A stretch of 64,000 nucleotides of DNA. It comes from a virus. The notes under the pieces are model-generated. The model was not told the DNA's origin. It saw only the letters and a list, made by a program, of their open reading frames with translations, and did no database searches. The stretch lies in the IMG/VR virus record IMGVR_UViG_3300026488_000010. The stretch is one strand, 5' to 3'. Below, in pieces: positions 1 to 64,000 of this stretch. Made by a program: the position numbers and the translations under genes. Position 1 is the stretch's first letter. The number at the start of each line of letters is the position of its first letter.

Positions 1-1208
1 CCTGTTTCTAATAAATTAAGATCTGATGCAACAGTTGCAATTGAGGATGTATTTGCAGATATTGCACTATTAGCGTCACCAATACCACTCTCTAACGATG
101 TTGTACTTGTAGAAGCAGCTGCTTCTAATGTATCAATATTACCCTTTGCTGTATCTAATTCAGTTCTTAATGCTGAAATTAAATCAGTGTGGCCAGTTGT
201 TGCCCCAGACACTACTTGTTTTAAAGCTGGAACATCTTGTTGTTCTAAAATAAATACTCTTTGGCGAACTCCAGAGTTATCATCAGTTCCTAAATCATTT
301 GAAATTCTATTTATATCTTCGGTGAATTTTTGAATTTTTGTCTCAATGATTGGAAGCTTAGGTTCCAATGTGTCTAATCTATCATCACTCAGTGCTATTT
401 CAAAATCTAAGTCTTGACGAAGAACTGCAATATCATGTAGCATACCTGAATCAGATACTGTACCAATTATTGGGATAATACCGTCAAAACCTCCACCACC
501 AAAAATACGGTTGGTATTTAAAGTTATTTCTTGAATTAACCCAGAAGATTCATTTCCAATAGTATTCTCAATTGCTGTTATTCTAGGAGGTAGTTCTGCA
601 ACAGTTCCTTGCAGAACGGTTAATGTATTTTGAAATCCTGAACTCACAGCAGCTAGATCAGTAATCCAATCTATATAACTATTAACTTGTTGCACAAGTC
701 CTGAGTTATCATCACCCACAACTGTATATAATGTTTGAACTTTTTTAGTTAAACCATAAGTTGCTGCATCGTCACCCACCGTTGCTCGGAGACTTGTTAC
801 TTCAGGTACAACACCAACAATAGTATTGTTGTTTATATCAATACCACCATCTAATTTAATAGTGAATGCTGCAATTGATTCTCTAGTTTCAGTTACTGCT
901 TCATCTGTTAATGTTACTATTTTTGCAAGTATTCCTGACTCAAGTCCTTGAACCTCATCAGATATTAACTGCATTGATTGTGATACTAAAGCATCTAAAT
1001 CAAAGGTTGCTTGCGCTAATCCACCATCTTGTAATGATTTAATATCATCAACAATATTTGCAAGATTCTGCGACATCACTTCATGATATTTATAATATTG
1101 ATAACCTAGTAATTGTATATTTAAATATTGTACTTGTTCTTTAACTGGTACAATTATATCACCAGTGGTCTGTGTGTTAACAATATATGATTCGTTTGTT
1201 AAAGCCAT
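1..1208 (-). CDS. Fibre-like/coiled-coil virion protein, runs off the left edge (partial, absent from ORF track)
   Basis: ATG at 1208 with an upstream AAGGAG RBS. My translation (MALTNESYIVNTQTTGDIIVP...) stays open to the window edge. Heptad-rich T/A/S/G composition; neighbours baseplate genes. Confidence 0.6.
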   Translation of the reverse strand, partial: MALTNESYIVNTQTTGDIIVPVKEQVQYLNIQLLGYQYYKYHEVMSQNLANIVDDIKSLQDGGLAQATFDLDALVSQSMQLISDEVQGLESGILAKIVTLTDEAVTETRESIAAFTIKLDGGIDINNNTIVGVVPEVTSLRATVGDDAATYGLTKKVQTLYTVVGDDNSGLVQQVNSYIDWITDLAAVSSGFQNTLTVLQGTVAELPPRITAIENTIGNESSGLIQEITLNTNRIFGGGGFDGIIPIIGTVSDSGMLHDIAVLRQDLDFEIALSDDRLDTLEPKLPIIETKIQKFTEDINRISNDLGTDDNSGVRQRVFILEQQDVPALKQVVSGATTGHTDLISALRTELDTAKGNIDTLEAAASTSTTSLESGIGDANSAISANTSSIATVASDLNLLET

Positions 1209-1209
1209 T

Positions 1210-2370
1210 TTAACTCCTTAGTCTATTAATTTCTTCATCTATCCATCTTAGTACTTGTACTCTAGTTACTGATGGAAATTCATTATCTAGAAAGTTTTGT
1301 ATGAGATTTGCAATTAAATTATCTGATCCTTCAAATAATTCTTGCTTTAAAATATTGAAATAACCTTCAATTATATTCTGCATATCTATTGCTATGAATT
1401 CATCTTTAAATTTTTGGAAAGATGTATTTATAGCATTTTGCATTAGTGTATTATAATTAGATGTCATATAATTTTGAACTTGTTCAATAATTAACCCATC
1501 ATAGTTTAAATCAAATATTTCATCTCGCAATTCATTAAATTTATTAATCACCATTTCATCAATTTGAATCGCAATTAAATCATCTTTAAATCTGTCAAAC
1601 ATCTCTTGAATTTTATCAGGAGTTAATGCTCTTAAAATTAGATATTTCAATTCTATTTCTTTATCGATTAATATTTTAATTTCATTAATTGAAAACACTT
1701 GTTCAATATCTTTACTATCATTATCTAATAGTACCTGAACTGCAGCGATATCATCATCACATAAAAAATCTATATATGGTTTCAATCTATGTAAAATACT
1801 CAACATTTCATCATATGTTAAAATGTGAATCATATCTTTTGGTGAATCTAATATTAATTCTGCTTTTTGAAATGATATGAATCTATGAATCTGCATTAGC
1901 TCCCATAAATAATCATCAGTGTAATTGGTAACTGTTTTATTATCAACTATCAATTCTGGATTCTCATGAATAACTTTTATAATTGAATCTAATAATCCAT
2001 TGCGCTCCAAATCAATAATATCTGGAACTTGCATTCTATATAAATAATTTTTTAATAAAAGTTGTTGTATTTCGTTCATTAAAATATAATCATATATTTT
2101 AGTCTTATCGTTTAATAATCTTTGATATTTGTAATCACTAATATATTCCATTTCCAGAGCTTGTTTAAAAAATATCTGAAATTCATAATCCGTAAAAATA
2201 TTTAACAAATCTGCTGGATTATCTATACCAGCTTTAACATGCTCTTGATTTAGAATGATATATTCACGGTCATATTTGATACGCTCATCAATTATTAAAT
2301 TAATGGAATTCTGATTATAAAATGTTACAGTATCTCTTAACTGAAAATCTAGTTCGTGTCTATATGCCAT
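1210..2370 (-). CDS. Hypothetical virion structural protein (baseplate region)
   Basis: 386-aa ORF with AAGGA RBS, helical and acidic, between the baseplate wedge gene and the fibre gene. Confidence 0.5.
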   Translation of the reverse strand: MAYRHELDFQLRDTVTFYNQNSINLIIDERIKYDREYIILNQEHVKAGIDNPADLLNIFTDYEFQIFFKQALEMEYISDYKYQRLLNDKTKIYDYILMNEIQQLLLKNYLYRMQVPDIIDLERNGLLDSIIKVIHENPELIVDNKTVTNYTDDYLWELMQIHRFISFQKAELILDSPKDMIHILTYDEMLSILHRLKPYIDFLCDDDIAAVQVLLDNDSKDIEQVFSINEIKILIDKEIELKYLILRALTPDKIQEMFDRFKDDLIAIQIDEMVINKFNELRDEIFDLNYDGLIIEQVQNYMTSNYNTLMQNAINTSFQKFKDEFIAIDMQNIIEGYFNILKQELFEGSDNLIANLIQNFLDNEFPSVTRVQVLRWIDEEINRLRS

Positions 2371-2390
2371 TAGTCATTCCTTATCTTATT

Positions 2391-4748
2391 TTATTTTATT
2401 TTGATTTCTAATGTGATTGAGTTATAATCGAAGAAGAAATATGGTGGTACGAAGTTTACAATATCTATAAGATTGATAGATGAACCTAACTCTTTATCCA
2501 TTTTATCATAAATAACTGTGGCATTGTGGGTACTAAAAACTTTAGGACTTAATACATCAATATTTTTAACCATTGAATAGTCAATAGATATTTCTTTTTC
2601 TAAAATTGTTTCATAAAACTCTGTCTCAAACCCTTCAGCTTTTCTCAACGTTTTATAAATGGTGCTTTTCAGATCAAATTCCAATTCTTCAACTGTTTCA
2701 TAATCTGATAATTGGTATTGATGTTTATCAACAATTATATCAATTATAATTTGATTTCTAGTTGTGAGTAGATCCCCATTTGCATTCTGATCAATAATAA
2801 AATCTTTGTATAATGGATCAATAAAAATAGTATTATAAAAAGATTGCGTAATTCCAATATTGAATGCAACATTTTTTACATCTTCTTGTACTCTAAAGAA
2901 CTTATCTAATTTTGTAAATAGTCTCGAAATATTTGAAAGTTTAAGATAATTAATATCTAAAAATGGTAAATGCAATATGTGTCTAATTTCATTAGTTGTA
3001 TCCAATCTATCAAGTTCCGTATAATAGAAATGATCTTGTTTAAATACTAATTGGTTATATGAACCGACTGAAAAATATGTTAGGATAGGTAATTCATTAT
3101 GTAATATTTCAACAGTAAAGTTATTAATATCTTCTTCTAATAAACAATACTCATCTAAAAAACGTTGATTGATAACTGCTTTGAACTGATTATGAATGTT
3201 TAATTCAACGTCAAATAAATTATTTGAGATTCTATAAGTGTATAATGTGTTATAATTCAATAATTCAATACGAGTTTTTCTTTCAAAATAATCATATGTT
3301 ATGTATAACCCAATCGCGTTTTTTAGTTTTAATAATCTATCAACATTTGGCGATGTTTTTAATTCTATTTTTATATCAGGTTTAACCATATATGCTGAAT
3401 AGTGATTGAACTTCTTTTTAAAATAAAAAGGAGATATTAAATCCTCACCATGATAATTTATAGTTGGCATAAATAGTTCTTTTTGAAAATCAGTCTCTTT
3501 CATATTAAAAGTACATGTTGGTACAATTTTTTGATTTTTATCTCTAATGATATTATAAATAAAAAGATGATTCTGAGAGTTAAAGAATTTTGCATCTATA
3601 AATGGTTTACCTGAATCAAGGTTATACATTACTTCAAAATCTGAAATAGTTGTAATTGAATCTCTTGTACTATTCTTTGCAATCATCTCTGATTTTATGA
3701 CTTCGATATCTTCAATATCTTGACCAAGTTCACCACCTGTTAATGATAATACTTTTAAATTTGTTTTAGAATCTGTAGTGTATCCACCTTCATCTTCAGA
3801 GATCACTAAAATATCTTCTAAGTTAAATTCTGCAGATGCAACATTTCCTTGTTCGCCTTTTGTTAATTTGGTCTCAACGATAATTTGATCACCTGGTTCA
3901 AGTTTACGACCATTGATGCCATCACCAATTGTAAATATTAATTGATTTTCTGAAATTTTTAAATATAAGTTATCTTCGAACTGACTTGCATTGAATTTAT
4001 TATATTTTATATTCATCGATTTTAAATCGATATATGAATTAATGTTATTAGTTGATAAACTATGTAGTTTGCTGATCTGTATGGGTTCTTTTAAATGAGC
4101 TTCTCTACGGATCCAGGCATTGATTTGAAATATATCATCAATTGATGGAATATCAATACTAAATGTAAAATTTTCTCCAATATTGTAGTCTGGAATATTG
4201 ACAGTTCTAAAAGCTCTTTTATATTGTCTTAGTCCAGTGTACTCCACTAGATACATATTCAATGTATCATTTAAAGGATTTTTTACTTTAGTAACTTCTA
4301 GATCATTAATCTCTGTATCCGAATATCGTTTTGCGGTAACAACTGTATTATTAACATAAATTTTGATATCTTCTTCTAATGTGTATTCAAAACCGTTCGC
4401 GTCGGCAAAATCTGTCTGTCTACCAATATCATAAGTTAATACTTCTGATTCTCTTAATCTAAATTCTGGAATCAAGAATGATATTTGCATATATGCTGGT
4501 GTTCCGAATGTGATATTGTAATTTAATATTGATGAATGAAATAGTAACGAACTAAATTCTGTTGCTGTTGCTGGATTCATTTCTCTGAGAAGTTTATTAT
4601 AATAAATAGCATTATCATATTTTATATTTGCAAAAATATTTACAAGTGTTCCTAATGCTCCAGTCTTGAGTAATGCTGGATTAGAAACCTTCAAATGCTC
4701 TCTGAAAATCTCTTCATAATCTGTTAATGTATCAGTAATACTTTTCAT
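2391..4748 (-). CDS. Baseplate wedge subunit (T4 gp6 / baseplate J-like)
   Basis: 785 aa. N-terminal LREMNPATAT..SLLFHSSILNY...GTPA; mid-region FTIGDGINGRKL and LTKGEQGNV; GGELGQDIEDIE...RDSITTISDF are typical of gp6/J-like proteins. Confidence 0.75.
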   Translation of the reverse strand: MKSITDTLTDYEEIFREHLKVSNPALLKTGALGTLVNIFANIKYDNAIYYNKLLREMNPATATEFSSLLFHSSILNYNITFGTPAYMQISFLIPEFRLRESEVLTYDIGRQTDFADANGFEYTLEEDIKIYVNNTVVTAKRYSDTEINDLEVTKVKNPLNDTLNMYLVEYTGLRQYKRAFRTVNIPDYNIGENFTFSIDIPSIDDIFQINAWIRREAHLKEPIQISKLHSLSTNNINSYIDLKSMNIKYNKFNASQFEDNLYLKISENQLIFTIGDGINGRKLEPGDQIIVETKLTKGEQGNVASAEFNLEDILVISEDEGGYTTDSKTNLKVLSLTGGELGQDIEDIEVIKSEMIAKNSTRDSITTISDFEVMYNLDSGKPFIDAKFFNSQNHLFIYNIIRDKNQKIVPTCTFNMKETDFQKELFMPTINYHGEDLISPFYFKKKFNHYSAYMVKPDIKIELKTSPNVDRLLKLKNAIGLYITYDYFERKTRIELLNYNTLYTYRISNNLFDVELNIHNQFKAVINQRFLDEYCLLEEDINNFTVEILHNELPILTYFSVGSYNQLVFKQDHFYYTELDRLDTTNEIRHILHLPFLDINYLKLSNISRLFTKLDKFFRVQEDVKNVAFNIGITQSFYNTIFIDPLYKDFIIDQNANGDLLTTRNQIIIDIIVDKHQYQLSDYETVEELEFDLKSTIYKTLRKAEGFETEFYETILEKEISIDYSMVKNIDVLSPKVFSTHNATVIYDKMDKELGSSINLIDIVNFVPPYFFFDYNSITLEIKIK

Positions 4749-4768
4749 GAATCTCCTTTATTTTTTAT

Positions 4769-4780
4769 TTAGTATTTGTT
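4769..4780 (-). promoter_or_regulatory. Late-promoter-like motif (AACA-aatact-AA variant)
   Basis: Member of the recurrent AACA-N6-(T)A motif, 21 nt before the baseplate start codon. Confidence 0.5.
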
Positions 4781-4790
4781 CCGACAAGAA

Positions 4791-4822
4791 ATTTCCCTAA
4801 GGCTTATAAGCCTTAGGGAAAT
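4791..4822 (-). terminator. Perfect 32-bp palindrome, probable terminator of the 4.8-9.2 kb operon
   Basis: atttccctaaggctta|taagccttagggaaat, directly after the holin-like stop codon. Confidence 0.6.
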
Positions 4823-4834
4823 GTTTATATATCG

Positions 4835-5167
4835 TTATTTTCCTCGAATTGCGGCGATAGTTCCACCACCAAAATAAAAGGATGTGACAGCTAGCATAAC
4901 TAACCCAACGTTAAACGCTGTAGCTATAGTTATTAGCTCTTTTATACTAATACCGTAATATTGATATACCAACGATAAAATAATTGCAAATATGTATGTT
5001 ATTATGATGATTAGCGCCATTAGTCTTTGTGCAATTTTAAATGATGTGTACTCTTCAAATAGTGATACAATCATTTCTTCTTTTTTTTCATCTGATATTT
5101 TCAATTCCTGAATAACTTTAAGTTGTTCAGTCATATATTTTTTTGTACCAAATATTTTATTAAACAT
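4835..5167 (-). CDS. Holin-like membrane protein (3TM/GTA-holin-like)
   Basis: 110 aa with hydrophobic helices, SFKIAQRLMAL motif and C-terminal FYFGGG...IRGK, resembling the 'holin of 3TMs' family. Confidence 0.5.
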   Translation of the reverse strand: MFNKIFGTKKYMTEQLKVIQELKISDEKKEEMIVSLFEEYTSFKIAQRLMALIIIITYIFAIILSLVYQYYGISIKELITIATAFNVGLVMLAVTSFYFGGGTIAAIRGK

Positions 5168-5178
5168 TATAATCCTTT

Positions 5179-6375
5179 TTAAAATAGATAATCTAATCTA
5201 AAGTATATTTTATGGGCATATGTATTAACATCTTTTACGGAGTTACCACCTTTCAATTTTTGATAATCAAATATTGAATATTTATAATTTATAGATGCTT
5301 TAATCTTTGGAGTAATAGTGATACCAGTATAAACCTTATATGATGATCCTAAATCTCCCCATGAATATTCATTAGTTGATATTTCATCTGTTACTAATGA
5401 TACCCAGTACTTCGAGGCATAAAAGAATTCAGTACCAATAAATAATTCGTTATTTATTATATCTATATCCTTTTTTGCTCCCAATAATAATGAGTGTCCT
5501 AATCTATCATCTTCTTTTGAAATTTTAACACCTGGTGCAGATACCTCATGTCCTGATGTTAATCTTGTACCATCAAATTTTGTCTGACTCAATGCAAATA
5601 TACCATAGAATAAGTTTCCTGAATATTCACGATTATCATATACATATCCAACACCAATGTTATCCAATGTTCCTAATTCTGCATGCTCTACTGATGACAA
5701 ACTTTCAACTGTATCGTAAATTATCTTTGCATGTGATGCATTAAATCTTACAGTGTGTTTATCATAAGTTTTTGATGCAAATAAAAACGATATATCCGAA
5801 CCTTCTTGTGAGTGCTCATATCGATTAGTTGGTACCAACTCTAGCCTTGTATGTGACGCATATCCTACTTGTATTTTATAATCATTAATATATTTTGTAT
5901 AAAATATACCTGGCATGTTTATATAATATAAAGTCATTAATCCTTCTGATTGTCTTAGACCCGATTTGGTATATTCTGAAAATGCACCTTTCTTAAAAGA
6001 TAATATACCAATTGTTGCGATATCATTTTCTGTTAATTTATAATTAATAGTTGCTTCCGAAACCTCAACAAAATGTTGCTCAAGGACGGGTGCATTATAT
6101 GTTCTCGAGTATCTATCAGTAATAGCAGTAAATGCTACTGCTGATGTCATATAAAAATTATCCATATAATAATCATTATATGATGTTAGATGTATATTAT
6201 ATCCTGAACCTTCTAAGTCTTGTTCACTGTTAGTTTTATAGCAAAATTTGTTTCCAGTTGCGGAACCAGTTACAAATTCAAAATAATTTGTATTTTTATA
6301 ATCATTAGCAAAACTAATTGACGATAGAAATGTTAAGTTTGCCAAGGTTATAAAAACTAAAAATAATTTTTTCAT
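5179..6375 (-). CDS. Outer-membrane beta-barrel protein/porin (DUF3373-like)
   Basis: Signal peptide (MKKLFLVFITLANLTFLSSISFA), alternating amphipathic strands, and C-terminal beta-signal YFRLDYLF ending in Phe. Confidence 0.7.
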   Translation of the reverse strand: MKKLFLVFITLANLTFLSSISFANDYKNTNYFEFVTGSATGNKFCYKTNSEQDLEGSGYNIHLTSYNDYYMDNFYMTSAVAFTAITDRYSRTYNAPVLEQHFVEVSEATINYKLTENDIATIGILSFKKGAFSEYTKSGLRQSEGLMTLYYINMPGIFYTKYINDYKIQVGYASHTRLELVPTNRYEHSQEGSDISFLFASKTYDKHTVRFNASHAKIIYDTVESLSSVEHAELGTLDNIGVGYVYDNREYSGNLFYGIFALSQTKFDGTRLTSGHEVSAPGVKISKEDDRLGHSLLLGAKKDIDIINNELFIGTEFFYASKYWVSLVTDEISTNEYSWGDLGSSYKVYTGITITPKIKASINYKYSIFDYQKLKGGNSVKDVNTYAHKIYFRLDYLF

Positions 6376-6695
6376 TTTTTAACTCCTATCCCTCTTGTTA
6401 ATTTGTCAATGTTAAATCCTTTGCTGATTAAACATTGACCTACAATTTTTTTATCATATATTGAAATATCTTTTATATATAATGATAACTGATCATTATT
6501 TATTGTTCGCTTCCAACCTCGTATCGATCTAATTGACGGATCAATATCATATTTCTTCATCATCTTATCACATCTATTTGCAACAGCGTAATAAGATTCA
6601 ATTCTTCCATCAGCATATGAATCAGCATTTAATGTTATTGATGTCATTGATAATGTGAATATTATATTAGCGATTATAAAAAATAATTTCTTCAT
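6372..6695 (-). CDS. Small exported/periplasmic protein with two cysteines
   Basis: 107 aa; signal peptide ending LNA-D; 4-bp overlap with the porin gene. Confidence 0.6.
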   Translation of the reverse strand: MKKLFFIIANIIFTLSMTSITLNADSYADGRIESYYAVANRCDKMMKKYDIDPSIRSIRGWKRTINNDQLSLYIKDISIYDKKIVGQCLISKGFNIDKLTRGIGVKK

Positions 6696-6722
6696 TTGTG
6701 CCTCTCCTACTCCTAATTTTTC

Positions 6723-8054
6723 CTATTTTTTTATTGCTCTCTCAGCTGGTATAATAATTTCAAATACAGTACCATTTGATGAAGTTTCTCTTAATTGTAA
6801 ATCACCATTGTTTTCACGTAATAATTCTTTATTTAGATATAAGCCTACTCCACGAGCATTTTTATTTTGTTCATTTTTTGATTTAAAATTAAATGTCTTT
6901 TTAATCATTAATATTCTATCATTTAACCAACCTTGTGAATCCTGAACAAACGACTCACCCATATCATTCTTAGATGTATAATATTCTCTAAAAATATCGT
7001 TGTATTTAGATGGCTCTAATGCTAACCCTGTATCTGGGTCGCGCAATCCTGTTCCATTATCAACAATAAATATGTGTAAATTTTCAGATATATCATTATA
7101 TTTACATTGAATATTAATTCTAGTCGCAGATGCTTCTAATGAGTTTCGACAATGATTTGAAACAACATTTAATAAATCGCCATTTTTTAAATTATTTAAT
7201 CCATGTTTAAGTTTGAAGTTTTTAAAAGAATTATCAATATCAATTTTAAAATTTGAGGCTTTATATATAGACATTGAATTTGCACTATAACTAATAATAT
7301 CCATTATTGTTTTATTGCCATTACTATATTTAAGATTCTTAAAATTACTCATACGCTGCAACACTGTATCTATCTGTTCAATACTTGAATATATTAATCC
7401 AAAATCAAAATAATAATAATTTGAACATTTTTCACATGGTATAACTTGTTCTTCCATTAATATTTCTAATTGTTTTATATTTCCTTGAATGATTGCAACA
7501 GGTGTATTTAATTCATGGTGTATGTTTTCAGTCAGTATTTGCATATTCTTTTCTCTTAGCGAATTTGATGTGCTCATCATATCCAACATCTTGCGTTTAC
7601 GCTCTTTGAAATCTATCATTATATATGCTAATGTAAACACTATTAAAAATAGGCCTATAATTCGCACATAACCCATCAATACTTCGCTGATCAACTCAGA
7701 GGTGTCTAAGACTGCGAATATATTATACTCTACTTCATACGCGACGATATTAAAGTCATCTGTTATAAATTCAGCTGGTACAATATAATCTGATCGTTTT
7801 AATATGCCATCTTGTAACACATATCGTGAATCATTAATTATACCAATTTCAGTACAAGAAACTACAGCACATAAGTGCTGTAAATCCAATTCATTATATT
7901 CTTCAATTGTTTTAGTAATCGTTTTACTTGCATTTTCTTGATGAATTTTGTTGATCGTGTAAAAGTTTTTATATAATACGAAACATATTAAACATATATA
8001 AAAGATAGTAAGAGTAAGATATTTTAGAATTGATCGTTTATTTAGATCACTCAT
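6723..8054 (-). CDS. Membrane sensor histidine kinase
   Basis: Two TM segments; H-box ENIHHELNTPVAIIQG; N-box NHCRNSLEA; G1 IVDNGTG; F-box IFREYYTSK; G2 RGVGLYLNKELL; terminal GTVFEIIIP. Confidence 0.9.
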   Translation of the reverse strand: MSDLNKRSILKYLTLTIFYICLICFVLYKNFYTINKIHQENASKTITKTIEEYNELDLQHLCAVVSCTEIGIINDSRYVLQDGILKRSDYIVPAEFITDDFNIVAYEVEYNIFAVLDTSELISEVLMGYVRIIGLFLIVFTLAYIMIDFKERKRKMLDMMSTSNSLREKNMQILTENIHHELNTPVAIIQGNIKQLEILMEEQVIPCEKCSNYYYFDFGLIYSSIEQIDTVLQRMSNFKNLKYSNGNKTIMDIISYSANSMSIYKASNFKIDIDNSFKNFKLKHGLNNLKNGDLLNVVSNHCRNSLEASATRINIQCKYNDISENLHIFIVDNGTGLRDPDTGLALEPSKYNDIFREYYTSKNDMGESFVQDSQGWLNDRILMIKKTFNFKSKNEQNKNARGVGLYLNKELLRENNGDLQLRETSSNGTVFEIIIPAERAIKK

Positions 8055-8710
8055 AATAAATCTTTGTCCATAAATTCTTGAATAGTTGAACCTAATGCTT
8101 CAACTCTATTACCATTTTTATTTATCACATGTTTATATACATGTTGTTCTTCACCCTTGTGTATCAATAGTTTTGTTTCATCTATTTTTACATCGAAAAA
8201 ACTTTCAAACTTTTTAATAAATTTAAATATTTCAGGATTATGTCGATTCAAGGTATGTCCGGTTACGAATCTGATTACACAATCAGGATTATATTTCTTT
8301 AAAATTATAGCAATATCAACTCCATCATATTCAACGCCTTCGATAACACCACCAAGTGTTATATCAAGTAATGCTATATCAATTTTTATATCTTCATTTT
8401 CTAAAAATTGTTTTACAGTAAACCCTGCAAATGATCCAGTACTCAATATAATATTAAATGTTTTATCTATGTCACAACATTGAACGCGTTTTAATTCATC
8501 TTTAATCAGTAAAGCCATTCCTTCAAAATCATCCATGATTAGAATGTTTTTTTTGCTTGGATCATATGTTAATTTAGTAACTTCTGGAATAACAGTTTTA
8601 TAATCAACTTCCCCTAAATCAATAGGTGAATCATATGTCATTGCAGGATTACATAACTCTTTTGTTGTAAATAAACATTTAAATTTTCCAAATATTTTTT
8701 TAAAATTCAT
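8051..8710 (-). CDS. Response regulator receiver protein with no obvious output domain
   Basis: ILIMDD acidic pocket, IALLDITL phospho-acceptor Asp, FVTGH Thr; overlaps the kinase start by 4 bp. Confidence 0.8.
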   Translation of the reverse strand: MNFKKIFGKFKCLFTTKELCNPAMTYDSPIDLGEVDYKTVIPEVTKLTYDPSKKNILIMDDFEGMALLIKDELKRVQCCDIDKTFNIILSTGSFAGFTVKQFLENEDIKIDIALLDITLGGVIEGVEYDGVDIAIILKKYNPDCVIRFVTGHTLNRHNPEIFKFIKKFESFFDVKIDETKLLIHKGEEQHVYKHVINKNGNRVEALGSTIQEFMDKDLL

Positions 8711-9174
8711 TATTTTCCCTTTAAACTTTTTTGCACAGATTCTAATACTGATCCAGTATCTTTTGAGATCGCAGAATACGCTTCTTTATCAATCTCATAT
8801 ATACCAAACATGATAGTTATAATAAATAACCATACTCCCAATATTCTAACAGTATTCTTCCATGTCATAGCATTATATAATTTAGTGCTCCAGGTACTAT
8901 GCTTCTTATTCTCAATTATCATTTTATTAATTGTTTCTGTTTTGATTTGTAATGCTTTATCAAGCATCTGAACAAACTGTTTTTTATTATGTTTATTCGT
9001 CATTTGAAATTCATTATATATCAGTACTAACAATTCATATGTGCTTTCGTCATGTTCTTTTACTTTAATGAAATAGCTCATTAAATCTTGTTGTTCAAAA
9101 TTTGAATTTGTATAATTAAGTATTTCTTGACGTAGCTCAATTAACATTTGTTTCATTCTAATATAGTCTTCCAT
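8710..9174 (-). CDS. Hypothetical membrane protein (N-terminal helical domain, C-terminal TM helix)
   Basis: 154 aa, TM ILGVWLFIITIMFGIYEI, AAGGAG RBS; first gene of the operon. Confidence 0.6.
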   Translation of the reverse strand: MEDYIRMKQMLIELRQEILNYTNSNFEQQDLMSYFIKVKEHDESTYELLVLIYNEFQMTNKHNKKQFVQMLDKALQIKTETINKMIIENKKHSTWSTKLYNAMTWKNTVRILGVWLFIITIMFGIYEIDKEAYSAISKDTGSVLESVQKSLKGK

Positions 9175-9186
9175 GAATCTCCTTTA

Positions 9187-9198
9187 TAATATTTTGTT
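9187..9198 (-). promoter_or_regulatory. Late-promoter-like motif AACA-aaatat-TA
   Basis: Exact AACA-N6-TA, 13 nt upstream of the ATG at 9174. Confidence 0.55.
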
Positions 9199-9262
9199 TT
9201 AAATTGTATATTATATGGATTATAATATACAATTTAAAACAAGATGCATCTTGTTTTAAATT
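9194..9262. terminator. Two overlapping inverted repeats (22-bp stem hairpin and 32-bp perfect palindrome)
   Basis: 9194-9215 pairs perfectly with 9221-9242 (5-nt loop). 9231-9262, aatttaaaacaagatg|catcttgttttaaatt, is a perfect palindrome sharing 9231-9242. Confidence 0.65.
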
Positions 9263-10188
9263 TTACCGTTTCGAACATTCTTCATATCACGCATGAACTC
9301 TTCAAAAAAATTACACTTATCTTGATCAGAATCATTTTCATAAAATTTATAAATCATATCATTTGATTTATAACTTTGATTAATTGTTGTTAATGCATTT
9401 TTACCTCTATCACCAATTATCTGCTTAAATGGTAAATTGATCGGAGATACACCCATAATCTTAATTAACAATCTAATGTTTGTTGTAAAAGGAGCATACA
9501 CTGCTACCCATACAGCATTAAAATATGGTACTTCAATAAAGTCATCTGCATCATGATTCTCATCTTGTTGAATAGGAGGCATTTTAATGAATCCTTTTTT
9601 CAAAGCATCTATATATTTGAACCAGGCTTCATGATATCTAAAGATATCATTATTATAATTCTCTAAAAAATTGATACTAAAATCACCAGCGAAGTGAACC
9701 TTAGATGCATAATTCAAGTTCCGATTCTTTCCAGATACTGATTCATATTCAATGTTTATTTGTGGTATGTCTATATCTGTTGCTAATTGGCCAAATTGTA
9801 GAAGCACACGTTTAAATCCTGTTTCTTTGAATGTGCTCAAATCACTGTTTTTATAAGTATATGAATCATCTAATTTTGCAATATCTTTATCTTCAATTTC
9901 CGATAATGTTTGTACCCATGGGCCAGACACCATATGAATATAATAGTAACCATTAATATGTGGCGACATTTCGCCATATTTTGTAGTTACCTGTTCATTC
10001 ATAAATTTTAAGATATCAGAATTTCTAAGGCCATCAACCTTAGAATCCATCATTTTGTTAATTAATTTTTTATGAGTATTGTTCTCTACTGTTTTTGCTT
10101 CTGGTGAATCAGGTAATTCAATGTCTGAAATATTTCCTGATTTTGATACTCTTAATTTTTGCTGGTCTGTAGACTCAATTGTTTTCAT
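9256..10188 (-). CDS. Tail-tube-fold protein (tube paralog / baseplate-tube junction)
   Basis: HINGYYYIHM...ATDIDIPQINIEYE...FSINFLENYNNDIFRYHEAW parallels motifs in the tube gene at 18333-19112. Confidence 0.55.
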   Translation of the reverse strand: MKTIESTDQQKLRVSKSGNISDIELPDSPEAKTVENNTHKKLINKMMDSKVDGLRNSDILKFMNEQVTTKYGEMSPHINGYYYIHMVSGPWVQTLSEIEDKDIAKLDDSYTYKNSDLSTFKETGFKRVLLQFGQLATDIDIPQINIEYESVSGKNRNLNYASKVHFAGDFSINFLENYNNDIFRYHEAWFKYIDALKKGFIKMPPIQQDENHDADDFIEVPYFNAVWVAVYAPFTTNIRLLIKIMGVSPINLPFKQIIGDRGKNALTTINQSYKSNDMIYKFYENDSDQDKCNFFEEFMRDMKNVRNGKI

Positions 10189-10197
10189 AAAATACCT

Positions 10198-11373
10198 TTA
10201 TTTTTCAAATTCTGCTTTACAAAATGCGCCCTTACCTCTTAAAGTGATAATAAGTAATAATACCTTTCTTAACTTTAATTTATTAGATGAACTACCGGTC
10301 TTCATAAGACCTTTATACATTCTCTCAAGCATTTTGTCAATATATGATTTTAAATTTTGTACTTTTGTATCAGTACCTTTTGATGATGTTATCTTAGAGA
10401 CTGTTTGAACAACATTTAATCCACACATTTTAGATTCTTCTGTTTTTGTGATACTAAATAACAATTCATATATATTTTTTAAATCTTCTTCATTTTTATA
10501 ATCATCCAAAAATGTTTTTACACCATCTAAAAATTTATCAGACACTGCAAATGGTTCAGCTTTGAGATATTTTCTATCTTTATCAGTAAGTTTTAATTGA
10601 TGATTAATTAAATTCTTTTGTAATTTATCAACTAAAGTCACAACTTTAGTTGCATCAATTTCTGATACCTCTCTACCGTTTCCCTCAGACCCTGCTGACA
10701 TAATTGAACGATTCCCATTATTATGTGCTTCATAATAATGATCTTTTACGCCTCTAAATATTTGATCCATTCTTCCCCAAGATTGCATTAATAATACAAC
10801 TAGTCCCATCGTAGGATGTGCTGGATCTTTTTCAATATATGAAAAATATTTATTATCTAATGTTGGTGCAAAATAGTTAGCAATAGCATTAAATGGATTT
10901 GGATGTTTTTTAAAAGTATGTGAACTTCTAAAAACTGATTGTATCAAATATTGAGCAATTTCTTCTTGACAACCATTTGGCATGTATTTATATTGTCTAC
11001 CATTAAAAACTTTAACATATATAAGGGCAACAGCAAACTGACGTAATACATCATCTTTTGATCGAACTCCAATATAATATACTAATGATAATGTTTGATA
11101 ATATAAAGAACTATACATTCTAGATTCTGGGTGAAATCCAATTTCTGCGAATGCTGCAATCATCTGTCTATCAGATATACCGAAGATTTTTAAAAGTTTT
11201 TTATCTATTCCATTTGGTGTACGTAAAGCGTTACAAAAACTAGAATGGCCCAATGAGTCATTATTTAGCTTTGATACTACTGCGATGAGAATCTTTTTGA
11301 TCTCATCATATAGATTTTTATTAGCAAGTATTTTATCTGCAACAAACTCTATCTCTTTCGGCATTTTATGCAT
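10198..11373 (-). CDS. Putative sigma-like promoter-specificity subunit of a phage non-virion RNA polymerase (AR9 gp226-like)
   Basis: The segment QYKYMPNGCQEEIAQYLIQSVFRSSHTFKK...GRMDQIFRGVKDHYYEAHNNG resembles my recollection of the gp226 family. The matching promoter motif occurs throughout the region. Not confirmed by search. Confidence 0.5.
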   Translation of the reverse strand: MHKMPKEIEFVADKILANKNLYDEIKKILIAVVSKLNNDSLGHSSFCNALRTPNGIDKKLLKIFGISDRQMIAAFAEIGFHPESRMYSSLYYQTLSLVYYIGVRSKDDVLRQFAVALIYVKVFNGRQYKYMPNGCQEEIAQYLIQSVFRSSHTFKKHPNPFNAIANYFAPTLDNKYFSYIEKDPAHPTMGLVVLLMQSWGRMDQIFRGVKDHYYEAHNNGNRSIMSAGSEGNGREVSEIDATKVVTLVDKLQKNLINHQLKLTDKDRKYLKAEPFAVSDKFLDGVKTFLDDYKNEEDLKNIYELLFSITKTEESKMCGLNVVQTVSKITSSKGTDTKVQNLKSYIDKMLERMYKGLMKTGSSSNKLKLRKVLLLIITLRGKGAFCKAEFEK

Positions 11374-11397
11374 ATTAGATTCCTTATCCTCTTTAGT

Positions 11398-12162
11398 TTA
11401 TACGAGGGCTCTAGAGATCCCCGCAAATTTATCACAACCTGATTCTTTTAACCCTGTTGATTCTTCAAATAGTTTTGGTGCAACCATTGAAACCATTGCA
11501 ATAACTGATTCTTGAATTTCATCTTTAAGTACTTGAGCATTTTTAGTAAACACATCAAAATATTCAGCATCTTGTTGATTGATGAATGCATCAGTTCTTT
11601 CTTCAAGTACTTCTGGAAGAATAATATGTTTACAATTTTGAACTAAAGTGTTCTCAAATAGTGCATATTTTAAAAATAGTTCCGTATCAACTTCAGATGT
11701 AACACCAGCAGCGATTGCAGCTTCAGTTAATAGACGAGCTTCTGATTTATAAACTTCTAAAAGTGTTCCCTCAAATAATGGCAGGGCAAAATCTTTATTA
11801 ACAGCGTCTGTAAAATTCTTAGAATAAATTTCAGAAATTGTAGACTCAGTTAGTTCTTGAGTATCAACTGCTTGTGAACAAGTACGAGGTTTCATATTAA
11901 CTTCTTTAAATATTCCCATAGTCGATTCAAGTAATAGACCAAGCTTTTCAAAATATGCTTCTTTCTCTGATTCTTCTAATACTGAAGTTAATCCAGCGAA
12001 AAATCTACCATCATTTTCTAATTTTGCTTCAAGTTTATCAGCATTAAATACATCTGCACCAATTGTTGGTTGATTATATTTTGTAGACTCTTCTAAAAGG
12101 TCAAGACTCTTTCTACCTGCATTAGCAGCTTCGAACATAAATTGATTAGTTCCTAAATTCAT
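11398..12162 (-). CDS. Probable internal head protein with prohead-protease sites
   Basis: 254 aa, many hydrophobic-x-E sites (MFE, LLEE, VLEE, LLES, LFEG, LFEN, LFEE); preceded by the late motif. Confidence 0.5.
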   Translation of the reverse strand: MNLGTNQFMFEAANAGRKSLDLLEESTKYNQPTIGADVFNADKLEAKLENDGRFFAGLTSVLEESEKEAYFEKLGLLLESTMGIFKEVNMKPRTCSQAVDTQELTESTISEIYSKNFTDAVNKDFALPLFEGTLLEVYKSEARLLTEAAIAAGVTSEVDTELFLKYALFENTLVQNCKHIILPEVLEERTDAFINQQDAEYFDVFTKNAQVLKDEIQESVIAMVSMVAPKLFEESTGLKESGCDKFAGISRALV

Positions 12163-12175
12163 TATACTTTCCTTC

Positions 12176-12198
12176 GGTAGCTAAGCTACCAATTTGTT
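12176..12198 (-). promoter_or_regulatory. Late-promoter-like motif AACA-aattgg-TA overlapping a short hairpin
   Basis: Motif at 12187-12198; hairpin ggtagc-taa-gctacc at 12176-12190. Confidence 0.55.
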
Positions 12199-12227
12199 TT
12201 AATTTTATCGATCAGATTGACCGTTAT

Positions 12228-15023
12228 TTAATAAGGTTTTTTATAACCATTATTTCTATCATTTCTATCATTACCTCTATAACCATTTCTACCATTTCTA
12301 TCATTTCTATCATTTCGATAATTTGGTTTACTATGCTTATGTTTATTGTATTTGCTATCTTTAGATTCATTATCTTTTTGATTATTATACACTTTTTTAT
12401 CTTTATCATTTTTATCATTTTTATTGCGTTGTTCTACTTGAGGTTGATATGATGATGTACCATATTGTTGGGTTCTTAGAATTTCTTCATCCCCGCCAAG
12501 TTTTTTAAAATTATCATCATATTCTTTCACTTTGCTTGCATGTGCTTTTAATGATATATTCATAGCAGATTTTACTTTTTTCAAATCATCTTCTGCTTTT
12601 CGTTTATCTTCATAAGATGTTTTCTTATTCTTGATTGTATTTTCAAGAACCTTAATTGCAGTTCTATGATTTTTCAGATTCTGTTCGATTGCTACAAATA
12701 ATTTTCTATAATCATTATTATTAACTTTAATTGCGTCTCTAGTAGCTTGTTTAAACATTTGATTATTGTTCCATAAGTCGCGACCATAATCAATTTCACA
12801 TATATTTTTTAGAGCTGACATTTCAATTTTGCTAAAAATTGATGTTCCAGTTAATGATAAAAAATCTGGTTGAGATAATATAACAGATCCATTACTAACT
12901 ATAAATACTGGATTGTTTTCCAATCCTAATCTTTTGATAATGTATTTAATTTTATTTAAATCATTACCAATCTTAGATGGAGGATAAGCAATTAGTCCAG
13001 CAATATATTTTTGAGTATCAACATGATTTAACATATCATATAAGTTTGTCATCACTTCTTCTGATAAAATATAAGTTTTAAAATTATCATTATTTGTAAC
13101 AGTTTTTCTAATAATAGGATTCTTTTCTGTTCTAAGGTTTGCATATTGTTGAGATTTAATTAATGATTCATCACCAAAATCTCTACCAAAGCGTTTGAAC
13201 ATTAAAAATAATTGATTATCAATTACTAATTTAATTTCTGTTTCGATTTTTCTACGATTAGCTGAGAACCATTCGGGTACATCAGAACTATAATCAATTG
13301 CATCTGATCCGAATGTATTATTCGTTGCATCTATTTTAGATAAAATAGTGTCTTGTAATGAATCATATATTTGTGCAAGTAATTGATCACTTGCAATCGT
13401 TAACATCTGATTTTGTCTAAATAAATCTTGTAATTCAGAAATTGTAAAATTTCTTTTATTGCCAACAATATCAAAAATGTTTTGTAACTTTTTAGGATCA
13501 TATAATGATGATTCTATATCAAATAATACTCCTGTTAACTCATTTTGAATACCTTCAATATTATAAGTTAAATTAGTAGTTAATGCTTCATTTTCGATGC
13601 GTTTTTTATCAGCAGCTTGTTGAGATACATCAGAAAACATCATCATTTGTCTCGCCTGATTTAACCCTTGTTGTAGCGTATTTTTATCAGCAGTTAATCT
13701 ATCAACTTCTGCACGAGCATCTGGTGTTGCTCCTTCAGAGTTATTAATAATTCGATTAATTTCCATATCTTTAGAAGCAATCTCTAAAGAATAATACTCA
13801 ACTGATTCAGCAGGGCTAACTGAATCTTTTTTCGCCTGTTTTCGTCTACCCATTACTTTATTTTCATAACCATCTTGCATGTTATTTAACTTTTGAACCA
13901 AGTTTACAACAAATGCTTCAAAATATTCATTACGAAGACGTTCAATCATTTTATCATAATTAACATCAATATCAACATCTTGATTATTTGAATCTTTAAG
14001 TTTTACAACTGAATCAGATATAGCTGAATCAACATCTTTCATTATATCAGTACTCTTATTAAAGTTAATTAATGAATCAACCATTGATAATATTTTATTA
14101 TAATTTTGGGTCTTTTGTGCCATGTACTGTCTCTCAACTGTACTTGATACATCATCAACTGAATTAATTCCGTTTCTACCAACATGTGAAAATTTATTAT
14201 TTATGTGTTGATCGTCGAAGAAGTCTGCAATATCTAAATGTTTAATTTCATTTAAAAGAAAATTAATATCTTTGATTTCACCGTTCTTTCTATCTCCACC
14301 AAATAATTTAAAAAACTTTGATGATACTGATTGATTCAATGCTTTATTTTGAGTTACAAATGATTGCAATCCATTATACTTTGTATCACCATTCTTCTTT
14401 TTAAGACCAGCAATCTTAATAAGTTTTATCATTGCTGATATAGGATCAGTATTATTTGATTTACTAAATTCTATAAATTTAGCAATATCGCTTCTAATTG
14501 TAAATGAATCATTATTTCCAATTTGTGATAATGGTACTCTAGGGTATAGCATATCTTTAATAAATAAAAACGTTAAAGATAACGTATCATCATATTTGAT
14601 TTCATCTAACATCTGCTGCTGAACTAAATCATTTGCTAATAAAATAAAATCATAATCATGTGAATTGTTTTTATTTTGGTGCTCAATGTAAATTGGATAT
14701 GTTACTTTATCTTTATAGAATGGATTACCTGCGATTGTCTTTGAAAAATTCTGCAAAGATTTAAATGCTCGTTTCATAGTTAAGCTTTTATCTTTTACGT
14801 CTGGGTTTGTTCTAGCAGGTAGATTATCAATTCTATTTGATTTAAAATATTTTAGTATAACATCTGGTGTGATATATTTTTCTAGATCTGATTGAGTGCT
14901 TTTCATCTGTGTATTCATTGTAATTAAATCAGCAAATGATTTAATACTATATGTATCAATACAGTGTCTATTAGATTGTGACATATCAATTAGTGGAAAG
15001 CTTCCAAAACTAATTTTTTTCAT
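12228..15023 (-). CDS. Large hypothetical virion-associated protein with a low-complexity N/D/R/K tail
   Basis: 931 aa, helical/coiled-coil; the C-terminus RNDRNDRNGRNGYRGNDRNDRNNGY is encoded by 9-bp tandem repeats. Confidence 0.55.
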   Translation of the reverse strand: MKKISFGSFPLIDMSQSNRHCIDTYSIKSFADLITMNTQMKSTQSDLEKYITPDVILKYFKSNRIDNLPARTNPDVKDKSLTMKRAFKSLQNFSKTIAGNPFYKDKVTYPIYIEHQNKNNSHDYDFILLANDLVQQQMLDEIKYDDTLSLTFLFIKDMLYPRVPLSQIGNNDSFTIRSDIAKFIEFSKSNNTDPISAMIKLIKIAGLKKKNGDTKYNGLQSFVTQNKALNQSVSSKFFKLFGGDRKNGEIKDINFLLNEIKHLDIADFFDDQHINNKFSHVGRNGINSVDDVSSTVERQYMAQKTQNYNKILSMVDSLINFNKSTDIMKDVDSAISDSVVKLKDSNNQDVDIDVNYDKMIERLRNEYFEAFVVNLVQKLNNMQDGYENKVMGRRKQAKKDSVSPAESVEYYSLEIASKDMEINRIINNSEGATPDARAEVDRLTADKNTLQQGLNQARQMMMFSDVSQQAADKKRIENEALTTNLTYNIEGIQNELTGVLFDIESSLYDPKKLQNIFDIVGNKRNFTISELQDLFRQNQMLTIASDQLLAQIYDSLQDTILSKIDATNNTFGSDAIDYSSDVPEWFSANRRKIETEIKLVIDNQLFLMFKRFGRDFGDESLIKSQQYANLRTEKNPIIRKTVTNNDNFKTYILSEEVMTNLYDMLNHVDTQKYIAGLIAYPPSKIGNDLNKIKYIIKRLGLENNPVFIVSNGSVILSQPDFLSLTGTSIFSKIEMSALKNICEIDYGRDLWNNNQMFKQATRDAIKVNNNDYRKLFVAIEQNLKNHRTAIKVLENTIKNKKTSYEDKRKAEDDLKKVKSAMNISLKAHASKVKEYDDNFKKLGGDEEILRTQQYGTSSYQPQVEQRNKNDKNDKDKKVYNNQKDNESKDSKYNKHKHSKPNYRNDRNDRNGRNGYRGNDRNDRNNGYKKPY

Positions 15024-15055
15024 TAATTCTCCTTAGTTATATTTTATTGCATTTT

Positions 15056-15748
15056 TCATATCTTATTGCATGTACTATTGAATTCACAGTACATGCAATG
15101 CTTAAGATTTGGCTGCAATAATTCTAATTTTTTTGTTGGTTTTATATCTCTTATCAATTGTTGGATATTTAATAGTTGAATATACTTAATATCAAGATCA
15201 ATATTATTTAAAATAAAATCTATAATATTATCATATGCTTCAGGTATAAACACTGTTGAATCTTTATGATATAAGGTTCCTTCTAATATGTGTGATGATA
15301 TTTCCATATCACCTTGAATAGATACATTCAATTTAAACGATGCAATGTTATAATTACATTTCTTTAAATAATCCAATAAGTTATGAATTGATGATAAACT
15401 ATTCACTCTATGAATTTGTTCTAGTTCAGTACTAAAATGATTCAAATATTTTTTATCTAATTTTACAAGATTAGAATTATGTTTAATATATAAATTACAC
15501 ATCGGGTAAAATTCCAATATTGTAAAATTGTTTGTTATTTCTGATACTTCTAACGTGTCAAGATTTATAACACTTTTTGAAGTAGGATTAGGAACATCAG
15601 AAACTTTTTTGAGTGTTTCTGATGTTTCTGATGTTTCTGATGTTTCTGATAGTTGCTCAGAAACTGATATATCAACAACAGGTGCTTTAGCAACAACTTC
15701 TAAATTATTAACTGTTTTTTTTGGCTTAATCTGTTGCAATATATTCAT
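15056..15748 (-). CDS. Hypothetical protein with (SET)4 repeat and C-terminal PxxxxCxxCxFxxxC motif
   Basis: Tandem tgtttctga x4 at 15614-15649. The C-terminal Cys pattern resembles the Cas4/AddB-type Fe-S staple. Confidence 0.55.
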   Translation of the reverse strand: MNILQQIKPKKTVNNLEVVAKAPVVDISVSEQLSETSETSETSETLKKVSDVPNPTSKSVINLDTLEVSEITNNFTILEFYPMCNLYIKHNSNLVKLDKKYLNHFSTELEQIHRVNSLSSIHNLLDYLKKCNYNIASFKLNVSIQGDMEISSHILEGTLYHKDSTVFIPEAYDNIIDFILNNIDLDIKYIQLLNIQQLIRDIKPTKKLELLQPNLKHCMYCEFNSTCNKI

Positions 15749-15756
15749 TGTACTTC

Positions 15757-16029
15757 CTATTTTGGTTTATTATCAGGCGTATTTTTAGGAGCTTTTGCAG
15801 GCTTAGCTGCATTCGGAATAGTTCCTTGTTTCTTAGTCCATGCTACTTTTGCACGAGGACCATACTTTCTAAGAATTGCTTCTTTTGCCGCTAAGAATAA
15901 TTTTTTAAATCTTGCAGCTTTCTTTTGTTGAATATCATCTGCATCTTTTGCTAATTTCATCGCGATAACTGCAACAGCTGCATTCTTTTTAGCTTCTCTA
16001 GATCTTCGAACCATTGATGTTTGTGTCAT
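15757..16029 (-). CDS. Small basic K/A-rich protein, possibly DNA-binding or an internal protein
   Basis: 90 aa, strongly basic, AAGGAAG RBS. Confidence 0.55.
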   Translation of the reverse strand: MTQTSMVRRSREAKKNAAVAVIAMKLAKDADDIQQKKAARFKKLFLAAKEAILRKYGPRAKVAWTKKQGTIPNAAKPAKAPKNTPDNKPK

Positions 16030-16231
16030 GTGTTCTTCCTTTATAAATTTTTGATTTAATTTTTGTACGTGTCATAAATTCTTTAATGATTGAATATAAA
16101 TATTGATCGTAAAAATCAATTATGCATTCATTAAATTTGCATTCAAACATCATATCTAATTCTTGAATATGATGTTTAATAATTGCACAGTCCTGATCAT
16201 TTTGTATAATGATCGATTTAAAGACTTTCAT
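15998..16231 (-). CDS. Hypothetical protein
   Basis: 77 aa, abuts the stop of the upstream gene and fills the gap. Confidence 0.45.
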   Translation of the reverse strand: MKVFKSIIIQNDQDCAIIKHHIQELDMMFECKFNECIIDFYDQYLYSIIKEFMTRTKIKSKIYKGRTHDTNINGSKI

Positions 16232-17620
16232 TTAATTTACTTTATCAGATGTCCCGAATAAATTTCTTTTAAGATTTCTATCTGGAATTTTGTTATGTTT
16301 AAAATCTTTTCGTCTGAAGTCATCATGTGATTCAAATGCTGTTTCGATTCGTTTCTGATTTTTAGATAAATAATCTTCTATCTCATTATCTACTTGTGAT
16401 AATCGTTGAGTAAGATATATACTTGCTTCTCTATCAACATCAAATGTGCCTTTTTTAAGATCAGCTGCCATTTCATCCAAAAATAATCTAAACTTCATTA
16501 ACGTTATAATATTTTCTTTATTGATTTGATCTGACTCAGTATCAGTATGTATAAATGTTAATAGTTGTTCAGGATTCGTATGAAACCCTTTTTTCATAAC
16601 TCTAATGATTTTTTTATATTCTTTTGATTGACTGATATTTGCAATCATTAAAAATTTGTACATATCTACTAATTTCTCAGATAAACATCTACGATATTTA
16701 ATTAATGTTCCAAATTCCTCATCTGATTTAGATGCTGATTTTTTGAATAATGATTCAACGAATACTGTAAATACTGAATTATTTTTAGGAGAATATTGAC
16801 CTCTAAAATAACCTGCCTGTGAAGGATCTATATCACCAGCTTCTAACGCATTATTATTTTCTAAACAATTAGCAACGATTGTATTGATGCCATCAATTGG
16901 TGCTTTCTTATTATTTGATCTAGCTAATGTATTAAATAGTTTTCTAACATCTGGATTAACGTCAATGTTATCAAAATTTAAAATATTGTTATTACTTGCA
17001 GCCAATGATGTATTACCCATCGATAATAGTGATTTGGTTCCAAACACTGCTGTACCTAATAATCCTAACGATTTTTCAAAGAACATATCAGATGCTCTTG
17101 CGTATCTACTTGGAAATAATAAATTCATTCCAAGAAAAGTTATACCAGCGAATGCTGTTGCAGGTAAAGCTCCAAACATTGCGCCAACACCCAATGTTGC
17201 ACCAATTCCAGCTAAGCTGAATTCCTCAATAATATCAACATTATTATCATTATTAGCATTATCACCTTTATATCTTACACCAAATTGCTCTTGTGTGTTC
17301 TCTAGAATAATTTGCTGAGAAAAAGATAATTCATTATCTGTTGATTCAAATATTAAATGATCATAGGTGCTAGTATAAATATCACTAAGCACTTCATTTT
17401 CAATAAATGATTTAATAACTTTATTCTTTTCATATGTTGATGATTCTTGAAAGAATAACTTAGAGTATTGTGACTCCATAAACTCGCTATAATGTGTTTG
17501 TACTTGTTCAGCGATAGAAACATCGCTGAAGATAGTTTCTGTTGATTCTTCTATCTTATTACTCATTTTAACGTATAGGTCGTTAAACAGTTCTTCTGAT
17601 TCTGATTTTGTAATTTTCAT
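16232..17620 (-). CDS. Probable head-associated protein with a processed N-terminal region
   Basis: N-terminal ~130 aa dense in hydrophobic-x-E sites (IEES, FMES, FQES, IFES, ILEN, IIEE), followed by a Gly/Ala-rich hydrophobic segment. Confidence 0.5.
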   Translation of the reverse strand: MKITKSESEELFNDLYVKMSNKIEESTETIFSDVSIAEQVQTHYSEFMESQYSKLFFQESSTYEKNKVIKSFIENEVLSDIYTSTYDHLIFESTDNELSFSQQIILENTQEQFGVRYKGDNANNDNNVDIIEEFSLAGIGATLGVGAMFGALPATAFAGITFLGMNLLFPSRYARASDMFFEKSLGLLGTAVFGTKSLLSMGNTSLAASNNNILNFDNIDVNPDVRKLFNTLARSNNKKAPIDGINTIVANCLENNNALEAGDIDPSQAGYFRGQYSPKNNSVFTVFVESLFKKSASKSDEEFGTLIKYRRCLSEKLVDMYKFLMIANISQSKEYKKIIRVMKKGFHTNPEQLLTFIHTDTESDQINKENIITLMKFRLFLDEMAADLKKGTFDVDREASIYLTQRLSQVDNEIEDYLSKNQKRIETAFESHDDFRRKDFKHNKIPDRNLKRNLFGTSDKVN

Positions 17621-18157
17621 TTAATACCCTTCTAATTTTAATTGTTCTTTAACAGAATCTAACAATACAGGACTACTTCCTGGGGACTGTGTCTGTGTAT
17701 TTATTAGTTCATGCATTTGACCCATAAGTTTTTCATATGAATCTTCATTTTTATTATCTTCTTTCTTAGCATTCGTTAATTTAACGTGTGCATTGATTTT
17801 ATGATTTTCTATATCAATTGTCATCTTAATATATTTTTGTATCATATCTTCATATTTGATTAACATCTCTTGTACTTGAGCTAATGTTTCAAATTGTGTT
17901 AAAATGTGTGAGGAATGGATTCCTGCTAATTTAAAATTCTTCTCAGCTGTATAATGTTCAACTGATTCATTACTTCGAACAATCATATCATCTATAATTT
18001 TTTCTTTAGTTTTTAATGAAGTTATTTTAATCTCTGCAGCTTTAATTTTATCAGATATATAATTTAATTGTTTATTTAAATTAAAACCATAGTTGATAAT
18101 ATTAAATTCTGAATCGCTTGTGATAGTTTCATGATCTACTACTTTTCCTGTTGCCAT
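17621..18157 (-). CDS. Coiled-coil hypothetical protein (start reassigned)
   Basis: The ORF track starts at 18421, but the ATG at 18157 has an AAGGAG RBS and a promoter motif. The track's extension overlaps the tube gene and a repeat element. 178 aa. Confidence 0.6.
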   Translation of the reverse strand: MATGKVVDHETITSDSEFNIINYGFNLNKQLNYISDKIKAAEIKITSLKTKEKIIDDMIVRSNESVEHYTAEKNFKLAGIHSSHILTQFETLAQVQEMLIKYEDMIQKYIKMTIDIENHKINAHVKLTNAKKEDNKNEDSYEKLMGQMHELINTQTQSPGSSPVLLDSVKEQLKLEGY

Positions 18158-18168
18158 AATAATCTCCT

Positions 18169-18180
18169 TGAATATTTGTT
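18169..18180 (-). promoter_or_regulatory. Late-promoter-like motif (AACA-aatatt-CA variant)
   Basis: 12 nt upstream of the ATG at 18157. Confidence 0.45.
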
Positions 18181-18198
18181 CTCTGTATAATAATTTGA

Positions 18199-18257
18199 CT
18201 ATTTCTATACTAACTATCTTTATCGATAAAGATCGTTTTGAGTTAACATAGAAATAG
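18199..18257. repeat. Palindromic repeat element (A-B'-A inverted)
   Basis: ctatttctatactaact-atctttatcgataaagat-cgtttt-gagttaacatagaaatag; nearly the same element as 44545-44607. Confidence 0.85.
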
Positions 18258-18332
18258 TATGATTTTATTGATTTTTGATTTTGCGAACAAGAATATCTAA
18301 GAGCAATTGCTCTTAGATATTTATTTTTCCAT

Positions 18333-19112
18333 TTATACTGGAATTGATGTTGTAGATGTTGCGAAATTGTCATATAACGTTTCAACATTTTTAAATGTAT
18401 TTGCTCCGTTAAGAATAACAACTGCTTTATCCATTACTTGTTGGTTAGTCTCATCAAGAGGGAAACCGTCAAATTTATATTGAACTGTTGGTTTAACAAA
18501 AGAGTTATCTGTAATGTTCGCATCATATGCTGACTTGAGGTCAGTTGTTGGTTGAACACCATCAAAGTAATCGATTTTGATAATATCATCAGGACTCCAT
18601 TCTCTATTAGCATCACCTACTTGTCGTACAACTGGTTTTGTTTGGATAACCATACAAGCACCTTTGTATTCAGAAGCTGAGAATTTATCAGCCATAGTAG
18701 ATCCACCTAAGAATGGATTGATATAGTTTGTCCACTGACGATGAACTCTAAAAATAGGAGCTCCCCAATAATCTTTGTATTGAATACTAAATTCTCTAGA
18801 GATTGTTTGACCAGTGATAAATGATGCATCAACACCACCTTGACCTTGTACATCTTGTAAATTGATCTGACGATCACCTGGTGGAGTATAAGACTCCGCT
18901 GAAACTAAAAGAAAATCTTTAGCTTGTGTTCTAGTGATATTTGAATTAACGTCACTAAAAATTGTAGACGGTACACCAAAGAATACATAGAAGTAACCTT
19001 TTACGAACGGGTGATCACCTTCAATTCTTGAAGATCCGCCTACATATCTAGAGGCATCGACTCCCGTCCCTACCCCTTTATTTTTTAAACTTATTTTATC
19101 CATAAATGCCAT
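18333..19112 (-). CDS. Tail tube protein
   Basis: 259 aa directly downstream of the sheath gene; tube-like pattern (AESYTPP...TISREFSIQYKDYWGAPIFRVHRQW...KPTVQYKFDG). Confidence 0.75.
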   Translation of the reverse strand: MAFMDKISLKNKGVGTGVDASRYVGGSSRIEGDHPFVKGYFYVFFGVPSTIFSDVNSNITRTQAKDFLLVSAESYTPPGDRQINLQDVQGQGGVDASFITGQTISREFSIQYKDYWGAPIFRVHRQWTNYINPFLGGSTMADKFSASEYKGACMVIQTKPVVRQVGDANREWSPDDIIKIDYFDGVQPTTDLKSAYDANITDNSFVKPTVQYKFDGFPLDETNQQVMDKAVVILNGANTFKNVETLYDNFATSTTSIPV

Positions 19113-19122
19113 TTAGTTCTCC

Positions 19123-21276
19123 TTATACAACAATAATTGGAATATCAATTGATTCTAATGTTCCAACCGGATTAACCGTAATTGTTAAACGTAGTTTATA
19201 AGTTTCCTCATTAAACGTTGCTTTAACATCTGCGCTTTGGAAAATACCATCAATTTCATTTTCTGGTGTGATTACCCATTTCGCTAACTCTGTTTCTGTA
19301 CGAGTAACTGCTGTATCAATAACTGATCCAACTGCTTTCGTTTGTAATAGATCTTTCAATAGTTTTGGAAGATTTTTACGAATACGGTGTAAAACTTTTA
19401 CAACATTTATGCGACTAAGTTTAGAAGCTTTCTTATACATTGTTAATTGATCAATGATATAAGTACCATCTGGTTCAACAATAACCGTATTAACTTGTTG
19501 GTTACGAAGTTTCTCAATCTCTAACGATGTAGGTGCATAAGTTAAATTAAGTTCTGTACTAGCTAGAGTACCTTTTAACATATTAGCAACTGGTTCAGTA
19601 ATTGAAATTTGATTATCAATTCTAAGGTGTGCTACCATAGCATAGTATGATAACGGCATATATAATCTTAAATTATTAGCAGTTCTATGAGTCTTATTCA
19701 TTTGTCCAGAATACATTGCAGAGTTATAACTTGATTGGAATAATTTCTCTTTACGAGTTTTTAAATCTTTATCAGTTAAATCTTTAGTTACTATTGTAGG
19801 GTTGTATTCAAGTGGTAAACTAAGAATTGGCATAGTTAAACCAATATCATCAGCTAAGTCAATAATAGATACTTGTACTTGGGCATTACCTGTCCAATCA
19901 GGGATATAATCAAAATCATATTTAGGATATAATACTTCTCTGAGAGACTCAGTATTGTTGTAAAAATCTAGTAACAATTCTTTACCATTTTGTTTACCTG
20001 GTTCAGATGTCCCCATAAGATTAAATGTGTTATTGATGTGCATATTCATACCATCAGACCCACTATATAATTTCATAGAATAATCCATAAGTTGTTGGTA
20101 AATTTTTTGACGAAGTACTTGTACTTCTGCAAGTTTAATATTACCTGTTACACCATCAACAATAAGTTCAGGATCATATGAGATTTCATAGAACGCTTCT
20201 TCACCATCAACTTTATAAGTATTTGGATGTGCAGCATCAAAAGCAGCATCAACAAAAGTAATTACACTTGAGTTAACAACGATACGTTTAGCTAAATCTG
20301 GAAGATCATCAGCATCAGAACCATCATAGTTGAGAACACCTGTCATATCTGCAGATGGGCGATCAGTTGTAATAATTGCAGATAATCTTTGAGCAGGAAC
20401 TCTTTGTTTAACACCATTAGCATCAACAATAATACGATCATATGTTTCAACTTTAATTTCATAAAATTTATCATCAACTATTTCGTCTTTAACAATTAAT
20501 CTTTCATATACTAAATCATCAATAGTTGCATATTTTGCAAGCTCTTCTGTAATAGTAGGGTTAATATTAATAGTTGCAAAATCATTAGCATCTTTGAAAA
20601 TACTATTTACAAATAAATCTTGACCAGAAATTTTATCAGTGATTGGTTCATTTGTTTTTTCATCAACTTCAATTAATGAGAATACTACTGGGTCACCAAG
20701 CGATTTAATACCAGTGTTTGTTTCTTCAAATACTTCTGCTTGAACAAAGTTAAATTTATAATTTGTCTCGCCATTGATATCTGAATCCATTTTCTCATGA
20801 GCTGATGCTGGAGTAAATGTTACAAAGATTGAATTATATCCTTCACCACGTGCAGATGCAAGTGCAGATAAAACAATATTATCATCAACAATTGATTGTG
20901 CTCCGAGATAAGTCATATCAGCTTTAGAATAAATTCCAGCATATGTTTTAAAATCTACTACTGGTTCATCAGTAGTTCCTACATTACGCATAACATTATT
21001 TGCATAAGTTGCATCATCTGGTAATAGTCTATAAGTTAAAACATTATCAGTTCTTGCAGCTGCTTCACCATAAAGATAAGCATTACCATATTTTTTAATA
21101 TCTTGACGACCAAGATTATATCTAAACTCGTCTACTGATTCGTGTCTAACGAATCTTTCTCTACCGTATTTTGAAAATATTGGTAATAGAATTGTTCTTG
21201 ATCCATTTAATTGAATCTCAATTGAACTACGATCAATTACTGATGTAGTTACACTTGGAATAATTGGAGTGTACAT
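19123..21276 (-). CDS. Contractile tail sheath protein
   Basis: 717 aa; N-terminal PSVTTSVIDRS; C-terminal sheath domain (LRNQQVNTVI, DQLT, LSRINVVKVLHRI, LTITVNPVGTLESIDIPIIVV). Confidence 0.9.
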   Translation of the reverse strand: MYTPIIPSVTTSVIDRSSIEIQLNGSRTILLPIFSKYGRERFVRHESVDEFRYNLGRQDIKKYGNAYLYGEAAARTDNVLTYRLLPDDATYANNVMRNVGTTDEPVVDFKTYAGIYSKADMTYLGAQSIVDDNIVLSALASARGEGYNSIFVTFTPASAHEKMDSDINGETNYKFNFVQAEVFEETNTGIKSLGDPVVFSLIEVDEKTNEPITDKISGQDLFVNSIFKDANDFATININPTITEELAKYATIDDLVYERLIVKDEIVDDKFYEIKVETYDRIIVDANGVKQRVPAQRLSAIITTDRPSADMTGVLNYDGSDADDLPDLAKRIVVNSSVITFVDAAFDAAHPNTYKVDGEEAFYEISYDPELIVDGVTGNIKLAEVQVLRQKIYQQLMDYSMKLYSGSDGMNMHINNTFNLMGTSEPGKQNGKELLLDFYNNTESLREVLYPKYDFDYIPDWTGNAQVQVSIIDLADDIGLTMPILSLPLEYNPTIVTKDLTDKDLKTRKEKLFQSSYNSAMYSGQMNKTHRTANNLRLYMPLSYYAMVAHLRIDNQISITEPVANMLKGTLASTELNLTYAPTSLEIEKLRNQQVNTVIVEPDGTYIIDQLTMYKKASKLSRINVVKVLHRIRKNLPKLLKDLLQTKAVGSVIDTAVTRTETELAKWVITPENEIDGIFQSADVKATFNEETYKLRLTITVNPVGTLESIDIPIIVV

Positions 21277-21335
21277 TTAAGTTCCTTTTTGTTTTTTCCA
21301 TAATAAAATTTTTAGATTCCATTAAAATCTTTTTC

Positions 21336-21347
21336 TAATTATTTGTT
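21336..21347 (-). promoter_or_regulatory. Late-promoter-like motif AACA-aataat-TA
   Basis: 60 nt upstream of the sheath start. A degenerate repeat A half-site (atttctatatgaattc) lies at 21361-21376. Confidence 0.6.
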
Positions 21348-21386
21348 CTCTGTATGTTAAATTTCTATATGAATTCAACCACAAGA

Positions 21387-21406
21387 TAAGAAGCCTTAGC
21401 TTCTTA
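21387..21406 (-). terminator. Hairpin at the end of the baseplate operon
   Basis: taagaagc-ctta-gcttctta, overlapping the stop codon at 21404. Confidence 0.5.
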
Positions 21407-22234
21407 TACTAGAATATACCATTCGATTCTGAGTGAATCATTTATTTCTAACCATTTAGTTAGAGTTGTGAATCTTGCAAACATTCTAGAATTTGCAGTG
21501 TATCTTGATACAGCAGTACCAGCTGAACCTTTAGGTACAGAATATTCGATACCATCTGAAATAATATCTTCATACTCAACAGCATATAATGCTGCTTCAT
21601 TGAATGCGAATGGACCTTCTTCATCAACTTCTTTATACAATTCATCTTTACGAACAATCATTGTATATTTTACAGTTGTATATGCTTGAACCGTAATTGT
21701 CTGACCATTGATAACAATATCATGATCTTCTTTTATAATCTCAATTGAACCACCAGTGTCTGATTGAATCTTTTTATATTTACCATCATGAATATATTGA
21801 AATCTTTGGTTATAATCAGGTGATGTATCCGTATCAGAACTATCATCAGCAAATTTTCCAGGAAGTCTTAAATCTAAATCATTATCAAATGGTCCAACTT
21901 TATTTGGTTGCTCAGCTGTATCAGCTCCACCTGTTCCGACTCCAAAATATCTAATCTTATATTTAGTTAAATCATCAGTGCTTGATGGTAATAAAGATTG
22001 ACCAGCAGTGTCTGCTAATTTTTGAGCTAGAAATTCTCTACCTGATAATAATACAAGGTTTGGAGTTTCTAATACTTCACCTGTTTCATTATCTGTAATT
22101 ACAGCATAACCTCTTACAGGTTTAGCATAATGTTTTCCAATATCAGCAGGGGATAATCCTCCCTCGCCTAATTGTACAGTTTGAGCTTCATCACAAACTG
22201 TTTTTTCATCAACATGTGCAATTGTTTTTATCAT
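21404..22234 (-). CDS. Baseplate/tail-fibre attachment protein (tail-collar-like)
   Basis: NLVLLSGREFLAQKL, FGVGTGG, FNEAALY and MFARFT...LRIEWYI motifs typical of myophage baseplate periphery proteins. Confidence 0.6.
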   Translation of the reverse strand: MIKTIAHVDEKTVCDEAQTVQLGEGGLSPADIGKHYAKPVRGYAVITDNETGEVLETPNLVLLSGREFLAQKLADTAGQSLLPSSTDDLTKYKIRYFGVGTGGADTAEQPNKVGPFDNDLDLRLPGKFADDSSDTDTSPDYNQRFQYIHDGKYKKIQSDTGGSIEIIKEDHDIVINGQTITVQAYTTVKYTMIVRKDELYKEVDEEGPFAFNEAALYAVEYEDIISDGIEYSVPKGSAGTAVSRYTANSRMFARFTTLTKWLEINDSLRIEWYILV

Positions 22235-22243
22235 TGTATTCTC

Positions 22244-24745
22244 CTATGGTTTCGTGCCATAATAGGCATCATTTGTTTCTGTAAACTCTGTTACAGTATT
22301 ATCATTTATTATTTGAATATTAAAATTATCAGTTACCTGAACAGTACTATCAACATCAAATTTAATGTCCATTTTTTGATCATCTTTAATGGTTATTTCT
22401 GCAAATATACCGGAAGTGCTCATCTCGAATGATACATCATCACCCGCGGTTACTTGTTGCATCTTATCTCGAATAATCTGAATCGTTGCATCAGTATTTT
22501 GATAACTTAACTCTGCTTTGAAAAAATACTTTTGAAATAAATCAACAACTGGATTAAAAAATTCATCTTTAAATGTACTAGCCAATAGAAATCTTTTAAA
22601 GGTATCATTAACAAAATATGTAATGAAGTTATCCATCTTAACAACTTCAACTAGCATCCGTTTATAATTTTCTAAAAATAATTCTACAAATTTTGCAGGC
22701 TCAGTTATATTTTCAATTTTATCAACTATTCTTGGAAATCTATCAATAAAATGTAATTTTAACATATCATATAAACCATTATTTAATTCAACATATTCAT
22801 CATCATTTAAAGCAATAATATTAAATAATTCTTTAGGTGTAGATGGTTTATATGAATCATAAAATACTTTGATCTTTTCTTTCATGATTAGATTCTGATC
22901 CTTACCAGCAATTACTAAATAGTTATCTTCTTGTAAATTAATAGAACCTGTTGGAGCGTTCGGATAAAACTCGTCCAATTTCTCAAAAAATTCATCAAAT
23001 GTTAAAGGTATGTTACCTGCTAAGTACTCATGGAATTGTGCAATATTAAATATTTTAGTTTCTTGTAATTGATTAGCTGAACCTAATAATATATTTAAAC
23101 GTTTCTTAAATTCTAAAAACACTTTATGATCATGTTTCATATCTTTATAATATAATATCAGTTTATATATTTCATCTAATTGTGACTCTGGGAACAACAA
23201 TGAATTATAATTCATTGTTGTTGCACCTTCAAATCTCCAACCAGGTGTTTTTACTTCTAATTCTTTTAATTTTACAAACATTAACATATTCATATAGTCA
23301 GACATTGTTAGTTTAACAACTACTCCATCAATACTAAAAGTGAATATATCGTTTTGAGTTTTAGTCATTGCAAACATTCGAACCAGGTCTGGTAAATATT
23401 CCATATTATCCATTGTTTCAGATGTCCCGAATTGAATATATAAAACATTAGTAGCAATTGGGAACACGTTTTTTGGTCCCTGGTTTCTGATATCTGTATC
23501 AAAGAAATCGAATCGTCTCATTAAATATTTAGAAGTTCTTAAATCACTAGCATCAATTTCGTCCATTATTGCTAAAGGATCATTTATTAAAACTGGCTCT
23601 AACATATAACGTAATTCATATTCTGAACGCTGCGTAAGATTATAGTTTCTAATTTCTAAAGAAACAGTTGTAGTTGGTTCACCGTCTGTTTCTTTAGAAA
23701 TAAAATATTCTAAATTGTTTAAAACGATTCTTACATCATCAGTTATAGAATCTGGAAAATCCATTCTATAATTAATAGTATCTGTTTTGTTATCATGCAC
23801 TGGAGTTAGTCTAAAAGTTCTTTTAGGCACACCTGTACTAGTATTTATAAATTCTTGATCAATAAATGTTTTAAATTCTGCATTACTTAAACCATAAGAT
23901 GCTAAAGGAATTTGATCAGAATCAACATAATACATAGATTCAATGATCGCATTATTAACATCCAAGTATTCATTAATCTCAGCGTATGTTAGTTTTCTAT
24001 CAACATTTGTACTGAGAATATCATATTTCTTTTCAGATATTAAATATTCTGATTCACCTTTATTAATAGTTATTTCTTTTGAATAGTCCAGTTGTAATCT
24101 AATAGGTTGATCAGCAGGCTCGAATAATCTTACTAAAAATTCAACTCTATTTTCAGTCTCAAATATTTTAGGGAATATTTTATAACCAATATCACCATCT
24201 TTTAAATTTGATGTATCAATACCTTCTGGATATTTATTGGATGTGTCTCCATCTATATCTAAATAATATATTTTAATAGTTGTTGGGGAATTGTATTTAG
24301 ATATAAATTGTCGCTGCTCTATTCGAACATTATAAAAATTTAAGTTATGATAAAATTCACTAATTATATCATTAAAGAATGCAAATGATTTATTTGATCC
24401 TTTTGTTTCAAATAATTGAGCAAGTAAGTATGCAGTTTTTGTTTTTAACATATCTGGAAACGCTTTACTTATTCTTCTAGAAATACCAAACTGATCAAAT
24501 AAATTATTAATTAACTTTTTACTAGGTTTTTGATTTACAAAGTTGATTACCTCTTCAGGTTCTTTAATATATAAATCTTCTAAAAATGTATATAATAGAC
24601 TTTTTATGTCTTCAGTATTATTGTTATGATTGAACATTGGGCTAGAAACTATAATATCTGCATACTCTTTGAGGGCACCTTTTAAAACTTTTACGTCTGG
24701 TGCATCTAATTGATTCGATACTGATACTTTAACAGAACCTGCCAT
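22244..24745 (-). CDS. Baseplate wedge protein (T4 gp7 / P2 gpI-like N-terminus)
   Basis: 833 aa; LFDQFG...LAQLFETKGSNKSFAFF matches the gpI/gp7 'KG(T/S)' motif region. Confidence 0.6.
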   Translation of the reverse strand: MAGSVKVSVSNQLDAPDVKVLKGALKEYADIIVSSPMFNHNNNTEDIKSLLYTFLEDLYIKEPEEVINFVNQKPSKKLINNLFDQFGISRRISKAFPDMLKTKTAYLLAQLFETKGSNKSFAFFNDIISEFYHNLNFYNVRIEQRQFISKYNSPTTIKIYYLDIDGDTSNKYPEGIDTSNLKDGDIGYKIFPKIFETENRVEFLVRLFEPADQPIRLQLDYSKEITINKGESEYLISEKKYDILSTNVDRKLTYAEINEYLDVNNAIIESMYYVDSDQIPLASYGLSNAEFKTFIDQEFINTSTGVPKRTFRLTPVHDNKTDTINYRMDFPDSITDDVRIVLNNLEYFISKETDGEPTTTVSLEIRNYNLTQRSEYELRYMLEPVLINDPLAIMDEIDASDLRTSKYLMRRFDFFDTDIRNQGPKNVFPIATNVLYIQFGTSETMDNMEYLPDLVRMFAMTKTQNDIFTFSIDGVVVKLTMSDYMNMLMFVKLKELEVKTPGWRFEGATTMNYNSLLFPESQLDEIYKLILYYKDMKHDHKVFLEFKKRLNILLGSANQLQETKIFNIAQFHEYLAGNIPLTFDEFFEKLDEFYPNAPTGSINLQEDNYLVIAGKDQNLIMKEKIKVFYDSYKPSTPKELFNIIALNDDEYVELNNGLYDMLKLHFIDRFPRIVDKIENITEPAKFVELFLENYKRMLVEVVKMDNFITYFVNDTFKRFLLASTFKDEFFNPVVDLFQKYFFKAELSYQNTDATIQIIRDKMQQVTAGDDVSFEMSTSGIFAEITIKDDQKMDIKFDVDSTVQVTDNFNIQIINDNTVTEFTETNDAYYGTKP

Positions 24746-24756
24746 CTATTCTCCTT

Positions 24757-25794
24757 TTATGTATTAATTACGTTACCATCCAAATCTCTAATAATTTGTG
24801 TAGCATCTTCATCAAATACTTTTTCTTTTGTTGTATGTGGATGACCATCCACAGGTGGTATATAATTTACAAATTTTAAATACGTGTTTTGTAAATCAAA
24901 AACTTTTTTCATAATATTCGATTGAACTTGTCCAGCATATTGATCATAAGGAACACTTGGATCATATGGTGGCGCAACATATCCTTCTATAGGCATATAT
25001 GTATCCTGCTCAGTCATAGCATTTAAAGGCACAAATGTTTTTACATCTAATGGGTAATTCATAATTATCTTAATAGGTAATTTTACTATAGTGTTTAGAT
25101 AAATAAGTGTCTCATTCAGCTTCGCTATTTTAGGATCAGTTAATTCTAATTCATAATCAATGTATCGACATTTAATACAATCATATGATTTATTAATATC
25201 TTCTAATATTGTATTTCTATCTTCTAATAACATAGCGTAATCTTCATATAACTCAGAGCTATAGAACTTTCTAAACTCTTTCATATAGTAGTAGTGTTCT
25301 ACTATATTGAGCTGTTCTACTGAACTACGAGACCAGTTTGCTGTTTCAAATGTTATTTGATATATATTGAGATCTTTAACTGAATGCACAAAATTTACTT
25401 CTTGAACTTCAAAATATTCATTAGTGCTACCATGTTGATAAAAATTTAATATATCACCAGGCAATGGTTCAACAACTGCTAATAGAGTTAATACCCCATT
25501 AGTCTTTCGAATAACACCTTGAGTTGATTCATCATTCATATTTTGATAAGTTAATGGTTGCATCTCAAGCACTGGTGAAAAATCGAAAATATCATATGCT
25601 CGATTATACCACGCAGTTGATATAACATCTAGCTCATCATGTATACCTTTAGTTAAAGGTATATTTTGTTTATAATATCTAACACTTAATGCATTAATTG
25701 TTGAGTTTAATGCATAGTGTTCAATCTTATTTAAATATTCAGCATATACATCATAAACGTACATATCCTGATGTAGTGTATCTGCTACCATCAT
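24757..25794 (-). CDS. Probable neck/head-completion protein
   Basis: 345 aa; EPLPGDILNFY...YFEVQEV...YQITFE beta-barrel pattern resembling head-closure (gp14/SPP1 gp16-like) proteins. Confidence 0.4.
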   Translation of the reverse strand: MMVADTLHQDMYVYDVYAEYLNKIEHYALNSTINALSVRYYKQNIPLTKGIHDELDVISTAWYNRAYDIFDFSPVLEMQPLTYQNMNDESTQGVIRKTNGVLTLLAVVEPLPGDILNFYQHGSTNEYFEVQEVNFVHSVKDLNIYQITFETANWSRSSVEQLNIVEHYYYMKEFRKFYSSELYEDYAMLLEDRNTILEDINKSYDCIKCRYIDYELELTDPKIAKLNETLIYLNTIVKLPIKIIMNYPLDVKTFVPLNAMTEQDTYMPIEGYVAPPYDPSVPYDQYAGQVQSNIMKKVFDLQNTYLKFVNYIPPVDGHPHTTKEKVFDEDATQIIRDLDGNVINT

Positions 25795-25799
25795 ATCTC

Positions 25800-26618
25800 C
25801 TATTTTAACACAAACGTTATTGGGTCTTCATCATTTGCTTGTAAAGTAATTTTAATAATAATCTTTACAGCTATTCCAACTTCTTCTTTATAATCTATCC
25901 CAACTAAACTAAAATTATCACTATATATATTTGATAATGATACAACAAAATCTGTAATCTCTTCTAATATAATTTTCTTAGAAAAGAATGTTGCTTTTGT
26001 CTGCAAAGATTCTTTTATTGATGAGCCGAAATCATTTGAAAATGGTATAGCTCCTCGAGGTGTCCTTACAAATCTATCAAACATATCAGATAAAAATTCT
26101 GTCTGATTAGTAACTTTAGAAAAATAACCTTTATTAATATTAATATCAAAAAGATTATCTGTTGCTTCCACATGTTTTTTAATTGATCTAAAGTTTCTAT
26201 ATTTTGTACTAAACCAGTTTAATACAAAATCGTTTAATTGTTCAGTACTAAAAATTTCTAATACTAAAGCATCTTTAACATCAGTGGGTGCAAGATTCAT
26301 CGAACGAGTTATATAACTCATCATAATTTCAGAATCAGAAAAAATCTCAATAAATTTAGATTTCTTTAAATATATGCGACCTTCTACTTCTACAGTGAAT
26401 CCATAATATTCAAAAAATATTACACCGATTTCATTTTGTTCTTGGATTAATAATGAATCTAGTCTCAAAGATTCTTCAAAGTGTATATGATGAGAATAAA
26501 AATATTGCATCAATCTTTGAATATCTATCACATCTCGACGTGTCAATATTACTTCATTATATGATACTCTTTGATTTTTTACATCAATCATATCTTTTAC
26601 GGATATATCTAAAAACAT
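25800..26618 (-). CDS. Baseplate protein with C-terminal gp25-like (sheath initiator) domain
   Basis: FVRTPRGAIPFSNDFGSSIKESL is the gp25/GPW motif; extended N-terminal domain. Confidence 0.75.
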   Translation of the reverse strand: MFLDISVKDMIDVKNQRVSYNEVILTRRDVIDIQRLMQYFYSHHIHFEESLRLDSLLIQEQNEIGVIFFEYYGFTVEVEGRIYLKKSKFIEIFSDSEIMMSYITRSMNLAPTDVKDALVLEIFSTEQLNDFVLNWFSTKYRNFRSIKKHVEATDNLFDININKGYFSKVTNQTEFLSDMFDRFVRTPRGAIPFSNDFGSSIKESLQTKATFFSKKIILEEITDFVVSLSNIYSDNFSLVGIDYKEEVGIAVKIIIKITLQANDEDPITFVLK

Positions 26619-26687
26619 TATTCCTCCTTGGTTTTGGTTCTTCTACATGTTGTTATCTCAAATACAATTTTGAATATTACATCATAT

Positions 26688-26900
26688 TTACATCATATCT
26701 TTCATGCGCGAATTTTTCTGCTGAGCTATCTTCTTTTGAGAATCTAGCATTGCTTCGCGCATATATATTGGTAATGAAAAATATTCAGAAAAGGATAATG
26801 TTAGTCCATCATAAGCCACCGCTGACTGAAATCGAACTAACTCATACTCATAAATTGAGTGATGATCCTCATCAGTTGTAAACAGATAACGCTTTACGAA
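26688..26900 (-). CDS. Unannotated 70-codon ORF, probable +1 frameshift extension of the assembly chaperone
   Basis: Reads FVKRYLFTTDEDHHSIYEYELVRFQSAVAYDGLTLSFSEYFSLPIYMREAMLDSQKKIAQQKNSRMKDMM*. There is no ATG until codon 47. It is in the +1 frame from TTC-TTT-CGT at 26904-26896. Confidence 0.6.
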   Translation of the reverse strand, partial: FVKRYLFTTDEDHHSIYEYELVRFQSAVAYDGLTLSFSEYFSLPIYMREAMLDSQKKIAQQKNSRMKDMM

Positions 26901-27762
26901 AGAAGTCTTGTTCAGGGTTCACATTTTCCCATTTGAATACAGGTGATTCACAGTGAATATTATCACATTGGATATTTAAATAAAAATTAGGAGAATAATC
27001 AACCAATGGTTTAACTGTTGTATCTTCTAATAATTTTGATTGTAATTCAAGAGGCATCCCTTTTATAGTTGGAATAATATCTTTAATTTTATTCTCAAGG
27101 ACCAAAAGTTCATTACCTGTTTGAATCTCTAAACGTTTGATATAAACACAAAACATTTCAAGAGTGTTTAAAATATCATTGTTGTTTTCAACTGAATCAC
27201 GCATTTCAGAAGTTTCTTTTTCTAATAGAATTTGCATTCTATCTGCTTCAGTTGGCATCTTATATACCACTTTAAATCCATCAATAATAACGGATTCAAT
27301 TTCATACTTATCAAAATCAGCAGATTCATCCCAACCCTTTCCAATAGTATCTTCATGTACTAATTCAGACGGTGGTAATTCATATGTATTTTTTGTTCCA
27401 CAGCTTGGACATGTAATTACTTTTTCTGGTAATTTAGTAAACGTTGAATCAAGTAATGCGTACACAAGTAAAGCTTTATCAGGTGGTGTTAAATGATTAA
27501 TAAAATCATCAGCTGATGAAAATTGTAAAGAATCAAATGATGTATGGTTATATAATAGTTCATTGAATGCTTTGATGAACTTTGAACCTGATGTTCGCAT
27601 AGTTTTTTGAACTAAATCTTCTGCACCTGTTACTGGTGTAACTGTTGCTTTTGTCTGAAGAATTGGTAAATCAACTTCAACCTCTCGTGTGCCTGCTAAT
27701 AAAGCCAATGCTGCAATTGCATTTGAGCTACCGGTTTTCGGTGCTACAATATCGTCTAACAT
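26872..27762 (-). CDS. Baseplate hub / tail assembly chaperone (T4 gp26-like)
   Basis: LTPPDKALLVYALL...ITCPSCG and terminal IQCDNIHC...DFFR, typical of the T4_baseplate family. Confidence 0.75.
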   Translation of the reverse strand: MLDDIVAPKTGSSNAIAALALLAGTREVEVDLPILQTKATVTPVTGAEDLVQKTMRTSGSKFIKAFNELLYNHTSFDSLQFSSADDFINHLTPPDKALLVYALLDSTFTKLPEKVITCPSCGTKNTYELPPSELVHEDTIGKGWDESADFDKYEIESVIIDGFKVVYKMPTEADRMQILLEKETSEMRDSVENNNDILNTLEMFCVYIKRLEIQTGNELLVLENKIKDIIPTIKGMPLELQSKLLEDTTVKPLVDYSPNFYLNIQCDNIHCESPVFKWENVNPEQDFFRKALSVYN

Positions 27763-27802
27763 ATATATTCCTTTTAAATTGTAAATTGTTGTATAGTTTT
27801 AT

Positions 27803-27814
27803 TAATTATTTGTT
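27803..27814 (-). promoter_or_regulatory. Late-promoter-like motif AACA-aataat-TA
   Basis: 41 nt upstream of the ATG at 27762. Confidence 0.6.
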
Positions 27815-27840
27815 ATAACCTAATCAATACTATAGTTATT

Positions 27841-27995
27841 ATTTCTATAGTAACTCATAACGATCTTTAAAGATAGAAAATAAACGATCTTTAAAGATCG
27901 TTTTATAATTCGCCTTATAGTGTTGCATAATAGTCACTGTAAGAGATTCAAAATATTTTTCTATCTTTAAAGATCGTTTTTGAAACGATCTTTAA
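27841..27995. repeat. Cluster of palindromic repeats (A plus about 4 B copies)
   Basis: A atttctatagtaactc at 27841-27856. B copies at 27859-27876, 27882-27903 (perfect aaacgatctttaaagatcgttt), 27961-27981 and 27983-27995 (half). Confidence 0.85.
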
Positions 27996-27996
27996 T

Positions 27997-29526
27997 CTAC
28001 ATTGTTTTAAAATATTTATAATTACCAGAATCATAAATAACTCGATAACCGTTAATTAACATATTTTGTGTAGCAGTTTTAGATTGATCAAATATCAAAC
28101 CTAATTTTTCTATTTTATGTTTTTGATATTTGAGTCTTGATTCAACGCGATCTTTAATATAAAACATATTTGGAGGCGAGATATTAATAAATTCAAAACC
28201 TATAGTATTATATAAATTTCCTTTGCTCCATCTACGATTTGCATACGAAACCATTAAATTGTATGAATAATTATTATCATAATATTTTAACATTTTGCTT
28301 GCTCCACCTACTACAACAGTATTAAGTTTTGAACACATTCTATATAGTTCAACATCTGCATCTTTATCCATTCTCGGTTTTCCAAATGTCATTATGCTTA
28401 CTAATTCATCATTATAATATAAACCTATTTTTGTCGCAGCATTTATATATCCTTGTAAATGATTCATTTTTAAAAAATCTCTTGCTTCAGAAATAGAGAC
28501 CACTTTAGTTTGACATTTTCTAGCATGTATTTTCTTTGATAATCCAAAAGCGTTTTTTAGAATACTTTTCCATAATATCTTATTTTCTATCCATTCATTT
28601 TCAAATATATGAAATAATTGATAACCATGTTTCAAACACTCTTCCGTTTTAATTAAATGTCGCTTACTTTGATAATATTTATCACCTTGGTTCTGATTGA
28701 CGTTATTTGTTCCAAATGAATGCCAATACAAACCATTAAATTCAATTGCGATTTTATGTTCTGGAATTAATATATCAATTTCTAAAGGTTTAATTAAAGT
28801 TCTATCACTTTGGATAATATCGATTCCAAGTGATAGAATGTATTCTGCAATCTCTTGTTCATATGATGAAACCAACCTCTTTTTATATGATATCCCAAAA
28901 TATGCCATTCGTTTATTAATATTTGAACGTGATATATTAAAAAAACTGATCAACCCATTTATGTCTAAAATATCATTTTTTAAAAAATGTTTAATTATGT
29001 ACTCTTTATTATATTTATCTATATTTTTAAAATGTTTATATGTTGATGAACAGGCTCCATATTTTGACATATTTGTCGCTCTAACCTTTTTTCTAATTTC
29101 GTTATTCTTCATTGGATTGTCAACACCATATTTTATTATATTTGTTTCTTTTGTTTTTTTAACTTTTTGTTTAATTTTATTATCATCCCAAGTATTTGAG
29201 ATCTGACGTCTAATTTTAGAATCTTTGTTTCGACATCTGACAGAACAGAACATTCTAAAGATATTTTTATCATTATCAAACTTAACATTGTTTTGACATT
29301 CAACATTGTTACATTTATGTATAACTTTGCTTTCATATTTTTGAAGAATATATAAATAGATCCTTGCTTTATCTGAATATTCTGCCGGTGTTGATATATG
29401 AATATCATTTAATAGTTTATCAGATATGTTTTTAATATTGATTTTTCGTATTTTTAAAACGGTGTCTCTTGTGTCTATACTTGATGTATAACTTCTAATT
29501 AATTGTATAATTTGTGTAATTTGCAT
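27997..29526 (-). mobile_element. Free-standing Hef-like homing endonuclease (Zn-ribbon/helical repeats, DUF559/Vsr-like nuclease, GNAT/Mom-like C-domain)
   Basis: CNNVEC...FCSVRC; TNIIKYGVDNPM repeats; YEQEI...LEIDILIP..IAIEFNGLYWHS...KTEECLKHGYQLFHIFENEW; FLKMNHLQG...GGASKML...SYANRRWS. ATG 29526 has an AAGGA RBS (ORF track starts at 29556). Confidence 0.75.
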
Positions 29527-29586
29527 ACTGGTCCTTTTGCGATTATTTTTGACCATAAACTATTCCGATACAGTTTAAAAAAGCCG

Positions 29587-29615
29587 AAAAAAAATATGAG
29601 TCCGAAGACTCATAT
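29587..29615 (-). terminator. Rho-independent terminator with C(UUCG)G tetraloop after the capsid gene
   Basis: Minus strand: atatgagtc-ttcg-gactcatat followed by a T-run. Confidence 0.85.
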
Positions 29616-29622
29616 AATTATT

Positions 29623-29661
29623 ATTTCTATAGTACGATAAACTATCTTTAAAGATAGTTTA
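29623..29661. repeat. Repeat element (A half-site plus 24-bp B palindrome)
   Basis: atttctatagta... then taaactatcttt|aaagatagttta at 29638-29661, immediately after the MCP stop. Confidence 0.8.
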
Positions 29662-31239
29662 TTAGTTTAGACCTAAAGCAGTTTCATAACCTTCAAGTTC
29701 TATTGTACCAATAGCTTCATTTCTAACAATACCAATCCAGTTACGAGATTTAATGAAAGAACGTTTTACACTATCAGTTGTCTCAGTAATCACATAAAGT
29801 GGTTTGTGAGAGATTTCAACGATTGAACTCTGAGCTAAAGACTCTGATTTCGGAATAAGGTGAATGTAAGCATCACCAACAGCGTGAGAAGTAATAACTT
29901 CTAGTTTTGAGAATGAACCCATTTCACCACTAAATCCAGTTTCACCTTCATAACCGTCAAATTTAACAGCGAAGTTTTGCATAGATTTAAGAACTGCAGC
30001 AGAATCAATACCAGTTACTAGATATTTGATTTCAAAACGAGTTGATTTACGAATTTTCTCTTGAAGAGCAATAAGTACAGGAATGATATTTTTGAAGATA
30101 TCTTGTACGCTTGCAGGTTTAGTACCATTTTGATCAACAATACCACCAACAGTAGCAAGGTTAATTTTACGATAGTGACCATATGCCTTAGCAGCTGGAA
30201 TATTAGACTCAAGTAAATCAGCGATTTCGAAATCTCTGTTAAGTTTGATTTGATCTTTAACATAACCTTTAAGTTGTGCAATGATATCTAAGTTGTAAAG
30301 AGATTTCCAATCTTGGATAACTTCTTCAATATTTTCAATTTCAAAAGAATCTTCAATATCACAGTTGATATCAAGTACATCTTGTTTTGGACGAGCTTTA
30401 GTTACAGCAAGACCATTACCAACACCCATAATACGAAGCTTAGCATCAATACTAACTGAAGCAGCAGCAACACCACTCATAGAGATAGCTGACCATGTAA
30501 TATCACCAGATTCAAAGTTAATTTGACCTTGGATTTTAAAAGTTGCAACAACTGCATCACCAGCAGTATTTTTAACAATAATATCTTCAGCAGCAAAGTT
30601 ACCACGTGCATCAGCAACAGCGATTAAAGGAACAACTGCATCTTCTGCACCATTACCATTAAAGTCACCATTAACAACAACAGAAACAACTTTGAAGTTA
30701 CGTTTATTAAGACGGAATTGACTAAAGTTAGTAGTACCTGTACCAGCAAAAAGCTCAGTAAATGCATTACCAGATTGTGCAACTGTAATTACTTCATGTC
30801 CAGTACGGATTGATTTAGTAGCAGTTGGAAATTCATACTCAGAAACATTACCTTTGTGATCGATAACTTTAGAGATCCATTTAAGACGTGGAATAGTCAT
30901 AGTTGGAACATTTGATGGGAATACAGAGATAACTTTACTTAAAAGAGGATCAGAGTAAATATCAACTAACATCGGGAATGATGTAACAGCATAAGTAATA
31001 GCATCAGGAGAACCTAAAAGACTAGCAGACTCTTCTAATAGAGACTCACGTTGACGATCGAACATAGACTTGATTCTACGAGAATCAGACTCTTCAAGAC
31101 CTTCTAAAAGTTTGTTTGCATAAGAATCATAAGTAACTTGATCAGTTACGATTGACATTGCACTTGTAGCTTCTTCGAATAGCTCACTGTTTTCTGTGAT
31201 GTATGCGTTGAAGTTTTCTAAAATAATATTTTCATTCAT
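29662..31239 (-). CDS. Major capsid protein (HK97 fold, T4 gp23-like)
   Basis: 525 aa downstream of the prohead protease; N-terminal propeptide with LE/EE cleavage sites; IEEVIQDWKSLYNLDIIAQL...IKLNRDFEI segment typical of gp23-like MCPs. Confidence 0.9.
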   Translation of the reverse strand: MNENIILENFNAYITENSELFEEATSAMSIVTDQVTYDSYANKLLEGLEESDSRRIKSMFDRQRESLLEESASLLGSPDAITYAVTSFPMLVDIYSDPLLSKVISVFPSNVPTMTIPRLKWISKVIDHKGNVSEYEFPTATKSIRTGHEVITVAQSGNAFTELFAGTGTTNFSQFRLNKRNFKVVSVVVNGDFNGNGAEDAVVPLIAVADARGNFAAEDIIVKNTAGDAVVATFKIQGQINFESGDITWSAISMSGVAAASVSIDAKLRIMGVGNGLAVTKARPKQDVLDINCDIEDSFEIENIEEVIQDWKSLYNLDIIAQLKGYVKDQIKLNRDFEIADLLESNIPAAKAYGHYRKINLATVGGIVDQNGTKPASVQDIFKNIIPVLIALQEKIRKSTRFEIKYLVTGIDSAAVLKSMQNFAVKFDGYEGETGFSGEMGSFSKLEVITSHAVGDAYIHLIPKSESLAQSSIVEISHKPLYVITETTDSVKRSFIKSRNWIGIVRNEAIGTIELEGYETALGLN

Positions 31240-31266
31240 AAATTTTTCCTTGGGGTATGTTTTTAT

Positions 31267-31278
31267 TAAGTATTTGTT
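31267..31278 (-). promoter_or_regulatory. Late-promoter-like motif AACA-aatact-TA
   Basis: 28 nt upstream of the MCP start. Confidence 0.6.
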
Positions 31279-31334
31279 ACCAGCAAGTTTTTTTTGCTAG
31301 TTCAAAACTTATTTTTTGAATTCTTTTAAAATAA

Positions 31335-32126
31335 TTATATTTTAAAAGAAAAAGTTTTAATTGTGTTTTTAGTTAATGATAAATCTATTAAGTAATCAAT
31401 TGACTCTTCAATTGTTCCTTGAATACATGAACCATCTAATGTACAAGCTCTAACCTGTTCACCATCTAGATTGAATTGTGCATAACCTGCGCCTTCAGAT
31501 TCCATAATGATTTCTGTGATTTGAGATTTGTGTTCTTTTAGTTCTTTTACAAGAGCTAAAGGGTCTGTGCTTTCATTAATGAATTCATAGATTACTGCTG
31601 AGGAGTGTGACGGATTAGAAACAACATCAAATGTTAATGCTTTTAATCCTACAGGGCTAACCATTGTAACACCAGTTGGTGATTTAGTACTTGCTCCAAA
31701 TGCTCTTAATGAAAAACCTATTGTAACTTTATCTTTTAATAAACGGAAGAAATTAATTCCTTTATCATTAGTTAATGTTTCACATTCGGCTGTGATAAAC
31801 TTACCATCATATTCAAGTTTTGTATATAATACACAAGAATCTTGAAGAGAGATGGTGCTTGATCTTTTCATTTTAGCTGCAGTGTCTCCTTGAGGAGACG
31901 GATGATCCATTTCACCTAATAGTTTTCTTTCAGAAGCTTTAGGTCCAAGTTGAGCAACAATTGTTCTGAGAACCTCATCAGAATAAGATCTACCGTTATT
32001 ATTGGTAACACCTTGTTCCTGTAGTTTAGCTTTGAACTTAATTTTTTGTTCTCCACCAAACGTCGACTCTTCTAGTAACTCTACTTGAGGAATGTAAGCA
32101 CTTTCGTGAATGATATTAAAATTCAT
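31335..32126 (-). CDS. Prohead core protease (T4 gp21-like)
   Basis: NNNGRSYS, LLGEMDHP (catalytic His), GFSLRAFG (Ser), FDVVSNPS. Confidence 0.9.
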   Translation of the reverse strand: MNFNIIHESAYIPQVELLEESTFGGEQKIKFKAKLQEQGVTNNNGRSYSDEVLRTIVAQLGPKASERKLLGEMDHPSPQGDTAAKMKRSSTISLQDSCVLYTKLEYDGKFITAECETLTNDKGINFFRLLKDKVTIGFSLRAFGASTKSPTGVTMVSPVGLKALTFDVVSNPSHSSAVIYEFINESTDPLALVKELKEHKSQITEIIMESEGAGYAQFNLDGEQVRACTLDGSCIQGTIEESIDYLIDLSLTKNTIKTFSFKI

Positions 32127-32186
32127 TTGAGTCCTTTGTTTGTTAGATCTGCAGATTTAACAGAGTTCGTAGATGTGATTTCTACT

Positions 32187-32198
32187 TAATTATTTGTT
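32187..32198 (-). promoter_or_regulatory. Late-promoter-like motif AACA-aataat-TA
   Basis: 61 nt upstream of the protease start. Confidence 0.6.
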
Positions 32199-32220
32199 AC
32201 TGCCGTTATTTTTTACAGTA

Positions 32221-32418
32221 CTATATTACGTTTGTTTCGTGTTCATCGGATACTTTGAACGCATCGTCAGATTTTTTATTTTTATTTTTAGATAAAATAA
32301 TATAATCTTTGATTGTATTTATGACTGTATTTTTGACTGTATTTATGACTGTATTTATCTGATTTTTTAAACAATCGTACATATATAAATATGCGTATTT
32401 ATAATTAATACTAAACAT
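32221..32418 (-). CDS. Small hypothetical protein with (I/K)NT(V/I) x4 repeat
   Basis: ATG 32418 with AAGGAGG RBS; 12-bp tandem repeat at 32314-32358. Confidence 0.5.
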   Translation of the reverse strand: MFSINYKYAYLYMYDCLKNQINTVINTVKNTVINTIKDYIILSKNKNKKSDDAFKVSDEHETNVI

Positions 32419-32419
32419 A

Positions 32420-32620
32420 TCAACCTCCTTTAAAAATATAAGCATCTAAGTGATAAAATATAAATGCACCAACAACTTGCACCATAACTAAATGTAAGTA
32501 TTCGTTTTTAATTTTTGTGAAGGTTTTAATCAAGTACAGGGGTACCATCATAACAAACGCTGACAATAACCATCGACCAACATACAAGGCGAAGTGCCAA
32601 GATAAGTAATCATATTCCAT
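32420..32620 (-). CDS. Small two-TM membrane protein
   Basis: 66 aa, two hydrophobic helices (YVGRWLLSAFVMM..., LVMVQVVGAFIFY). Confidence 0.6.
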   Translation of the reverse strand: MEYDYLSWHFALYVGRWLLSAFVMMVPLYLIKTFTKIKNEYLHLVMVQVVGAFIFYHLDAYIFKGG

Positions 32621-32639
32621 TTATAACCTTTTATTGTTT

Positions 32640-32957
32640 TTAGTTTCCAAAGTTTAAATATGCACCTGAATATTTAACAGAATAATCAGTATTGACTTTC
32701 ATAAATTCTTCTTGTGTTATAACTTTGAGTTCATTGTATTTAACTTCTGATGTTGCATTATGTTTGAGTTTAATCAAATATGTTCCAACTTCAGAAAATG
32801 TCTTTTCTATAGTATATAGAGAATCTCCTAAAAATATCTTAGGCTCTGTAATTTCTATAAATTCTGATGTCCCAGCAATCATATAATATAAAGTAAAGTC
32901 AGGAGAATCTGATATGACTTTAAGATTTTGTGGGACGTTTTTTAACCAGAAACTCAT
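32640..32957 (-). CDS. Small Ig-like virion protein
   Basis: LYTIEKTFSEVGTYLIKL Ig-type strand motif shared with neighbours. Confidence 0.5.
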   Translation of the reverse strand: MSFWLKNVPQNLKVISDSPDFTLYYMIAGTSEFIEITEPKIFLGDSLYTIEKTFSEVGTYLIKLKHNATSEVKYNELKVITQEEFMKVNTDYSVKYSGAYLNFGN

Positions 32958-32969
32958 ATCTCTCTCCTA

Positions 32970-33503
32970 TTAAATAAATGACTTTTGTTTAGACTTATCT
33001 ATAATATCTTGGGTTGAATAATCAACAACTTCAATTGCGATTGGTGTATTCTGCATATTGATTGCTTTATTAGAAATCATAGCAGTATATAAACCAGTTG
33101 GTAAGTTCATTAGAACTTTATATATTCCAGTGTTTCCAACTTGTGTTACAGTATTACCTGATGTATGACCAGCAGACTCTTCTTTTGTTGTTAAAACATT
33201 TCCAACAATTGATTCAACATAATAATATGCAGAATCAATATTAATTACATCACCATCTTGAAATTGCGTCCCATCAGATACAGGAACAAACTTCGAACCC
33301 TGTGGGATATCGCCAGATAGTGTTGAAGTATTCCCATCAACAGTTAGCATAATCTCTGAGAATGTGTTAGAAATTATAGACGATGTACCATCAGCTTCAT
33401 TTATAACCATTCCTTTGAATTGAGCAGTTGGAATATTGTACATGTTACTTGTTGAACCAATTTTTAAATAAAAATCAGTATTTGCTTTTTTAGTTACTTG
33501 CAT
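32970..33503 (-). CDS. Ig-like virion appendage protein (paralog of 33513-34034)
   Basis: GIYKVLMNLPTGLYTAMISN motif plus a small beta-barrel insert. Confidence 0.5.
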   Translation of the reverse strand: MQVTKKANTDFYLKIGSTSNMYNIPTAQFKGMVINEADGTSSIISNTFSEIMLTVDGNTSTLSGDIPQGSKFVPVSDGTQFQDGDVINIDSAYYYVESIVGNVLTTKEESAGHTSGNTVTQVGNTGIYKVLMNLPTGLYTAMISNKAINMQNTPIAIEVVDYSTQDIIDKSKQKSFI

Positions 33504-33512
33504 TTAATACTC

Positions 33513-34034
33513 CTATACTAGTACTTGAAAGTTCGTAGCCTGTGCTTTCGGACTCACAACTTTAATAGCATCTGTTCTCTGAAGACCAAATGCCGAATCT
33601 TTTGCCTTGATCATAAAAGTACCTTCATCAGGCATAGTTAAATTATAAAAATATAATCCTAGCGCTCCTGAACGATCAACAGTTGTATTTAAATCAACTG
33701 CTGTTTTTAAACCTTTATGAATACCTATTTCGTTGCCTGTACTATCAACAGATACAACTCTATATGTATCTCCTGTTGATAATAATATACGATCATTCAC
33801 ATTATAACCTGTAGTATCCAACACTTTAATACTTTGCATACCTAAATCTCTTGCTTCATCGATCGTTGTTTGTAGCGCAGTTATAGGCTCTGAACTTTCT
33901 TGCATCTGGAGATTCTGATAAACATAATCGCCAGTGTCCTGATTAAAAACATCTAATTTAAAATCAGCACCATAATAATTTAACGCAGATAAAGTTACTT
34001 TATCTTCTACATTTTTAATGAGTAAACCCTTCAT
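33513..34034 (-). CDS. Ig-like virion appendage protein
   Basis: GLYFYNLTMPDEGTFMIKAKD motif; C-terminal ATNFQVLV. Confidence 0.5.
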   Translation of the reverse strand: MKGLLIKNVEDKVTLSALNYYGADFKLDVFNQDTGDYVYQNLQMQESSEPITALQTTIDEARDLGMQSIKVLDTTGYNVNDRILLSTGDTYRVVSVDSTGNEIGIHKGLKTAVDLNTTVDRSGALGLYFYNLTMPDEGTFMIKAKDSAFGLQRTDAIKVVSPKAQATNFQVLV

Positions 34035-35428
34035 TATAGCTCCTTATTTACATCAGGGAAAATAAAATATATTTCCTCTAATTTAGCTTGTTCATAACTT
34101 TCATCAGAACACTCTGTTAATTCAATATCGAATTCAATTTCGTCGTTTGCGATACCATTCGGCTGATATACTAAATCATTAGCATTATCTCGAACTTCTA
34201 ATACCGTCTTATAATGACCATTTTGTGCAAATTCAATTTCTAAAGCATCTGTTAATGATATACCGTTATGATTATCTTCTTGAACTAAAGTCCATCCTGC
34301 TCCAAAAGGCATAAGCAAATATGTTTTATAATTTGCATCTGTGATTGAACCATCAACATCGGTTGTTAAATGATTAAATCTTTGAATTCTAGGAGTCAGC
34401 TGAGTTTTTGATAATTCAGTTATAGGTAATGTATTGGTTACTTCATGTGATTCTTTAATTGTAAATGATAAATCATTCCATCCATCATTCCAATGAACTA
34501 ACATTTCACCTTCAATTTTATTAAGAGCTGTGATGTTATGAGTAATTGTTACATCAGATGCATTAGCAGTGCTTGAATGATCTGTCGAATCAATTGTGCC
34601 ATTCTTCAATTTAAAATTGAGTTTAGTATCGATACCAGTTACTCTTGAATCTTCATCGTATCCTCCATAAGCATGGAAAAATACATCAATATCATCACCG
34701 TGATAAAATTTACTTAATATTCCGTCTGGACTAAATACTATATCAGGTAATGGTACATGATAATGAGATTTAACTGATTTATCACATATGTTAAATAAAC
34801 TGTAAGCGTTAGTTGCTTTATGTCTAGCAGTAAAATCAGCTATTGATGCATATGTGTGAATATTTGATGATTCAAATGTTCCTGAACTTTCAAAATCATA
34901 TTCATCAGTTATTAATCCTACTTGATCGAAGATTAACGTTGAGTAATATAATCGTCTATGATAAAAAGTGTTTTCATTATATATCCAAGAATCTTCATCA
35001 TCAGATAAAGGTGTGGCAGTATATGATTCATTAATCACTGGGTCAAGTTCGAATGACCAATCACAAGTTGGTACCATTTTAGGCATCAATTGTGGATCAA
35101 TAACATATATATTTGAAGTACCATCATGTACAATACTAAATGTTGTAAACCGCGTTTTTAAACCAGATGTGTTATCTGATGTGGAACCACCATCCAATTC
35201 ATCTTGCCATAGACAAATAATAACAACATCATTTGCTTTTAATTCACCAGTTTGTGATAAAGAATCTGCATCACCAGCGCTGAAGTTAAATTGTTGTTGA
35301 TCCGAGGTTCTGGTATTATTCCATACACCTTGTCGAACATAATATGCCTTATAATTACAATCGATAGGATTTTCATTTTCATCAACTATGGAATTTGCAT
35401 TACATGTGAATGTTACATTTAAAGCCAT
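34034..35428 (-). CDS. Beta-rich multi-Ig/PKD-like virion protein
   Basis: 464 aa, acidic and beta-strand rich; DVDGSI...GHYKTVLEVRD PKD-like segment. Confidence 0.5.
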   Translation of the reverse strand: MALNVTFTCNANSIVDENENPIDCNYKAYYVRQGVWNNTRTSDQQQFNFSAGDADSLSQTGELKANDVVIICLWQDELDGGSTSDNTSGLKTRFTTFSIVHDGTSNIYVIDPQLMPKMVPTCDWSFELDPVINESYTATPLSDDEDSWIYNENTFYHRRLYYSTLIFDQVGLITDEYDFESSGTFESSNIHTYASIADFTARHKATNAYSLFNICDKSVKSHYHVPLPDIVFSPDGILSKFYHGDDIDVFFHAYGGYDEDSRVTGIDTKLNFKLKNGTIDSTDHSSTANASDVTITHNITALNKIEGEMLVHWNDGWNDLSFTIKESHEVTNTLPITELSKTQLTPRIQRFNHLTTDVDGSITDANYKTYLLMPFGAGWTLVQEDNHNGISLTDALEIEFAQNGHYKTVLEVRDNANDLVYQPNGIANDEIEFDIELTECSDESYEQAKLEEIYFIFPDVNKEL

Positions 35429-35437
35429 CTAATCCTC

Positions 35438-36235
35438 CTATACAATTGACCAGTCATAGACTAGTTCTGAACCACTATAATTTTTTGTTTTAATCCAAAA
35501 ACCTATAATTTCATCATTATCTGTTGAGTCCACCATTTTAAGTGGAAAATTATGTTTCGTTAAAGGTGATGTTACACCTGGAATATATGATAAGAATTCC
35601 GATGATTGTGTATCAGTTGCTGGATAAGCATTGAACACTTCAAATATATCTGAACCAACTACTGAGTATTTATTTTCAATATATTGTACAAAATCTTCAT
35701 GTATCTTACCATCAACTGGAACAGCACATAACATCCATTTATCTTTTTGAAGTAAAATACTTCCAGATAAAGATCCAGCAACAGTTCCTAGATAAGGTAC
35801 TTGCATTAGATGACTTTCACCATCTATCATATAAATACTTAAACCTAAATCTGACGGTACATGATAATAAAAACCGTTTCCAAGTTCAGTTAAAGTTCCA
35901 GTTTCAACGATTGTACCATCATCTTTCATTCTTTCAATAGAGATAGTTTTTCCAGTTTTGCCATGATAGTGAATGAATTTTACTTCTGGTTGGCCAACAT
36001 TGAAGATTACCGGATATTCATTGAATTTACCCATAATGATACAATCTTCATCAGGTGTATCAATTAATGTTTTTTTGTGACCATTTCCAATATTTGAAAT
36101 CGTTGGAGATGCTGGACTAATATCAGTAAATGATAAATCATTGCCGAATTTATAAAGACTTAATCCTTCAGCTTCCGAAGATGTTGAAAATATAGGATAT
36201 TGTGAGTTACGATTTTTGAGCGCAGATGTTCTCAT
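35438..36235 (-). CDS. Hypothetical virion appendage protein
   Basis: 265 aa, ELGNGFYYH Ig-like segment, preceded by promoter motif and AAGGAG. Confidence 0.5.
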   Translation of the reverse strand: MRTSALKNRNSQYPIFSTSSEAEGLSLYKFGNDLSFTDISPASPTISNIGNGHKKTLIDTPDEDCIIMGKFNEYPVIFNVGQPEVKFIHYHGKTGKTISIERMKDDGTIVETGTLTELGNGFYYHVPSDLGLSIYMIDGESHLMQVPYLGTVAGSLSGSILLQKDKWMLCAVPVDGKIHEDFVQYIENKYSVVGSDIFEVFNAYPATDTQSSEFLSYIPGVTSPLTKHNFPLKMVDSTDNDEIIGFWIKTKNYSGSELVYDWSIV

Positions 36236-36245
36236 ATAATCTCCT

Positions 36246-36323
36246 TTAATATTTGTTTCTTGTAAATGAAATTTATTACATGAATTTTTGCATGAATTTT
36301 TGCATGAATTTTTGTATGAATTT
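36246..36323 (-). promoter_or_regulatory. Late-promoter-like motif (AACA-aatatt-AA) preceded by 12-bp tandem repeats
   Basis: Motif at 36246-36257; catgaatttttg x~3.7 at 36279-36323. Confidence 0.45.
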
Positions 36324-36385
36324 CACGACAAGAAAATTCTATTGGAATAAAAATTCCAATAGAATATAGTACTAAAAGTATTAGC

Positions 36386-37390
36386 TTACGCGAATACTTT
36401 AAATGAAGTAGCAGAACTACCAGCGTCAACTTTACCTTCAATAGTTAAAAGTTTAGCATCAACAGAATCAAAACGAGAAACAAGTTCAGTTTTAATTGCA
36501 ACAAGACCATTTGCAGCATCATTAAGAACATTAAGAATGTTTGTTTCACCATCAGTAACAGCTGTATTAACACCATCGATTAATGCTTTAAGTGCTGCAA
36601 GACCGAAGCCGGCATCTTCTAAAGTTGCCTTATTTGCATCAACAACAATTTGAAGAGCATCTGTTTTTCCAGTAATTACACCTTCAGATGTAGTGATTGC
36701 ATCAGTTACTGCTGTTTGCGCTGAACTAATATTACCTTGAAGAGTAACAAGAGCCGCAGCTAAGCTAGATTCTTTAGCAACACCTGGGTTAGTTGCATCA
36801 TAGAATGGATTAGCAGTTGTACCATCAGCTAAGAATTCTGTACCAAGAAGCATGTTCTCAATATCATCAGTATACCCTTCTAGTGCAGAAAGGCCTGAAC
36901 CAGAGTTAAGCGCATCATTAATTTGTGTAACAAAATCAAGTACTGTTGTAGCAGTACCAGAAGTATCACCATCATCAATTAGTGCAGAAATCGCTGCAAT
37001 ATCATTTTTAAGTGTTACAAGAGTATCACCATTAAGACCATCAACATCAGCAGCAACTGTTGCTAAAGTAGTAGTAAGATCATCAACAACAAGTTTAACA
37101 TCATCAATTGTAGCATCAACTACAACAACTGGGGCTTCGTGATTTCCCATACCAATTGTTGCATTATTGATTACGATAGTGTAATCACCTTTTGCCGCAA
37201 TAGTCGTTTCAACCATATAAAGACCTGCAGTATTTGCATCTTCTGTAAACGCGTTAGCGATGTCTGTTTTAGCACCTGTAGCATCATTAATATAGTAAGC
37301 GCTGAAGTTAGCAGCTTGACCTGTTAAATCTGCGTTTGTTCCGAGTTTTGTTTTGAAAGCAACTCCTGCTTTTTTTACTGAATAGCTCAT
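36386..37390 (-). CDS. Ig-like domain plus long coiled-coil fibre/whisker protein
   Basis: N-terminal GLYMVETTIAAKGDYTIVINN, then Ala/Thr/Asp heptads; C-terminal ATSFKVFA. Confidence 0.6.
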   Translation of the reverse strand: MSYSVKKAGVAFKTKLGTNADLTGQAANFSAYYINDATGAKTDIANAFTEDANTAGLYMVETTIAAKGDYTIVINNATIGMGNHEAPVVVVDATIDDVKLVVDDLTTTLATVAADVDGLNGDTLVTLKNDIAAISALIDDGDTSGTATTVLDFVTQINDALNSGSGLSALEGYTDDIENMLLGTEFLADGTTANPFYDATNPGVAKESSLAAALVTLQGNISSAQTAVTDAITTSEGVITGKTDALQIVVDANKATLEDAGFGLAALKALIDGVNTAVTDGETNILNVLNDAANGLVAIKTELVSRFDSVDAKLLTIEGKVDAGSSATSFKVFA

Positions 37391-37430
37391 ATAATTTCCT
37401 TTAATTTTATTTCCATAATAGTATTTTTGA

Positions 37431-37442
37431 TATTAATTTGTT
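37431..37442 (-). promoter_or_regulatory. Late-promoter-like motif AACA-aattaa-TA
   Basis: 41 nt upstream of the ATG at 37390. Confidence 0.55.
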
Positions 37443-37463
37443 CGCTGCTTTTTACATTATATT

Positions 37464-38708
37464 CTAGATTGTAATTGTAAAACCAGTTTCTTGAATAAGT
37501 GTTTGGTTCTCATTAACTTCATCAACAACATTTGCGATTACTTGTCGTATACCAGAATCAATATTTGTCAATTTAGCAGATATTGCATCTTGTGCCTCAG
37601 TAATTCTTGCTAAGATTGCAGCGTCATCACAATTTCCCTCTGAGCTAACATCGTTAGAAATAAATAAAGGTATATCAATTAATGCTTTATCCATTTGAAA
37701 ACTTCTTGTCATACTAAGATTATCTTTTGTTATAGTCATGGTATATGGTGCAAGTGTTTCGTTGATGCCATTGCGTAAACTTTTATAATATGTTACTTTT
37801 TGGTCAATGCTTCCATATTGATTAGTTGTTTCATCAAATGCAATATCTCCATTTTTATCCCTAGCGATAATTCTTACACCTGCTAATCTAGAACCGTCAG
37901 ATGCACGACATATAGGGTTAAAAGTATATTGAATAAAAACATCAACGTTGTTTGATTCACGTTCAAATTCATAATTTCCCCTAATTTCAGAGTCTATAAA
38001 CTTTAAAGTATCTCCACCCGCATTTGATTCAATATATGCTAATTTATTATAACCATCGTATATTCCACCAATAATCGTTAGATTATTTGCAAACTCAGGG
38101 TTATGATAAACTGAACATTTAAATGATCCATCAACCTTCGAATCAAATACACTAAGATTTTGCATAGTTCTTAATTCGCCTTTTGGGCTAAGGATTCCAT
38201 ACTTACCATGACTCTGTTTAAATATTATATTTTTTAAAATAGAGTTCGTTCCAGCAATCCTTCCAAAACCATTGACGAAACAATCAATAACTTCAACATG
38301 ATTGGTTCCTTCAAAGAATCCCCAAAAACCGAAAACATCAATTGTTGAATTATATAAAAATAAATCGCCTGATGAGTTAATAGAGGTATGTCCGAAGCCA
38401 TACGCAATTTTTATGTTTGGTGCTTTAAGTGTACATGATCCATAAGTACTGCCATTTGAACGTTTGATACCTAATTTTAGATACGCACCTTTATATACTT
38501 GTATAAGATCACCTAAAATTGTTACATGTACTTCTGAATCTTCCACCGCACCTGATTCAATTATCAGATCATTTTTTAATTCATATGATGTACCTAAATT
38601 TTTTACATATGATGTTTTATTATTATCAACAGCATATTGATATATATCTGCAAATGTATATACATTATCAGTAATTTTTACTCTTGAACTTGTTATACTA
38701 ATTGCCAT
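37464..38708 (-). CDS. Beta-helix (tailspike-like) + Ig + coiled-coil virion protein
   Basis: Repeating beta-helix-like strands (LFLYNSTI, HVEVIDCFV, LTIIGGIY, LKFIDSEI); GVRIIARD...TTNQYG Ig segment; C-terminal ETGFTITI. Confidence 0.5.
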   Translation of the reverse strand: MAISITSSRVKITDNVYTFADIYQYAVDNNKTSYVKNLGTSYELKNDLIIESGAVEDSEVHVTILGDLIQVYKGAYLKLGIKRSNGSTYGSCTLKAPNIKIAYGFGHTSINSSGDLFLYNSTIDVFGFWGFFEGTNHVEVIDCFVNGFGRIAGTNSILKNIIFKQSHGKYGILSPKGELRTMQNLSVFDSKVDGSFKCSVYHNPEFANNLTIIGGIYDGYNKLAYIESNAGGDTLKFIDSEIRGNYEFERESNNVDVFIQYTFNPICRASDGSRLAGVRIIARDKNGDIAFDETTNQYGSIDQKVTYYKSLRNGINETLAPYTMTITKDNLSMTRSFQMDKALIDIPLFISNDVSSEGNCDDAAILARITEAQDAISAKLTNIDSGIRQVIANVVDEVNENQTLIQETGFTITI

Positions 38709-38717
38709 ATATTCTCC

Positions 38718-39047
38718 TTATTTATTTAAAATTAGGTAATTGAGTTTATCATCTCGATGTATATCCATATATAATTGGATGATATTTACCAATTTATGAA
38801 TTTCTTGTGCATCTGTATATTTAATAAACAGTACCTTTTCATTAAACATTTGTTCTACGGATACATTATTATCATCTGTATCAAAACCAGCGAAGCAGTT
38901 AAAATTCTCAATATTATTTTCACTAATGATATTGAATAATTTATAATCTATAAATACAAAAACGTTCCCTGATATATCAAATAGTTGTTTATTTATTAGA
39001 CCATTCTGTAAAATATCTATTTTATTATTGTTACGAATTACATACAT
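38718..39047 (-). CDS. Hypothetical protein
   Basis: 109-aa ORF with AAGGA RBS. Confidence 0.5.
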   Translation of the reverse strand: MYVIRNNNKIDILQNGLINKQLFDISGNVFVFIDYKLFNIISENNIENFNCFAGFDTDDNNVSVEQMFNEKVLFIKYTDAQEIHKLVNIIQLYMDIHRDDKLNYLILNK

Positions 39048-39067
39048 AACTATCCTTTAAATTATGA

Positions 39068-39087
39068 GTAGACTCCGAAGAGTCTAC
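39068..39087 (-). terminator. Hairpin with C(UUCG)G loop
   Basis: Minus strand gtagactc-ttcg-gagtctac after the fibre gene stop; weak U-tract. Confidence 0.6.
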
Positions 39088-39108
39088 CTTAATCTAAAAT
39101 CTTAACGA

Positions 39109-40518
39109 TTAAAGACCTCCACCTGCTGGTGCACCATCACATGTACTATCAGCTAAACCTAGAGCTTGTCTAAATTTATTACCAACTGCACAAATATCCA
39201 TTGAAGCCGCTTTTAAATCACGAGCATCTGAATATGCTTTAAGATCAGTATCAAGTTGAGCAATAGCTGCAACTGAAGACGCATCTAATGATACAATAGC
39301 ATCAGCATTATCTTGAACTTTAGATTTAAGACCTTTAACTAGGTCACCATTTCCATCAACACCATCATTGATGTCGCCTTCAACTACGTCTAAACGAGTT
39401 TCAACATCACCAAGTGATCCAGAACCACTTCCACCAAGAGCATCAATTTGATCTTGTAAAGACGTATCAGCTGCTGTACGAGCTGCTGTTTCTGCAATTA
39501 CTTTATTATCAACTACTACTGTTGCTGCAGTGTTTGCTTGCTCAGCGGCTGTTGCACGAGTAATCTCAGATGCTAGATCTGCAGCAATTGCTGAAGTTGC
39601 TGCTTCTGTTGCATCAATACGAGCACCAAGTGCTTGATCTGCTGCTTTAGATTTGCGAGCAACTTTACGAATTGCTTTACGAAATGTATTTGCATCACCT
39701 GCAACATCTTGAATATACTCTTCTAAAGTATCTGCACCATCTACTGGAGTAAATGAACCATCAGTGTTAAGACCAATAGCTGCTTGAGTTGCATCTAGTT
39801 CAGCTTGAGCAGCTGTAATAGCTGCTTCTGTAGCAACACCTGCAGTACCAAGAGCATCAATTTGTGTTTGAAGAGCTGCATCACCTGCTGCACTTACTAC
39901 ACCAGATGCATCAATTGCTTCTTGTTTAGCTGTAGCAATAGCTGCTGTTGCTGCACTAGCATTAGCTGCTTCTGCTGCTTGAGCTCTTGAAGTTTCTGTA
40001 GCAACTGCCGTTGAGATAGCTGCTGGAACTGCTGCGATATCAGTTTCGTTTTGAGTTACACGAGCATCTAATGCTGTGTCTGCTGCTTCTGAGGCTGACT
40101 TATTAGCCGCAACTGTTGTAGCTAAGTTTGATTGACCAGATTGAAGACTAGCAATATTTGTGTCTTGAGTTGCTTGAACTGCATCATTTGCAGTTTTATA
40201 ATCAGTAAGTTCAGTTTGAACTGCACCAATTGCTGTTGTATTAGCAGCAATACGATTAAGAACATCTGTTGCAAGATCACCATTTTCTGTAAAGATTGCA
40301 TTTAAAGCAATAACTTTTTCAGCTAATGTTTCTACGCCATCTGCACCATCAATAATATCAAGAGCGTCTAAACGAGCAGTGATTGCCGCTTTATCTGCAC
40401 CATAAGTTGTTAGGTCAAGAAAACCACCTTCTACATATTCCTTAACTGAAAGACCTAAACCTTCTGCTAAATCCTGTAATGCTGTTTCTAATTCCTGAGT
40501 TGTAACGTTTGAAGCCAT
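39109..40518 (-). CDS. Ala-rich coiled-coil fibre protein (fibritin/whisker-like)
   Basis: Long heptad repeats (ETSRAQAAE, EITRATAAE, ETAARTAAD). ATG 40518 has an AAAGGA RBS (ORF track starts at TTG 40524). Confidence 0.7.
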   Translation of the reverse strand: MASNVTTQELETALQDLAEGLGLSVKEYVEGGFLDLTTYGADKAAITARLDALDIIDGADGVETLAEKVIALNAIFTENGDLATDVLNRIAANTTAIGAVQTELTDYKTANDAVQATQDTNIASLQSGQSNLATTVAANKSASEAADTALDARVTQNETDIAAVPAAISTAVATETSRAQAAEAANASAATAAIATAKQEAIDASGVVSAAGDAALQTQIDALGTAGVATEAAITAAQAELDATQAAIGLNTDGSFTPVDGADTLEEYIQDVAGDANTFRKAIRKVARKSKAADQALGARIDATEAATSAIAADLASEITRATAAEQANTAATVVVDNKVIAETAARTAADTSLQDQIDALGGSGSGSLGDVETRLDVVEGDINDGVDGNGDLVKGLKSKVQDNADAIVSLDASSVAAIAQLDTDLKAYSDARDLKAASMDICAVGNKFRQALGLADSTCDGAPAGGGL

Positions 40519-40550
40519 TTTCAAATCCTTTATATATTATATATTATTCA

Positions 40551-40570
40551 GTTCAAATTCTCATTTGAAC
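40551..40570 (-). terminator. Short hairpin between accessory and fibre genes
   Basis: gttcaaat-tctc-atttgaac. Confidence 0.4.
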
Positions 40571-40601
40571 CCGCCTGCTGTTTTTGAAGTATAGTAATGA
40601 A

Positions 40602-41000
40602 CTAGTCATTTTCATTACTATATTTTGGTTTTGAGATTGTATAATACTCATACACTCCATGATTATTGCGTCTGTAATATTTCCATGTACTACCATGTTT
40701 ACATACAGTTTTGAATAGATCATGTTCGGTAAAAGATTTTAAACCTGATTTCTCAGGTTTAATTATTATCTTCTCTACGATAATTTGTTTAGGGGATTGT
40801 TTAATACTTTGCAAAGATTTTGTAGAAAAAATTCCATATATTAATGTAAGGATTAAAAGAACTATTAGTCCAAATGTACCTATAATTAATTTAATAGTTG
40901 AATATAATTCTGAATTAGTATGTTTTATTTTTTCATTTGTAGCTGAACCTATAATCTGCATTAACTCTTTCATATTTTTTTCGTCTATTTTTTCGTTCAT
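40602..41000 (-). CDS. Single-TM hypothetical protein
   Basis: 132 aa, TM LIIGTFGLIVLLILTLIYGIF. Confidence 0.55.
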   Translation of the reverse strand: MNEKIDEKNMKELMQIIGSATNEKIKHTNSELYSTIKLIIGTFGLIVLLILTLIYGIFSTKSLQSIKQSPKQIIVEKIIIKPEKSGLKSFTEHDLFKTVCKHGSTWKYYRRNNHGVYEYYTISKPKYSNEND

Positions 41001-41004
41001 TGTA

Positions 41005-41784
41005 TTATCCTATCTTTTTATTATACTCTTTTAAGAATTTTAATAATTCATGATCTTTAAAATTATCCCATGCTCGTATATCTTTATCCAAACACGCGCT
41101 AAAGTTTGAAGCATCTTTATCATTTGATTGACCATAACCTCTATATCCATCTAATCCTGATATAGAGTTTTCAGATGCTGGTATATTAGAAAGCATATTT
41201 GCAAGCTTTCTAGAATTACCTGTTTGATCTTGAATAAATTCCCAAAACATTAAATTATATGCTTGTTTGACATTTCGTAAATATTTAAAATCAATAGCTT
41301 CTTGTGCTGTACACATTTCATACTTAACTTTGTTATTAAATTCAAAATAGTGACCATACATTTTTCTAACAAAAGATGTATGTATAGCATCTCCACCAAG
41401 CACTATATACTTTGAATTTTTAAAATCTTCTGATGCTGTTGTAGCATTTAAAAATTCGGGTGAGATAACAATTTTTAATTTAGGGTATTTAGTATTCAGT
41501 ACTTCGAGGATCGTACTATTGATTACGATAACGCCTTCATATTTTTTATAAGAAAGAGTGTCCAATATTTTGATTAAAATTGATAGATCTTGACCATCAT
41601 CTGTTGTTGGTGTAGGTACAGCTACAAATATAATATCAGCTTTCATAGCATCATTTGATGTTGCACTATTAAATGTTTTAAGTTTAGGTGATTCATCAAA
41701 ACATAGAACTGAATTTAATAAACCATCTGATACACTATTATATATTGCTGAACCTACAACACCCATTCCTATAATTGCAATCAT
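41005..41784 (-). CDS. ugd: UDP-glucose/GDP-mannose dehydrogenase family (short form)
   Basis: IGMGVVG Rossmann motif, IFVAVPTP, INSTI, SPEFL, FKYLRN, GYG...ACLDKD catalytic Cys; lacks the usual C-terminal domain. Confidence 0.85.
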   Translation of the reverse strand: MIAIIGMGVVGSAIYNSVSDGLLNSVLCFDESPKLKTFNSATSNDAMKADIIFVAVPTPTTDDGQDLSILIKILDTLSYKKYEGVIVINSTILEVLNTKYPKLKIVISPEFLNATTASEDFKNSKYIVLGGDAIHTSFVRKMYGHYFEFNNKVKYEMCTAQEAIDFKYLRNVKQAYNLMFWEFIQDQTGNSRKLANMLSNIPASENSISGLDGYRGYGQSNDKDASNFSACLDKDIRAWDNFKDHELLKFLKEYNKKIG

Positions 41785-42758
41785 TACTGTTCTCCTATAA
41801 TATGATCAAGAGATTCATTATAAGCCTCTTCACTTTCTAATACCTCTAATGGTCTAATATGATCTCTAATATTTTCAAGTATTTCTTGAACAGAATACAT
41901 CCCAATATCTGCATCAGTTCCTTCAAATTCTAAAATTCTATTTTTAATTATACCATTATCCTCATGCATTAGAGCATATTCAATATCAGTTTCGAATACA
42001 TCATTTATTAATTTTAACAGTGTTATGACATCAATAGTATTATCATCATTTTGTGAACCAATATTAAAACATTGTTTATTGTTAATATTATTTATAAGAT
42101 TAATTCCAATTGGTATTATTTGATCAATAGCATCTCTAATATCACAATAGTTTCTGATACCATTGTTTGTAATTACAACGTCTCTATTTTTAAGAGCAGC
42201 ATTAATGAATGTTGGTACAACCATTCCTGGTGTATTTTGACCCGGACCTACAACATTAAAAAATCTTACTACTGCTGATGGATATTGTCCGCTATGGAAT
42301 AGAAACTCTCCATGTACTTTTGCGGCAGCATATGACCATCTTGGTGAATCGGATGGTTTTTTAATACTAAAAGGTGTTTCATCATTAATTGATTGTTCAC
42401 CAAATACTTCAGATGATGATGCATATATGATTGGTGTATTGAATTTTCTACCAATGTAATCCAAGTTTGAATTAATTTTTGAACTAACTCTAAATGTATC
42501 TCCAGAATTTGCAATTATGTTTGATACACCAATAGGTGACGCTAAATGATATATCAGATCAAAATTTTTAAATATATCAATATCTTCTGAATACATGATA
42601 ATTAAATTAATTTTATGTATTTTAATATCTTTATTTATAATTGTTGAATCATCATTGATATCGCAACCTTCGACCATATGTCCTAAAGACGCTAATTTAT
42701 TTGCAAGATGTGATCCAATAAAACCATTAATTCCTGTTATAAAAATCTTTTTTTTCAT
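41784..42758 (-). CDS. NAD-dependent epimerase/dehydratase (UDP-glucuronate decarboxylase-like extended SDR)
   Basis: ITGINGFIGSHL, IYHLASP, YASSSEVFG, SYAAAK (YxxxK), RFFNVVGP. Confidence 0.85.
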   Translation of the reverse strand: MKKKIFITGINGFIGSHLANKLASLGHMVEGCDINDDSTIINKDIKIHKINLIIMYSEDIDIFKNFDLIYHLASPIGVSNIIANSGDTFRVSSKINSNLDYIGRKFNTPIIYASSSEVFGEQSINDETPFSIKKPSDSPRWSYAAAKVHGEFLFHSGQYPSAVVRFFNVVGPGQNTPGMVVPTFINAALKNRDVVITNNGIRNYCDIRDAIDQIIPIGINLINNINNKQCFNIGSQNDDNTIDVITLLKLINDVFETDIEYALMHEDNGIIKNRILEFEGTDADIGMYSVQEILENIRDHIRPLEVLESEEAYNESLDHIIGEQ

Positions 42759-42760
42759 AA

Positions 42761-43546
42761 TTATTCCTTTATGATATACTGCAACACTAGTGAACCTCTA
42801 GTTTGAAAACTAGGAGATAGTGCCATCAATTTTATAGTTTCCTTTTCTGTATTTCTAACAACTTCTACAACATTACTTAACTCATCAATTACCTCAAAAA
42901 CAACCTCACCTGGAAAGATTAATTGATTGATATCTCGTTTAAAATTAATAAATCCTGTTTCTAAACAATGCATTGATTTTAATTCATTATCTGGACAAGA
43001 ACACTGATTGGTTTTTTCTTTAATGAAATAATCAACTAATGATCTAACATCTTCAATTGCTTGTTCGAGTTCTCTAGAATTATTTAATGTTTGCATGCCA
43101 CTAAATTCATATGTAATACCAATCTTTCCATACTGATTAACATAGTCTTTTATAGTTCCACCTTTTGAAAAACGAGTTGCATACTCAACGCCTGACTCAT
43201 GACATATACTTGAAATTGTTGAACAATTTAAACCTTTATCGATTAAACAGAAGTTTGCACATCTATGAGAATTGTGAATATCTATAACGACATCAAATTC
43301 TGATACTTCTTCTTCGATTTTTTTGATACAATCATTATATGTTATTTCTTCGGTAAATGATCTATTTAAATCTTTTGTGTGAAGTTTTTGGACTTCTCGA
43401 GTGTTTGTCTCCAGTCCTGATTGGTTTAAAAATGGTATAACTTTTACATTTGGAGTATTTTCATAATATCCTTTTAAATATAAACCTGCTTCTACAGCCG
43501 AATGTTCATTTCCGTGAGTTCCCGAGATGATTAATACTTTTTTCAA
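42761..43546 (-). CDS. Succinylglutamate desuccinylase/aspartoacylase (M14) family hydrolase
   Basis: GTHGNE (HxxE), DLNRSF, VVIDIH, C-terminal biotinyl-like segment. Confidence 0.85.
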   Translation of the reverse strand: MKKVLIISGTHGNEHSAVEAGLYLKGYYENTPNVKVIPFLNQSGLETNTREVQKLHTKDLNRSFTEEITYNDCIKKIEEEVSEFDVVIDIHNSHRCANFCLIDKGLNCSTISSICHESGVEYATRFSKGGTIKDYVNQYGKIGITYEFSGMQTLNNSRELEQAIEDVRSLVDYFIKEKTNQCSCPDNELKSMHCLETGFINFKRDINQLIFPGEVVFEVIDELSNVVEVVRNTEKETIKLMALSPSFQTRGSLVLQYIIKE

Positions 43547-43772
43547 TTTGATTCCTTGTTATTATTGTTTTTTGTGATTCTTTTGTTATTGACCATTGAT
43601 CAATAAATTTCATTTGATTAGTCATGGGAAATGACAACTTTTTTAAAGTTGAACACATGTTCCATGATTCTTTTAATTCTTCATATATATCTTCAATATA
43701 TAATATTGAAGATTCGAATGCGCTAATATAATCTAAATCCAATTCCTGTCTTGGTATATTAATCGTAATCAT
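43506..43772 (-). CDS. Hypothetical protein
   Basis: 88-aa ORF; overlaps the downstream start by 41 bp. Confidence 0.4.
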   Translation of the reverse strand: MITINIPRQELDLDYISAFESSILYIEDIYEELKESWNMCSTLKKLSFPMTNQMKFIDQWSITKESQKTIITRNQIEKSINHLGNSRK

Positions 43773-43781
43773 ATTAATAAT

Positions 43782-44525
43782 TTATGATACAGATGATGCG
43801 AAATCAATTGCTGCTTGTTTTGCTTCATCATCAGTATTGATAATGTACTCACCTTTACCATACTCTTCTGGATACTCGTACCAATGATTTGTATCATATG
43901 CTTCTCGACCTTCTTGTTTTCCGAAGAAATCTATTCTAGTAATAATATTGATTCCTAGAATAGTTGGATCAGGATCATGATATGTTTCTTCGAGCACTGA
44001 TGGTTCTGTTAAAGTTTTATCAGAAGCATCAGAAGTATCAGAATCTGGAACATCATTATCTCCATATGTGTAATACCCATCAGGATTTGGAACATCTTTA
44101 TTAATTGATTTGATTATATAGTTCGTACCATACTCATCATCTACACCAACATCATGTGATACCCAATCCATCATAGATGATTCAAAATTTTCTTTAGTGT
44201 CTGGATAATATCCTGAGTCTCCTTTTTGCACAGAGTCTCCAATTTCGAATCCATATATTGCTCGATGACTCCAACCATAATATTTACCATCATCTGATTT
44301 TCCAAGAGAATGTGTTATTAAATCATTGATTTGATATTTTAATAGGAAATTATATGTGTCGTGAATAATATCATCATTATCCACACAAAGATAATGATTA
44401 TCTTCTTTATGCATCCAGCACATACCAAAGTCTGTTCCATATGCATCTATATAATGCACTACCTCAAAATTCTTTTCAAAAATATTTTTTAATTGTTGAA
44501 TATTTTCTTTACGTTTCTTTTTCAT
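43782..44525 (-). CDS. Hypothetical protein (YGWSHRA..GFEIGD motif, acidic insert)
   Basis: ATG 44525 with AAGGA RBS (ORF track starts at 44540). Confidence 0.55.
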   Translation of the reverse strand: MKKKRKENIQQLKNIFEKNFEVVHYIDAYGTDFGMCWMHKEDNHYLCVDNDDIIHDTYNFLLKYQINDLITHSLGKSDDGKYYGWSHRAIYGFEIGDSVQKGDSGYYPDTKENFESSMMDWVSHDVGVDDEYGTNYIIKSINKDVPNPDGYYTYGDNDVPDSDTSDASDKTLTEPSVLEETYHDPDPTILGINIITRIDFFGKQEGREAYDTNHWYEYPEEYGKGEYIINTDDEAKQAAIDFASSVS

Positions 44526-44544
44526 ATTGTTTCCTTTCATTATA

Positions 44545-44607
44545 ATTTCTATACTAACTCACTTCTATCTTTATCGATAAGGATCGTTTTTGAGTTAGTA
44601 TAGAAAT
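44545..44607. repeat. 63-bp element with perfect 16-bp terminal inverted repeats and internal B' palindrome
   Basis: atttctatactaactc ... ctatctttatcgataaggatcg ... gagttagtatagaaat. Confidence 0.9.
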
Positions 44608-44614
44608 AGGGTAA

Positions 44615-45202
44615 TTATAATATCCATTTCTTGATTTCATCGATACTTTTAATGTTTGAATTATTATAATTGTAACATATATTTTTTAATTTCATTGCTT
44701 TAAGAGTTTGGTGAATAAATTTATGTATTGTTAAATATACGATATTCTTTGAATCTAACGATTTTCCATCTTTTATAGCTTTAATTAGTCCATGATTTCG
44801 ATCTCTTGAATATACTCGAGGAATTAATAAACACACATATGATGCAGCACTATGCCGAACTTCAACTGTGCAATTCTTTTTTAATTGTTCATATCTATTT
44901 TTATGTTCCATCATAATACCTTTCGTTGATGCATAAATTAATTTTGCTTTTTGTTGATTGGCAAATGCTATACAATTTCTAGTTCCAATTTCCAAAGATT
45001 CTAATTTATGTAAATTTGAATCATTATTTGGGCTTCCGAAGTGAAAAATATAACTAAAATCGTGTTGAAAATATTTTTCAAAATTTAAAATATTTTCAAC
45101 AACTCCTTCAAATATCTCAACATCATAATCTTGAACAAGAATATCGAGCAAGTGACTACCTAAGTAACCTCTTGCTCCAATTAATAATATTCTATCTTTC
45201 AT
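44615..45202 (-). CDS. Short NAD-dependent epimerase/SDR
   Basis: LIGARGYLGSHL, IFHFGS, IYAST, YEQLK (YxxxK), IPRVYS. Confidence 0.8.
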   Translation of the reverse strand: MKDRILLIGARGYLGSHLLDILVQDYDVEIFEGVVENILNFEKYFQHDFSYIFHFGSPNNDSNLHKLESLEIGTRNCIAFANQQKAKLIYASTKGIMMEHKNRYEQLKKNCTVEVRHSAASYVCLLIPRVYSRDRNHGLIKAIKDGKSLDSKNIVYLTIHKFIHQTLKAMKLKNICYNYNNSNIKSIDEIKKWIL

Positions 45203-45647
45203 AATCTTTACCTAACTCAATATAATATATTCCATTTTTATCATCTAAGTGATTAAGCAATCTTTCTAATTCTTCTAAATTTTTAGGTGCTAAAAATTCG
45301 ATGTTCAACATTCGACATATATCTTTATTGTTATCTATTGTGTGTCCTGCACCAAGCTTAGAATAGCCTATCTTACCCGCGTTAAAAATGATTATTTTAC
45401 CTTTATCAACAAAAGGCACACATGAATATTTTAATTGCTCTATACGATGCATTATGAAGCCTGCTACACCGTAAACGTATACTGACTCTCCTTGTGATGC
45501 TAGTCCACCTGCAATATTTAAAAGATTTGCTTCACCTAATCCAGTGTTTAATACTTTAGCATCTGTTGCAAATGCGTAAATATTAAACATATCTGCATGT
45601 AATAAGTAATCATTTTCTGTTAAATGTTCTGCTATATGTCTTCGCAT
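45192..45647 (-). CDS. Transketolase pyrimidine-binding-domain subunit
   Basis: VLNTGLGEANLLNIAGGLASQG...YGVAGF...RIEQLK...LGAGHT. Confidence 0.8.
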   Translation of the reverse strand: MRRHIAEHLTENDYLLHADMFNIYAFATDAKVLNTGLGEANLLNIAGGLASQGESVYVYGVAGFIMHRIEQLKYSCVPFVDKGKIIIFNAGKIGYSKLGAGHTIDNNKDICRMLNIEFLAPKNLEELERLLNHLDDKNGIYYIELGKDYER

Positions 45648-46378
45648 AATGTTACCTCTCTAATATCTTCTAATTGTTTATAATGCCAATGTACTGGATC
45701 TTTTATCATTTCTATTACACCATCACCTTTGATAGTCTCAATTAAAAATACTATTGGTTTTTGCATATTATCTAATATGCTTTTAACGTTTGCAGCATTA
45801 AATTTTGATTCTTCAATCATAAATGGGATCCATCCAGCATTATAAAACATATCATATACACCATTTACAGTCATGCCTAAAATATCTGTCGTGTTTCCTG
45901 TGAGTTGTGTTCTATTATAATCAACTGTTAATACAATATTTTGTTTATGCTTACCAATATATTGTATTGCTTCTAATGTTGGCCCCATTTGAAGAGCAGC
46001 ATCTGATATATTACAATATGTTCGTTTCCCATTATAACTTATACCACTCGCAAACCCTAAAGCATTACCCAAAGTTTCTTCACCATAATCTACGAAGTCT
46101 ATTTCATCATGTTTGACACCATATGATAAGTTATCAATATTTAACATATAATAATAATGCCAAATGATATAATATGCTTGAGCTCCAAATGGTTTGCCGA
46201 TTACGATATTCCATTCATATGGTTCAATCACAGCGGAAGACCCTGAATCATCATATCTAAATAATTCATGTGTATAGTGAAGCATTGATAGTGCACTAGG
46301 TATATGACTCAACTTTTTATCTATAGAATATTGTAATACTCTATTTAATATTGTTTTTAATTCCATTTTATATTCCAT
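45632..46378 (-). CDS. Transketolase N-terminal TPP-binding subunit
   Basis: SHIPSALS, ETLGNALGFASG, SDAALQMG...EA...VDYN (GDG..N-like), TIKGDGV, WHY. Confidence 0.8.
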   Translation of the reverse strand: MEYKMELKTILNRVLQYSIDKKLSHIPSALSMLHYTHELFRYDDSGSSAVIEPYEWNIVIGKPFGAQAYYIIWHYYYMLNIDNLSYGVKHDEIDFVDYGEETLGNALGFASGISYNGKRTYCNISDAALQMGPTLEAIQYIGKHKQNIVLTVDYNRTQLTGNTTDILGMTVNGVYDMFYNAGWIPFMIEESKFNAANVKSILDNMQKPIVFLIETIKGDGVIEMIKDPVHWHYKQLEDIREVTLCEDI

Positions 46379-46455
46379 TATAATTTTTGTTTATATTTTT
46401 TGATTCTTCTTCGTTTTTAAAAAATATAGTGTAATCTTCATTATAGTTACATCTA

Positions 46456-47250
46456 TTATTCATATTCATCCTTTATCAATTCTAAAATTTCATCTAGGTC
46501 ATCTTCTATTTGGCACCATTCTTGTTCGTTTCTACCAATTTTATATCCAGCTAATGTTCTAGGATTTATATCTGTAAGTTTATGATGAAATTTTTGAGAC
46601 GTTGAGTATTCATATTCATAGTCATCAGCATTAAATTCAGTGTTGTCAAATAATGATTTATTTTTGAACCAACACGCTACTAGGTATTGTTTAGACTCAT
46701 CTAAAACGGCTTCACCTATCATCTTGAAATGCTCATTATAAAGCGGGCAATATGCGCATTCATATGAATATAATAGAATGTATTGACTCATATTTAAAGA
46801 GCTATAATCATTGTCTATGAGCTCTACACGAGGCACTATATAATCAAATTCTTTTTCAATATCTTTATACACTGAAAAATCTTTTATATCAAATCCAGTA
46901 ATTGAATAGATATATGTATATTTTGGATATAACTTTTTAAGTTGATGTATAATTGCTCTATTTGCAATTATAATTGAGTTGCCTTCTCTATGGTTATCTT
47001 TCAATACTTCGTGCGTTATACTATCGTTAAAATTGATTTTATAATTAGTTAAAGCGAAGCTAATGTTAATTCCACTGCTAGGTGAGTCAACAGTATTAAC
47101 TCGTCCACCGTTCCAAGAACTGCCAACAATACCATCATAAACTTTAATATCGATATCAAGCTCTTTTAATATTTTTCTATTTTTTAATTTCCATAACTTG
47201 TATTGTTTTATATATTTAAAATATGGTACTTCAATGATTAAACTGCTCAT
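46456..47250 (-). CDS. U32-family-like Fe-S protein (short)
   Basis: SWNGGRV, ECAYCP...H...CWF and GYKIGR motifs resembling the U32 Cys pattern and KxxGR motif. Confidence 0.55.
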   Translation of the reverse strand: MSSLIIEVPYFKYIKQYKLWKLKNRKILKELDIDIKVYDGIVGSSWNGGRVNTVDSPSSGINISFALTNYKINFNDSITHEVLKDNHREGNSIIIANRAIIHQLKKLYPKYTYIYSITGFDIKDFSVYKDIEKEFDYIVPRVELIDNDYSSLNMSQYILLYSYECAYCPLYNEHFKMIGEAVLDESKQYLVACWFKNKSLFDNTEFNADDYEYEYSTSQKFHHKLTDINPRTLAGYKIGRNEQEWCQIEDDLDEILELIKDEYE

Positions 47251-48092
47251 ATGAGATCCTTATAATTTTCGCGCATATATTTAGAAACGTTTTCAAAAAA
47301 CCAATAAGAGTAATATAAGTACTCAGCTGCTTCATTTGAAATATCATTATCTTTTAATCTATAAATAATTTCTTTGGGCCTAGTTTTAACTTTCATATAC
47401 ATTTTAATAAAATCTTCTTCGCTTTGTATATGTACTAAATCTTCATTATCCGCGAGTATATAGAACATATCTACATCATACGCATAAAACTGTTCAAGAG
47501 TCTTATCGTAGCGTATACTGTAGTTATTGAAGTTGTTTAGCCATAGTCCTTTATTATAACACTCAATAAGAAATTTTATAAATGATTGGATTATAAAATC
47601 ATCAAACACTAAGTTGTTGAGTTTTGATATAGTATATGGTTTAACATAAATATATTTATCATCTTGCCTATATGTTCCAAACTTCATACAAATATAGTTA
47701 TAATAATTGTCATAACCTCTTTTGTTTTTAACTTTAACATACTCGCCATCGTTATTAAAATAATTATACTCATAGTTGAAGTAATTTAATTCTTTTGTTT
47801 TGTATCCATTTTTAAAGAAATGTATCTTATCTAATGCTGTTTGTTTTTGACTGTAGTTATAAAAATTAAAACCATCTTTATATGAATCCAAATAGAAATC
47901 ATCTATTGGATCAACATTTTCTAAACGCAATGAAACTGATTGAATTAAAAATTTTTTAATGTTACTATTCAAACACATTCCTAAAACGTTCTGACAAAAT
48001 ATTGTATGATCATCAGGTATTATTTGTACCTTTTTTATTTCCATTATTTTTTCCATTTTAAACCTTTTTGATCTTTTTGTATTTATCTCCAT
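47247..48092 (-). CDS. Hypothetical protein, possibly kinase-like fold
   Basis: KGLWLNNFNNYSIRY...FYAYDVD resembles a degenerate catalytic loop/DFG region. Confidence 0.35.
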   Translation of the reverse strand: MEINTKRSKRFKMEKIMEIKKVQIIPDDHTIFCQNVLGMCLNSNIKKFLIQSVSLRLENVDPIDDFYLDSYKDGFNFYNYSQKQTALDKIHFFKNGYKTKELNYFNYEYNYFNNDGEYVKVKNKRGYDNYYNYICMKFGTYRQDDKYIYVKPYTISKLNNLVFDDFIIQSFIKFLIECYNKGLWLNNFNNYSIRYDKTLEQFYAYDVDMFYILADNEDLVHIQSEEDFIKMYMKVKTRPKEIIYRLKDNDISNEAAEYLYYSYWFFENVSKYMRENYKDLI

Positions 48093-49071
48093 AATATATG
48101 CTACAGAATTTATGATTACATGTTAAGCAATCTTTGAATTGTGTAATAGGATCAAGTGATAGATTAACATCAAACATTACATCTCTATCATATAAAAAAT
48201 CCATATCACATCTATAGACTTTTCCATTTGGTGCAAGTAGTAAAGTGTTTTTACCAGCTGAGCATTCATAACCTTTAAAGTTTAAATATCCATGCATTGT
48301 TATATATTCAAATGATACCGATTTATCACCTGTTGAATCTGTTAGGATAAATGGTGTCTCATCTGGATCAACTGTTATATATTTATAATATTTTGAACTT
48401 AAGAACCATTCTGATTCTTGCAAGATGGTTCTAACATATAAAGGAACTTCTAAACTATTAAACATCTTTATTGTTTTAACATGTTCATCAATACCTTCAC
48501 GCGTAATCATATAAGTCATTACATCCATAACTCTTAATTTCTTTAAGAAGTTTATTCTTTTAACTATACCAGCCATTTTAGTAAATTCTTTATGATATGA
48601 GAATGATATAACATATTCACAACCAGCTTCTGTTAGCTCGTCATGGTTCTTTTGGTACTCATGTAAATCCCATTTCATACCATTTGATTGGATAAGAGTT
48701 CTTACCTTCTTTGTGGGATATAATTGATTAATTTTTATAATCATCTCTGTTAGCTTAGGATGCATTGTTGGTTCACCACCATATACAAATAAGAATATTT
48801 CATCCTTTTCATCTGTTCCAAACTTATCTAACATTTTTAAATATTTATCAAATGTTTCATCTGATATATGTTTAGTACTATTATCATGGAAGCAACAATA
48901 AGAACAATCGAAGTTGCAATTATCTGTAGGTTTAAATTCAATTATAAACTTATCAGTGTACTCCAAAGGTTTTAAATAATCAAAATCTTTTACGGTAAAC
49001 TGATTTTCTATAAAGTTTACAAATACTGCATCATCTTTGTTGTCTCCGCTAAATTTATCATATAGGCTCAT
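48058..49071 (-). CDS. Radical SAM protein with C-terminal twitch/SPASM-like domain
   Basis: CNFDCSYC (CxxxCxxC), GGEPTMHP, CSAG...YRC...C..C. ATG 49071 has an RBS (ORF track starts at 49077). Confidence 0.9.
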   Translation of the reverse strand: MSLYDKFSGDNKDDAVFVNFIENQFTVKDFDYLKPLEYTDKFIIEFKPTDNCNFDCSYCCFHDNSTKHISDETFDKYLKMLDKFGTDEKDEIFLFVYGGEPTMHPKLTEMIIKINQLYPTKKVRTLIQSNGMKWDLHEYQKNHDELTEAGCEYVISFSYHKEFTKMAGIVKRINFLKKLRVMDVMTYMITREGIDEHVKTIKMFNSLEVPLYVRTILQESEWFLSSKYYKYITVDPDETPFILTDSTGDKSVSFEYITMHGYLNFKGYECSAGKNTLLLAPNGKVYRCDMDFLYDRDVMFDVNLSLDPITQFKDCLTCNHKFCSIYYGDKYKKIKKV

Positions 49072-50041
49072 GGTCAATCCTTAAATCATCACAATAAGAA
49101 CATTGCTCACACATACCACCACAATTTCTGATATATGATTTCCATTTTAGTAAATTGATTGGTCCAATTTTCTGTAATATTTTATAATCCTCATCAACTA
49201 TATCATTCATGTAATATATATTTTCTATTATGTTCATTGCTTCTTTAAAGTTTCCAGCAGTGTTTCTACCCTGCAATTTAAATATATCTAATAGTGTATT
49301 ATATTTTTTATACTCACTAAGGAATCCAGGAATTGAATTCCTTTTCATTAATAATTCCATAGGTTGATATTTGGTAGTTGGACAAAAAAGGTTCCCATCA
49401 TAATTATCTTTTTTAACAAGATTATAATGTTTTAATTTGAATGGACAAAACGTTGTACAATCAACATAGTTTGTAACTGTGCCAAATTTTCTAGAACCTT
49501 TTATATTTTGATATTTATCGAAGTTATGAATCACTTCATCATGTATATAAATCATGTCATAATCATCATATTCACCGTTTGATATCTCTTCAAATGTTGG
49601 TAAATTTATAACAGTGTTTTTTACCATAAACTTAAATTGTTTTTTGGATTCAACCAACCATTTTTTATTTGGAACAACTATTATATCAATAAGATCCTGA
49701 TATAATTCTAATGCTCTAAAAGCATGTTCTCTATCGCTTTCAGTAAGTTCAGTATCATTAAAAACTACACATATTTTAATATCTAATTTCTTTACAGCAT
49801 ATAGAAAATTAATTACTGTTGTATTATCAAAGTAATTGTGAGCATTCTCACCGTTCATATCTTTAAATTTTAACATCATAAAATCACTTGAAATATATAT
49901 CTCGTTTATTAATGTTTTGTATTTATTTAACCATTCTATATTGCAACTTTTCTTTACAAAAAACTCTTGTATGTTTATTGGGAAAGAAAATTTTTTGTAA
50001 AATGGGTTTTTTCTAATATTTTTTCCAGTATTGGTCGTCAT
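49058..50041 (-). CDS. U32-family-like Fe-S protein
   Basis: DCTTFCPFKLKHY, FCP, DIFKLQGR, C-terminal CGGMCEQCSYC. Confidence 0.65.
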   Translation of the reverse strand: MTTNTGKNIRKNPFYKKFSFPINIQEFFVKKSCNIEWLNKYKTLINEIYISSDFMMLKFKDMNGENAHNYFDNTTVINFLYAVKKLDIKICVVFNDTELTESDREHAFRALELYQDLIDIIVVPNKKWLVESKKQFKFMVKNTVINLPTFEEISNGEYDDYDMIYIHDEVIHNFDKYQNIKGSRKFGTVTNYVDCTTFCPFKLKHYNLVKKDNYDGNLFCPTTKYQPMELLMKRNSIPGFLSEYKKYNTLLDIFKLQGRNTAGNFKEAMNIIENIYYMNDIVDEDYKILQKIGPINLLKWKSYIRNCGGMCEQCSYCDDLRIDHEPI

Positions 50042-50759
50042 TGTTTATCTCCATTTGTAATACACTTTCTATGAATATTTTATATTTTTTATATAATTTA
50101 TGATCTGTGTTTTTTAACTTATAAAATGATCCTGAGTCTATCATACCATCATAATGAAATAATAATGAATCATTAAGAATGTGTTTTGGATAATATGCAC
50201 CCTTTGTTTGATCAACTAAATCAGTCATCTTTGATAATCTTCTAGAAACTTCTATATCCGAATCTTTTAAATGTTTGAATCTTAAATAGTCCATATCATA
50301 TAACCATCTATTATTTATAGTTACCATCTGGTACCAATTATAATATAGTGTATGGTTTGGTATATCAATATATTCTTTTTCTTTTTCTAGAATATGTTTA
50401 GGTACTTCTTCAATATAAATACAATCTTTATATAATGTATCTAATTTATCCAAAACTATAACATCTATATCAATATATAAAAATTCTTCTAAAATTCTGC
50501 TAAAATAATGCATAGTATAATTTCGTAAAAAATAATTTATTGAATTAGTTGTTACATTAAATTTTAAACTTTCTATAATATTAACATTATATTTTTGTAA
50601 TAATGCTTTTGTTTTTGAACTTATTTTTCTATTAGTGAATATCCCGCAATATATATTTGCAGATGGATTAGTATCTCTAATACTCTTTGCTAATAGTATT
50701 GCCATCTTTTCATAATTTGGTTCATAATCTGATGCCTCAACGCTAAATACTATATTCAT
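50013..50759 (-). CDS. Glycosyltransferase, GT-A fold (GT8-like)
   Basis: LAKSIR..NP, FLYIDIDVIVL (DxD), FHYDG. Confidence 0.7.
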   Translation of the reverse strand: MNIVFSVEASDYEPNYEKMAILLAKSIRDTNPSANIYCGIFTNRKISSKTKALLQKYNVNIIESLKFNVTTNSINYFLRNYTMHYFSRILEEFLYIDIDVIVLDKLDTLYKDCIYIEEVPKHILEKEKEYIDIPNHTLYYNWYQMVTINNRWLYDMDYLRFKHLKDSDIEVSRRLSKMTDLVDQTKGAYYPKHILNDSLLFHYDGMIDSGSFYKLKNTDHKLYKKYKIFIESVLQMEINNDDQYWKKY

Positions 50760-50768
50760 ACAATTCCT

Positions 50769-51641
50769 TTAAAAATTAAAAATGTCAAATAATCTGTCAT
50801 GTGCTTTATAATTAACATTAACTGTTGCCCCATTAATAAACATAACTGATTTTTGTAGCGCTGCTATCAATTCTTTATCTATTATTTCATCAAAGATTGG
50901 TACAAGTAATTCAAAATGATCATCATACAAATTTAATAGTTTTGTATCAATTTTTGGAATTTTTAATCTAAATAAAAGCCCTGTATGATCAATGATTTTT
51001 AATTTACCATCAATTAACAATACGTTACCTTTTATATTTGAAATCCACATATACATAATAGGTGATCCAATATCATATGATGCTAATTGTTTATATAATT
51101 TTTGTAATAAATTTTTGAATCGTGGTTTAGTTAGATCGTTAAATGTTACATCAGGACCTTGTAAATTTTCTGATATGAAATAACCGTTTTTATATTCTAA
51201 ATTATTTACAACAGGGCTTGAATTTGATAATTTTAATAGTTCTGATATATATAATTGATATTCAGTTTCCCATGAAACACCAATTTTTGATACTGCAAGT
51301 TTTTTCCACTCATAAAACGTATCAATAATAAATGATAAATCAATGTCTCGTTTTTTTTCTAATTTTTTTAATCTTTTGATGGGATTGTGTATCCAAGTAT
51401 CTAATATACTTTCTATGCACCCTTCAGAAATTGCGTTAATTCGTTGTTTATTATAATGATCAATAATATATTCTTCTGATTTATAAATATTGTTTTGATA
51501 CACAAAATAATTGCTTGTAGTGTTCTCCAATATTTCAATATTATGAACATCTTCGTCTTTTAGATCAAAAGCATCCATGAATCTCTTTAATTCTACTCGT
51601 AATTTAATATCTTCAATTTTTTTAGATTCTGTTAAAATCAT
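50769..51641 (-). CDS. Kinase-like protein (APH/choline-kinase-like C-terminal region)
   Basis: SPVVNNL..KNGYFISENLQG; SNIKGNVLL...KIIDH (catalytic loop and DFG-equivalent). Confidence 0.5.
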   Translation of the reverse strand: MILTESKKIEDIKLRVELKRFMDAFDLKDEDVHNIEILENTTSNYFVYQNNIYKSEEYIIDHYNKQRINAISEGCIESILDTWIHNPIKRLKKLEKKRDIDLSFIIDTFYEWKKLAVSKIGVSWETEYQLYISELLKLSNSSPVVNNLEYKNGYFISENLQGPDVTFNDLTKPRFKNLLQKLYKQLASYDIGSPIMYMWISNIKGNVLLIDGKLKIIDHTGLLFRLKIPKIDTKLLNLYDDHFELLVPIFDEIIDKELIAALQKSVMFINGATVNVNYKAHDRLFDIFNF

Positions 51642-51716
51642 TTAATTTCCTTTATGTTTAGTGCTTTTCTAGAATTGTCTACGTTACCTTTTTCTTTTTC
51701 GTACTTCTACCGATAT

Positions 51717-51770
51717 TTGTCCGTTCTATTCTATACAGAACGGACAATTTTTATCACATTTACTTGTAAT
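51717..51770 (-). pseudogene. Radical SAM gene remnant overlapped by an 11-bp-stem hairpin
   Basis: Minus strand 51770-51726 reads ITSKCDKNCPFCIE*, bounded by in-frame stops. Hairpin ttgtccgttct-N9-agaacggacaa at 51717-51747. Confidence 0.65.
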
Positions 51771-51857
51771 TCATCATTTATAGTTATATATTATTGGATC
51801 AAAATTTATTAGAACGTACACCATATTGTATTTTTTAAAAAATTTTTTGAATATATA

Positions 51858-52691
51858 TTAATCATTGTGAATCCAATTTTCCATTCCAAAATAACAGTAC
51901 TCATATATGCATTGAATAATTTTTGGTTCATATTTATAGTCAGATAAATATGAACCATCTATATCTCTAATCATTGATACAAAGCAGTCATATACTTTAT
52001 TATTTTGTATATGTAATGTATTGAATTGTGTCTTACATAAATAATTTTTTGAAGACATGTTATCTTTCCATATATCATAATTTGATAATTTGTCCGGCTG
52101 CTCATTATGTTGTTTTTTAAAATGATAGTCTTGTTTGATGTCGTCAAATATTTTTTGATGTTCTAATGTTCTCAAATGTTTTGTACTAGGAGCAGATGAT
52201 GTGCTAGAATTGATGATTGGGCAAAATTGAACATTTTTAAATATTTTTTTTAATTTAAAATATTCAGAATAGTCCGCATCTTCGTGACCCATATATGCTA
52301 TCTCATTCACAAGTTTTGATGACACATTTTTTACAAATTCTTTTAAAGTTGTTGATTGGGAATGATATGAATAATTGATTTTGCAATGATCATATACGGG
52401 ACTATTGAAAACTTCTGGATTTGATCCATTTGTTTGAATAATAATCTTAACTTTTGATTGCTTATATTGCTTTAAATGTTTTACAATTGAATCCAATCCT
52501 GGATATAATGTTGGTTCTCCACCATATATAAATACTTCATTATCTCGCTGATTGTGGTTATATAACTCATTTAATAAATTATCTAAACCAATCATATCAA
52601 AAGCTAATAACGCTTTTGAATTATCATGCATATCTGTACAGTAATTACAATTATAATTACAAGTTTCATTTAATCGTATTTCTATTCTCAT
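51858..52691 (-). CDS. Radical SAM protein
   Basis: CNYNCNYC, GGEPTLYP, TNGS, C-terminal Cys cluster. Confidence 0.9.
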   Translation of the reverse strand: MRIEIRLNETCNYNCNYCTDMHDNSKALLAFDMIGLDNLLNELYNHNQRDNEVFIYGGEPTLYPGLDSIVKHLKQYKQSKVKIIIQTNGSNPEVFNSPVYDHCKINYSYHSQSTTLKEFVKNVSSKLVNEIAYMGHEDADYSEYFKLKKIFKNVQFCPIINSSTSSAPSTKHLRTLEHQKIFDDIKQDYHFKKQHNEQPDKLSNYDIWKDNMSSKNYLCKTQFNTLHIQNNKVYDCFVSMIRDIDGSYLSDYKYEPKIIQCIYEYCYFGMENWIHND

Positions 52692-52705
52692 AATGTTACT
52701 AGTCC

Positions 52706-53635
52706 TTATTTTTCTTTTTTTATTTTTAATAATCCATCACATGAACAATAATCGAATGGGCATCTTTTAGGTTCAATGCTATCAATATTCTGAAAATATT
52801 TTTTAATTGGATGTTTTTCCGTATCAAAGCATAATTGACCAACTCTGCAATCCAAACCTATTTCATAATTATTATTCCAACATTTCCAGTCTTTAAACAT
52901 GTTGATTTTACTTTCAAATATTTCTGTATCTGTTTTATAAAATTCTTTTCTATCTTTATCGATAAAGATAAACTCTTTATAATCTCGTTCTTTTAAGTAC
53001 TCAAATTCTTTATAGAACTCTTTAGAATAACGAACATTCTTGTGCTGATCAATATAAATATAATGTGGATGAACTTCAATATTATCATATCTATCTAACA
53101 TCATTATCATCCGTTGAATACGTTTCCAGTACTCTTTTTTTGGATGCAACATAACATTGACTTTGATACGATAACCTTTATTTTGCATTATTAATATATT
53201 TTTGAGAAAAGTTTTATCAGATTCGTCATCAGCATATTCAACATGGTAACTAAACAGTGTATACATTTTAGAGTTAGATTTTTGACAATCTTCGAAAAAG
53301 TTTTGCTTCGAACCATTAGTTGTTATATATAATCTAGAATCTTTATGAGTTAAAACTTTTTCTTCTATCAATTTTATCAATTTATGATATCTATGATGTG
53401 ATGTTGGTTCTCCACCCAATAGTCCTAGAAATATTGGAAGTTTTGCTTTTGATAATTCTTCAATAACTTCTAACTGTTTTGTCCAATTCCCTGGACGCAT
53501 CCATGAATCTTTATACTGTTCAGTTGCATAACAATAAGAACATTTATATTCACATACTGTTGTTATATCCCAATGAATATATAATCGTTGAACTTTGTGT
53601 CCTTCTCCCAGTTGTTTTATAAACATATTTTCCAT
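52706..53635 (-). CDS. Radical SAM protein
   Basis: CEYKCSYC, LGGEPTSH, TTNGS, C-terminal CWNN...C...CPFDYCSC. Confidence 0.9.
   Translation of the reverse strand: MENMFIKQLGEGHKVQRLYIHWDITTVCEYKCSYCYATEQYKDSWMRPGNWTKQLEVIEELSKAKLPIFLGLLGGEPTSHHRYHKLIKLIEEKVLTHKDSRLYITTNGSKQNFFEDCQKSNSKMYTLFSYHVEYADDESDKTFLKNILIMQNKGYRIKVNVMLHPKKEYWKRIQRMIMMLDRYDNIEVHPHYIYIDQHKNVRYSKEFYKEFEYLKERDYKEFIFIDKDRKEFYKTDTEIFESKINMFKDWKCWNNNYEIGLDCRVGQLCFDTEKHPIKKYFQNIDSIEPKRCPFDYCSCDGLLKIKKEK
52950..52970. repeat. B' palindrome embedded in a CDS
   Basis: ctatctttatcgataaagata; 20/21 identical to the core of the 18214-18234 element. Confidence 0.6.
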
Positions 53636-54228
53636 CTTAAATCCTTGTTCAGACTCGCATCTGATATATTATCTTTACCATCTTTAGTCTGAACCCAACA
53701 ATATTTTTTAATTAATTTTGATGATTTCATATTTTGAATAATTTCAAGATACAAATTATAATCATTATCTAACGCGTTCCCTGTTGGAAATTTGGTCACT
53801 GTAGATCTCTTAAAAAATAATTGTGATAATTGAAAAGTACTATTTATTTTTGGTAACATAAACTCTTTTTTTCTCTCTTCAATAGCCTCTAAAGTATTCG
53901 ATAATTTAAAGTTTAAAAAATTAAGATCTTTTTCAAAATCAATATCGTCCCAAAAATCTAAACTAAAATCATCATCTTCCAAATACCAGACATATTTAGA
54001 TGATGATTTATCAAATAAATATTTATAAATAATAGATAAATCATCAGATTTTATATACGAATATTCTATATATAAATCTGTTAATATCTCTTCTATATCA
54101 TCACTATCATTATTAACATAAATTTTTACTTCTGCTCTTAGATGGTCAGGTATTGTATTAATTAAAGATGAAATACATCTCTTAAATAAATGTGGTCGAT
54201 TATGTGTTAGTATTAAAATATCAATCAT
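53617..54228 (-). CDS. Glycosyltransferase family 2-like
   Basis: ILILTHNRPHLFKRCISSL, VNNDSD, YVWYLEDDD. Confidence 0.8.
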   Translation of the reverse strand: MIDILILTHNRPHLFKRCISSLINTIPDHLRAEVKIYVNNDSDDIEEILTDLYIEYSYIKSDDLSIIYKYLFDKSSSKYVWYLEDDDFSLDFWDDIDFEKDLNFLNFKLSNTLEAIEERKKEFMLPKINSTFQLSQLFFKRSTVTKFPTGNALDNDYNLYLEIIQNMKSSKLIKKYCWVQTKDGKDNISDASLNKDLRWKICL

Positions 54229-55226
54229 GAATTAACCTTATAATGTAAAACATTTTTATATTTTATATCATCCTTTGGTACTAGCACAGCATCAACATTA
54301 TTAAATTCAACACCATCACAAATATATAAATCAGAACATTTAAAACATTCTGCTTTTTTTACATATGTTACTAATCTGTTATTTTTCGCGATATCAAAAA
54401 GTTCTTCCTTTGATGGAATACTCTTTGGGACACCATTAAATGTTGAAATATTCCAATCACTATCATCAAATATTTGCTGATATGTTCCATAACAATATTG
54501 TTCATAACCTCTCATAAAACATAAAGGTATATATCGAACATTAATTTTAATATCATATTTTTTTATTATATCAATAAAAGATTTTATTGCAATCGATGTT
54601 TCTAAATAATTGATATGCTCATTAGCATCTGACCATGAATTTACAGGTAATATATTTATCTGATCAGGCATTGTATCTATAATAAACTTTGAATAATTAA
54701 TCATATCATCTAAAAATAATTCATTCACTGTACAATTTATTCGAACTTCCATTTGTAATTGTTGTGCATTCTTAATGGCTTTTTTAATCTTGCAAAAAGC
54801 ATTCTTTGACTGTACAATCTCATCATGTTTATCTTCAAGATTGTGGACACTAAATAATATATCAGTCAATCCCATAAAATTCGATTTGATTATAAACTCT
54901 TCGTTGCTGAACATTGATCCATTCGTAACTGTAGATATTTTCATATGCTTTGGAATATAGTTTAATATATCAAACCAGTTAGTATGTATTGATGATTCTC
55001 CACCTGATAATTCAATCTCTGTAAATCCAGCAAGTACTATGGAATCTATATCATTTTTAATATCTTCAAAAGATTTTTTTAAATGTAATTGATCTATATA
55101 ATAACAAAAAGAACATTTATAATTACAGTTTGTACCTGTATTTAATTTTGCTCTTTTATTATGGATAAGTGCTGGTGATTCTTTAGCATCAGGTAAAAAC
55201 ATTTTATTATATAACATATTAATCAT
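54225..55226 (-). CDS. Radical SAM protein (HxsC-like architecture)
   Basis: CNYKCSFC, LSGGE, VTNG, YIPLC, C-terminal CFKCSDLYICDG. Confidence 0.9.
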   Translation of the reverse strand: MINMLYNKMFLPDAKESPALIHNKRAKLNTGTNCNYKCSFCYYIDQLHLKKSFEDIKNDIDSIVLAGFTEIELSGGESSIHTNWFDILNYIPKHMKISTVTNGSMFSNEEFIIKSNFMGLTDILFSVHNLEDKHDEIVQSKNAFCKIKKAIKNAQQLQMEVRINCTVNELFLDDMINYSKFIIDTMPDQINILPVNSWSDANEHINYLETSIAIKSFIDIIKKYDIKINVRYIPLCFMRGYEQYCYGTYQQIFDDSDWNISTFNGVPKSIPSKEELFDIAKNNRLVTYVKKAECFKCSDLYICDGVEFNNVDAVLVPKDDIKYKNVLHYKVNS

Positions 55227-56115
55227 TTAAAATATCCTTTATAATATTAATTATTTTATCATCATCTTGTAATTGTAAATCTGTATGTTCTAAATCTAAA
55301 ATACGATTTCGTAAACCTAAATCAATATCTAAATAATCTATAACTTCTTGAGTGTATTGAACATCAATTCCAAAATATTTACATTCAACAATAAATCTAG
55401 GAGAACAATCCCATTTCGCATCTATCGGTGTGTAAACATATTTATTAAATCTTTCAAATAAATTATCAACAGGTGCTCTAAGATTTTCGACATTTTTATA
55501 GTTTCCAAAATTTGATATAACTATTTTATCACCTGGAATACGATCAATAGACTCTTGACTAATATATCGACAATTTTCAGTAGCATATATTAATGTTTTA
55601 TTATCATGTCGTGTCGGCTTCTTCAATCTTTTAAGATCAATCATCTTAATATAATTTATATGTTTAGATGTTTGATATGCACTCTGGTCTAATAGAATAT
55701 GGTAGTTTGGTTTATCAATATCTATAACCTTTTTATCCCCACATGCAAACATAAAAACATTATCCATTAATAATGTACAATGTTTTTGAATATTGGTTAT
55801 CGCACCATCTGTAAAAAATATATTAGTGCCTCTCAATAATTTTGGCGAATCTAAAAAAATGGTGTTTGATAATAGTTCTTCTAATTCATTATCAGATATC
55901 AGGTACTTATCAAGTATTGCTTTTGTAAATGTTTTTTTATCTAAATCGCACATCAATATTGCAACAGAAATGTGCTTTTTCAAAAGGTTATAATAATCAA
56001 TAACTTCAAAAGTGTGCCCACATATACCGTGCTTAACGGTGCTCCAGGAATATGTTAAATATAAATTATATTCATTTAAAGTTTGTATGCTTGATTTCAT
56101 GCTTGATTTTTTCAT
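55219..56115 (-). CDS. Hypothetical protein, possibly GT-B-fold-like (paralog of 56702-57502)
   Basis: HGICGHTFEVIDYY N-terminal motif; WDCSPRFIVECKYFG C-terminal motif. Confidence 0.45.
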   Translation of the reverse strand: MKKSSMKSSIQTLNEYNLYLTYSWSTVKHGICGHTFEVIDYYNLLKKHISVAILMCDLDKKTFTKAILDKYLISDNELEELLSNTIFLDSPKLLRGTNIFFTDGAITNIQKHCTLLMDNVFMFACGDKKVIDIDKPNYHILLDQSAYQTSKHINYIKMIDLKRLKKPTRHDNKTLIYATENCRYISQESIDRIPGDKIVISNFGNYKNVENLRAPVDNLFERFNKYVYTPIDAKWDCSPRFIVECKYFGIDVQYTQEVIDYLDIDLGLRNRILDLEHTDLQLQDDDKIINIIKDILND

Positions 56116-56702
56116 ATTATCTCCGAATTAAATATGTCATTTGTGTCACCAATTAAATGTTTTATATCTTGTGGTCGTATATATCGTTTATATTCTTTTA
56201 AGATTTTAAATATATTTTTTTTACTTAAAAAACTTTTTGATCCAATATTTAATGCTGCGTCTAATCGCACATAAATGTTTTTAGATGCAGCAAAATTAAT
56301 AAAGGTTTCTAGATTTTTGATATTGTTATTATCTATTACTACAGTGTATTGTACTTTATGATCAGGATCGTCAACAATATCAACATCTATTAAATTTTCA
56401 GAACAGTGATAAATATATGAATCAATTAAATGATAATATATATTATATCTTTTAAGGAACATACCATTAGTTGTAACATTTATTATACTTTTTTTATCAA
56501 TCAATATATCAAATATTTTTCGCATTTGAGTATCATCTACTAAACCAGGTTCCCCACCTGTAATCGTAACTTTTGAATATTCTTTAATACTTTTTAATGA
56601 ATTGAGAACTTCATTATCATTGATTGATCGCTTATTGTGTGTGTCAACTATACAATACTGACACTTCCAGTTGCATTCAAATGTGATAGGAACACAATAC
56701 AT
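56112..56702 (-). CDS. Minimal radical SAM protein
   Basis: CNWKCQYC, ITGGEPG, TTNG; only 196 aa. Confidence 0.9.
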   Translation of the reverse strand: MYCVPITFECNWKCQYCIVDTHNKRSINDNEVLNSLKSIKEYSKVTITGGEPGLVDDTQMRKIFDILIDKKSIINVTTNGMFLKRYNIYYHLIDSYIYHCSENLIDVDIVDDPDHKVQYTVVIDNNNIKNLETFINFAASKNIYVRLDAALNIGSKSFLSKKNIFKILKEYKRYIRPQDIKHLIGDTNDIFNSEII

Positions 56703-57502
56703 TAGGTGCTCCTAGCAGTCATAGCAACTATCATTTTATCTGATTCATCTATTGTATAATCTTTTAGACCATTTCTTTTAATATCATTATATCTGATTAT
56801 AGTTGAGTCAATAATATCTGTTTCATTCTCTATTATTAATTTAGTATCATAATAAAATGCTTCTGGAATTATTCTATTATTTGTATCGAGCATCTGATGA
56901 ACATATAATATAGTGCAGCATTCTTCAAATATTGATATTGATTTATCAAGATGTTTTAATATAACATTTTTTAAATTATATTTTTTTGTGTACTCTTTAA
57001 TATTTAATTGTTCTGGTACTCGACTAGATATGAATGTTTTAGTTCCCGATGATTGAATATCTTTCATAATATCAAAATTTAACTTTAACTTACATTTAAT
57101 ATCAAAATCTTGATAATCATATTCACCATAAAATATTACTTGTTGTTTCTTCGGCATCATATAACTATGAGACTCATTACTATACACATGCATAGGGCAT
57201 TGTAAAAAACAATATACCTCGTGATATGTTCTGAGATCTAATATTAATGCTTTATTTATTCTGATATTATATAAAGATGTTGTCGTAGTACTTTTGAACT
57301 TTTTAAATAAGTGCTCAATGTTTTTATATTTATTAGAAAACGATCTTTTAAGATCGTTTAGATCTTGATCATTTATATTTACTAATAAAAATTCTAAGTC
57401 TGGATCGTTTTGTGATAAATATGCAAAATATTCAAAAGCATAATAGACTGAACCATTATACTTTTGATGAACATACCATTTGTATATTACTACATTTTTC
57501 AT
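56702..57502 (-). CDS. Hypothetical protein, possibly GT-B-fold-like
   Basis: YNGSVYYAFEYF and DTNNRIIPEAFYY mirror the motifs of 55219-56115. Confidence 0.45.
   Translation of the reverse strand: MKNVVIYKWYVHQKYNGSVYYAFEYFAYLSQNDPDLEFLLVNINDQDLNDLKRSFSNKYKNIEHLFKKFKSTTTTSLYNIRINKALILDLRTYHEVYCFLQCPMHVYSNESHSYMMPKKQQVIFYGEYDYQDFDIKCKLKLNFDIMKDIQSSGTKTFISSRVPEQLNIKEYTKKYNLKNVILKHLDKSISIFEECCTILYVHQMLDTNNRIIPEAFYYDTKLIIENETDIIDSTIIRYNDIKRNGLKDYTIDESDKMIVAMTARST
57338..57359. repeat. B palindrome embedded in a CDS
   Basis: aaacgatctt-tt-aagatcgttt; 21/22 match to the intergenic consensus. Confidence 0.6.
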
Positions 57503-57514
57503 TTTTTTATTTTT

Positions 57515-58120
57515 TTATTTTGAAGACGTTAACGTCTTAATGATTTCAGAATAAATCTCCAGGACCTGTTCTTGTGATGTTGCATCTTTCATATCTCTAT
57601 AAAAAGTCATGTATAACTCTTCTAAATAAGAGCTACGAGCAATAACATCACGAGCATTTAAATATTCTTCAAGTTTATCAATTAACAATTCATCTTCTGT
57701 TTCCAAGATTTGCAGATAAACTTCTTCTTTATTATCATCATGGATAAAATAACCTTTATCACATAAAGTATTATTAATATTAATATATTGATACATCATG
57801 AGACCAGAAGTGTTTGCTTGTTGGTGCGATACCATTTGGCGAGCTTTTTTCATATATATCATTTTCTGAGATGATAGATCATCAGTATCTGGTTCAATGA
57901 TAATTAAATCATGTTCCTGTACATCAATACCCTGATAATCCGAAACGATTCTTACAAGTTTATTAGCATTCATTGCGATTCTAATAGCGACATCTGCTGT
58001 TTGACTCAAACCTAAGAATCTATTATTTTTTTCAAAATCTTGTGTTAAAGAGCTACTAATATACTCAACTTCATAATATTTGCCGTGGTCAATTACCGCA
58101 GCTACACTGTATACCATCAT
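57515..58120 (-). CDS. Hypothetical protein, possible fibre assembly chaperone
   Basis: 201 aa; acidic helical C-terminus (MKDATSQEQVLEIY) resembling tail-fibre assembly proteins; directly downstream of the S74 protein. Confidence 0.4.
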   Translation of the reverse strand: MMVYSVAAVIDHGKYYEVEYISSSLTQDFEKNNRFLGLSQTADVAIRIAMNANKLVRIVSDYQGIDVQEHDLIIIEPDTDDLSSQKMIYMKKARQMVSHQQANTSGLMMYQYININNTLCDKGYFIHDDNKEEVYLQILETEDELLIDKLEEYLNARDVIARSSYLEELYMTFYRDMKDATSQEQVLEIYSEIIKTLTSSK

Positions 58121-58130
58121 TTTTTATTCC

Positions 58131-58976
58131 TTAAAAATCTAATAGATCTTTTAATAGATCATATCTTACACCGTAAAAACCAGTTACTGTTTCTACAACA
58201 TATTCTGCTAATCCTAATTCAATTAGCTCTTGAGCCATTACCCCAACTTGTTTACCAGAATCTAAAATTAATTCTGAATATTCATCTTTATATTCATACT
58301 CGTAGATTGGAACATATTTACCATCAAGTTTTCTAGTACATATATATGTAATATTTTTCTTTAATCTCATATCAGAGTAATGACACCCACAATCAGTATT
58401 ACACACACATTGAGAATTACATGAACAATCAGAATTACATAAACATTGTTTGGATATTTGTTCAAACTTTGTAATGATTTCATTGTGATAAGACATTTTA
58501 ATTTTTGTATTTCTATCAATACTTGATACATTCGATGTTACAGACATATATGTATTTAAAGTATTGATAACTTCAGCAACCGCTTGCCAATGTGATAACG
58601 ATATCTTTGAACCACTTGTTGCATTAAATGATGCTACTGTTGCATAAAAGTTGCCATTACCACCAGACATTGACCAATTCTCTTGTAAAGAATTTACTGC
58701 AAATTTTAAAGCATTAATATCTTTATGACTAATTTTGATATTAGTTCCAGATGCAAAAGATAATGAAGGCCAACCTGTGGTATTTGTACCATGATGTTGA
58801 GTACATGTAATATTAACTTCATATGTATCCTCAACATAGTTTGTACCATGTCCTTTAGTTACAGTCCAAGCTGATGCGGGACTTACTCTCCCAGCATCAA
58901 CCCTTCCTGTAACCGCACTAGGTGTTTTTGTATGTGTCGGTGTACTTGTACTTGTAATACCATCATTAAATCCCAT
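58131..58976 (-). CDS. Fibre-like protein with Cys-rich tract and C-terminal peptidase S74 intramolecular chaperone
   Basis: CLCNSDCSCNSQCVCNTDCGC (58445-58383), then YSDMRLKKNI...YEYEYK...GVMAQEL...YGVRY (S74). Confidence 0.85.
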   Translation of the reverse strand: MGFNDGITSTSTPTHTKTPSAVTGRVDAGRVSPASAWTVTKGHGTNYVEDTYEVNITCTQHHGTNTTGWPSLSFASGTNIKISHKDINALKFAVNSLQENWSMSGGNGNFYATVASFNATSGSKISLSHWQAVAEVINTLNTYMSVTSNVSSIDRNTKIKMSYHNEIITKFEQISKQCLCNSDCSCNSQCVCNTDCGCHYSDMRLKKNITYICTRKLDGKYVPIYEYEYKDEYSELILDSGKQVGVMAQELIELGLAEYVVETVTGFYGVRYDLLKDLLDF

Positions 58977-58986
58977 TATAATTCCT

Positions 58987-60117
58987 TTATTTTCGTAGTT
59001 TTAAATATCTTTGAACAGTTCTATCAATTAAACCAAAAAGTTTATACACTTCACATAAATCATCTTTAGGATCATGATAAGCTTCTTCATAACTTTTATC
59101 AGATACTTCAACATTTATAATTGGGCATTGATAACATACAGTAGCTGAACAGCCTTTACAATGTTCGGGTAATATCAATAATTCTTTATGTTTTTTGTGA
59201 GAAGTCATTACAGACTCAGCAATATTATCAACACTACCAATTATGAATTCTTCTTTTTTATCTACATATAGTGCACCATGACATACTAACATATTACCAT
59301 CTAAATCAATATTTGCAATATTGATTCCAGCTGTACACATTGCTCGATCACCTGTACCAAACCATGTGAATAAAAATTTACCATTTTCTTCAAAGTATTT
59401 AATTTCTCTTTTTGCCAATTCTGTAAAATCTTTTTCTAATTTATCTAATAACTTTTGTTCTATTAAATATTTGTTAGTGTATTCTATAGTAGGTGACCAT
59501 GAGATCCAAGGTAATTCTTTAGATAATTCATAATAATGTTCCCAATGTTTAACAATATTTGGTAACTCTTCAACAGGTAAAGTTCCTTTAATTGAGAAAT
59601 TAATTTCTGGAAAATTCGAACTTAAATATTTAATTGAGGACAATACTCGTTGTTGAGTGCCTTTACCTGAATGGTCCACTCGATACTTATCATGACCAAT
59701 ACCATCATAAGATACTTGAAATGAAAATCTCGAATCATCTATACCATATTCTCGAAATTTATAAATTATTGATGATATAGTTAAAGCATTTAATCCATTA
59801 GTGTAAAAAAAGAAATCAATAGGGTCATTTTTATATGCTTCCAATACTTCAAATATTAATTTTGTATTTAGAGTAGGTTCCCCACCCCAGAAGTCCAATG
59901 TTATTCCATTATATTCTTTTTGGAACTCTGCATCAATGAGCAAATCATTAATTATTTTAATAATATCTAGATCTTGTTTTTTTGTGTTTTGAAGTTCTTC
60001 TCCTTCAAAACAATAAGTACATGCCATATCACATTTCTGAGTAGTTGTGACTTCGAGTGCAAAATATTTTTTTGTAGGCAATGGTCCTGCTTTATTTATC
60101 ATAGGATCATTTATCAT
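58987..60117 (-). CDS. Radical SAM/SPASM maturase
   Basis: CDMACTYC, FWGGEPTLN, VSYDG, SPASM CTAG...CHG...CKGC...CYQCP...C. Confidence 0.9.
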   Translation of the reverse strand: MINDPMINKAGPLPTKKYFALEVTTTQKCDMACTYCFEGEELQNTKKQDLDIIKIINDLLIDAEFQKEYNGITLDFWGGEPTLNTKLIFEVLEAYKNDPIDFFFYTNGLNALTISSIIYKFREYGIDDSRFSFQVSYDGIGHDKYRVDHSGKGTQQRVLSSIKYLSSNFPEINFSIKGTLPVEELPNIVKHWEHYYELSKELPWISWSPTIEYTNKYLIEQKLLDKLEKDFTELAKREIKYFEENGKFLFTWFGTGDRAMCTAGINIANIDLDGNMLVCHGALYVDKKEEFIIGSVDNIAESVMTSHKKHKELLILPEHCKGCSATVCYQCPIINVEVSDKSYEEAYHDPKDDLCEVYKLFGLIDRTVQRYLKLRK

Positions 60118-60377
60118 TATTGTTCACCAAAAATATTAGCTAAAATTGTATCATATGTTTTATCATCTAATTTTGTTTTATCAATTGCTGCATTGTTTGC
60201 AGACACAGTTAATGTTTTAAATGCCTCTGTTGTAAAATTTAAAATATTTTTTGATGTTTGTTCAAACCCGGCAGCCTTAAATAATAAACCGGCCTCTAAT
60301 ACATGTTGTATCGCACCCTGAATCAACTGCTCATGAGTTACTTCTACTTCTTCTACTTCTTCTATCTCATCATTCAT
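60117..60377 (-). CDS. Small acidic hypothetical protein
   Basis: 86 aa, translationally coupled; N-terminal EEV repeats. Confidence 0.55.
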   Translation of the reverse strand: MNDEIEEVEEVEVTHEQLIQGAIQHVLEAGLLFKAAGFEQTSKNILNFTTEAFKTLTVSANNAAIDKTKLDDKTYDTILANIFGEQ

Positions 60378-60913
60378 TATATTTTTCCTCTTAATGTTTC
60401 TTGTATTAAATCTAAAGTGTATTTATCTTGTTTAATTATTATATGTTGTATATCATTAATTTCTAAGAATTGTTTAATCTTATTATCTAATTCTTTCGCT
60501 TCAACAATATCTTGACTTCTACCACCTTCAAAGAATCCATATAATGCTGAACGTTCTAAAAAAATATTTAAATTGTTATATCTATTATATTGTTCAATCA
60601 TAAAATCATTGAATTCAACATGTGCAATATGATTAGCATCACAATAATTTAGTCCCATGACAAATGGTGAATCATGAACTGCTACTTCAACGCAACGATC
60701 CAATCTCTTCATACGACGATGTTGCTCACCTGCAACATGTAACTGATCATTTAATAATTCATATGATTCATCATATATTAACTCTTTAGCATATTCTTGG
60801 GTCATATCAGCATCTATACCTTTCTTTTTTAATAAAGATGTTAACTCCATTGCAAGTGTGGATTTACCAACACCTGGACCGGCAAAGAAATTTATATGTA
60901 ACGCATTTTTCAT
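60377..60913 (-). CDS. P-loop kinase/ATPase (NadR/AAA_28-like)
   Basis: Walker A AGPGVGKST, QEYAKEL, VHDSP. Confidence 0.8.
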   Translation of the reverse strand: MKNALHINFFAGPGVGKSTLAMELTSLLKKKGIDADMTQEYAKELIYDESYELLNDQLHVAGEQHRRMKRLDRCVEVAVHDSPFVMGLNYCDANHIAHVEFNDFMIEQYNRYNNLNIFLERSALYGFFEGGRSQDIVEAKELDNKIKQFLEINDIQHIIIKQDKYTLDLIQETLRGKI

Positions 60914-60937
60914 TATTTATCCTTCTACTATCTTTTA

Positions 60938-61945
60938 CTATCTTTTACTATCTTCTACAAATAGTTTAATTAAATGTGTGCCTGTTTCTTTTAATAGTAA
61001 TTTTAACTCAGCATCAATACCTTTATATATTGTACATAATTCCGAAATTACTCCACCATTTTTTACTTGTTCAAAAATACATCCTTTATGACATGTGTTT
61101 TTAATTTTACACGAATTGCATTGATCTAAATAATCATTTCCAAAATTCTTTTTAAATTTTAAATAAACACTATCATCTCTTAAAAATCTTTCACATGGTA
61201 TTATATCTTTACTCTTTGGAGAAATCGCAAAATATTTAATACCTGCTTGACAATTAGTTTTTTGATACCCAGTATAAGAATATTCAATTATTGGACTAAG
61301 ATATGTTTTAATTAATCCAGGTAATTGATTATAAGTTGTGCATTGCTTGATCATTGGTATCATATAATTAATATAATTTCGAAAATCAATTATAAAATAT
61401 TCTGATTGTAAAGCATTCCATGTACCCATGTCACGGACAAGTGTTACATCAATAGTTAATAATTCTGAATCAAACATCTTTTGAAAACTTTTTTCTAAGT
61501 TTATAAGATAATTACTATGCAATTTAAAATCACCACCAACAACCATACAATGTATTCTAGCATTATGTGATAGATATTCTTTAGCAAAAACTTTTTTTGT
61601 ACCTCTATGAACTTCTTGATTTTCACCATCATGCGATATTGTTATATTTACTTTAGGATTATTTATTATATCAATAACCCTAGAATTATAAATTGTACCA
61701 TTTGATGTTATATTTATTTTTTTACAATTATCAATTTGTAATTTCTTGATGATATATTCAACATCATCCAAATTTAAAAATGGTTCCCCACCAAATATAT
61801 CAAATACAAATTCTTCATGTTTAATTGATAATAATAATTCATCAAAATCTGATAACGATATTTTATTTTTATTATTCACATCAATATCACAATATGTACA
61901 ATTCATATTACACTGCTCAGATAAAACATAATGATACGTCTTCAT
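60938..61945 (-). CDS. Radical SAM/SPASM protein
   Basis: CNMNCTYC, FGGEPFLN, ISHDG, SPASM CQAG...PCERF...CNSCKIKNTCHKGC...C. Confidence 0.9.
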   Translation of the reverse strand: MKTYHYVLSEQCNMNCTYCDIDVNNKNKISLSDFDELLLSIKHEEFVFDIFGGEPFLNLDDVEYIIKKLQIDNCKKINITSNGTIYNSRVIDIINNPKVNITISHDGENQEVHRGTKKVFAKEYLSHNARIHCMVVGGDFKLHSNYLINLEKSFQKMFDSELLTIDVTLVRDMGTWNALQSEYFIIDFRNYINYMIPMIKQCTTYNQLPGLIKTYLSPIIEYSYTGYQKTNCQAGIKYFAISPKSKDIIPCERFLRDDSVYLKFKKNFGNDYLDQCNSCKIKNTCHKGCIFEQVKNGGVISELCTIYKGIDAELKLLLKETGTHLIKLFVEDSKR

Positions 61946-61964
61946 GACTTTCCTTTTACTTATT

Positions 61965-62118
61965 ATTTCTATATTAACTCAAAACGATCTTTAAAGATCG
62001 TTGTATTTCTATGCTAACTTTTCTATCTTTAAAGATCATTTTGTAAACTGTCGATATACTAACGATATACAACACTATCTGAACTATAGATTTTAAAACG
62101 ATCTTTAAAGATCGTTTT
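61965..62118. repeat. Cluster of A and B palindromic repeats
   Basis: A at 61965-61980 and 62005-62020; B at 61983-62002, 62023-62037 and 62094-62119 (perfect 26-bp taaaacgatcttt|aaagatcgtttta). Confidence 0.9.
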
Positions 62119-62141
62119 ATTTGAAATCAAGGACAAGAATA

Positions 62142-62160
62142 TAAGACGCTTAGCGTCTTA
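62142..62160 (-). terminator. Hairpin at the end of the tail-fibre gene
   Basis: taagacgc-tta-gcgtctta, overlapping the stop codon. Confidence 0.55.
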
Positions 62161-64000
62161 TACTTTTACTTCTACTTCGTTACAGAATTCATCTTCTATT
62201 GAATTAGATAATGCAACTCCAACCAAATCCATTCTTTTATCAAGACTTAATTGTTTTAATTGTTTTTTATTTATACCAATAACATAACCTAGATCATCAT
62301 CATCTGGAAATATATAATCACCTTTTGATATAAATTGTTTTGTTTTAACAGGTACTCTTCCAGATAAAGCTATAAAAATATACCCATGATCTTTGAATCC
62401 ATCCCCAAACGATGTTTTATCATTAAGTTCTAAACCTGGGTTTGTACTAACAATACCAGCTAAAGGTAAATCTGGATCATACAACGTAACTTCTTTATCT
62501 CCACCAAGAGATAATAATGTTCCAGGTGCATAATCTAAATCACTTAAATAATTTTCAGCAACATCGCCATAATATGCAGATGTTGCTACACCGTTAAATT
62601 TATCAGCGGTCATTTCATAACCACCAGCATCAACATCACAATTGATATCTAATCGTGTACCATTAATTGTTTGAGACCCTGTACTAGAACCAAGAGTATT
62701 AGCCCCTTTAAGATTAGCGCCACCCTTTGATGTTAGATAACCTGTTAAATTTGTCTCATCAGTAACTGTTAACACACCTGTTACATCTAAATTACCATCA
62801 ACTGTTAAAACATCTGTAACTGTTAAGTTACCGTTTGCTGTATGATTTTGTGTCCCAGTAGTCGCAGCATCACCATATGTTATCTCACCATGCAATTCAA
62901 TGTTTCCATATACCGTTAAATTTTGTGCATCATCAGTTGCACCAATAACAACAGGCCCACCTAATAAATCAGCACCATCATCTTTAACTATGAGTTTTTT
63001 ATCAAATGTACCAGAACCCTTTACAACTAGATTCCCATCATCGGTTGTAATATCACCTTTTTTGGTATATATTGCACCCTCTGTTGTAATATTTAATCCA
63101 CCATTTTTTGTTTGGAATCCAGAATCAACAAAACAATGACCGCTTGATGAATCAATGTCTCCTGTAACTTTTAAATAACCATTTTGTGTTTCAAAATTAC
63201 CAATAGTTGCGAAATATCCAGTTGCGTCTGTATGATAACCTGCAGTACATGATATAGACCCATTTGCTGTTTCAATGTTACCAACAGTTGTTTTAATTAT
63301 ACCGTCGCCTGTTGTGATACTACCAGTATCAGCGCTAAAACCTACAGATGTTGTATGAACTCCTGTACTTGCATTAACGTGTCCGCTATCAATTTCAAGT
63401 GAACCACTAGTGCTATGAATATCCAAAGTACATTCTAATCCACCACTTGCTGTATCAAAGTCACCTGATGTTGCTTTATATCCACCACTGTCAGTGATAT
63501 ACCCAATCTTGACCGTGCTTTTACCTGCGGTGCTCACAAAGTTACCATTAATAGTTAAAGAATTTTCTGTATTAGAACTAGACGTTATTTTAGCAACACC
63601 GTTCTTAACTTCAAAATCTGTCTGTACTGTTAAATCACCTGTACAATAAACCTTCTGATAAAGATTAGAATCACCTAAAACAATAGAAGTCTTTGGAGCA
63701 TCCAAAGATAACATTGTACCATTTAAATAATTATATGATGCGTTATCATCTACAATATAAACCCATGGTCTTTCAGCTAATGTGTTTGCACCTGAATAAC
63801 CAGTTTTAAATCCTGACACACTATCAATTACAGGTGTATAAATAGGACCAGTAAAATATGATAAATATTGTAATCTTTCATTATCTATTTGATCTCTAAT
63901 AAACTGATCATTTCTTTTATAATCTTTTGTTAATGTTCCAATAACATGATAGTTATTAGCGAGCTCTGAAAATGCAAATGATTTTAGATTATCAACATCA
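62158..64000 (-). CDS. Tail fibre/spike with C-terminal peptidase G2-type autocleaving chaperone (5'-partial)
   Basis: Gly/Thr-rich beta repeats; AYYGDVAENY...GIVSTNPG...IALSGRVPVK...VEVKV. The frame stays open from the track's GTG (63819) to the window edge, so the real start lies outside the window. Confidence 0.8.
   Translation of the reverse strand, partial: DVDNLKSFAFSELANNYHVIGTLTKDYKRNDQFIRDQIDNERLQYLSYFTGPIYTPVIDSVSGFKTGYSGANTLAERPWVYIVDDNASYNYLNGTMLSLDAPKTSIVLGDSNLYQKVYCTGDLTVQTDFEVKNGVAKITSSSNTENSLTINGNFVSTAGKSTVKIGYITDSGGYKATSGDFDTASGGLECTLDIHSTSGSLEIDSGHVNASTGVHTTSVGFSADTGSITTGDGIIKTTVGNIETANGSISCTAGYHTDATGYFATIGNFETQNGYLKVTGDIDSSSGHCFVDSGFQTKNGGLNITTEGAIYTKKGDITTDDGNLVVKGSGTFDKKLIVKDDGADLLGGPVVIGATDDAQNLTVYGNIELHGEITYGDAATTGTQNHTANGNLTVTDVLTVDGNLDVTGVLTVTDETNLTGYLTSKGGANLKGANTLGSSTGSQTINGTRLDINCDVDAGGYEMTADKFNGVATSAYYGDVAENYLSDLDYAPGTLLSLGGDKEVTLYDPDLPLAGIVSTNPGLELNDKTSFGDGFKDHGYIFIALSGRVPVKTKQFISKGDYIFPDDDDLGYVIGINKKQLKQLSLDKRMDLVGVALSNSIEDEFCNEVEVKV

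Follow-up and report, generated by a model that had tools for sequence, protein, structure and literature searches.

AACAAAT-type sites and genes in the window

The analyzed window is a 64-kb stretch of a 286,633-bp metagenomic contig of an uncultured jumbo phage (~287 kb), whose assembly draws on several ordinary metagenomes. Altogether, we read 179 kb (62%) of this contig (record 1–138,633 and 152,870–193,286), while motif statistics were based on 119.5 kb of phage sequence (the window and 55 kb past its end). The phage carries some T4-like genes (gp13-like, rIIB), an RNR gene with an intein and a ThyX whose relatives are Campylobacterales proteins; the host is likely Gram-negative with a low G+C content.

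The initial annotation had listed ten sites of the form AACA-N6-TA upstream of genes in the structural region. All ten are present on the minus (coding) strand, at a distance of 10–60 nt from the start codon. For example, AACAAATACTTA (31267..31278) is located 27 nt upstream of the major capsid protein gene (29662..31239, minus strand, 525 aa; PHROG major head protein, 3.3e-9), and the identical 12-mer AACAAATAATTA is found 60 nt upstream of the head maturation protease gene (site 32187..32198, gene 31335–32126), 59 nt upstream of the tail sheath gene (site 21336..21347, gene 19123..21276, minus strand, 717 aa; PHROG tail sheath, 5.9e-14) and 40 nt upstream of ORF 26872–27762 (site 27803..27814; 296 aa). 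Capsid tblastn matches were restricted to Staphylococcus S6/MarsHill-type jumbo phages and Listeria LPJP1 (22–26% identity), and phiR1-37 g149 was the only match of the tail sheath in the phage collection.

Similarly, AACAAATACTAA (4769..4780) lies 20 nt upstream of the ATG of ORF 2391–4748, encoding a 785-aa virion-region protein, and directly 3' of a hairpin followed by TTCTTGT. The variant AACAAAATATTA (9187..9198), 12 nt upstream of ORF 8710–9174 (154 aa), has A for T at position 7, the sole case among the ten sites. Behind AACAAATTGGTA (12187..12198), 24 nt upstream of ORF 11398–12162 (254 aa), follows an operon that includes ORF 10198–11373. In the case of AACAAATATTCA (18169..18180), the true start of ORF 17621–18157 is the ATG at 18157, which is preceded by AGGAGATTATT and located 11 nt downstream of the site. 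The two remaining sites are AACAAATATTAA (36246..36257), 10 nt upstream of ORF 35438–36235 (265 aa), and AACAAATTAATA (37431..37442), 40 nt upstream of ORF 36386–37390 (334 aa).

An extended motif is enriched in intergenic regions

The pattern AACA-N6-TA is exact in seven of the ten sites and ends in AA or CA in the other three (4769, 18169 and 36246); AACAAA opens all ten and AACAAAT nine of them. The earlier caution that such a short, AT-rich motif means little by its mere presence was right, as the loose consensus is no more frequent in the window than expected (100 occurrences versus 103 ± 10 in shuffled sequences). Enrichment over shuffled background was, however, borne out for the extended motif. 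AACAAAT is the commonest intergenic 7-mer of the 119.5 kb, where it is found in 16 of 75 intergenic regions with a total count of 17 versus 2.4 ± 1.6 in dinucleotide shuffles (maximum of 9 in 500). Within the same sequence, AACAAAT-N3-TA occurs 11 times in intergenic regions (5% of the sequence), three times within ORFs and never in antisense orientation (odds ratio 70, Fisher p 1.6e-12). Full-consensus matches within ORFs are located at 15409..15420 (AACAAATTCATA, minus strand), which is either an internal promoter or a chance match, and at 38843–38854 and 59464–59475.

The resulting motif logo reads A A C A A A T (A/T) n T T A (A/g), and no upstream or -35-like element is conserved in it. 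Further copies were found beyond the window end and thus outside the range first described. Besides the capsid, protease and sheath genes, the motif also precedes the virion-type RNA polymerase (RNAP) beta gene.

A second motif separates by gene class

A second motif, consisting of a palindrome and TATAGAAAT, was found upstream of nucleotide-metabolism and anti-defence genes; TANYATAGAAAT was counted eight times versus 0.9 expected. On the minus strand of the window, this early-type motif is located at 29623..29634 upstream of an HNH/homing endonuclease gene (27997–29556), at 44545..44556 directly upstream of a Tad6-like gene (43782–44540) and, in two copies with palindromes, at 61965..62016 upstream of a radical-SAM block starting at 61945. 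It is also found upstream of ThyX, the RNR operon, a helicase and the tRNA region. Two copies neighbor late-type sites: TACTATAGAAAT (27841..27852, minus strand), which has copies of the palindrome AACGATCTTTAAAGATCGTT in front of it and may form a dual promoter together with the late-type site 27803..27814, and a motif at 18201–18212 just upstream of the late-type site 18169..18180. Overall, the late- and early-type motifs are cleanly separated by gene class.

Conservation in related phages

We compared four relatives, including G001 (capsid 84% identical), G002 and G004, which is more distant than G001. In G001, the late-type motif is kept upstream of orthologs although the spacers have otherwise diverged. 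The orthologs behind it comprise capsid (AACAAATAATTA), protease (88% identity, AACAAATAAATA), sheath (71% identity, AACAAATAATTA, identical to the window 12-mer), the 785-aa protein (72% identity, AACAAATATTAA), a gp13-like neck protein and polymerase beta-N; the ortholog of the 296-aa ORF 26872–27762 has AACAAATAGATA upstream. In total, AACAAAT is present in 20 upstream regions of G001, and in G004 AACAAA-N4-TA was counted 20 times versus 2.5 expected. G002 lacks the motif, and the signal is therefore not universal in the clade.

RNA polymerase genes

The proposal that the phage has its own RNAP was supported. The contig encodes a multisubunit beta pair of 530 aa and 1036 aa (PF00562, 1.3e-9; bacterial beta, 2.4e-25), which itself sits behind a late-type motif. 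Searching with the 1036-aa protein (tblastn) gave matches in 255 jumbo-phage records, with phiR1-37 g099, Fusobacterium jumbo phages and LPJP1 among the strongest. Judging from these genes, we place the phage among the RNAP-encoding jumbo phages. Within the 179 kb read, we did not find a non-virion polymerase of this phage. A beta' gene was not detected there either, although this is weak evidence, since the tblastn search had no match at all, not even to the known beta gene. Likewise, no protein of the 286,633-bp contig was among the matches when beta-C and beta'-N of the relatives were used as database queries.

Two near-complete relatives encode two polymerase sets, one of which resembles the non-virion enzymes of AR9 and phiKZ; two beta sets were found in G002 and in G004. 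The latter contains a four-gene cluster of beta'-N, beta'-C, beta-N and beta-C, whose beta-C matches chain 7S00_C of the AR9 non-virion RNAP (7e-10) and phiKZ 7OGP_C (1e-5). The 395-aa member of this cluster was assigned to beta-N because a natural 981-aa fusion protein shows its identity. The fifth, sigma-like subunit of the gp226/gp68 family is undetectable in the clade. In the phage collection, the gp226 family is restricted to the uracil-DNA phages, and HMM and profile-profile searches did not find it in the 179 kb of the contig or the four relatives (control: gp68 profile against gp226 profile, 74.6% probability). ORF 10198–11373 was considered as gp226 and rejected, since it resembles neither gp226 nor gp68 in sequence or fold.

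Thymine or uracil DNA

The suggestion of deoxyuridine-substituted DNA was not supported. The contig encodes ThyX (6.8e-22), a dimeric dUTPase (dUTPase_2, 8.1e-26) and a dNMP kinase (DNMK, 7.9e-9), and all four relatives also have ThyX. In contrast, neither ThyA nor ThyX was found in six of six uracil-DNA phages (AR9, BpSp, LPJP1, Machias, SA1 and phiR1-37), and dUTPase_2 was absent from all five tested. Based on the ThyX and dUTPase genes, the phage DNA most likely contains thymine, and uracil DNA is unlikely. Recognition of thymine DNA could not depend on deoxyuridine, unlike in AR9; with ThyX and dUTPase encoded, the uracil requirement of AR9 at -11/-10 cannot apply.

Comparison with known late promoters

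AR9 late promoters have the consensus AACA-(6N)-TA/G, in which transcription starts at the last base (PMC5312081). They are read by a five-subunit non-virion RNAP with gp226 (PMC5312081, PMC5449584, PMC9209446), the subunit that confers uracil-dependent recognition of the template strand. In both AR9 and phiKZ, the non-virion enzyme transcribes the genes of the virion enzyme (PMC5449584). The motif described here shares with AR9 the AACA core (about -11 to -8), the 6-nt spacing to TA (-1/+1), the lack of a -35 element and the position before virion genes, virion polymerase genes included. The 12-mer AACAAATAATTA is even identical upstream of the AR9 virion gene g214, AR9 and this phage each have a longer, AT-rich early motif distinct from the late one, and both are part of the same RNAP-encoding jumbo-phage supergroup. 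However, the core is stricter here, with AACAAAT as a fixed 7-mer, whereas conservation in AR9 is limited to AACA and T(A/G). Further differences are the undetectable gp226 family, the encoded ThyX and dUTPase (AR9 lacks ThyA/ThyX) and a host that is likely Gram-negative with low G+C. Of the initial assignment to the same system as AR9, the consensus, spacing and position thus stand, but not the gp226-type subunit or the uracil DNA.

PhiKZ resembles this phage in its thymine DNA (suggested here by the gene content), in having two multisubunit polymerases whose beta and beta' are split (here in the relatives) and in its AT-rich early promoters. Its late promoters are read by a non-virion RNAP containing gp68, a family undetectable in this clade. 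The phiKZ late signal consists only of TATG at the start site without an upstream AACA element (PMC7598289), whereas AACA is found 5' of the putative start here. A lone short A/T-rich element ~10 nt upstream of the start and before structural genes is a likeness to T4, as are the T4-like genes. T4 late promoters (TATAAATA) are read by the host RNAP with gp55 and gp33; in contrast, the phage described here encodes its own polymerase, its relatives lack gp55-family and sigma70-like genes, and the invariant C at position 3 of the motif has no counterpart in TATAAATA.

Interpretation of the motif

Altogether, AACAAAT(A/T)nTTA is probably the late (structural-gene) promoter of this uncultured 287-kb jumbo phage with its own multisubunit RNAP genes. 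Promoter function and start site are suggested by position and analogy, and the best reading is a phage-specific promoter for which we infer a phage polymerase as the reading enzyme. Points against this reading are the lack of the motif in G002, the undetectable gp226/gp68-type subunit and the non-virion polymerase not found in the 62% read; at two late-type sites, the presumed start would also leave a leader of only 10–11 nt that begins at the Shine-Dalgarno sequence. It is unlikely that the host RNAP, redirected by a phage factor as by gp55/gp33 in T4, reads the motif while the phage RNAP acts early only. The single element near -10 without a -35 box, the T4-like genes and a non-virion polymerase not located in 62% of the contig are consistent with such a scenario, but the four relatives contain neither sigma70 region 2 nor a gp55-like late sigma (T4 control 2.5e-70) and do contain a full non-virion-type core, and virion-type polymerase genes lie behind the motif, an arrangement as in AR9 and phiKZ. 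Rather improbable, in our view, is that a separate non-virion enzyme was lost from, or never present in, the subclade of the window phage and G001, so that an injected and later re-synthesised core would be switched from TATAGAAAT to AACAAAT by an early phage specificity protein. This would fit the lack of a non-virion set in the 62% read and of non-virion beta-C or beta'-N orthologs in homology searches of the 286,633-bp contig and the 260-kb contig of a G001-type phage, although these searches were limited to set length ranges that fused, split or intein-bearing genes would escape. Moreover, all other sampled clade members have a non-virion set, and with no beta' in the part read, the remaining 107 kb must hold polymerase genes.

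A non-promoter signal in RNA or DNA at operon starts, such as a processing site, a part of a hairpin-TTCTTGT terminator or a regulator site, appears quite improbable. Several copies lie immediately 3' of a hairpin and TTCTTGT, but many others have no adjacent hairpin; restriction to the sense strand would suit an RNA element and a promoter equally. The variable distance to the start codon (10 to 60 nt) argues against a translation signal, and the clean gene-class split from the second motif and the match to an experimentally mapped promoter class of a related phage group (PMC5312081) also speak for a promoter. We consider the full AR9 model, with deoxyuridine replacing thymidine and a gp226-type subunit reading 3'-UUGU-5' in the template, highly improbable. 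The exact AACA-N6-TA pattern, the 12-mer shared with AR9 and the nearest cultured relatives of capsid, sheath and beta, which are uracil-DNA jumbo phages (S6/MarsHill type, LPJP1, phiR1-37), are in its favor. Against it stand the nucleotide-metabolism genes that uracil-DNA phages lack, the gp226 family confined to those phages and, as a weak point, the assembly from ordinary metagenomes, while uracil DNA reportedly fails in standard amplified libraries.

With a phage-specific late promoter, the infection may proceed in analogy to AR9 and phiKZ. First, the injected virion polymerase would read the AT-rich early promoters (palindrome and TATAGAAAT), which would thereby serve nucleotide-metabolism, anti-defence and modification genes. 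A polymerase made during infection, together with some specificity factor, would then read AACAAAT-N3-TA, and transcription would start at or beside its final A, 10–60 nt upstream of the first gene in each late operon.

Relatives and genomic context of the phage

All long open reading frames (ORFs) of the window lie on the minus strand, and its G+C content is 25–34%. A 6-kb piece of the window had no megablast match in the phage collection, and an exact 42-mer had none in IMG/VR. The gene for the major capsid protein was located on an ENA metagenome contig of 286,633 bp (ena:ERZ27262635:k141_177482), and the window corresponds, in reverse complement, to approximately record positions 74,634–138,633. 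Four IMG/VR relatives, G001, G002, G003 and G004, share 84, 52, 51 and 49% capsid identity with the window phage, and two of them are 97–100% complete. Our reading of the contig covers record positions 1–138,633 and 152,870–193,286 (179 kb, 62% of the contig); the remaining 107 kb are the same part that is absent from G001.

PHROG profiles identified the tail sheath (19123–21276), the major head protein (29662–31239) and the head protease (31335–32126). Using tblastn, the capsid protein matched only Staphylococcus S6/MarsHill-type jumbo phages and Listeria phage LPJP1 (22–26% identity), and the sole match of the sheath was Yersinia phage phiR1-37. Since all of these are uracil-DNA jumbo phages (PMC7598289), the link to AR9-type phages drawn in the initial annotation was a reasonable one. 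Immediately downstream of the capsid gene, a gene for a 519-aa HNH/homing endonuclease (27997–29556, PHROG 2.5e-120) is inserted, which has its own early-type motif. Regarding the host, a 398-aa protein at 5179–6375 matches DUF3373 (8.8e-11), and the cellular proteins matching the G001 thymidylate synthase ThyX come from Campylobacterales, where proteins annotated as ThyX reach 48–49% identity to the query. Both similarities hint at a host among the Campylobacterota.

An extended late-type motif upstream of structural genes

The initial annotation had described ten copies of an AACA-N6-TA motif resembling the late promoters of Bacillus phage AR9. All ten were found on the coding strand (minus, between 4769 and 37442), 10–60 nt upstream of start codons. 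Its caution that the bare presence of so short a motif says little was justified, as the loose form AACA-N6-TA has 100 matches in the window versus 103 expected and is thus not enriched. The word that is conserved is longer than the AR9 consensus and reads A-A-C-A-A-A-T-(A/T)-n-T-T-A-(A); further upstream, the sequence logo shows no conservation. Motif statistics were based on 119.5 kb, comprising the window and 55 kb past its end. Here, AACAAAT is the commonest intergenic 7-mer, present in 16 of the 75 intergenic regions, with 17 intergenic copies compared to 2.4 in dinucleotide shuffles. AACAAAT-N3-TA occurs 11 times in intergenic DNA (5% of the sequence), three times within ORFs and never in antisense (odds ratio 70, p = 1.6e-12). 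In the form AACA(A/a)A(T)-N-TA it fits 19 upstream sites of the 119.5 kb, in keeping with the AR9 late consensus, and in the complete 179 kb the structural block carries 17 copies of the full motif on the sense strand. A literature search for AACAAAT as a phage promoter gave nothing relevant.

Besides that, hairpins unrelated to each other are directly followed by TTCTTGT(C/G) and not by an ordinary run of T (4790, 7860, 18293, 36334 and 62139, all on the minus strand); in many cases a late motif comes shortly after. With seven copies of TTCTTGT in intergenic DNA versus 0.18 expected, this arrangement may represent a terminator signal specific to a phage polymerase.

The late motif changes within the clade

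In the closest relative, G001, the spacers have diverged while the motif is kept before the genes for the capsid, the protease, the sheath, a 785-aa protein, a gp13-like protein, the polymerase beta-N subunit and other orthologs; in total, AACAAAT is found in 20 upstream regions of this genome. G004 has a looser version, AACAAA-N4-TA, with 20 copies compared to 2.5 expected (z = 11.6, loci L020–L034). No such signal was found in G002 (loci L045–L058), in which AACA words upstream of genes are depleted (z = -5). Taken together, these comparisons indicate that the late signal is real and under selection, and that it changes within the clade. The AR9 late consensus is AACA-(6N)-T(A/G), whose final base is the transcription start (PMC5312081). 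The version that is most common in the window phage, AACAAATAATTA, is also found in AR9 in exactly this form, upstream of the minor virion structural gene g214 (region L009:7030–7041).

A second, early-type motif marks non-structural genes

In the second element, a palindrome of the type AACGATCTTTAAAGATCGTT or CTATCTTTAAAGATAG is followed by GTTAnTATAGAAATAAT; TANYATAGAAAT was found eight times in the window versus 0.9 expected. Elements of this type are located on the minus strand at 18201–18212, 27841–27852, 29623–29634, 44545–44556 and 61965–62016, and on the plus strand at 18244–18255 and 44596–44607. In the window, they precede the HNH gene, a Tad6-like gene and a block of radical-SAM genes, and elsewhere on the contig ThyX, the ribonucleotide reductase operon, a helicase gene and the tRNA region. 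By analogy, the element probably serves as an early promoter for the virion polymerase. The phage thus carries, like other jumbo phages, an AT-rich motif of presumed early function distinct from its late signal, and the combination of a long AT-rich early motif with a short late motif is the layout reported in jumbo phages that have two RNA polymerases (PMC7598289). AACAAAT occurs before a gene start only once in the nucleotide-metabolism block, and this copy faces the one gene in opposite orientation. Both motifs are present before three genes (early/late at window positions 18201/18169 and 27841/27803 and record positions 16,621/16,635), in which respect these genes resemble the continuously expressed genes of AR9 (PMC5312081).

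A sugar-nucleotide island at 41005–61945 starts behind early-type motifs and is devoid of intergenic late motifs. It encodes the N-domain of a UDP-glucose dehydrogenase, an epimerase/dehydratase, split transketolase-like enzymes, several radical-SAM proteins and a glycosyltransferase. Scattered over the contig is a set of anti-defence genes, comprising the Tad6-like gene (anti-Thoeris, window 43782–44540), Apyc1 (anti-Pycsar, L061:166–993), Acb1 (anti-CBASS, L092:3755–4273) and a pair of PRPP synthetase and NAPRTase (L061:5880–9062), which suggests NAD+ resynthesis. Adjoining a tRNA/non-coding RNA region, an actin-like protein (ALP_N, MreB-like_C; L091:405–1316, record 9,790–10,701) could be a cytoskeletal element with a role comparable to that of PhuZ in nucleus-forming jumbo phages.

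RNA polymerase genes of the phage and its relatives

The initial annotation had also suggested that the phage may have its own RNA polymerase. About 50 kb past the window end, the contig carries a pair of ORFs of 530 and 1036 aa. The 1036-aa protein shows similarity to PF00562 (1.3e-9) and to bacterial beta subunits (2.4e-25), and with tblastn it finds 255 jumbo-phage records, the strongest including phiR1-37 g099, Fusobacterium jumbo phages, LPJP1 and Staphylococcus SA1; the non-virion beta-C subunit of AR9, gp089, is matched at 4e-4. This beta pair places the phage among the RNA polymerase-encoding jumbo phages of the phiKZ/AR9 supergroup. Both in the window phage and in G001 it sits in the structural block behind a late motif, as expected of a virion polymerase.

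A non-virion core of split beta and beta′ subunits is present in G002, G003 and G004. A second beta gene, about 720 aa long, was found in both G002 and G004, together with a beta′ gene encoding a PF00623 domain. The G004 cluster comprises beta′-N, beta′-C, a 395-aa protein and beta-C, the latter matching the non-virion chains 7S00_C of AR9 (7e-10) and 7OGP_C of phiKZ (1e-5). The identity of the 395-aa protein as beta-N follows from a natural 981-aa protein that joins its homolog to beta-C. This metagenomic protein (P0320) is a natural non-virion beta-N/beta-C fusion that exists in some relatives, so the split of beta is not fixed in the group.

On the phage's own contig, the beta pair is present, and beta′ was seen only in the relatives; no non-virion set was found in the 179 kb (62%) read. 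Protein searches with G002 beta-C and G004 beta′-N returned many relatives and none from the 286,633-bp contig. A search of IMG/VR with a beta′-N alignment yielded 17 loci, none of the window's subclade, and copies of TATAGAAAT in these loci were not placed as promoters. The tblastn search of the 179 kb with the beta and beta′ proteins of the relatives gave no match, a weak negative since the known beta gene was missed as well, and no RNA polymerase family was identified among the genes of record 1–20,701. As no beta′ gene of any kind was seen in the 179 kb, polymerase genes must lie in the remaining 107 kb of the contig.

Search for a gp226-like specificity subunit

Promoter recognition in AR9 takes place on the template strand through gp226, the fifth subunit of the non-virion polymerase, together with beta-N, and depends on uracils at -11 and -10; a single substitution, V206G, makes the enzyme accept T at -10 (PMC7598289, PMC9209446). 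Using tblastn, homologs of gp226 were found only in AR9/PBS1, BpSp, LPJP1, Staphylococcus jumbo phages and phiR1-37. A hidden Markov model built from the homologs of six of these phages had no match among the ORFs in the 62% of the contig that was read, and the corresponding alignment had none in G001–G004. Profile comparison of gp226 with 122 ortholog groups and 82 singletons by hhalign gave probabilities of at most 1.8%, compared to 74.6% for the control pair of gp226 and its phiKZ counterpart gp68. Within this scope, no subunit of the gp226 family, with its 2.1bis helix and conserved valine, is recognisable by sequence, although a structural homolog may lie beyond the reach of such searches. 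A nine-phage gp68 profile gave no match with hmmsearch and at most 2.2% probability with hhalign, which is weak evidence for absence because this family diverges to 8–11% identity (PMC9209446).

One candidate, the ORF at window 10198–11373, was considered and rejected. It has no PDB sequence match, Pfam family or profile match, and its AlphaFold model is all-helical (mean pLDDT 77.7), with a best Foldseek hit against the PDB at E = 0.16; it resembles neither gp226, gp68 nor sigma factors in sequence or fold. Its own place in a late operon also makes it ill-suited as a factor needed for late transcription.

Gene content points to thymine DNA

Genes for ThyX (6.8e-22), a dimeric dUTPase (dUTPase_2, 8.1e-26) and a dNMP kinase (DNMK) are present on the window's own contig, where they are clustered with a class I ribonucleotide reductase (L059:10001–13991, record ~159,800–163,790). 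The large subunit of this reductase (L059:15879–19634, 1251 aa) contains an intein that has a LAGLIDADG domain. In ThyX, the signature motif is RHRIVLQELS, with one residue fewer than in the canonical RHR-X7-S. ThyX was found in each of the four relatives, whereas neither ThyA nor ThyX occurs in the six uracil-DNA phages tested (phiR1-37, AR9, BpSp, LPJP1, Machias and SA1), and dUTPase_2 is missing from all five tested. The window phage thus differs from the genomic pattern that accompanies uracil DNA, namely the lack of thymidylate synthase and dUTPase. With genes for converting dUMP to dTMP and for hydrolysing dUTP, the phage is, by its gene content, set up to exclude uracil from its own DNA. 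The strategy of PBS2 and AR9, known from the older PBS2 literature, is the opposite. Uracil DNA is unlikely in a phage predicted to encode both of these activities.

Interpretation of the late motif

The original observation is confirmed and sharpened, as the word is longer and enriched and is kept in the relative G001. The best-supported reading, which we favour with some reserve, is that of a putative phage-specific late promoter read by a phage polymerase. The stronger proposal of the initial annotation, namely the same system as in AR9 including uracil DNA, is very improbable in view of ThyX and dUTPase and of the lack of a recognisable gp226 in the 179 kb and in the four relatives. The clade would combine late promoters built like those of AR9 with, by gene content, thymine DNA, and has no recognisable gp226 or gp68.

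Among the other explanations, recognition of the motif by a host polymerase carrying a late sigma factor of the phage is not supported: the relatives contain neither a sigma70 region 2 nor a gene of the gp55 family, for which the T4 control was positive. A variant with one polymerase would agree with the beta pair as the polymerase genes seen in the 179 kb; the relatives G002–G004 have a non-virion core, and we consider this variant unlikely. Even less likely is a role of the motif other than as a promoter. Next to the favoured reading of a late promoter read by a phage polymerase, a broader possibility may be tentatively considered: recognition of a -10-like AACA and a start-site TA might be ancestral beyond the uracil-DNA phages, with the present clade having a thymine-reading version whose specificity subunit is too diverged for sequence-based recognition. 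In that case, the clade would be a naturally occurring equivalent of the enzyme engineered with gp226 V206G, and the uracil dependence of AR9 would be a late specialisation.

MEME analysis of the Staphylococcus phage MarsHill found no promoter signal; the late-type signal described here is strong enough to be read directly from the genome and is confirmed by a relative. For this uncultured phage group, the two motifs allow a simple assignment of genes to early and late classes. Judged by its gene content, this phage makes thymidine, and yet its motif matches the AR9 consensus; this uncouples the AACA-N6-TA architecture from the uracil requirement to which it was tied in the AR9 work. If a phage polymerase reads the motif, these phages would offer a natural test of how T and U are discriminated in template-strand promoter recognition, and there would be a new specificity subunit to find.

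Follow-up and report, generated by a model that had tools for sequence, protein, structure and literature searches.

A 286-kb phage from a hydrothermal vent carries a cassette encoding a complete kinase-receiver pair, intact in its chemistry and conserved on phage contigs, the receiver of which is missed by the Pfam model. Two-component systems are the main means by which bacteria sense their surroundings, and the usual view of phages is that they borrow such systems from the host or interfere with them, and do not own a complete one. We read the cassette as an envelope-sensing phosphorelay tied to the control of lysis, either as a part of the lysis apparatus or wired to it, with a signal, an output and a link to lysis that we infer; we would put the probability of this reading at roughly 0.45. 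The original prediction had proposed that such a circuit may control lysis timing or superinfection exclusion. In the window (the whole stretch of DNA that was analysed, 64,000 nt), the ORF list and translations place six tightly coupled minus-strand ORFs at 4835-9174, in the order g1-g2-kinase-g4-barrel-g6. From the upstream boundary to the end of the unit, the features are:

9191..9265, minus strand: upstream boundary, two interlocked palindromes (arms 9191-9215/9221-9245 and 9228-9246/9247-9265)
9187..9198, minus strand: promoter-like AACAAAATATTA, then the RBS AAAGGAG, upstream of g1
8710..9174, minus strand: g1, 154 aa, a helical cytoplasmic N-domain of ~110 aa, one TM segment and a charged tail of ~25 aa
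8051..8710, minus strand: g2, a stand-alone receiver, 219 aa, with the quintet D60 D61 D116 T150 K198
6723..8054, minus strand: sensor histidine kinase, 443 aa (TM1, PDC/Cache-like domain, TM2, DHp, catalytic domain)
6372..6695, minus strand: g4, an exported soluble protein, 107 aa, signal peptide without a lipobox
5179..6375, minus strand: g5, the barrel, DUF3373-type outer-membrane protein, 398 aa, with a signal peptide and the C-terminus ...DYLF
4835..5167, minus strand: g6, 110 aa, a charged N-terminal domain and two TM segments, phrog_9646
4791..4822, no strand assigned: perfect 32-bp palindrome, an intrinsic-terminator-like hairpin, end of the unit

All six ORFs are thus present as first described and their junctions are tight: g1 and g2 overlap by TAATG, the g2/kinase and g4/barrel pairs each overlap by ATGA, and the remaining intergenic gaps, kinase/g4 and barrel/g6, measure 27 and 11 nt. 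The palindrome proposed as the downstream bound is indeed there, as a perfect 16+16 nt repeat followed by a T-rich tail; the next late-type motif (4769-4780) lies beyond it. At the other end, the second of the two interlocked palindromes is placed after the stop of a tube-like gene and looks like the terminator of that gene; 69 bp (9188-9256) of this boundary are missing in a relative from run X2. The AACA-N6-TA motif reported upstream of g1 is a more qualified matter, as AACAAAATATTA fits its loose form but is degenerate with respect to the strict late-type consensus AACAAATANTWA. The latter has seven copies in the window where 1.1 would be expected; all seven are on the minus strand and sit upstream of virion genes (sheath, MCP-like and a 785-aa protein). 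By eye the g1 site agrees with the consensus at about 10 of 13 positions, and a degenerate late-type motif of this kind makes a late promoter at g1 plausible.

The block is authentic phage DNA. Its GC content (0.27-0.29) is like that of the flanks, the read depth is 44.8, 46.1 and 46.5 spanning both boundaries, and the 286,633-bp contig that bears it also has sheath and capsid matches. Moreover, independent assemblies from other samples (L001, L003/L004 and L007) have the same cassette between the same virion genes. It is therefore extremely improbable that the block comes from contaminating host or prophage DNA, arose by misassembly or is a passenger in decay, although the Logan contigs of the source run do break at both bounding palindromes (the upstream break falls at 9233-9260), so that the linkage in that particular assembly consists of 28-bp overlaps; the depth, however, is equal on either side of each break. 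Two joints in the source-run contigs, 6380-to-10191 and 7403-to-9208, are short-sided (21 nt) and were treated as repeat artefacts. Decay is equally hard to reconcile with catalytic residues that are invariant or nearly so and with the purifying selection on g1, g2, the kinase, the barrel and g6 (dN/dS 0.07-0.27; 0.18 for g1 and 0.10 for the kinase). Pattern scans of 185,579 GTDB species genomes, derived from the barrel and receiver profiles, gave no confirmed relative, which also argues against a host origin, but each scan used one or two patterns and absence from these genomes is for that reason weakly supported. The phage group is uncultured: blastn and tblastn searches of 50,697 deposited phage genomes with the block, the kinase and the neighbouring 785-aa gene product returned zero matches. 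PADLOC assigned the cassette to no defence-system family.

The second gene had been taken for a receiver, and this holds for its five active-site residues and its CheY/Spo0F fold, but not for the Response_reg model (PF00072), whose score of 15.2 bits (E=0.024) is below the cut-off of 30.2. The g2 family comprises 94 clusters on contigs of up to 306 kb, none of which (0/94) has a precomputed Pfam call. Across these 94 sequences the active site is kept almost without exception (D60 97%, D61 100%, D116 100%, T150 97%, K198 100%), and the family has conserved motifs of its own (E127, D129, G130, D132; H152, N155, N158, P159). It is further distinguished by an N-terminal extension of ~50 aa and a beta-hairpin insert, and it has no output domain. 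The AF2 model of g2 (pLDDT 89.8) matches Spo0F (6ifh) in Foldseek with a TM of 0.79 over the target and a probability of 1.0; there were 141 matches at E<=0.001, and those listed are nearly all receivers, including Spo0F, CheY-like proteins and DesR.

The kinase is as complete as was claimed, since its H, N, G1, F and G2 boxes can all be read in the alignments (H180 in the DHp domain; N304, D332-x-G-x-G, F355 and G402-x-G404 in the catalytic domain) and its HATPase_c match, at 36.2 bits, exceeds the Pfam cut-off of 26.4. The HisKA match (20.5 bits) is below its cut-off of 26.9; nevertheless, the H-box HHELNTP is present, and among 130 representatives H180 is conserved in 100%, E181 in 99% and P185 in 100%. 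The nucleotide-binding boxes are similarly constrained (N304 100%; D332, G334 and G336 99%; F355 90%; G402 and G404 99%). Judged by its sequence, the kinase constitutes a distinct family with near-invariant catalytic residues: its profile matches just 399 of 1.84 billion (1.84e9) representatives and has no match among PDB sequences. A first IMG/VR scan that used a single kinase sequence as the query found nothing, and the IMG/VR relatives discussed here came from profile-based scans.

Between its two TM segments the kinase has a periplasmic domain of ~95 aa, PDC/Cache-like, that carries a C62-x4-C67 pair conserved in 86-87% of relatives. The model of this sensor domain (kinase residues 30-128; pLDDT 89.6) found nothing in Foldseek under an E of 0.2, while VIA-align related it to PctA, WalK, CpxA, TlpB, CitA and CusS with Z of 5-7, values that are below 8 and not decisive alone; the top 50 for this domain are mostly sensors of that kind. 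As modelled, the domain would have the common ligand-binding PDC/Cache fold, and both this fold and the cysteine pair, which is compatible with redox sensing, would suit a system with no connection to lysis. Perhaps, then, the cassette is a general envelope or environment sensor by which the phage adjusts its own development or the physiology of its host, and the barrel would be a channel for uptake or for the entry of the signal. Nutrients, the redox state or stress on the envelope of the vent hosts could provide the cue, and phospho-g2 would act on some phage or host protein. We consider this possible but doubtful, for reasons that lie in the gene neighbourhoods described below. A phosphorelay tied to lysis would make use of the same sensor.

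Considered as a two-component system, the pair is at once familiar and odd. The kinase has the layout (TM, PDC-like sensor, TM, DHp, catalytic domain) and the boxes of bacterial kinases with periplasmic PDC/PAS domains of the PhoQ, CitA, DcuS, CpxA and WalK type, and g2, whose gene overlaps that of the kinase, shares the D-D-D-T-K quintet and CheY fold of the single-domain receivers CheY, Spo0F and DivK. Unlike these systems, the pair belongs to a lytic-type jumbo phage, its kinase is so divergent that no PDB chain was matched, its receiver falls under the Pfam cut-off, and it goes together with g1 and in many cases with g4 and an outer-membrane barrel too. A sensor histidine kinase is also carried by the Clostridioides difficile phage phiCDHM1, in an agr cassette (agrD, agrB, agrC) that is thought to read a signal for the virus; no response regulator is present in this phage, whose genes share 60-70% similarity with host genes (PMC4124054). 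In our case, by contrast, the phage encodes the receiver too, and no close counterpart of the family could be detected among cellular proteins. The view that these are recently captured, host-type genes was not upheld. They belong rather to a large and divergent family, sampled solely on phage-like contigs, in which the kinase-receiver pair forms hundreds of diverged sequence clusters on large phage contigs (~100-300 kb); even in distant members a g2-like gene is still paired with the kinase, and the contexts are those of phages. Even without any link to lysis, such a family would be a clear example of a signalling lineage specific to viruses.

Nor do the six genes behave as one conserved unit. 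The conserved core is g1-g2(-kinase), whereas g4 forms an accessory pair with the barrel and g6 is confined to the present lineage. As predicted, the first gene encodes a TM protein; g1 is anchored in the membrane by its C-terminal part and lies directly upstream of g2 in 12 of 14 lineages. It has no Pfam or PHROG family, and ESM Atlas searches with g1 and g4 gave no usable lead. The idea that g1 might be an HPt phosphotransfer domain was discarded, as the conserved His is absent from an alignment of 22 sequences. A complex prediction for g2 with the cytoplasmic domain of g1 (residues 1-108) scored 0.00, which is no verdict either way.

The connection with lysis depends on g6 and on the neighbours of the cassette in other phages. 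The proposal that the last gene is holin-like stands insofar as g6 is a small two-TM protein with homologues beside endolysins, but no curated holin family includes it; a Pfam scan of g6 and five homologues found no family, and phrog_9646 is annotated 'unknown function'. The phrog_9646 proteins of Marinomonas phage P12026 and Roseobacter phages CRP-143, CRP-821, CRP-822 and CRP-831 align with g6 over the full length and share with it the invariant motifs KIFG, PFK-AQR and FYFGGG. Their genes abut endolysins, whereas g6 abuts the barrel gene and a virion gene. In three unrelated small marine phages the g6 homologues adjoin an amidase, an M15 peptidase and a GH108 lysozyme, and by this context of its homologues g6 can be called holin-like. 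It is absent from most lineages of the cassette, and searches of the partial L008, L009 and L010 records did not find it. A 182-aa two-TM protein downstream of the L019 endolysin was considered as a g6 homologue and rejected, having no detectable homology to it.

The link with lysis gains further support from the cassettes themselves, as an endolysin-type gene lies within three genes in five of about 14 lineages, these lineages not being fully independent. It is adjacent to the cassette in L017 (GH108) and L029 (M15_3/phrog_894), and within three genes of it in L033 (M15_4), L032 (M15_3/phrog_894) and L019 (GH108/phrog_315). Three enzyme families in differing arrangements are thus involved, although in several lineages the cassette occupies one and the same slot, with the tube-like gene on one side and the 785-aa gene on the other, and some of this adjacency could thus be inherited. 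A purely general sensor would leave unexplained why three endolysin families and a holin-like gene recur beside the cassette, and likewise why g1-g2 in L017 directly follow an endolysin with no kinase encoded nearby. What speaks for such a sensor is that most lineages have no lysis gene nearby. The cassettes of L008 and L009 are beside head genes, with at most a weak M15_4 match in the vicinity, and the variants of L010 and L015 adjoin genes for PhoH, SmpB and ribonucleotide reductase; in variant cassettes of this kind two extra canonical receivers take the place of g4 and the barrel. Queries with GH108 found no endolysin in the 64-kb window (of 286 kb) and gave no match in the partial IMG/VR records of four relatives, but neither did they in the control genomes.

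If the phosphorelay does serve lysis control, it might operate as follows. Late in infection the kinase would read a periplasmic or envelope cue, possibly through its conserved C-x4-C site; in cassettes that have g4 and the barrel, the pair may give access to a signal from outside. The kinase would autophosphorylate on H180 and pass the phosphate to D116 of g2. As g2 has neither a DNA-binding nor an enzymatic domain, its phosphorylated form would work through contact with a second protein, most probably either g1, at its cytoplasmic domain, or a holin, for instance g6, and the formation of membrane holes and the release of endolysin would be delayed or triggered. In T4, lysis inhibition involves the holin T, the periplasmic antiholin RI and the cytoplasmic RIII. 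The circuit proposed here would follow the same logic, in which a periplasmic signal acts on a membrane lysis effector and lysis is delayed, and in both cases the genes are among or near lysis genes. However, there is no sequence relationship, and the phage cassette would employ His-Asp phosphotransfer in place of the direct binding of antiholin to holin. Tentatively, and against what we take to be the odds, one might go further and suppose that a large and ancient jumbo-phage family uses its own His-Asp relay (PDC-sensor kinase, atypical receiver and g1) to gate holin action, the virus itself deciding on lysis from what it senses in the periplasm or, by way of an outer-membrane channel of its own, outside the cell; T4 lysis inhibition would then have a counterpart based on phosphorylation, in a virus-specific two-component lineage that the Pfam receiver model misses. 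Were lysis timing so controlled, lytic phages of Gram-negative hosts would offer a concrete and testable molecular route for viral decision-making, g2 would define a new receiver subfamily with protein-protein contact as its output, and the presence of an outer-membrane channel in phages of sulfidic vent and wastewater communities would be accounted for.

The accessory pair deserves separate consideration. The prediction of a beta-barrel with a Phe beta-signal is supported by the sequence: the protein matches DUF3373 at 41.9 bits (cut-off 26.1; residues 211-372 covered), PF11853 is found in all seven relatives (7/7), and its ends, read by eye, are an N-terminal Sec signal peptide (MKKLFLVFITLANLTFLSSISFA...) and a C-terminal ...RLDYLF in which F398 is invariant. 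DUF3373 is listed as TCDB 1.B.62, a putative family of bacterial 18-strand outer-membrane pores (PMC4827864). The phage protein resembles these in its above-threshold Pfam match, its signal peptide and its C-terminal aromatic residue. It differs in being phage-encoded and shorter (~390 aa versus 505±71 in TCDB), in that its C-terminal 160 residues alone match the model, and in having a small exported partner.

Where phages are known to encode porins, these mostly serve exclusion or conversion, and the Lc porin of the lambdoid phage PA-2 replaces or masks a host outer-membrane receptor. By analogy, the barrel (with g4) could remodel the surface and exclude superinfecting phages in the same way, the two-component system either regulating the barrel or responding to secondary adsorption. 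The purifying selection on the barrel (dN/dS 0.11) would fit this, as would the behaviour of the two proteins as a pair: they are translationally coupled, and in a relative without the barrel g4 is under relaxed selection (dN/dS 0.44) and has a shortened C-terminus. We nonetheless regard exclusion as unlikely. The barrel has been lost twice, independently: L001 has a remnant of it after a deletion, and L008 a version truncated to 118 aa. Many lineages that retain g1-g2-kinase lack it as well, hence it is not the core purpose of the module; moreover, late expression from the virion-gene region would be an odd time to start exclusion. The kinase is intact in both L001 and L008, which argues, as far as sequence can, that the barrel is not required for signalling.

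It is also conceivable, if rather improbable, that g4 and the barrel carry out the outer-membrane step of lysis as a substitute for spanins, with the kinase and receiver as co-located regulators or unrelated neighbours. The PHROG and Pfam scans of the cassette neighbours contained no spanin annotation, and in the window lineage, L019 and L032 the pair is found between the kinase and the holin-like or endolysin genes; on the other hand, we know of no outer-membrane disruptor that is a BAM-dependent beta-barrel, and the pair is dispensable in close relatives. As for g4, it is the small exported protein with two Cys that was originally described, with a signal peptide and invariant C42, G60, W61, R63 and C88; it is not a lipoprotein, as the lipobox Cys is missing at the end of the signal peptide.

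Six minus-strand open reading frames, g1 to g6, occupy window positions 4835-9174, and every successive junction is an overlap or a very short gap: g1/g2 overlap by TAATG, g2/kinase and g4/barrel by ATGA, and gaps of 27 and 11 nt separate the remaining neighbours. The tight coupling originally predicted for these genes is thus borne out, as is the 32-bp palindrome at one boundary of the cassette.

Layout of the cassette
4791-4822, cassette end: perfect 16+16-nt palindrome, flagged by the terminator scan too
4835-9174, minus strand: g1 (membrane protein), g2 (receiver), kinase, g4 (small exported two-Cys protein), g5 (the "barrel"), g6 (two-TM holin-like protein)
just after 9191-9265, cassette start: two interlocked palindromes

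A relative in run X2 lacks the intergenic palindromic element that precedes g1 (a 69-bp skip, window 9188-9256). The late-type motif expected at g1 is present only in its loose form, AACA-N6-TA: the site there, AACAAAATATTA, is a degenerate version of the strict consensus AACAAATANTWA, which has seven copies in the window (1.1 expected), all on the minus strand and preceding the sheath, capsid-like and 785-aa genes. A homing/HNH endonuclease of 519 aa (phrog_3339, E 2.5e-120) is encoded at window 27997-29556, immediately downstream of the capsid-like gene.

The original prediction had allowed that the block might be a host contaminant or a misassembly, with a break in coverage or linkage. The short-read Logan contigs of the source run, a hydrothermal-vent metagenome, end exactly at both bounding palindromes (window 9233-9260 and 4793-4820), and their depths are 44.8, 46.1 and 46.5. 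Independent assemblies from other samples, namely L001 (94% identical in nucleotides), L003/L004 and contig L007 of IMG/VR, also have the cassette flanked by counterparts of its two virion neighbours, a tube-like gene (310 aa) and the 785-aa gene. The proteins of the window belong to a 286,633-bp contig; every large ORF in the window is on one strand, PHROG matches include sheath and major head, and the GC content is 0.27-0.29 in the cassette versus 0.26-0.30 alongside. Taken together, these findings mark the window as phage DNA and make contamination or misassembly very unlikely.

The third gene encodes, as predicted, a complete sensor kinase. HATPase_c is above the Pfam threshold and HisKA, where the H-box HHELNTP is found, slightly under it; across 130 family representatives H180 and N304 never vary, and conservation reaches 99% at D332, G334, G336, G402 and G404 and 90% at F355, placing the N, G1, F and G2 residues at 90-100%. 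Searching 1.84 billion representatives with a profile built from four cassette kinases retrieved only 399 proteins at E<=1e-3 (114 of them at E<=1e-30), the majority full-length, and the cassette kinases are a discrete family rather than a generic kinase match. Their periplasmic C62 and C67 are 86-87% conserved in the same representatives. The periplasmic domain of ~95 residues is confidently predicted (pLDDT 89.6) to comprise a five-stranded sheet preceded by a long helix and followed by a C-terminal one; Foldseek gave no significant match for it, and an exhaustive structural comparison ranked the PDC/Cache/PAS sensors PctA, WalK, CpxA, TlpB, CitA and CusS best (Z 5-7), which is suggestive of such a sensor, not decisive.

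The predicted receiver, g2, is upheld by its active-site residues and fold and not by the Response_reg HMM, whose score is only 15.2 bits; none of 94 relatives has a precomputed domain. D60, D61, D116, T150 and K198 are 97-100% conserved in the family, and the AlphaFold model (pLDDT 89.8), for which Foldseek returns Spo0F, CheY-like and DesR receivers with probability 1.0, indicates a single-domain receiver with an N-terminal extension of ~50 residues and a beta-hairpin insert. Family-specific conserved residues (H152, N155, N158, P159, K167 and F168) lie on or near helix 4. Lacking an output domain, g2 must act via protein contacts. The facts support a putatively active His-Asp relay with periplasmic input and protein-contact output.

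Among the other products, g1 has a cytoplasmic helical domain and a single TM segment, followed by a short charged tail, and matches no known family; g4 is soluble and exported, with a G-W-x-R motif and with C42 and C88 invariant. The protein expected to be a beta-barrel is g5: it passes the DUF3373 threshold, carries a signal peptide and has Phe as its last residue. TCDB places DUF3373 in an 18-strand outer-membrane pore family (PMC4827864).

An exact-phrase literature search for histidine kinases or two-component systems encoded by phages found no paper. The nearest precedent found in a phage is phiCDHM1's agr cassette, which resembles host genes and includes a kinase without a response regulator (PMC4124054), whereas the window cassette has its receiver; the one receiver variant mentioned in a review on the genomics of jumbo phages is of another sort and kinase-independent (PMC7824862). 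We therefore rate the cassette as a separate two-component lineage within a known kind of system, one with its own architecture and so far sampled solely on phage-like contigs.

Across the ~14 lineages sampled, the conserved core is g1-g2, accompanied by the kinase in all but one (L017, with g1-g2 only); g1 was not recognised in L033 and L034. The g1-g2-kinase-g4-barrel arrangement occurs in the window lineage, L006, L009, L019, L020/L031, L030 and L032, g1-g2-kinase alone in L022 and L029, and g4 without the barrel in L021 and L028. The L022 contig is labelled a Sphaerochaeta MAG, yet it carries the same flanking virion genes and is plainly phage. Close relatives of barrel-bearing phages have lost the barrel at least twice: an internal deletion of ~0.87 kb left a 92-codon remnant in L001, and 118 residues remain in L008, with kinase and receiver intact in both. 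In L001, g4 is also shortened at its C-terminus and under relaxed selection (dN/dS 0.44, against 0.07-0.27 elsewhere for g1, g2, kinase, barrel and g6). g4 and the barrel therefore behave as an accessory pair, and readings centred on the barrel are weakened by its repeated loss. In L010 and L015, two canonical receiver-only proteins replace this pair, and the cassette adjoins PhoH, SmpB and RNR genes. Such PhoH/RNR-linked variants favour the main rival explanation, a general envelope or redox sensor with no tie to lysis, which we consider somewhat less likely than a role in lysis.

Several neighbours of the cassette deserve mention. The phage-borne SmpB (PF01668), the tmRNA partner, lies beside a PIN_4+PhoH gene (L015:4579-5025, L010:3169-3615). 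An IS605-type TnpB (OrfB_IS605/Cas12f1-like_TNB) is inserted just upstream of g1 at L022:3757-4743 and L023:5010-6563, with a Y1 transposase in L023 and a duplicated tube-like gene at the insertion site. Two diverged lineages have RCC1/WD40_RLD-repeat proteins of 555 to >1,300 aa directly downstream (L020:10636-12303, L021:9617-15431), and a leader, M-I/V-L-E-I-N-K, starts flanking genes at L008:10296-10784 and L009:6089-6664 and 11328-12927.

The connection to lysis comes from two sides. Among the lineages sampled, only that of the window carries g6, which matches phrog_9646, a family without annotated function. Full-length homologues of g6 directly adjoin an N-acetylmuramoyl-L-alanine amidase in Marinomonas phage P12026, an M15 peptidase in Roseobacter phage CRP-143 and a GH108 enzyme in CRP-821/822/831. 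One family of membrane proteins beside three unrelated endolysin types is the classic signature of a holin; PHROG and Pfam comparisons gave no curated holin family in support. Furthermore, in five of the ~14 lineages an endolysin-type gene lies no more than three genes from the cassette; several of these five occupy one shared genomic slot and are thus not fully independent.

Endolysin-type genes near the cassette
L017: GH108 with PG_binding_3, directly before g1
L029: Peptidase_M15_3/phrog_894, directly before g1
L033: M15_4, one small gene intervening
L032: M15_3/phrog_894, two genes intervening
L019: GH108/phrog_315, two genes past the barrel

L010 has a further, weak M15_4 match near the cassette, and other lineages show no lysis neighbour. 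Given ~300 genes and a few such enzymes, we roughly estimate the chance of such closeness at a few percent. That the output of the relay bears on lysis we regard as somewhat short of an even bet (roughly 0.45). On this reading, the target of phosphorylated g2 would be either the cytoplasmic part of g1 or a holin, for instance g6, and the binding would determine when holes form; g4 and the barrel would be an optional front end that admits or presents a signal.

At the place of g6 after the cassette, L032 (8697-8900) has a 67-aa protein with two TM segments and a charged C-terminus and L028 (12793-13041) a small 82-aa TM protein; neither has sequence kinship to g6, and both are possible alternative holins. 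Finally, the small cluster of lysis-like genes that lies upstream of g2 and the kinase in L033 includes an HD_5-domain phosphohydrolase (L033:7439-8041).

Follow-up and report, generated by a model that had tools for sequence, protein, structure and literature searches.

The Campylobacter phages CP220, CPt10 and IBB_35 (Firehammervirus) carry 11-12 radical SAM genes whose role is unassigned (PMC2853527, PMC3322345), and the statement of the initial annotation that clusters of many such genes occur in some large Campylobacter phages is correct (PMC2853527). Among cysteine-linking enzymes, PapB links Cys to Asp/Glu or to the C-terminal carboxylate (PMC12373016), and CrpC installs ranthionine links on the 28.8-kDa protein CrpA (PMC13692751). 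We found no description in the literature of a viral cassette that joins a cysteine-array protein to radical SAM enzymes.

We confirmed that a block of radical SAM, sugar and transferase genes occupies positions 41005-61945 of the window, i.e., the whole 64-kb stretch of DNA analysed here, which comes from an uncultured giant phage. It comprises 27 ORFs rather than the roughly 24 first counted, but their orientation and packing had been described correctly: all lie on the minus strand and most overlap or abut, the only gaps in or at the island being 61946-62157, 51642-51857, 46379-46455 and 44541-44614. All seven radical SAM genes located by the initial annotation scored above the Pfam PF04055 cut-off, the N-terminal CX3CX2C motif is present in 7/7 proteins, and the other ORFs of the window include no radical SAM gene. 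Genes are named below by their first coordinate.

61946-62157, minus strand: upstream control region; terminator-like hairpin after the fibre gene, palindrome copies, then a ribosome-binding site
60938-61945, minus strand: radical SAM/SPASM enzyme A (Pfam); CX3CX2C at residue 12, CX2CX5CX3C, further auxiliary-cluster cysteines
60377-60913, minus strand: P-loop AAA_28 kinase-like protein (Pfam), variable island member
60117-60377, minus strand: 86-aa acidic protein, no family match; weak homolog only in locus L001
58987-60117, minus strand: radical SAM/SPASM enzyme B, PapB/QhpD-like; all 7 SPASM cysteines
58131-58976, minus strand: 281-aa fibre-type protein, candidate substrate; Pfam Peptidase_S74, 35 bits (above cut-off)
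57515-58120, minus strand: conserved partner protein; small N-terminal beta/alpha domain, then a helical bundle
56702-57502, minus strand: GT-B-fold glycosyltransferase-like, paralog of 55219 (hhalign 99.1%); conserved in 24-26 loci
56112-56702, minus strand: short core-only radical SAM protein, 196 aa (Pfam)
55219-56115, minus strand: GT-B-fold glycosyltransferase-like; AF2 model pLDDT 88; CP220 homolog 35%
54225-55226, minus strand: radical SAM, HxsC/MoaA/viperin-like, non-SPASM; C-terminal CX2CX5C
53617-54228, minus strand: GT2 glycosyltransferase, catalytic domain only; Pfam 29.8 bits, above the 23.3 cut-off
52706-53635 and 51858-52691, minus strand: two radical SAM enzymes, each with a C-terminal cysteine cluster (Pfam)
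47247-51641, minus strand: mostly phage-specific middle block (50769, 50013, 49058, 48058, 47247)
44615-47250, minus strand: U32-like 46456, split transketolase-like pair, small SDR-like 44615 (Pfam/hhalign)
42761-44540, minus strand: AstE/AspA (M14-like) zinc hydrolase, 88-aa ORF, Tad6-like gene (Pfam)
41784-42758, minus strand: SDR epimerase/dehydratase; Pfam Epimerase, 98 bits
41005-41784, minus strand: short Ugd-like dehydrogenase, 259 aa; NAD-binding domain, ACLDKD motif

The control region contains two perfect copies and one degenerate copy of a phage-wide palindrome, AAAACGATCTTT/AAAGATCGTTTT, which has 19 matches in the 64-kb window versus 2.8 expected. The island had been placed between two fibre genes with a third inside it. 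The upstream gene (62158-63999) matches a tail-fibre PHROG and 58131 was supported by its Peptidase_S74 domain, but 39109-40524 is fibre-like as judged by composition only. The same tail-fibre gene precedes the cassette in the related locus L001.

The 58131 protein, which matches a PHROG family annotated as 'virion structural protein', contains the cysteine array CLCNSDCSCNSQCVCNTDCGCHY, or (CxCNxx)4, at residues 178-200 (nt 58377-58445). Directly after it comes the S74 domain, which starts at S201 (nt 58200-58376) and has the SDxRxK Ser-Lys motif. In known proteins, this domain aids the assembly of fibres or spikes and then cuts itself at the Ser of SDxRxK. In an alignment of 17 orthologs the eight array cysteines are nearly invariant, whereas the remainder of the protein diverges. 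A cysteine-dense segment was found in the next same-strand gene after the PapB-like SPASM radical SAM gene at 34 of 43 loci; in several of the others that next gene encodes a somewhat less dense array, and in the CP220-type loci (n=3) the segment lies 3 kb upstream instead. The array always ends 0-2 residues from the S74 SDxRLK site or from the stop codon, and three loci encode the S74 domain in a gene of its own that comes next.

An array of this kind is also present in CP220 gp140 and IBB_35 gene 3-9, as (CNYCTCD)6, 2.2 kb from a PapB-like radical SAM gene, and both proteins are homologous to the small heptad-type array proteins beyond the array itself (E 1e-19). The product of IBB_35 gene 3-9 (60,318 Da) is listed as a virion protein detected by ESI-MS/MS in purified virions, at a coverage of only 2.6% (PMC3322345, with the listing in its Table S2). 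It differs from the small proteins with C-terminal arrays in having 534 aa, an internal array and no S74 domain. The architecture mirrors RiPP logic, with the protein body in the place of a leader, the core at the C-terminus, a follower that can be removed, and SPASM maturases, and the array protein might thus be a large RiPP-like product (a toxin, signal or counter-defence agent) acting in or from the infected cell, with S74 as a self-removing follower. Such a product would fit the Tad6-like counter-defence gene within the island and the many relatives that lack the S74 domain altogether. We nevertheless consider it highly improbable, because S74 domains typically belong to fibres and spikes, 58131 matches a virion structural family, the cassette adjoins fibre genes both here and in L001, and the IBB_35 homolog was detected in virions.

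The two SPASM enzymes that flank this gene upstream suggest what may be done to the array. Enzyme B matched the NCBIfam PapB model over its full length at 95 bits, against an equivalog cut-off of 340 bits, and also matched the QhpD, CXXX-repeat and SCIFF maturases; its 3 + 7 cluster cysteines do not vary among 25 homologs with identities as low as 30%. Enzyme A matched PapB full-length at 65 bits, below threshold, and in most related loci its homolog lies upstream of that of enzyme B. Enzyme B is therefore a candidate thioether-forming maturase on sequence grounds, and since every NCBIfam match of the island's radical SAM enzymes is far below the equivalog cut-off, their reaction type is given by analogy. 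Enzymes A and B have no N-terminal recognition domain of their own, and a search for an RRE found none in either. Between them, the label of 60377 as kinase-like was borne out by Pfam, alone among the kinase-like labels; within the cassette it has a homolog only in L001 (50%), and L030 carries a weak one (28%) located 3 kb downstream.

Asn/Ser/Asp-rich Cys-x-Cys repeats resemble metal-thiolate proteins, and both the iron-binding His-x-His sites at the tips of T4-type fibres and the Cys-x-Cys runs of metallothioneins offer a likeness. The array could accordingly be a structural metal- or Fe-S-binding motif of a trimeric fibre, with the radical SAM enzymes acting on other substrates. Repeat numbers among relatives, ranging from 4 hexads to over 9 heptads, are what a modular structural element might show, and CrpA is likewise suspected to bind metals (PMC13692751). 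This seems quite unlikely to us: the SPASM gene immediately adjoins the array gene across very divergent phages, and the best full-length matches of 58987 and 60938 are cysteine-peptide maturases. Cross-linking and metal binding are, moreover, compatible with each other.

Related loci were viewed with 10 kb on each side, and island genes without a homolog were judged within that span. An ordered core, running from enzyme A, enzyme B, the array protein and 57515 to the two GT-B genes and the radical SAM enzymes, recurs at 30-57% protein identity in no fewer than 25 contigs of uncultured phages. By sequence comparison, then, the genes are conserved together as a set, an outcome on which the initial annotation had staked its reading. 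Homologs of 57515 were found in 33 ORFs of related loci and in CP220; its model (pLDDT 90) gave no informative structural match and no known fold. Among the GT-B pair, correctly recognised as paralogs beforehand, the 55219 model had BshA as its best Foldseek match and a VIA Z of up to 14.3 over ~250 residues, with all of the top 50 matches being GT-B, and the GT-B fold of both 55219 and 56702 counts as established. Relatives of 56112 occur in 1-4 tandem copies (tandem in L001, L007, L014 and L040), and homologs of 54225 with 42-45% identity were found in ~20 loci, CP220 and L087. The GT2, 52706, 46456, U32-like, transketolase-like and SDR/dehydrogenase genes are present in subsets of loci: GT2, whose label held, in 8 loci and L087, and 52706 in 11 loci and L087. 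L087 also has 46456, the transketolase-like pair and the SDR genes.

The downstream genes were more variable, and several of their labels needed qualification. In the middle block, 50013, first labelled GT8-like, has a GT-A-like DxD motif only, and 48058 is a radical SAM protein with a twitch/partial SPASM motif. The two proteins called U32-like are leads only: neither 49058 nor 46456 had a Pfam match even at E 5, but the Atlas structure of 49058 matched, at TM 0.74, a cluster with 99% PF01136 members, and 46456 is its conserved, distant paralog (hhalign 82%) with a weaker U32 likeness. The halves of the split transketolase (45632-46378 and 45192-45647) are adjacent and in the right order, but both fall under Pfam cut-offs (19.7 bits and E 0.07). 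Of the two SDRs, 41784 is firm and 44615 is just below the cut-off (20.4 vs 20.9). The genes of 44615-47250 co-occur with the cassette in L002, L006, L010, L012, L020, L025 and L087. The Ugd label of 41005 is supported by its NAD-binding domain and ACLDKD motif, but the UDP-binding C-terminal domain is absent. The M14-like hydrolase 42761 was verified (Pfam AstE_AspA, 45.9 bits), and 43782-44540, a gene missed earlier, passed Pfam Tad6 (Thoeris inhibitor) at 66 bits; the genes of 42761-44540 have no homologs in the related loci.

The island is thus a composite, with a core of 54225-61945 plus the short dehydrogenase 41005. The Tad6-like and AstE/AspA genes and the 47247-51641 block probably joined it later and have roles that are separate or accessory. 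Because 5-10 of its genes are phage-specific, one of them Tad6-like, the proposal of one dedicated pathway overstates the island. These same genes would suit a plastic region beside fibre genes in which accessory modules, each independent of the others, form a mosaic. Only 58131-61945 would then concern the array protein, and the remaining enzymes would yield a nucleotide sugar or a nucleoside that serves DNA hypermodification, the host envelope or host metabolism. CP220 has its homologs dispersed, 54225 resembles the nucleotide-acting MoaA, viperin and BlsE in NCBIfam comparison, and GT-B enzymes also glycosylate DNA, T4 alpha-glucosyltransferase (AGT) having matched the 55219 model at Z 12.0. 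Pathways by which phages modify DNA also include GT-B and P-loop kinase genes (PMC8989533). On the other side, at least 20 loci have both GT-B genes, 57515 and 54225 in a fixed order immediately after the array gene, 14 relatives have the Ugd-like gene directly upstream of enzyme A, and the cassette is accompanied by the GT2, 52706, 46456, transketolase-like and SDR genes. Pfam and NCBIfam scans of the island for the hallmark DpdA, QueC/D, aGPT-Pplase and hmU kinase families found none, and the earlier suggestion of DNA modification drew nothing specific from the island. We therefore regard such a mosaic as unlikely.

The other suggestion, decoration of virion fibres, gained a concrete candidate substrate in the array protein that follows the PapB-like SPASM gene and has a homolog in the virions of IBB_35, a cultured relative. 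We give a probability of roughly 0.55 to the island being a composite cassette that matures a virion protein as follows. The 58131 protein would be made with its C-terminal S74 chaperone domain, which would cut itself at the Ser of SDxRxK and expose ...CxCNxxCxCNxxCxCNxxCxCHY as a free C-terminal tip. Using SAM-derived radicals, 58987 and 60938 would link the array cysteines to carbons of neighbouring Asn, Asp and other residues, forming thioether links of the ranthionine or sactionine type as PapB, QhpD, NxxcB and CrpC do, and 57515 would probably present or chaperone the substrate. The GT-B paralogs, GT2, other radical SAM enzymes and U32-like Fe-S proteins may perform tailoring (sugars, hydroxyl groups, other radical chemistry), with the dehydrogenase, SDR and transketolase-like enzymes supplying modified sugar donors. 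The end product would be a virion appendage whose tip is chemically stapled and possibly glycosylated. By analogy, the most likely function is the enzymatic formation of thioether cross-links in a fibre-type protein of the virion, and one of the phage's own particle proteins is probably both cross-linked and decorated; glycosylation or hydroxylation of the array protein is less certain. For all sugar enzymes and for the five radical SAM enzymes other than 58987 and 60938, the roles given here come from the proposal itself. Aerobes, too, have radical SAM enzymes at work in their cytoplasm, and the micro-aerobic or anaerobic host once inferred from them is therefore weakly founded.

Compared with known systems, the Campylobacter phages share homologs of 58987, 60938, 54225, 55219, 57515, 41005, 45192/45632 and 41784, but identities are 22-44%, CP220 has these genes scattered over its genome, and the central five-radical-SAM module with a glycine amidinotransferase is not the cassette of this island. 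Like 58987 and 60938, the enzymes of PapB/PapA (freyrasin), CteB/SCIFF, NxxcB and CXXX-repeat (TIGR04115) systems combine a radical SAM core with a 7-Cys SPASM domain, these maturases being the best full-length family matches of both. In these systems, too, the enzyme gene adjoins that of a substrate with short-period cysteine repeats and Asp/Asn a few residues after each Cys. Their substrates are peptides of 40-60 aa that include a leader, whereas the phage substrates are virion-type proteins of 150-530 aa; the island differs further in its viral context, in a self-cleaving S74 follower, and in lacking an N-terminal RRE, leader protease and exporter.

In CrpC/CrpA of Methanococcus voltae and in QhpD/QhpC of quinohaemoprotein amine dehydrogenase, as proposed here, a SPASM enzyme thioether-links a whole protein with a C-terminal cysteine repeat. 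CrpC/CrpA is similar also in that an accessory protein (CrpB) may help and a beta-helix-like substrate repeat is predicted. CrpC, however, belongs to TIGR04463 and has an RRE, and 58987 matches TIGR04463 at only 39 bits; the CrpA repeat has 17 residues with C-X-X-Q/D, and CrpA and QhpC are cellular proteins of unassigned or enzymatic function rather than of virus-particle type. The His-Xaa-Ser system HxsA-D (TIGR03977/TIGR03978), to our knowledge itself uncharacterised, likewise sets SPASM and non-SPASM radical SAM enzymes beside a short-repeat substrate. HxsC is the best match of 54225 (64 bits), and 58987 and 60938 match HxsB, but the scores are far below cut-offs and the island repeat is Cys-based, not His-x-Ser. 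The S74 chaperones of endosialidase-type tailspikes and fibres resemble 58131 in having the SDxRxK Ser-Lys motif exactly at the junction. In many island relatives, unlike in tailspikes, the domain is missing or a separate gene, and what cleavage would expose in 58131 is an invariant cysteine array tied to radical SAM genes.

The most robust feature of the island (41005-61945, minus strand; its genes are named here by their start coordinates in the window) is the pairing of a SPASM radical SAM enzyme with a cysteine-array protein. The seven radical SAM coordinates listed in the initial annotation agreed exactly with Pfam PF04055, with scores of 35-52.6 bits against a gathering cut-off of 29.5 that place all seven in the superfamily, and an N-terminal CX3CX2C was found in each of them and in no other ORF of the 64-kb window. 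SPASM/twitch enzymes are recognized by a C-terminal seven-cysteine motif (CX9-15GX4C ... CX2CX5CX3C ... C) for two auxiliary [4Fe-4S] clusters. By this cysteine motif two of the proteins belong to the subgroup: 58987, with C261-x12-G-x4-C279, C320-x2-C-x4-C-x2-C331 and C355, all invariant among 25 homologs, and 60938, with CX2CX5CX3C and three further cysteines. A third, 48058, has a partial, twitch-like motif only, 54225 is an HxsC/MoaA/viperin-like enzyme, and the Pfam SPASM model matched none of the seven at E <= 0.01.

Nearly the whole PapB profile (NF047865) aligned with 58987 (95 bits) and 60938 (65 bits); as the curated equivalog cut-off is 340 bits, the two are PapB-like and not members of this family of ranthipeptide maturases. 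Their other matches, to QhpD and to the CXXX-repeat and SCIFF maturases, which are thioether-forming SPASM enzymes, lay far below the equivalog cut-offs. Both proteins begin at the radical SAM core, and the alignments start from about profile position 95 of QhpD and the SCIFF maturases. A ranthipeptide or sactipeptide RiPP pathway is characterized by a short precursor whose leader binds an RRE domain and by a chemically shown thioether; here the candidate substrate has 281 residues, and no RRE domain was found in the two enzymes or in 57515, the conserved partner. In the model of 57515 (pLDDT 90) a helical bundle comes after a small beta/alpha domain; with this model Foldseek and VIA returned generic helical bundles only and no RRE-like match, and a PDB profile search with the protein gave no match.

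The candidate substrate is the following gene.

58131, minus strand, next gene after 58987: 281-aa fibre-type protein; residues 178-200 are CLCNSDCSCNSQCVCNTDCGCHY

Directly after the array, SDMRLK at residues 201-206 forms the Ser-Lys start of a Peptidase_S74 domain. By its Pfam score above cut-off (35.1 bits vs 22, residues 201-259) together with the S-D-x-R-x-K Ser-Lys dyad that opens the domain, 58131 belongs to the S74 intramolecular chaperones, from which self-cleavage is predicted. The next same-strand gene held at least eight cysteines within 30 residues in 34 of 43 loci; in three CP220-type loci the array was 3 kb upstream, and several of the remaining loci had slightly sparser arrays, again in the next gene. 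The consensus in close relatives is C[IV]CNSDCxCNxVCxC[HN]xDCxCNY, and the arrays of distant relatives repeat the heptad CNYCTC[DN] 4 to more than 9 times. A conserved helix (..HW..L...YN..R..) lies ahead of the array. From the array end it is 0-2 residues to the stop codon or to the S74 site, the S74 domain being a separate downstream gene in three loci. Such cysteine density could also mean a plain metal-binding array; set beside the recurrent PapB-like partner, we consider this distinctly unlikely.

In six loci with heptad-type array proteins (L019, L021, L026, L029, L031 and L032), the first 20 residues of these proteins contained a conserved Cys/His motif, MAC(T/G)GH(T/S)NSC..H.GY, which is lacking in 58131 and might serve as another site for metal or modification. 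One of these loci carried tandem cysteine-array genes after one PapB-like radical SAM gene, with an S74-type SDIRLK start after the second copy only.

L026, 11141-11716: first cysteine-array gene
L026, 11729-12289: second cysteine-array gene

The window itself is low in GC (24-34%) and carries almost all of its genes on the minus strand, and matches to PHROG families of the major head, the tail sheath and tail fibres mark it as part of a large tailed phage. Neither a megablast search with the island in 50,697 phage records nor a tblastn search with the tail sheath gave a match, so this phage has no close cultured relative. The island had been described as about 24 co-oriented genes; the co-orientation holds, and the count rises to 27 tightly packed minus-strand ORFs. 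We noted a small protein in the gap that separates the island from an Ala/Thr-rich fibre-like gene (39109-40524).

40602-41000, minus strand: 132-aa protein with one clear transmembrane helix

In public metagenomes we found 88 homologs of the 58987 protein, the most distant at 26% identity. An IMG/VR contig search with a single-protein query returned no match; an alignment-based search returned 80 loci, with which the island proteins were compared by tblastn, 10 kb either side being in view. At least 25 contigs (30-57% identity) shared one order: (41005-like dehydrogenase) - 60938 - 58987 - array protein - 57515 - 56702 - 55219 - 54225 - 56112, with 1-4 tandem copies in the 56112 slot. Subsets of loci then add the GT2 gene 53617, the radical SAM gene 52706, 46456, the transketolase-like pair and SDR genes. 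No homologs of 42761, 43506, 43782, 47247, 50013 and 50769 were seen within 10 kb on each side in the related loci, and 60117, 49058 and 51858 had one weak match each in the same range. The initial annotation would have been undermined by a gene set not conserved as a unit, and most of the set proved to be conserved. Its island boundaries also gained support, because in 14 relatives the 41005-type gene immediately precedes the 60938 homolog, so that the two ends of the island are neighbours elsewhere. As far as we know, this sorting of the island into conserved core genes, accessory genes that travel with them and inserts specific to this phage is new.

The number of ORFs with a radical SAM motif per related locus had a median of about 4.5 and a maximum of 10. 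The closest relative, L001, has ten radical SAM genes inside 12 kb, and its cassette is immediately preceded by the same tail-fibre gene as in the window. A search of 185,579 species genomes gave a single close match, L087, a contig binned in a Bdellovibrionales MAG that carries the cassette and sugar genes; the rest were generic SPASM enzymes at <=28% identity, indicating that the family is essentially viral. The carriers include phages of the micro-aerophile Campylobacter. In relatives, the short core-only radical SAM gene of the 56112 type (~190 aa) was present as 3-4 tandem diverged copies with 30-40% identity, which suggests a diversification of specificity.

L001, 15222-17700: amplified 56112-type copies
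L007, L009, L014 and L040, about 16000-18500: amplified 56112-type copies

Multi-radical-SAM clusters in some large Campylobacter phages had been mentioned in the initial annotation, in agreement with the report of Timms et al. of 11-12 such genes of unknown role in CP220 and CPt10 (PMC2853527); our own count in CP220 was 11. Many island proteins have CP220 homologs, scattered over its genome.

Identity of island proteins to CP220 homologs
54225: 42-44%
55219: 35%
41005: 30%
57515: 44% over 64 residues
60938: 22%
58987: 28%
45192: 39%

This scatter and the phage-specific genes would fit an island of independent modules, including DNA or envelope glycosylation; the single order shared by at least 25 contigs speaks for a unit, and we regard independent modules as rather unlikely. 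The CP220 protein gp140, annotated as 'hypothetical' with 'Repetitive region x.1-x.6', contains CLCDCNY(CTCDCNY)5, is encoded 2.2 kb upstream of gp136, the PapB-like enzyme, and is homologous to the small heptad-type array proteins outside the array too (E down to 1e-19). Its counterpart in phage IBB_35 is AEF56812 (534 aa, computed mass 60,317 Da), which corresponds to 'gene 3-9' as the tenth CDS of IBB_35 contig 3. With a mass of 60,318 Da and a coverage of 2.6%, gene 3-9 figures in the ESI-MS/MS list of IBB_35 virion proteins (PMC3322345), a thin record that is the sole experimental evidence for this family in the particle. As far as we know, the tie of the cassette to gp140, gene 3-9 and this published detection is also new. 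That the array protein is a non-virion RiPP-like product might be entertained from the PapB-like enzymes; given the detection of the IBB_35 homolog in the particle, we hold it to be very improbable. The enzyme/array pairing was also found in the cultured phages CP220, CPt10, IBB_35 and CP21, which makes the cross-linking idea directly testable by mass spectrometry.

Several other labels of the initial annotation were firm. The GT2 (53617) and the M14 hydrolase (42761, AstE/AspA M14-like) were recovered by Pfam, and the two possible GT-B paralogs, 55219 and 56702, were borne out by hhalign (99.1%) and, for 55219, by the matches of an AlphaFold2 model (pLDDT 88) for which 17 homologs were used. 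The best Foldseek match of this model was BshA, and in VIA the best 50 matches listed were all GT-B (Z 14.3-9.8), with Z 14.3 to 6eji and 14.1 to PimA over ~250 residues. By these matches 55219 has the GT-B arrangement of two Rossmann-like domains, with 56702 as its paralog; this model-based structural confirmation of the pair is, as far as we know, new. Further labels stood in part. One of the two SDRs, 41784, is an epimerase/dehydratase by Pfam and the second fell just below the cut-off, and among the kinase-like proteins 60377 has an AAA_28 P-loop. The gene called Ugd, 41005, is Ugd-like and not a canonical UDP-glucose/GDP-mannose dehydrogenase, which has NAD-binding, central and UDP-binding domains and a catalytic Cys: only the N-terminal domain of this 259-aa protein matched (45 bits), the C-terminal UDP-binding domain is absent, and a possible catalytic Cys lies within ACLDKD.

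The transketolase-like halves were both below cut-off (19.7 bits vs 22 for Transketolase_N; 13.2 vs 27 for Transket_pyr); they are adjacent in the canonical order and their homologs travel together in L010, L025 and L087. Peptidase U32 / UbiU-UbiV-type Fe-S hydroxylases (PF01136) are recognized by a Pfam match and conserved Fe-S cysteines; the U32-like proteins 49058 and 46456 had no Pfam match at E <= 5. The Atlas model of 49058 reached TM 0.74 to a cluster in which PF01136 makes up 99%, its nearest cluster being auto-named U32; 46456, a distant paralog (hhalign 82%) with the same C..CP...H motif, gave weaker leads with shares of 12-13% only, and the label for both is a model-based lead. Among the Atlas neighbours of the two are clusters with fusions to PqqD, which is a RiPP recognition element, to radical SAM domains and to methyltransferases; this hints, from predicted structures, that radical SAM systems acting on peptides or proteins recurrently have the U32-like fold as a partner. 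For 50013, 50769 and 47247 neither Pfam (E <= 5) nor a PDB sequence search gave a match; 50013 weakly matched a PHROG family of unknown function, and the GT8-like and remaining kinase-like labels of the initial annotation are tentative. No QueC, QueD, FolE or DpdA-type match was found in the island, and 7-deazaguanine-type DNA modification was set aside. Tad6 inhibits type I Thoeris. A Tad6-like gene that the initial annotation had not named lies inside the island; no related locus showed a homolog, and it may serve counter-defence in its own right.

43782-44540, minus strand: 252-aa Tad6-like protein (Pfam Tad6, 66 bits vs cut-off 27, with an insertion)

Upstream of the island start, a terminator-like hairpin is followed by 2-3 copies of a phage-wide palindrome, AAAACGATCTTT/AAAGATCGTTTT, with 19 half-site matches in the window vs 2.8 expected.

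61982-62003: palindrome copy
62096-62117: palindrome copy
62031-62041: palindrome copy
27858-27993: palindrome copy
29639-29660: palindrome copy
57338-57359: palindrome copy

The copies are concentrated near the capsid and homing-endonuclease genes and in the gap that precedes the island, one being inside gene 56702, and could represent a promoter/operator or terminator family. The T4-type late promoter TATAAATA was not enriched and was absent from the island gaps, where no clear late-promoter motif had been seen before, and a sigma-70-type promoter scan gave matches at shuffle level. The homing-endonuclease-like ORF adjoins the major head gene, and a 50% identical copy is located at the L001 edge.

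27997-29556, minus strand: 519-aa homing-endonuclease-like ORF (PHROG 3339, E 2.5e-120)

Building on the gene content and order, the invariant cysteines, the folds and the virion detection of one homolog, we propose that the SPASM enzymes cross-link the array cysteines to nearby residues and that S74 cleavage would leave the array as a free C-terminal tip. Judging from linkage, the two GT-B proteins, the GT2, 54225, the short radical SAM enzymes and the U32-like proteins would plausibly add further tailoring, with donors supplied by the dehydrogenase, SDR and transketolase-like genes. In general terms, many large phages, cultured Campylobacter phages included, would carry an appendage tip with a cysteine ladder that is thioether-stapled by a private radical SAM set and then decorated with phage-made sugars and hydroxyls, a reading to which we give a probability of roughly 0.35.

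To our knowledge, enzymatic thioether stapling is limited to small antimicrobial peptides and very few cellular proteins, and our literature search found no description of radical SAM or thioether modification of phage virion proteins. If the proposal is true, a virus that staples its own particle protein and devotes up to ten radical SAM genes to it would represent a new class of virion maturation, bringing RiPP-style natural-product chemistry to the particle and possibly bearing on its stability and receptor binding. The growing families of short radical SAM genes would then be a diversifying toolkit, and the 11-12 such genes of CP220-type phages, unexplained since 2010, would be accounted for and gain a first functional handle.

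Among known systems, NxxcB links Cys to Asn within NxxC repeats; NxxC and CxxD spacings both occur in the 58131 array. PapB joins Cys to the carbon beside an Asp/Glu carboxylate and even to the C-terminal carboxylate (PMC12373016), and CrpC puts ranthionine links on the 28.8-kDa protein CrpA (PMC13692751). In CP220-type phages the central module joins a glycine amidinotransferase gene to five for radical SAM enzymes (PMC2853527). An amidinotransferase was not found among the products of the island, which is not this module, and the CP220 homologs of island genes lie mostly outside the 70-77 kb central region. Compared with these systems, the island would apply RiPP-type SPASM chemistry to a virus structural protein, within an unusually large set of Fe-S and sugar genes.
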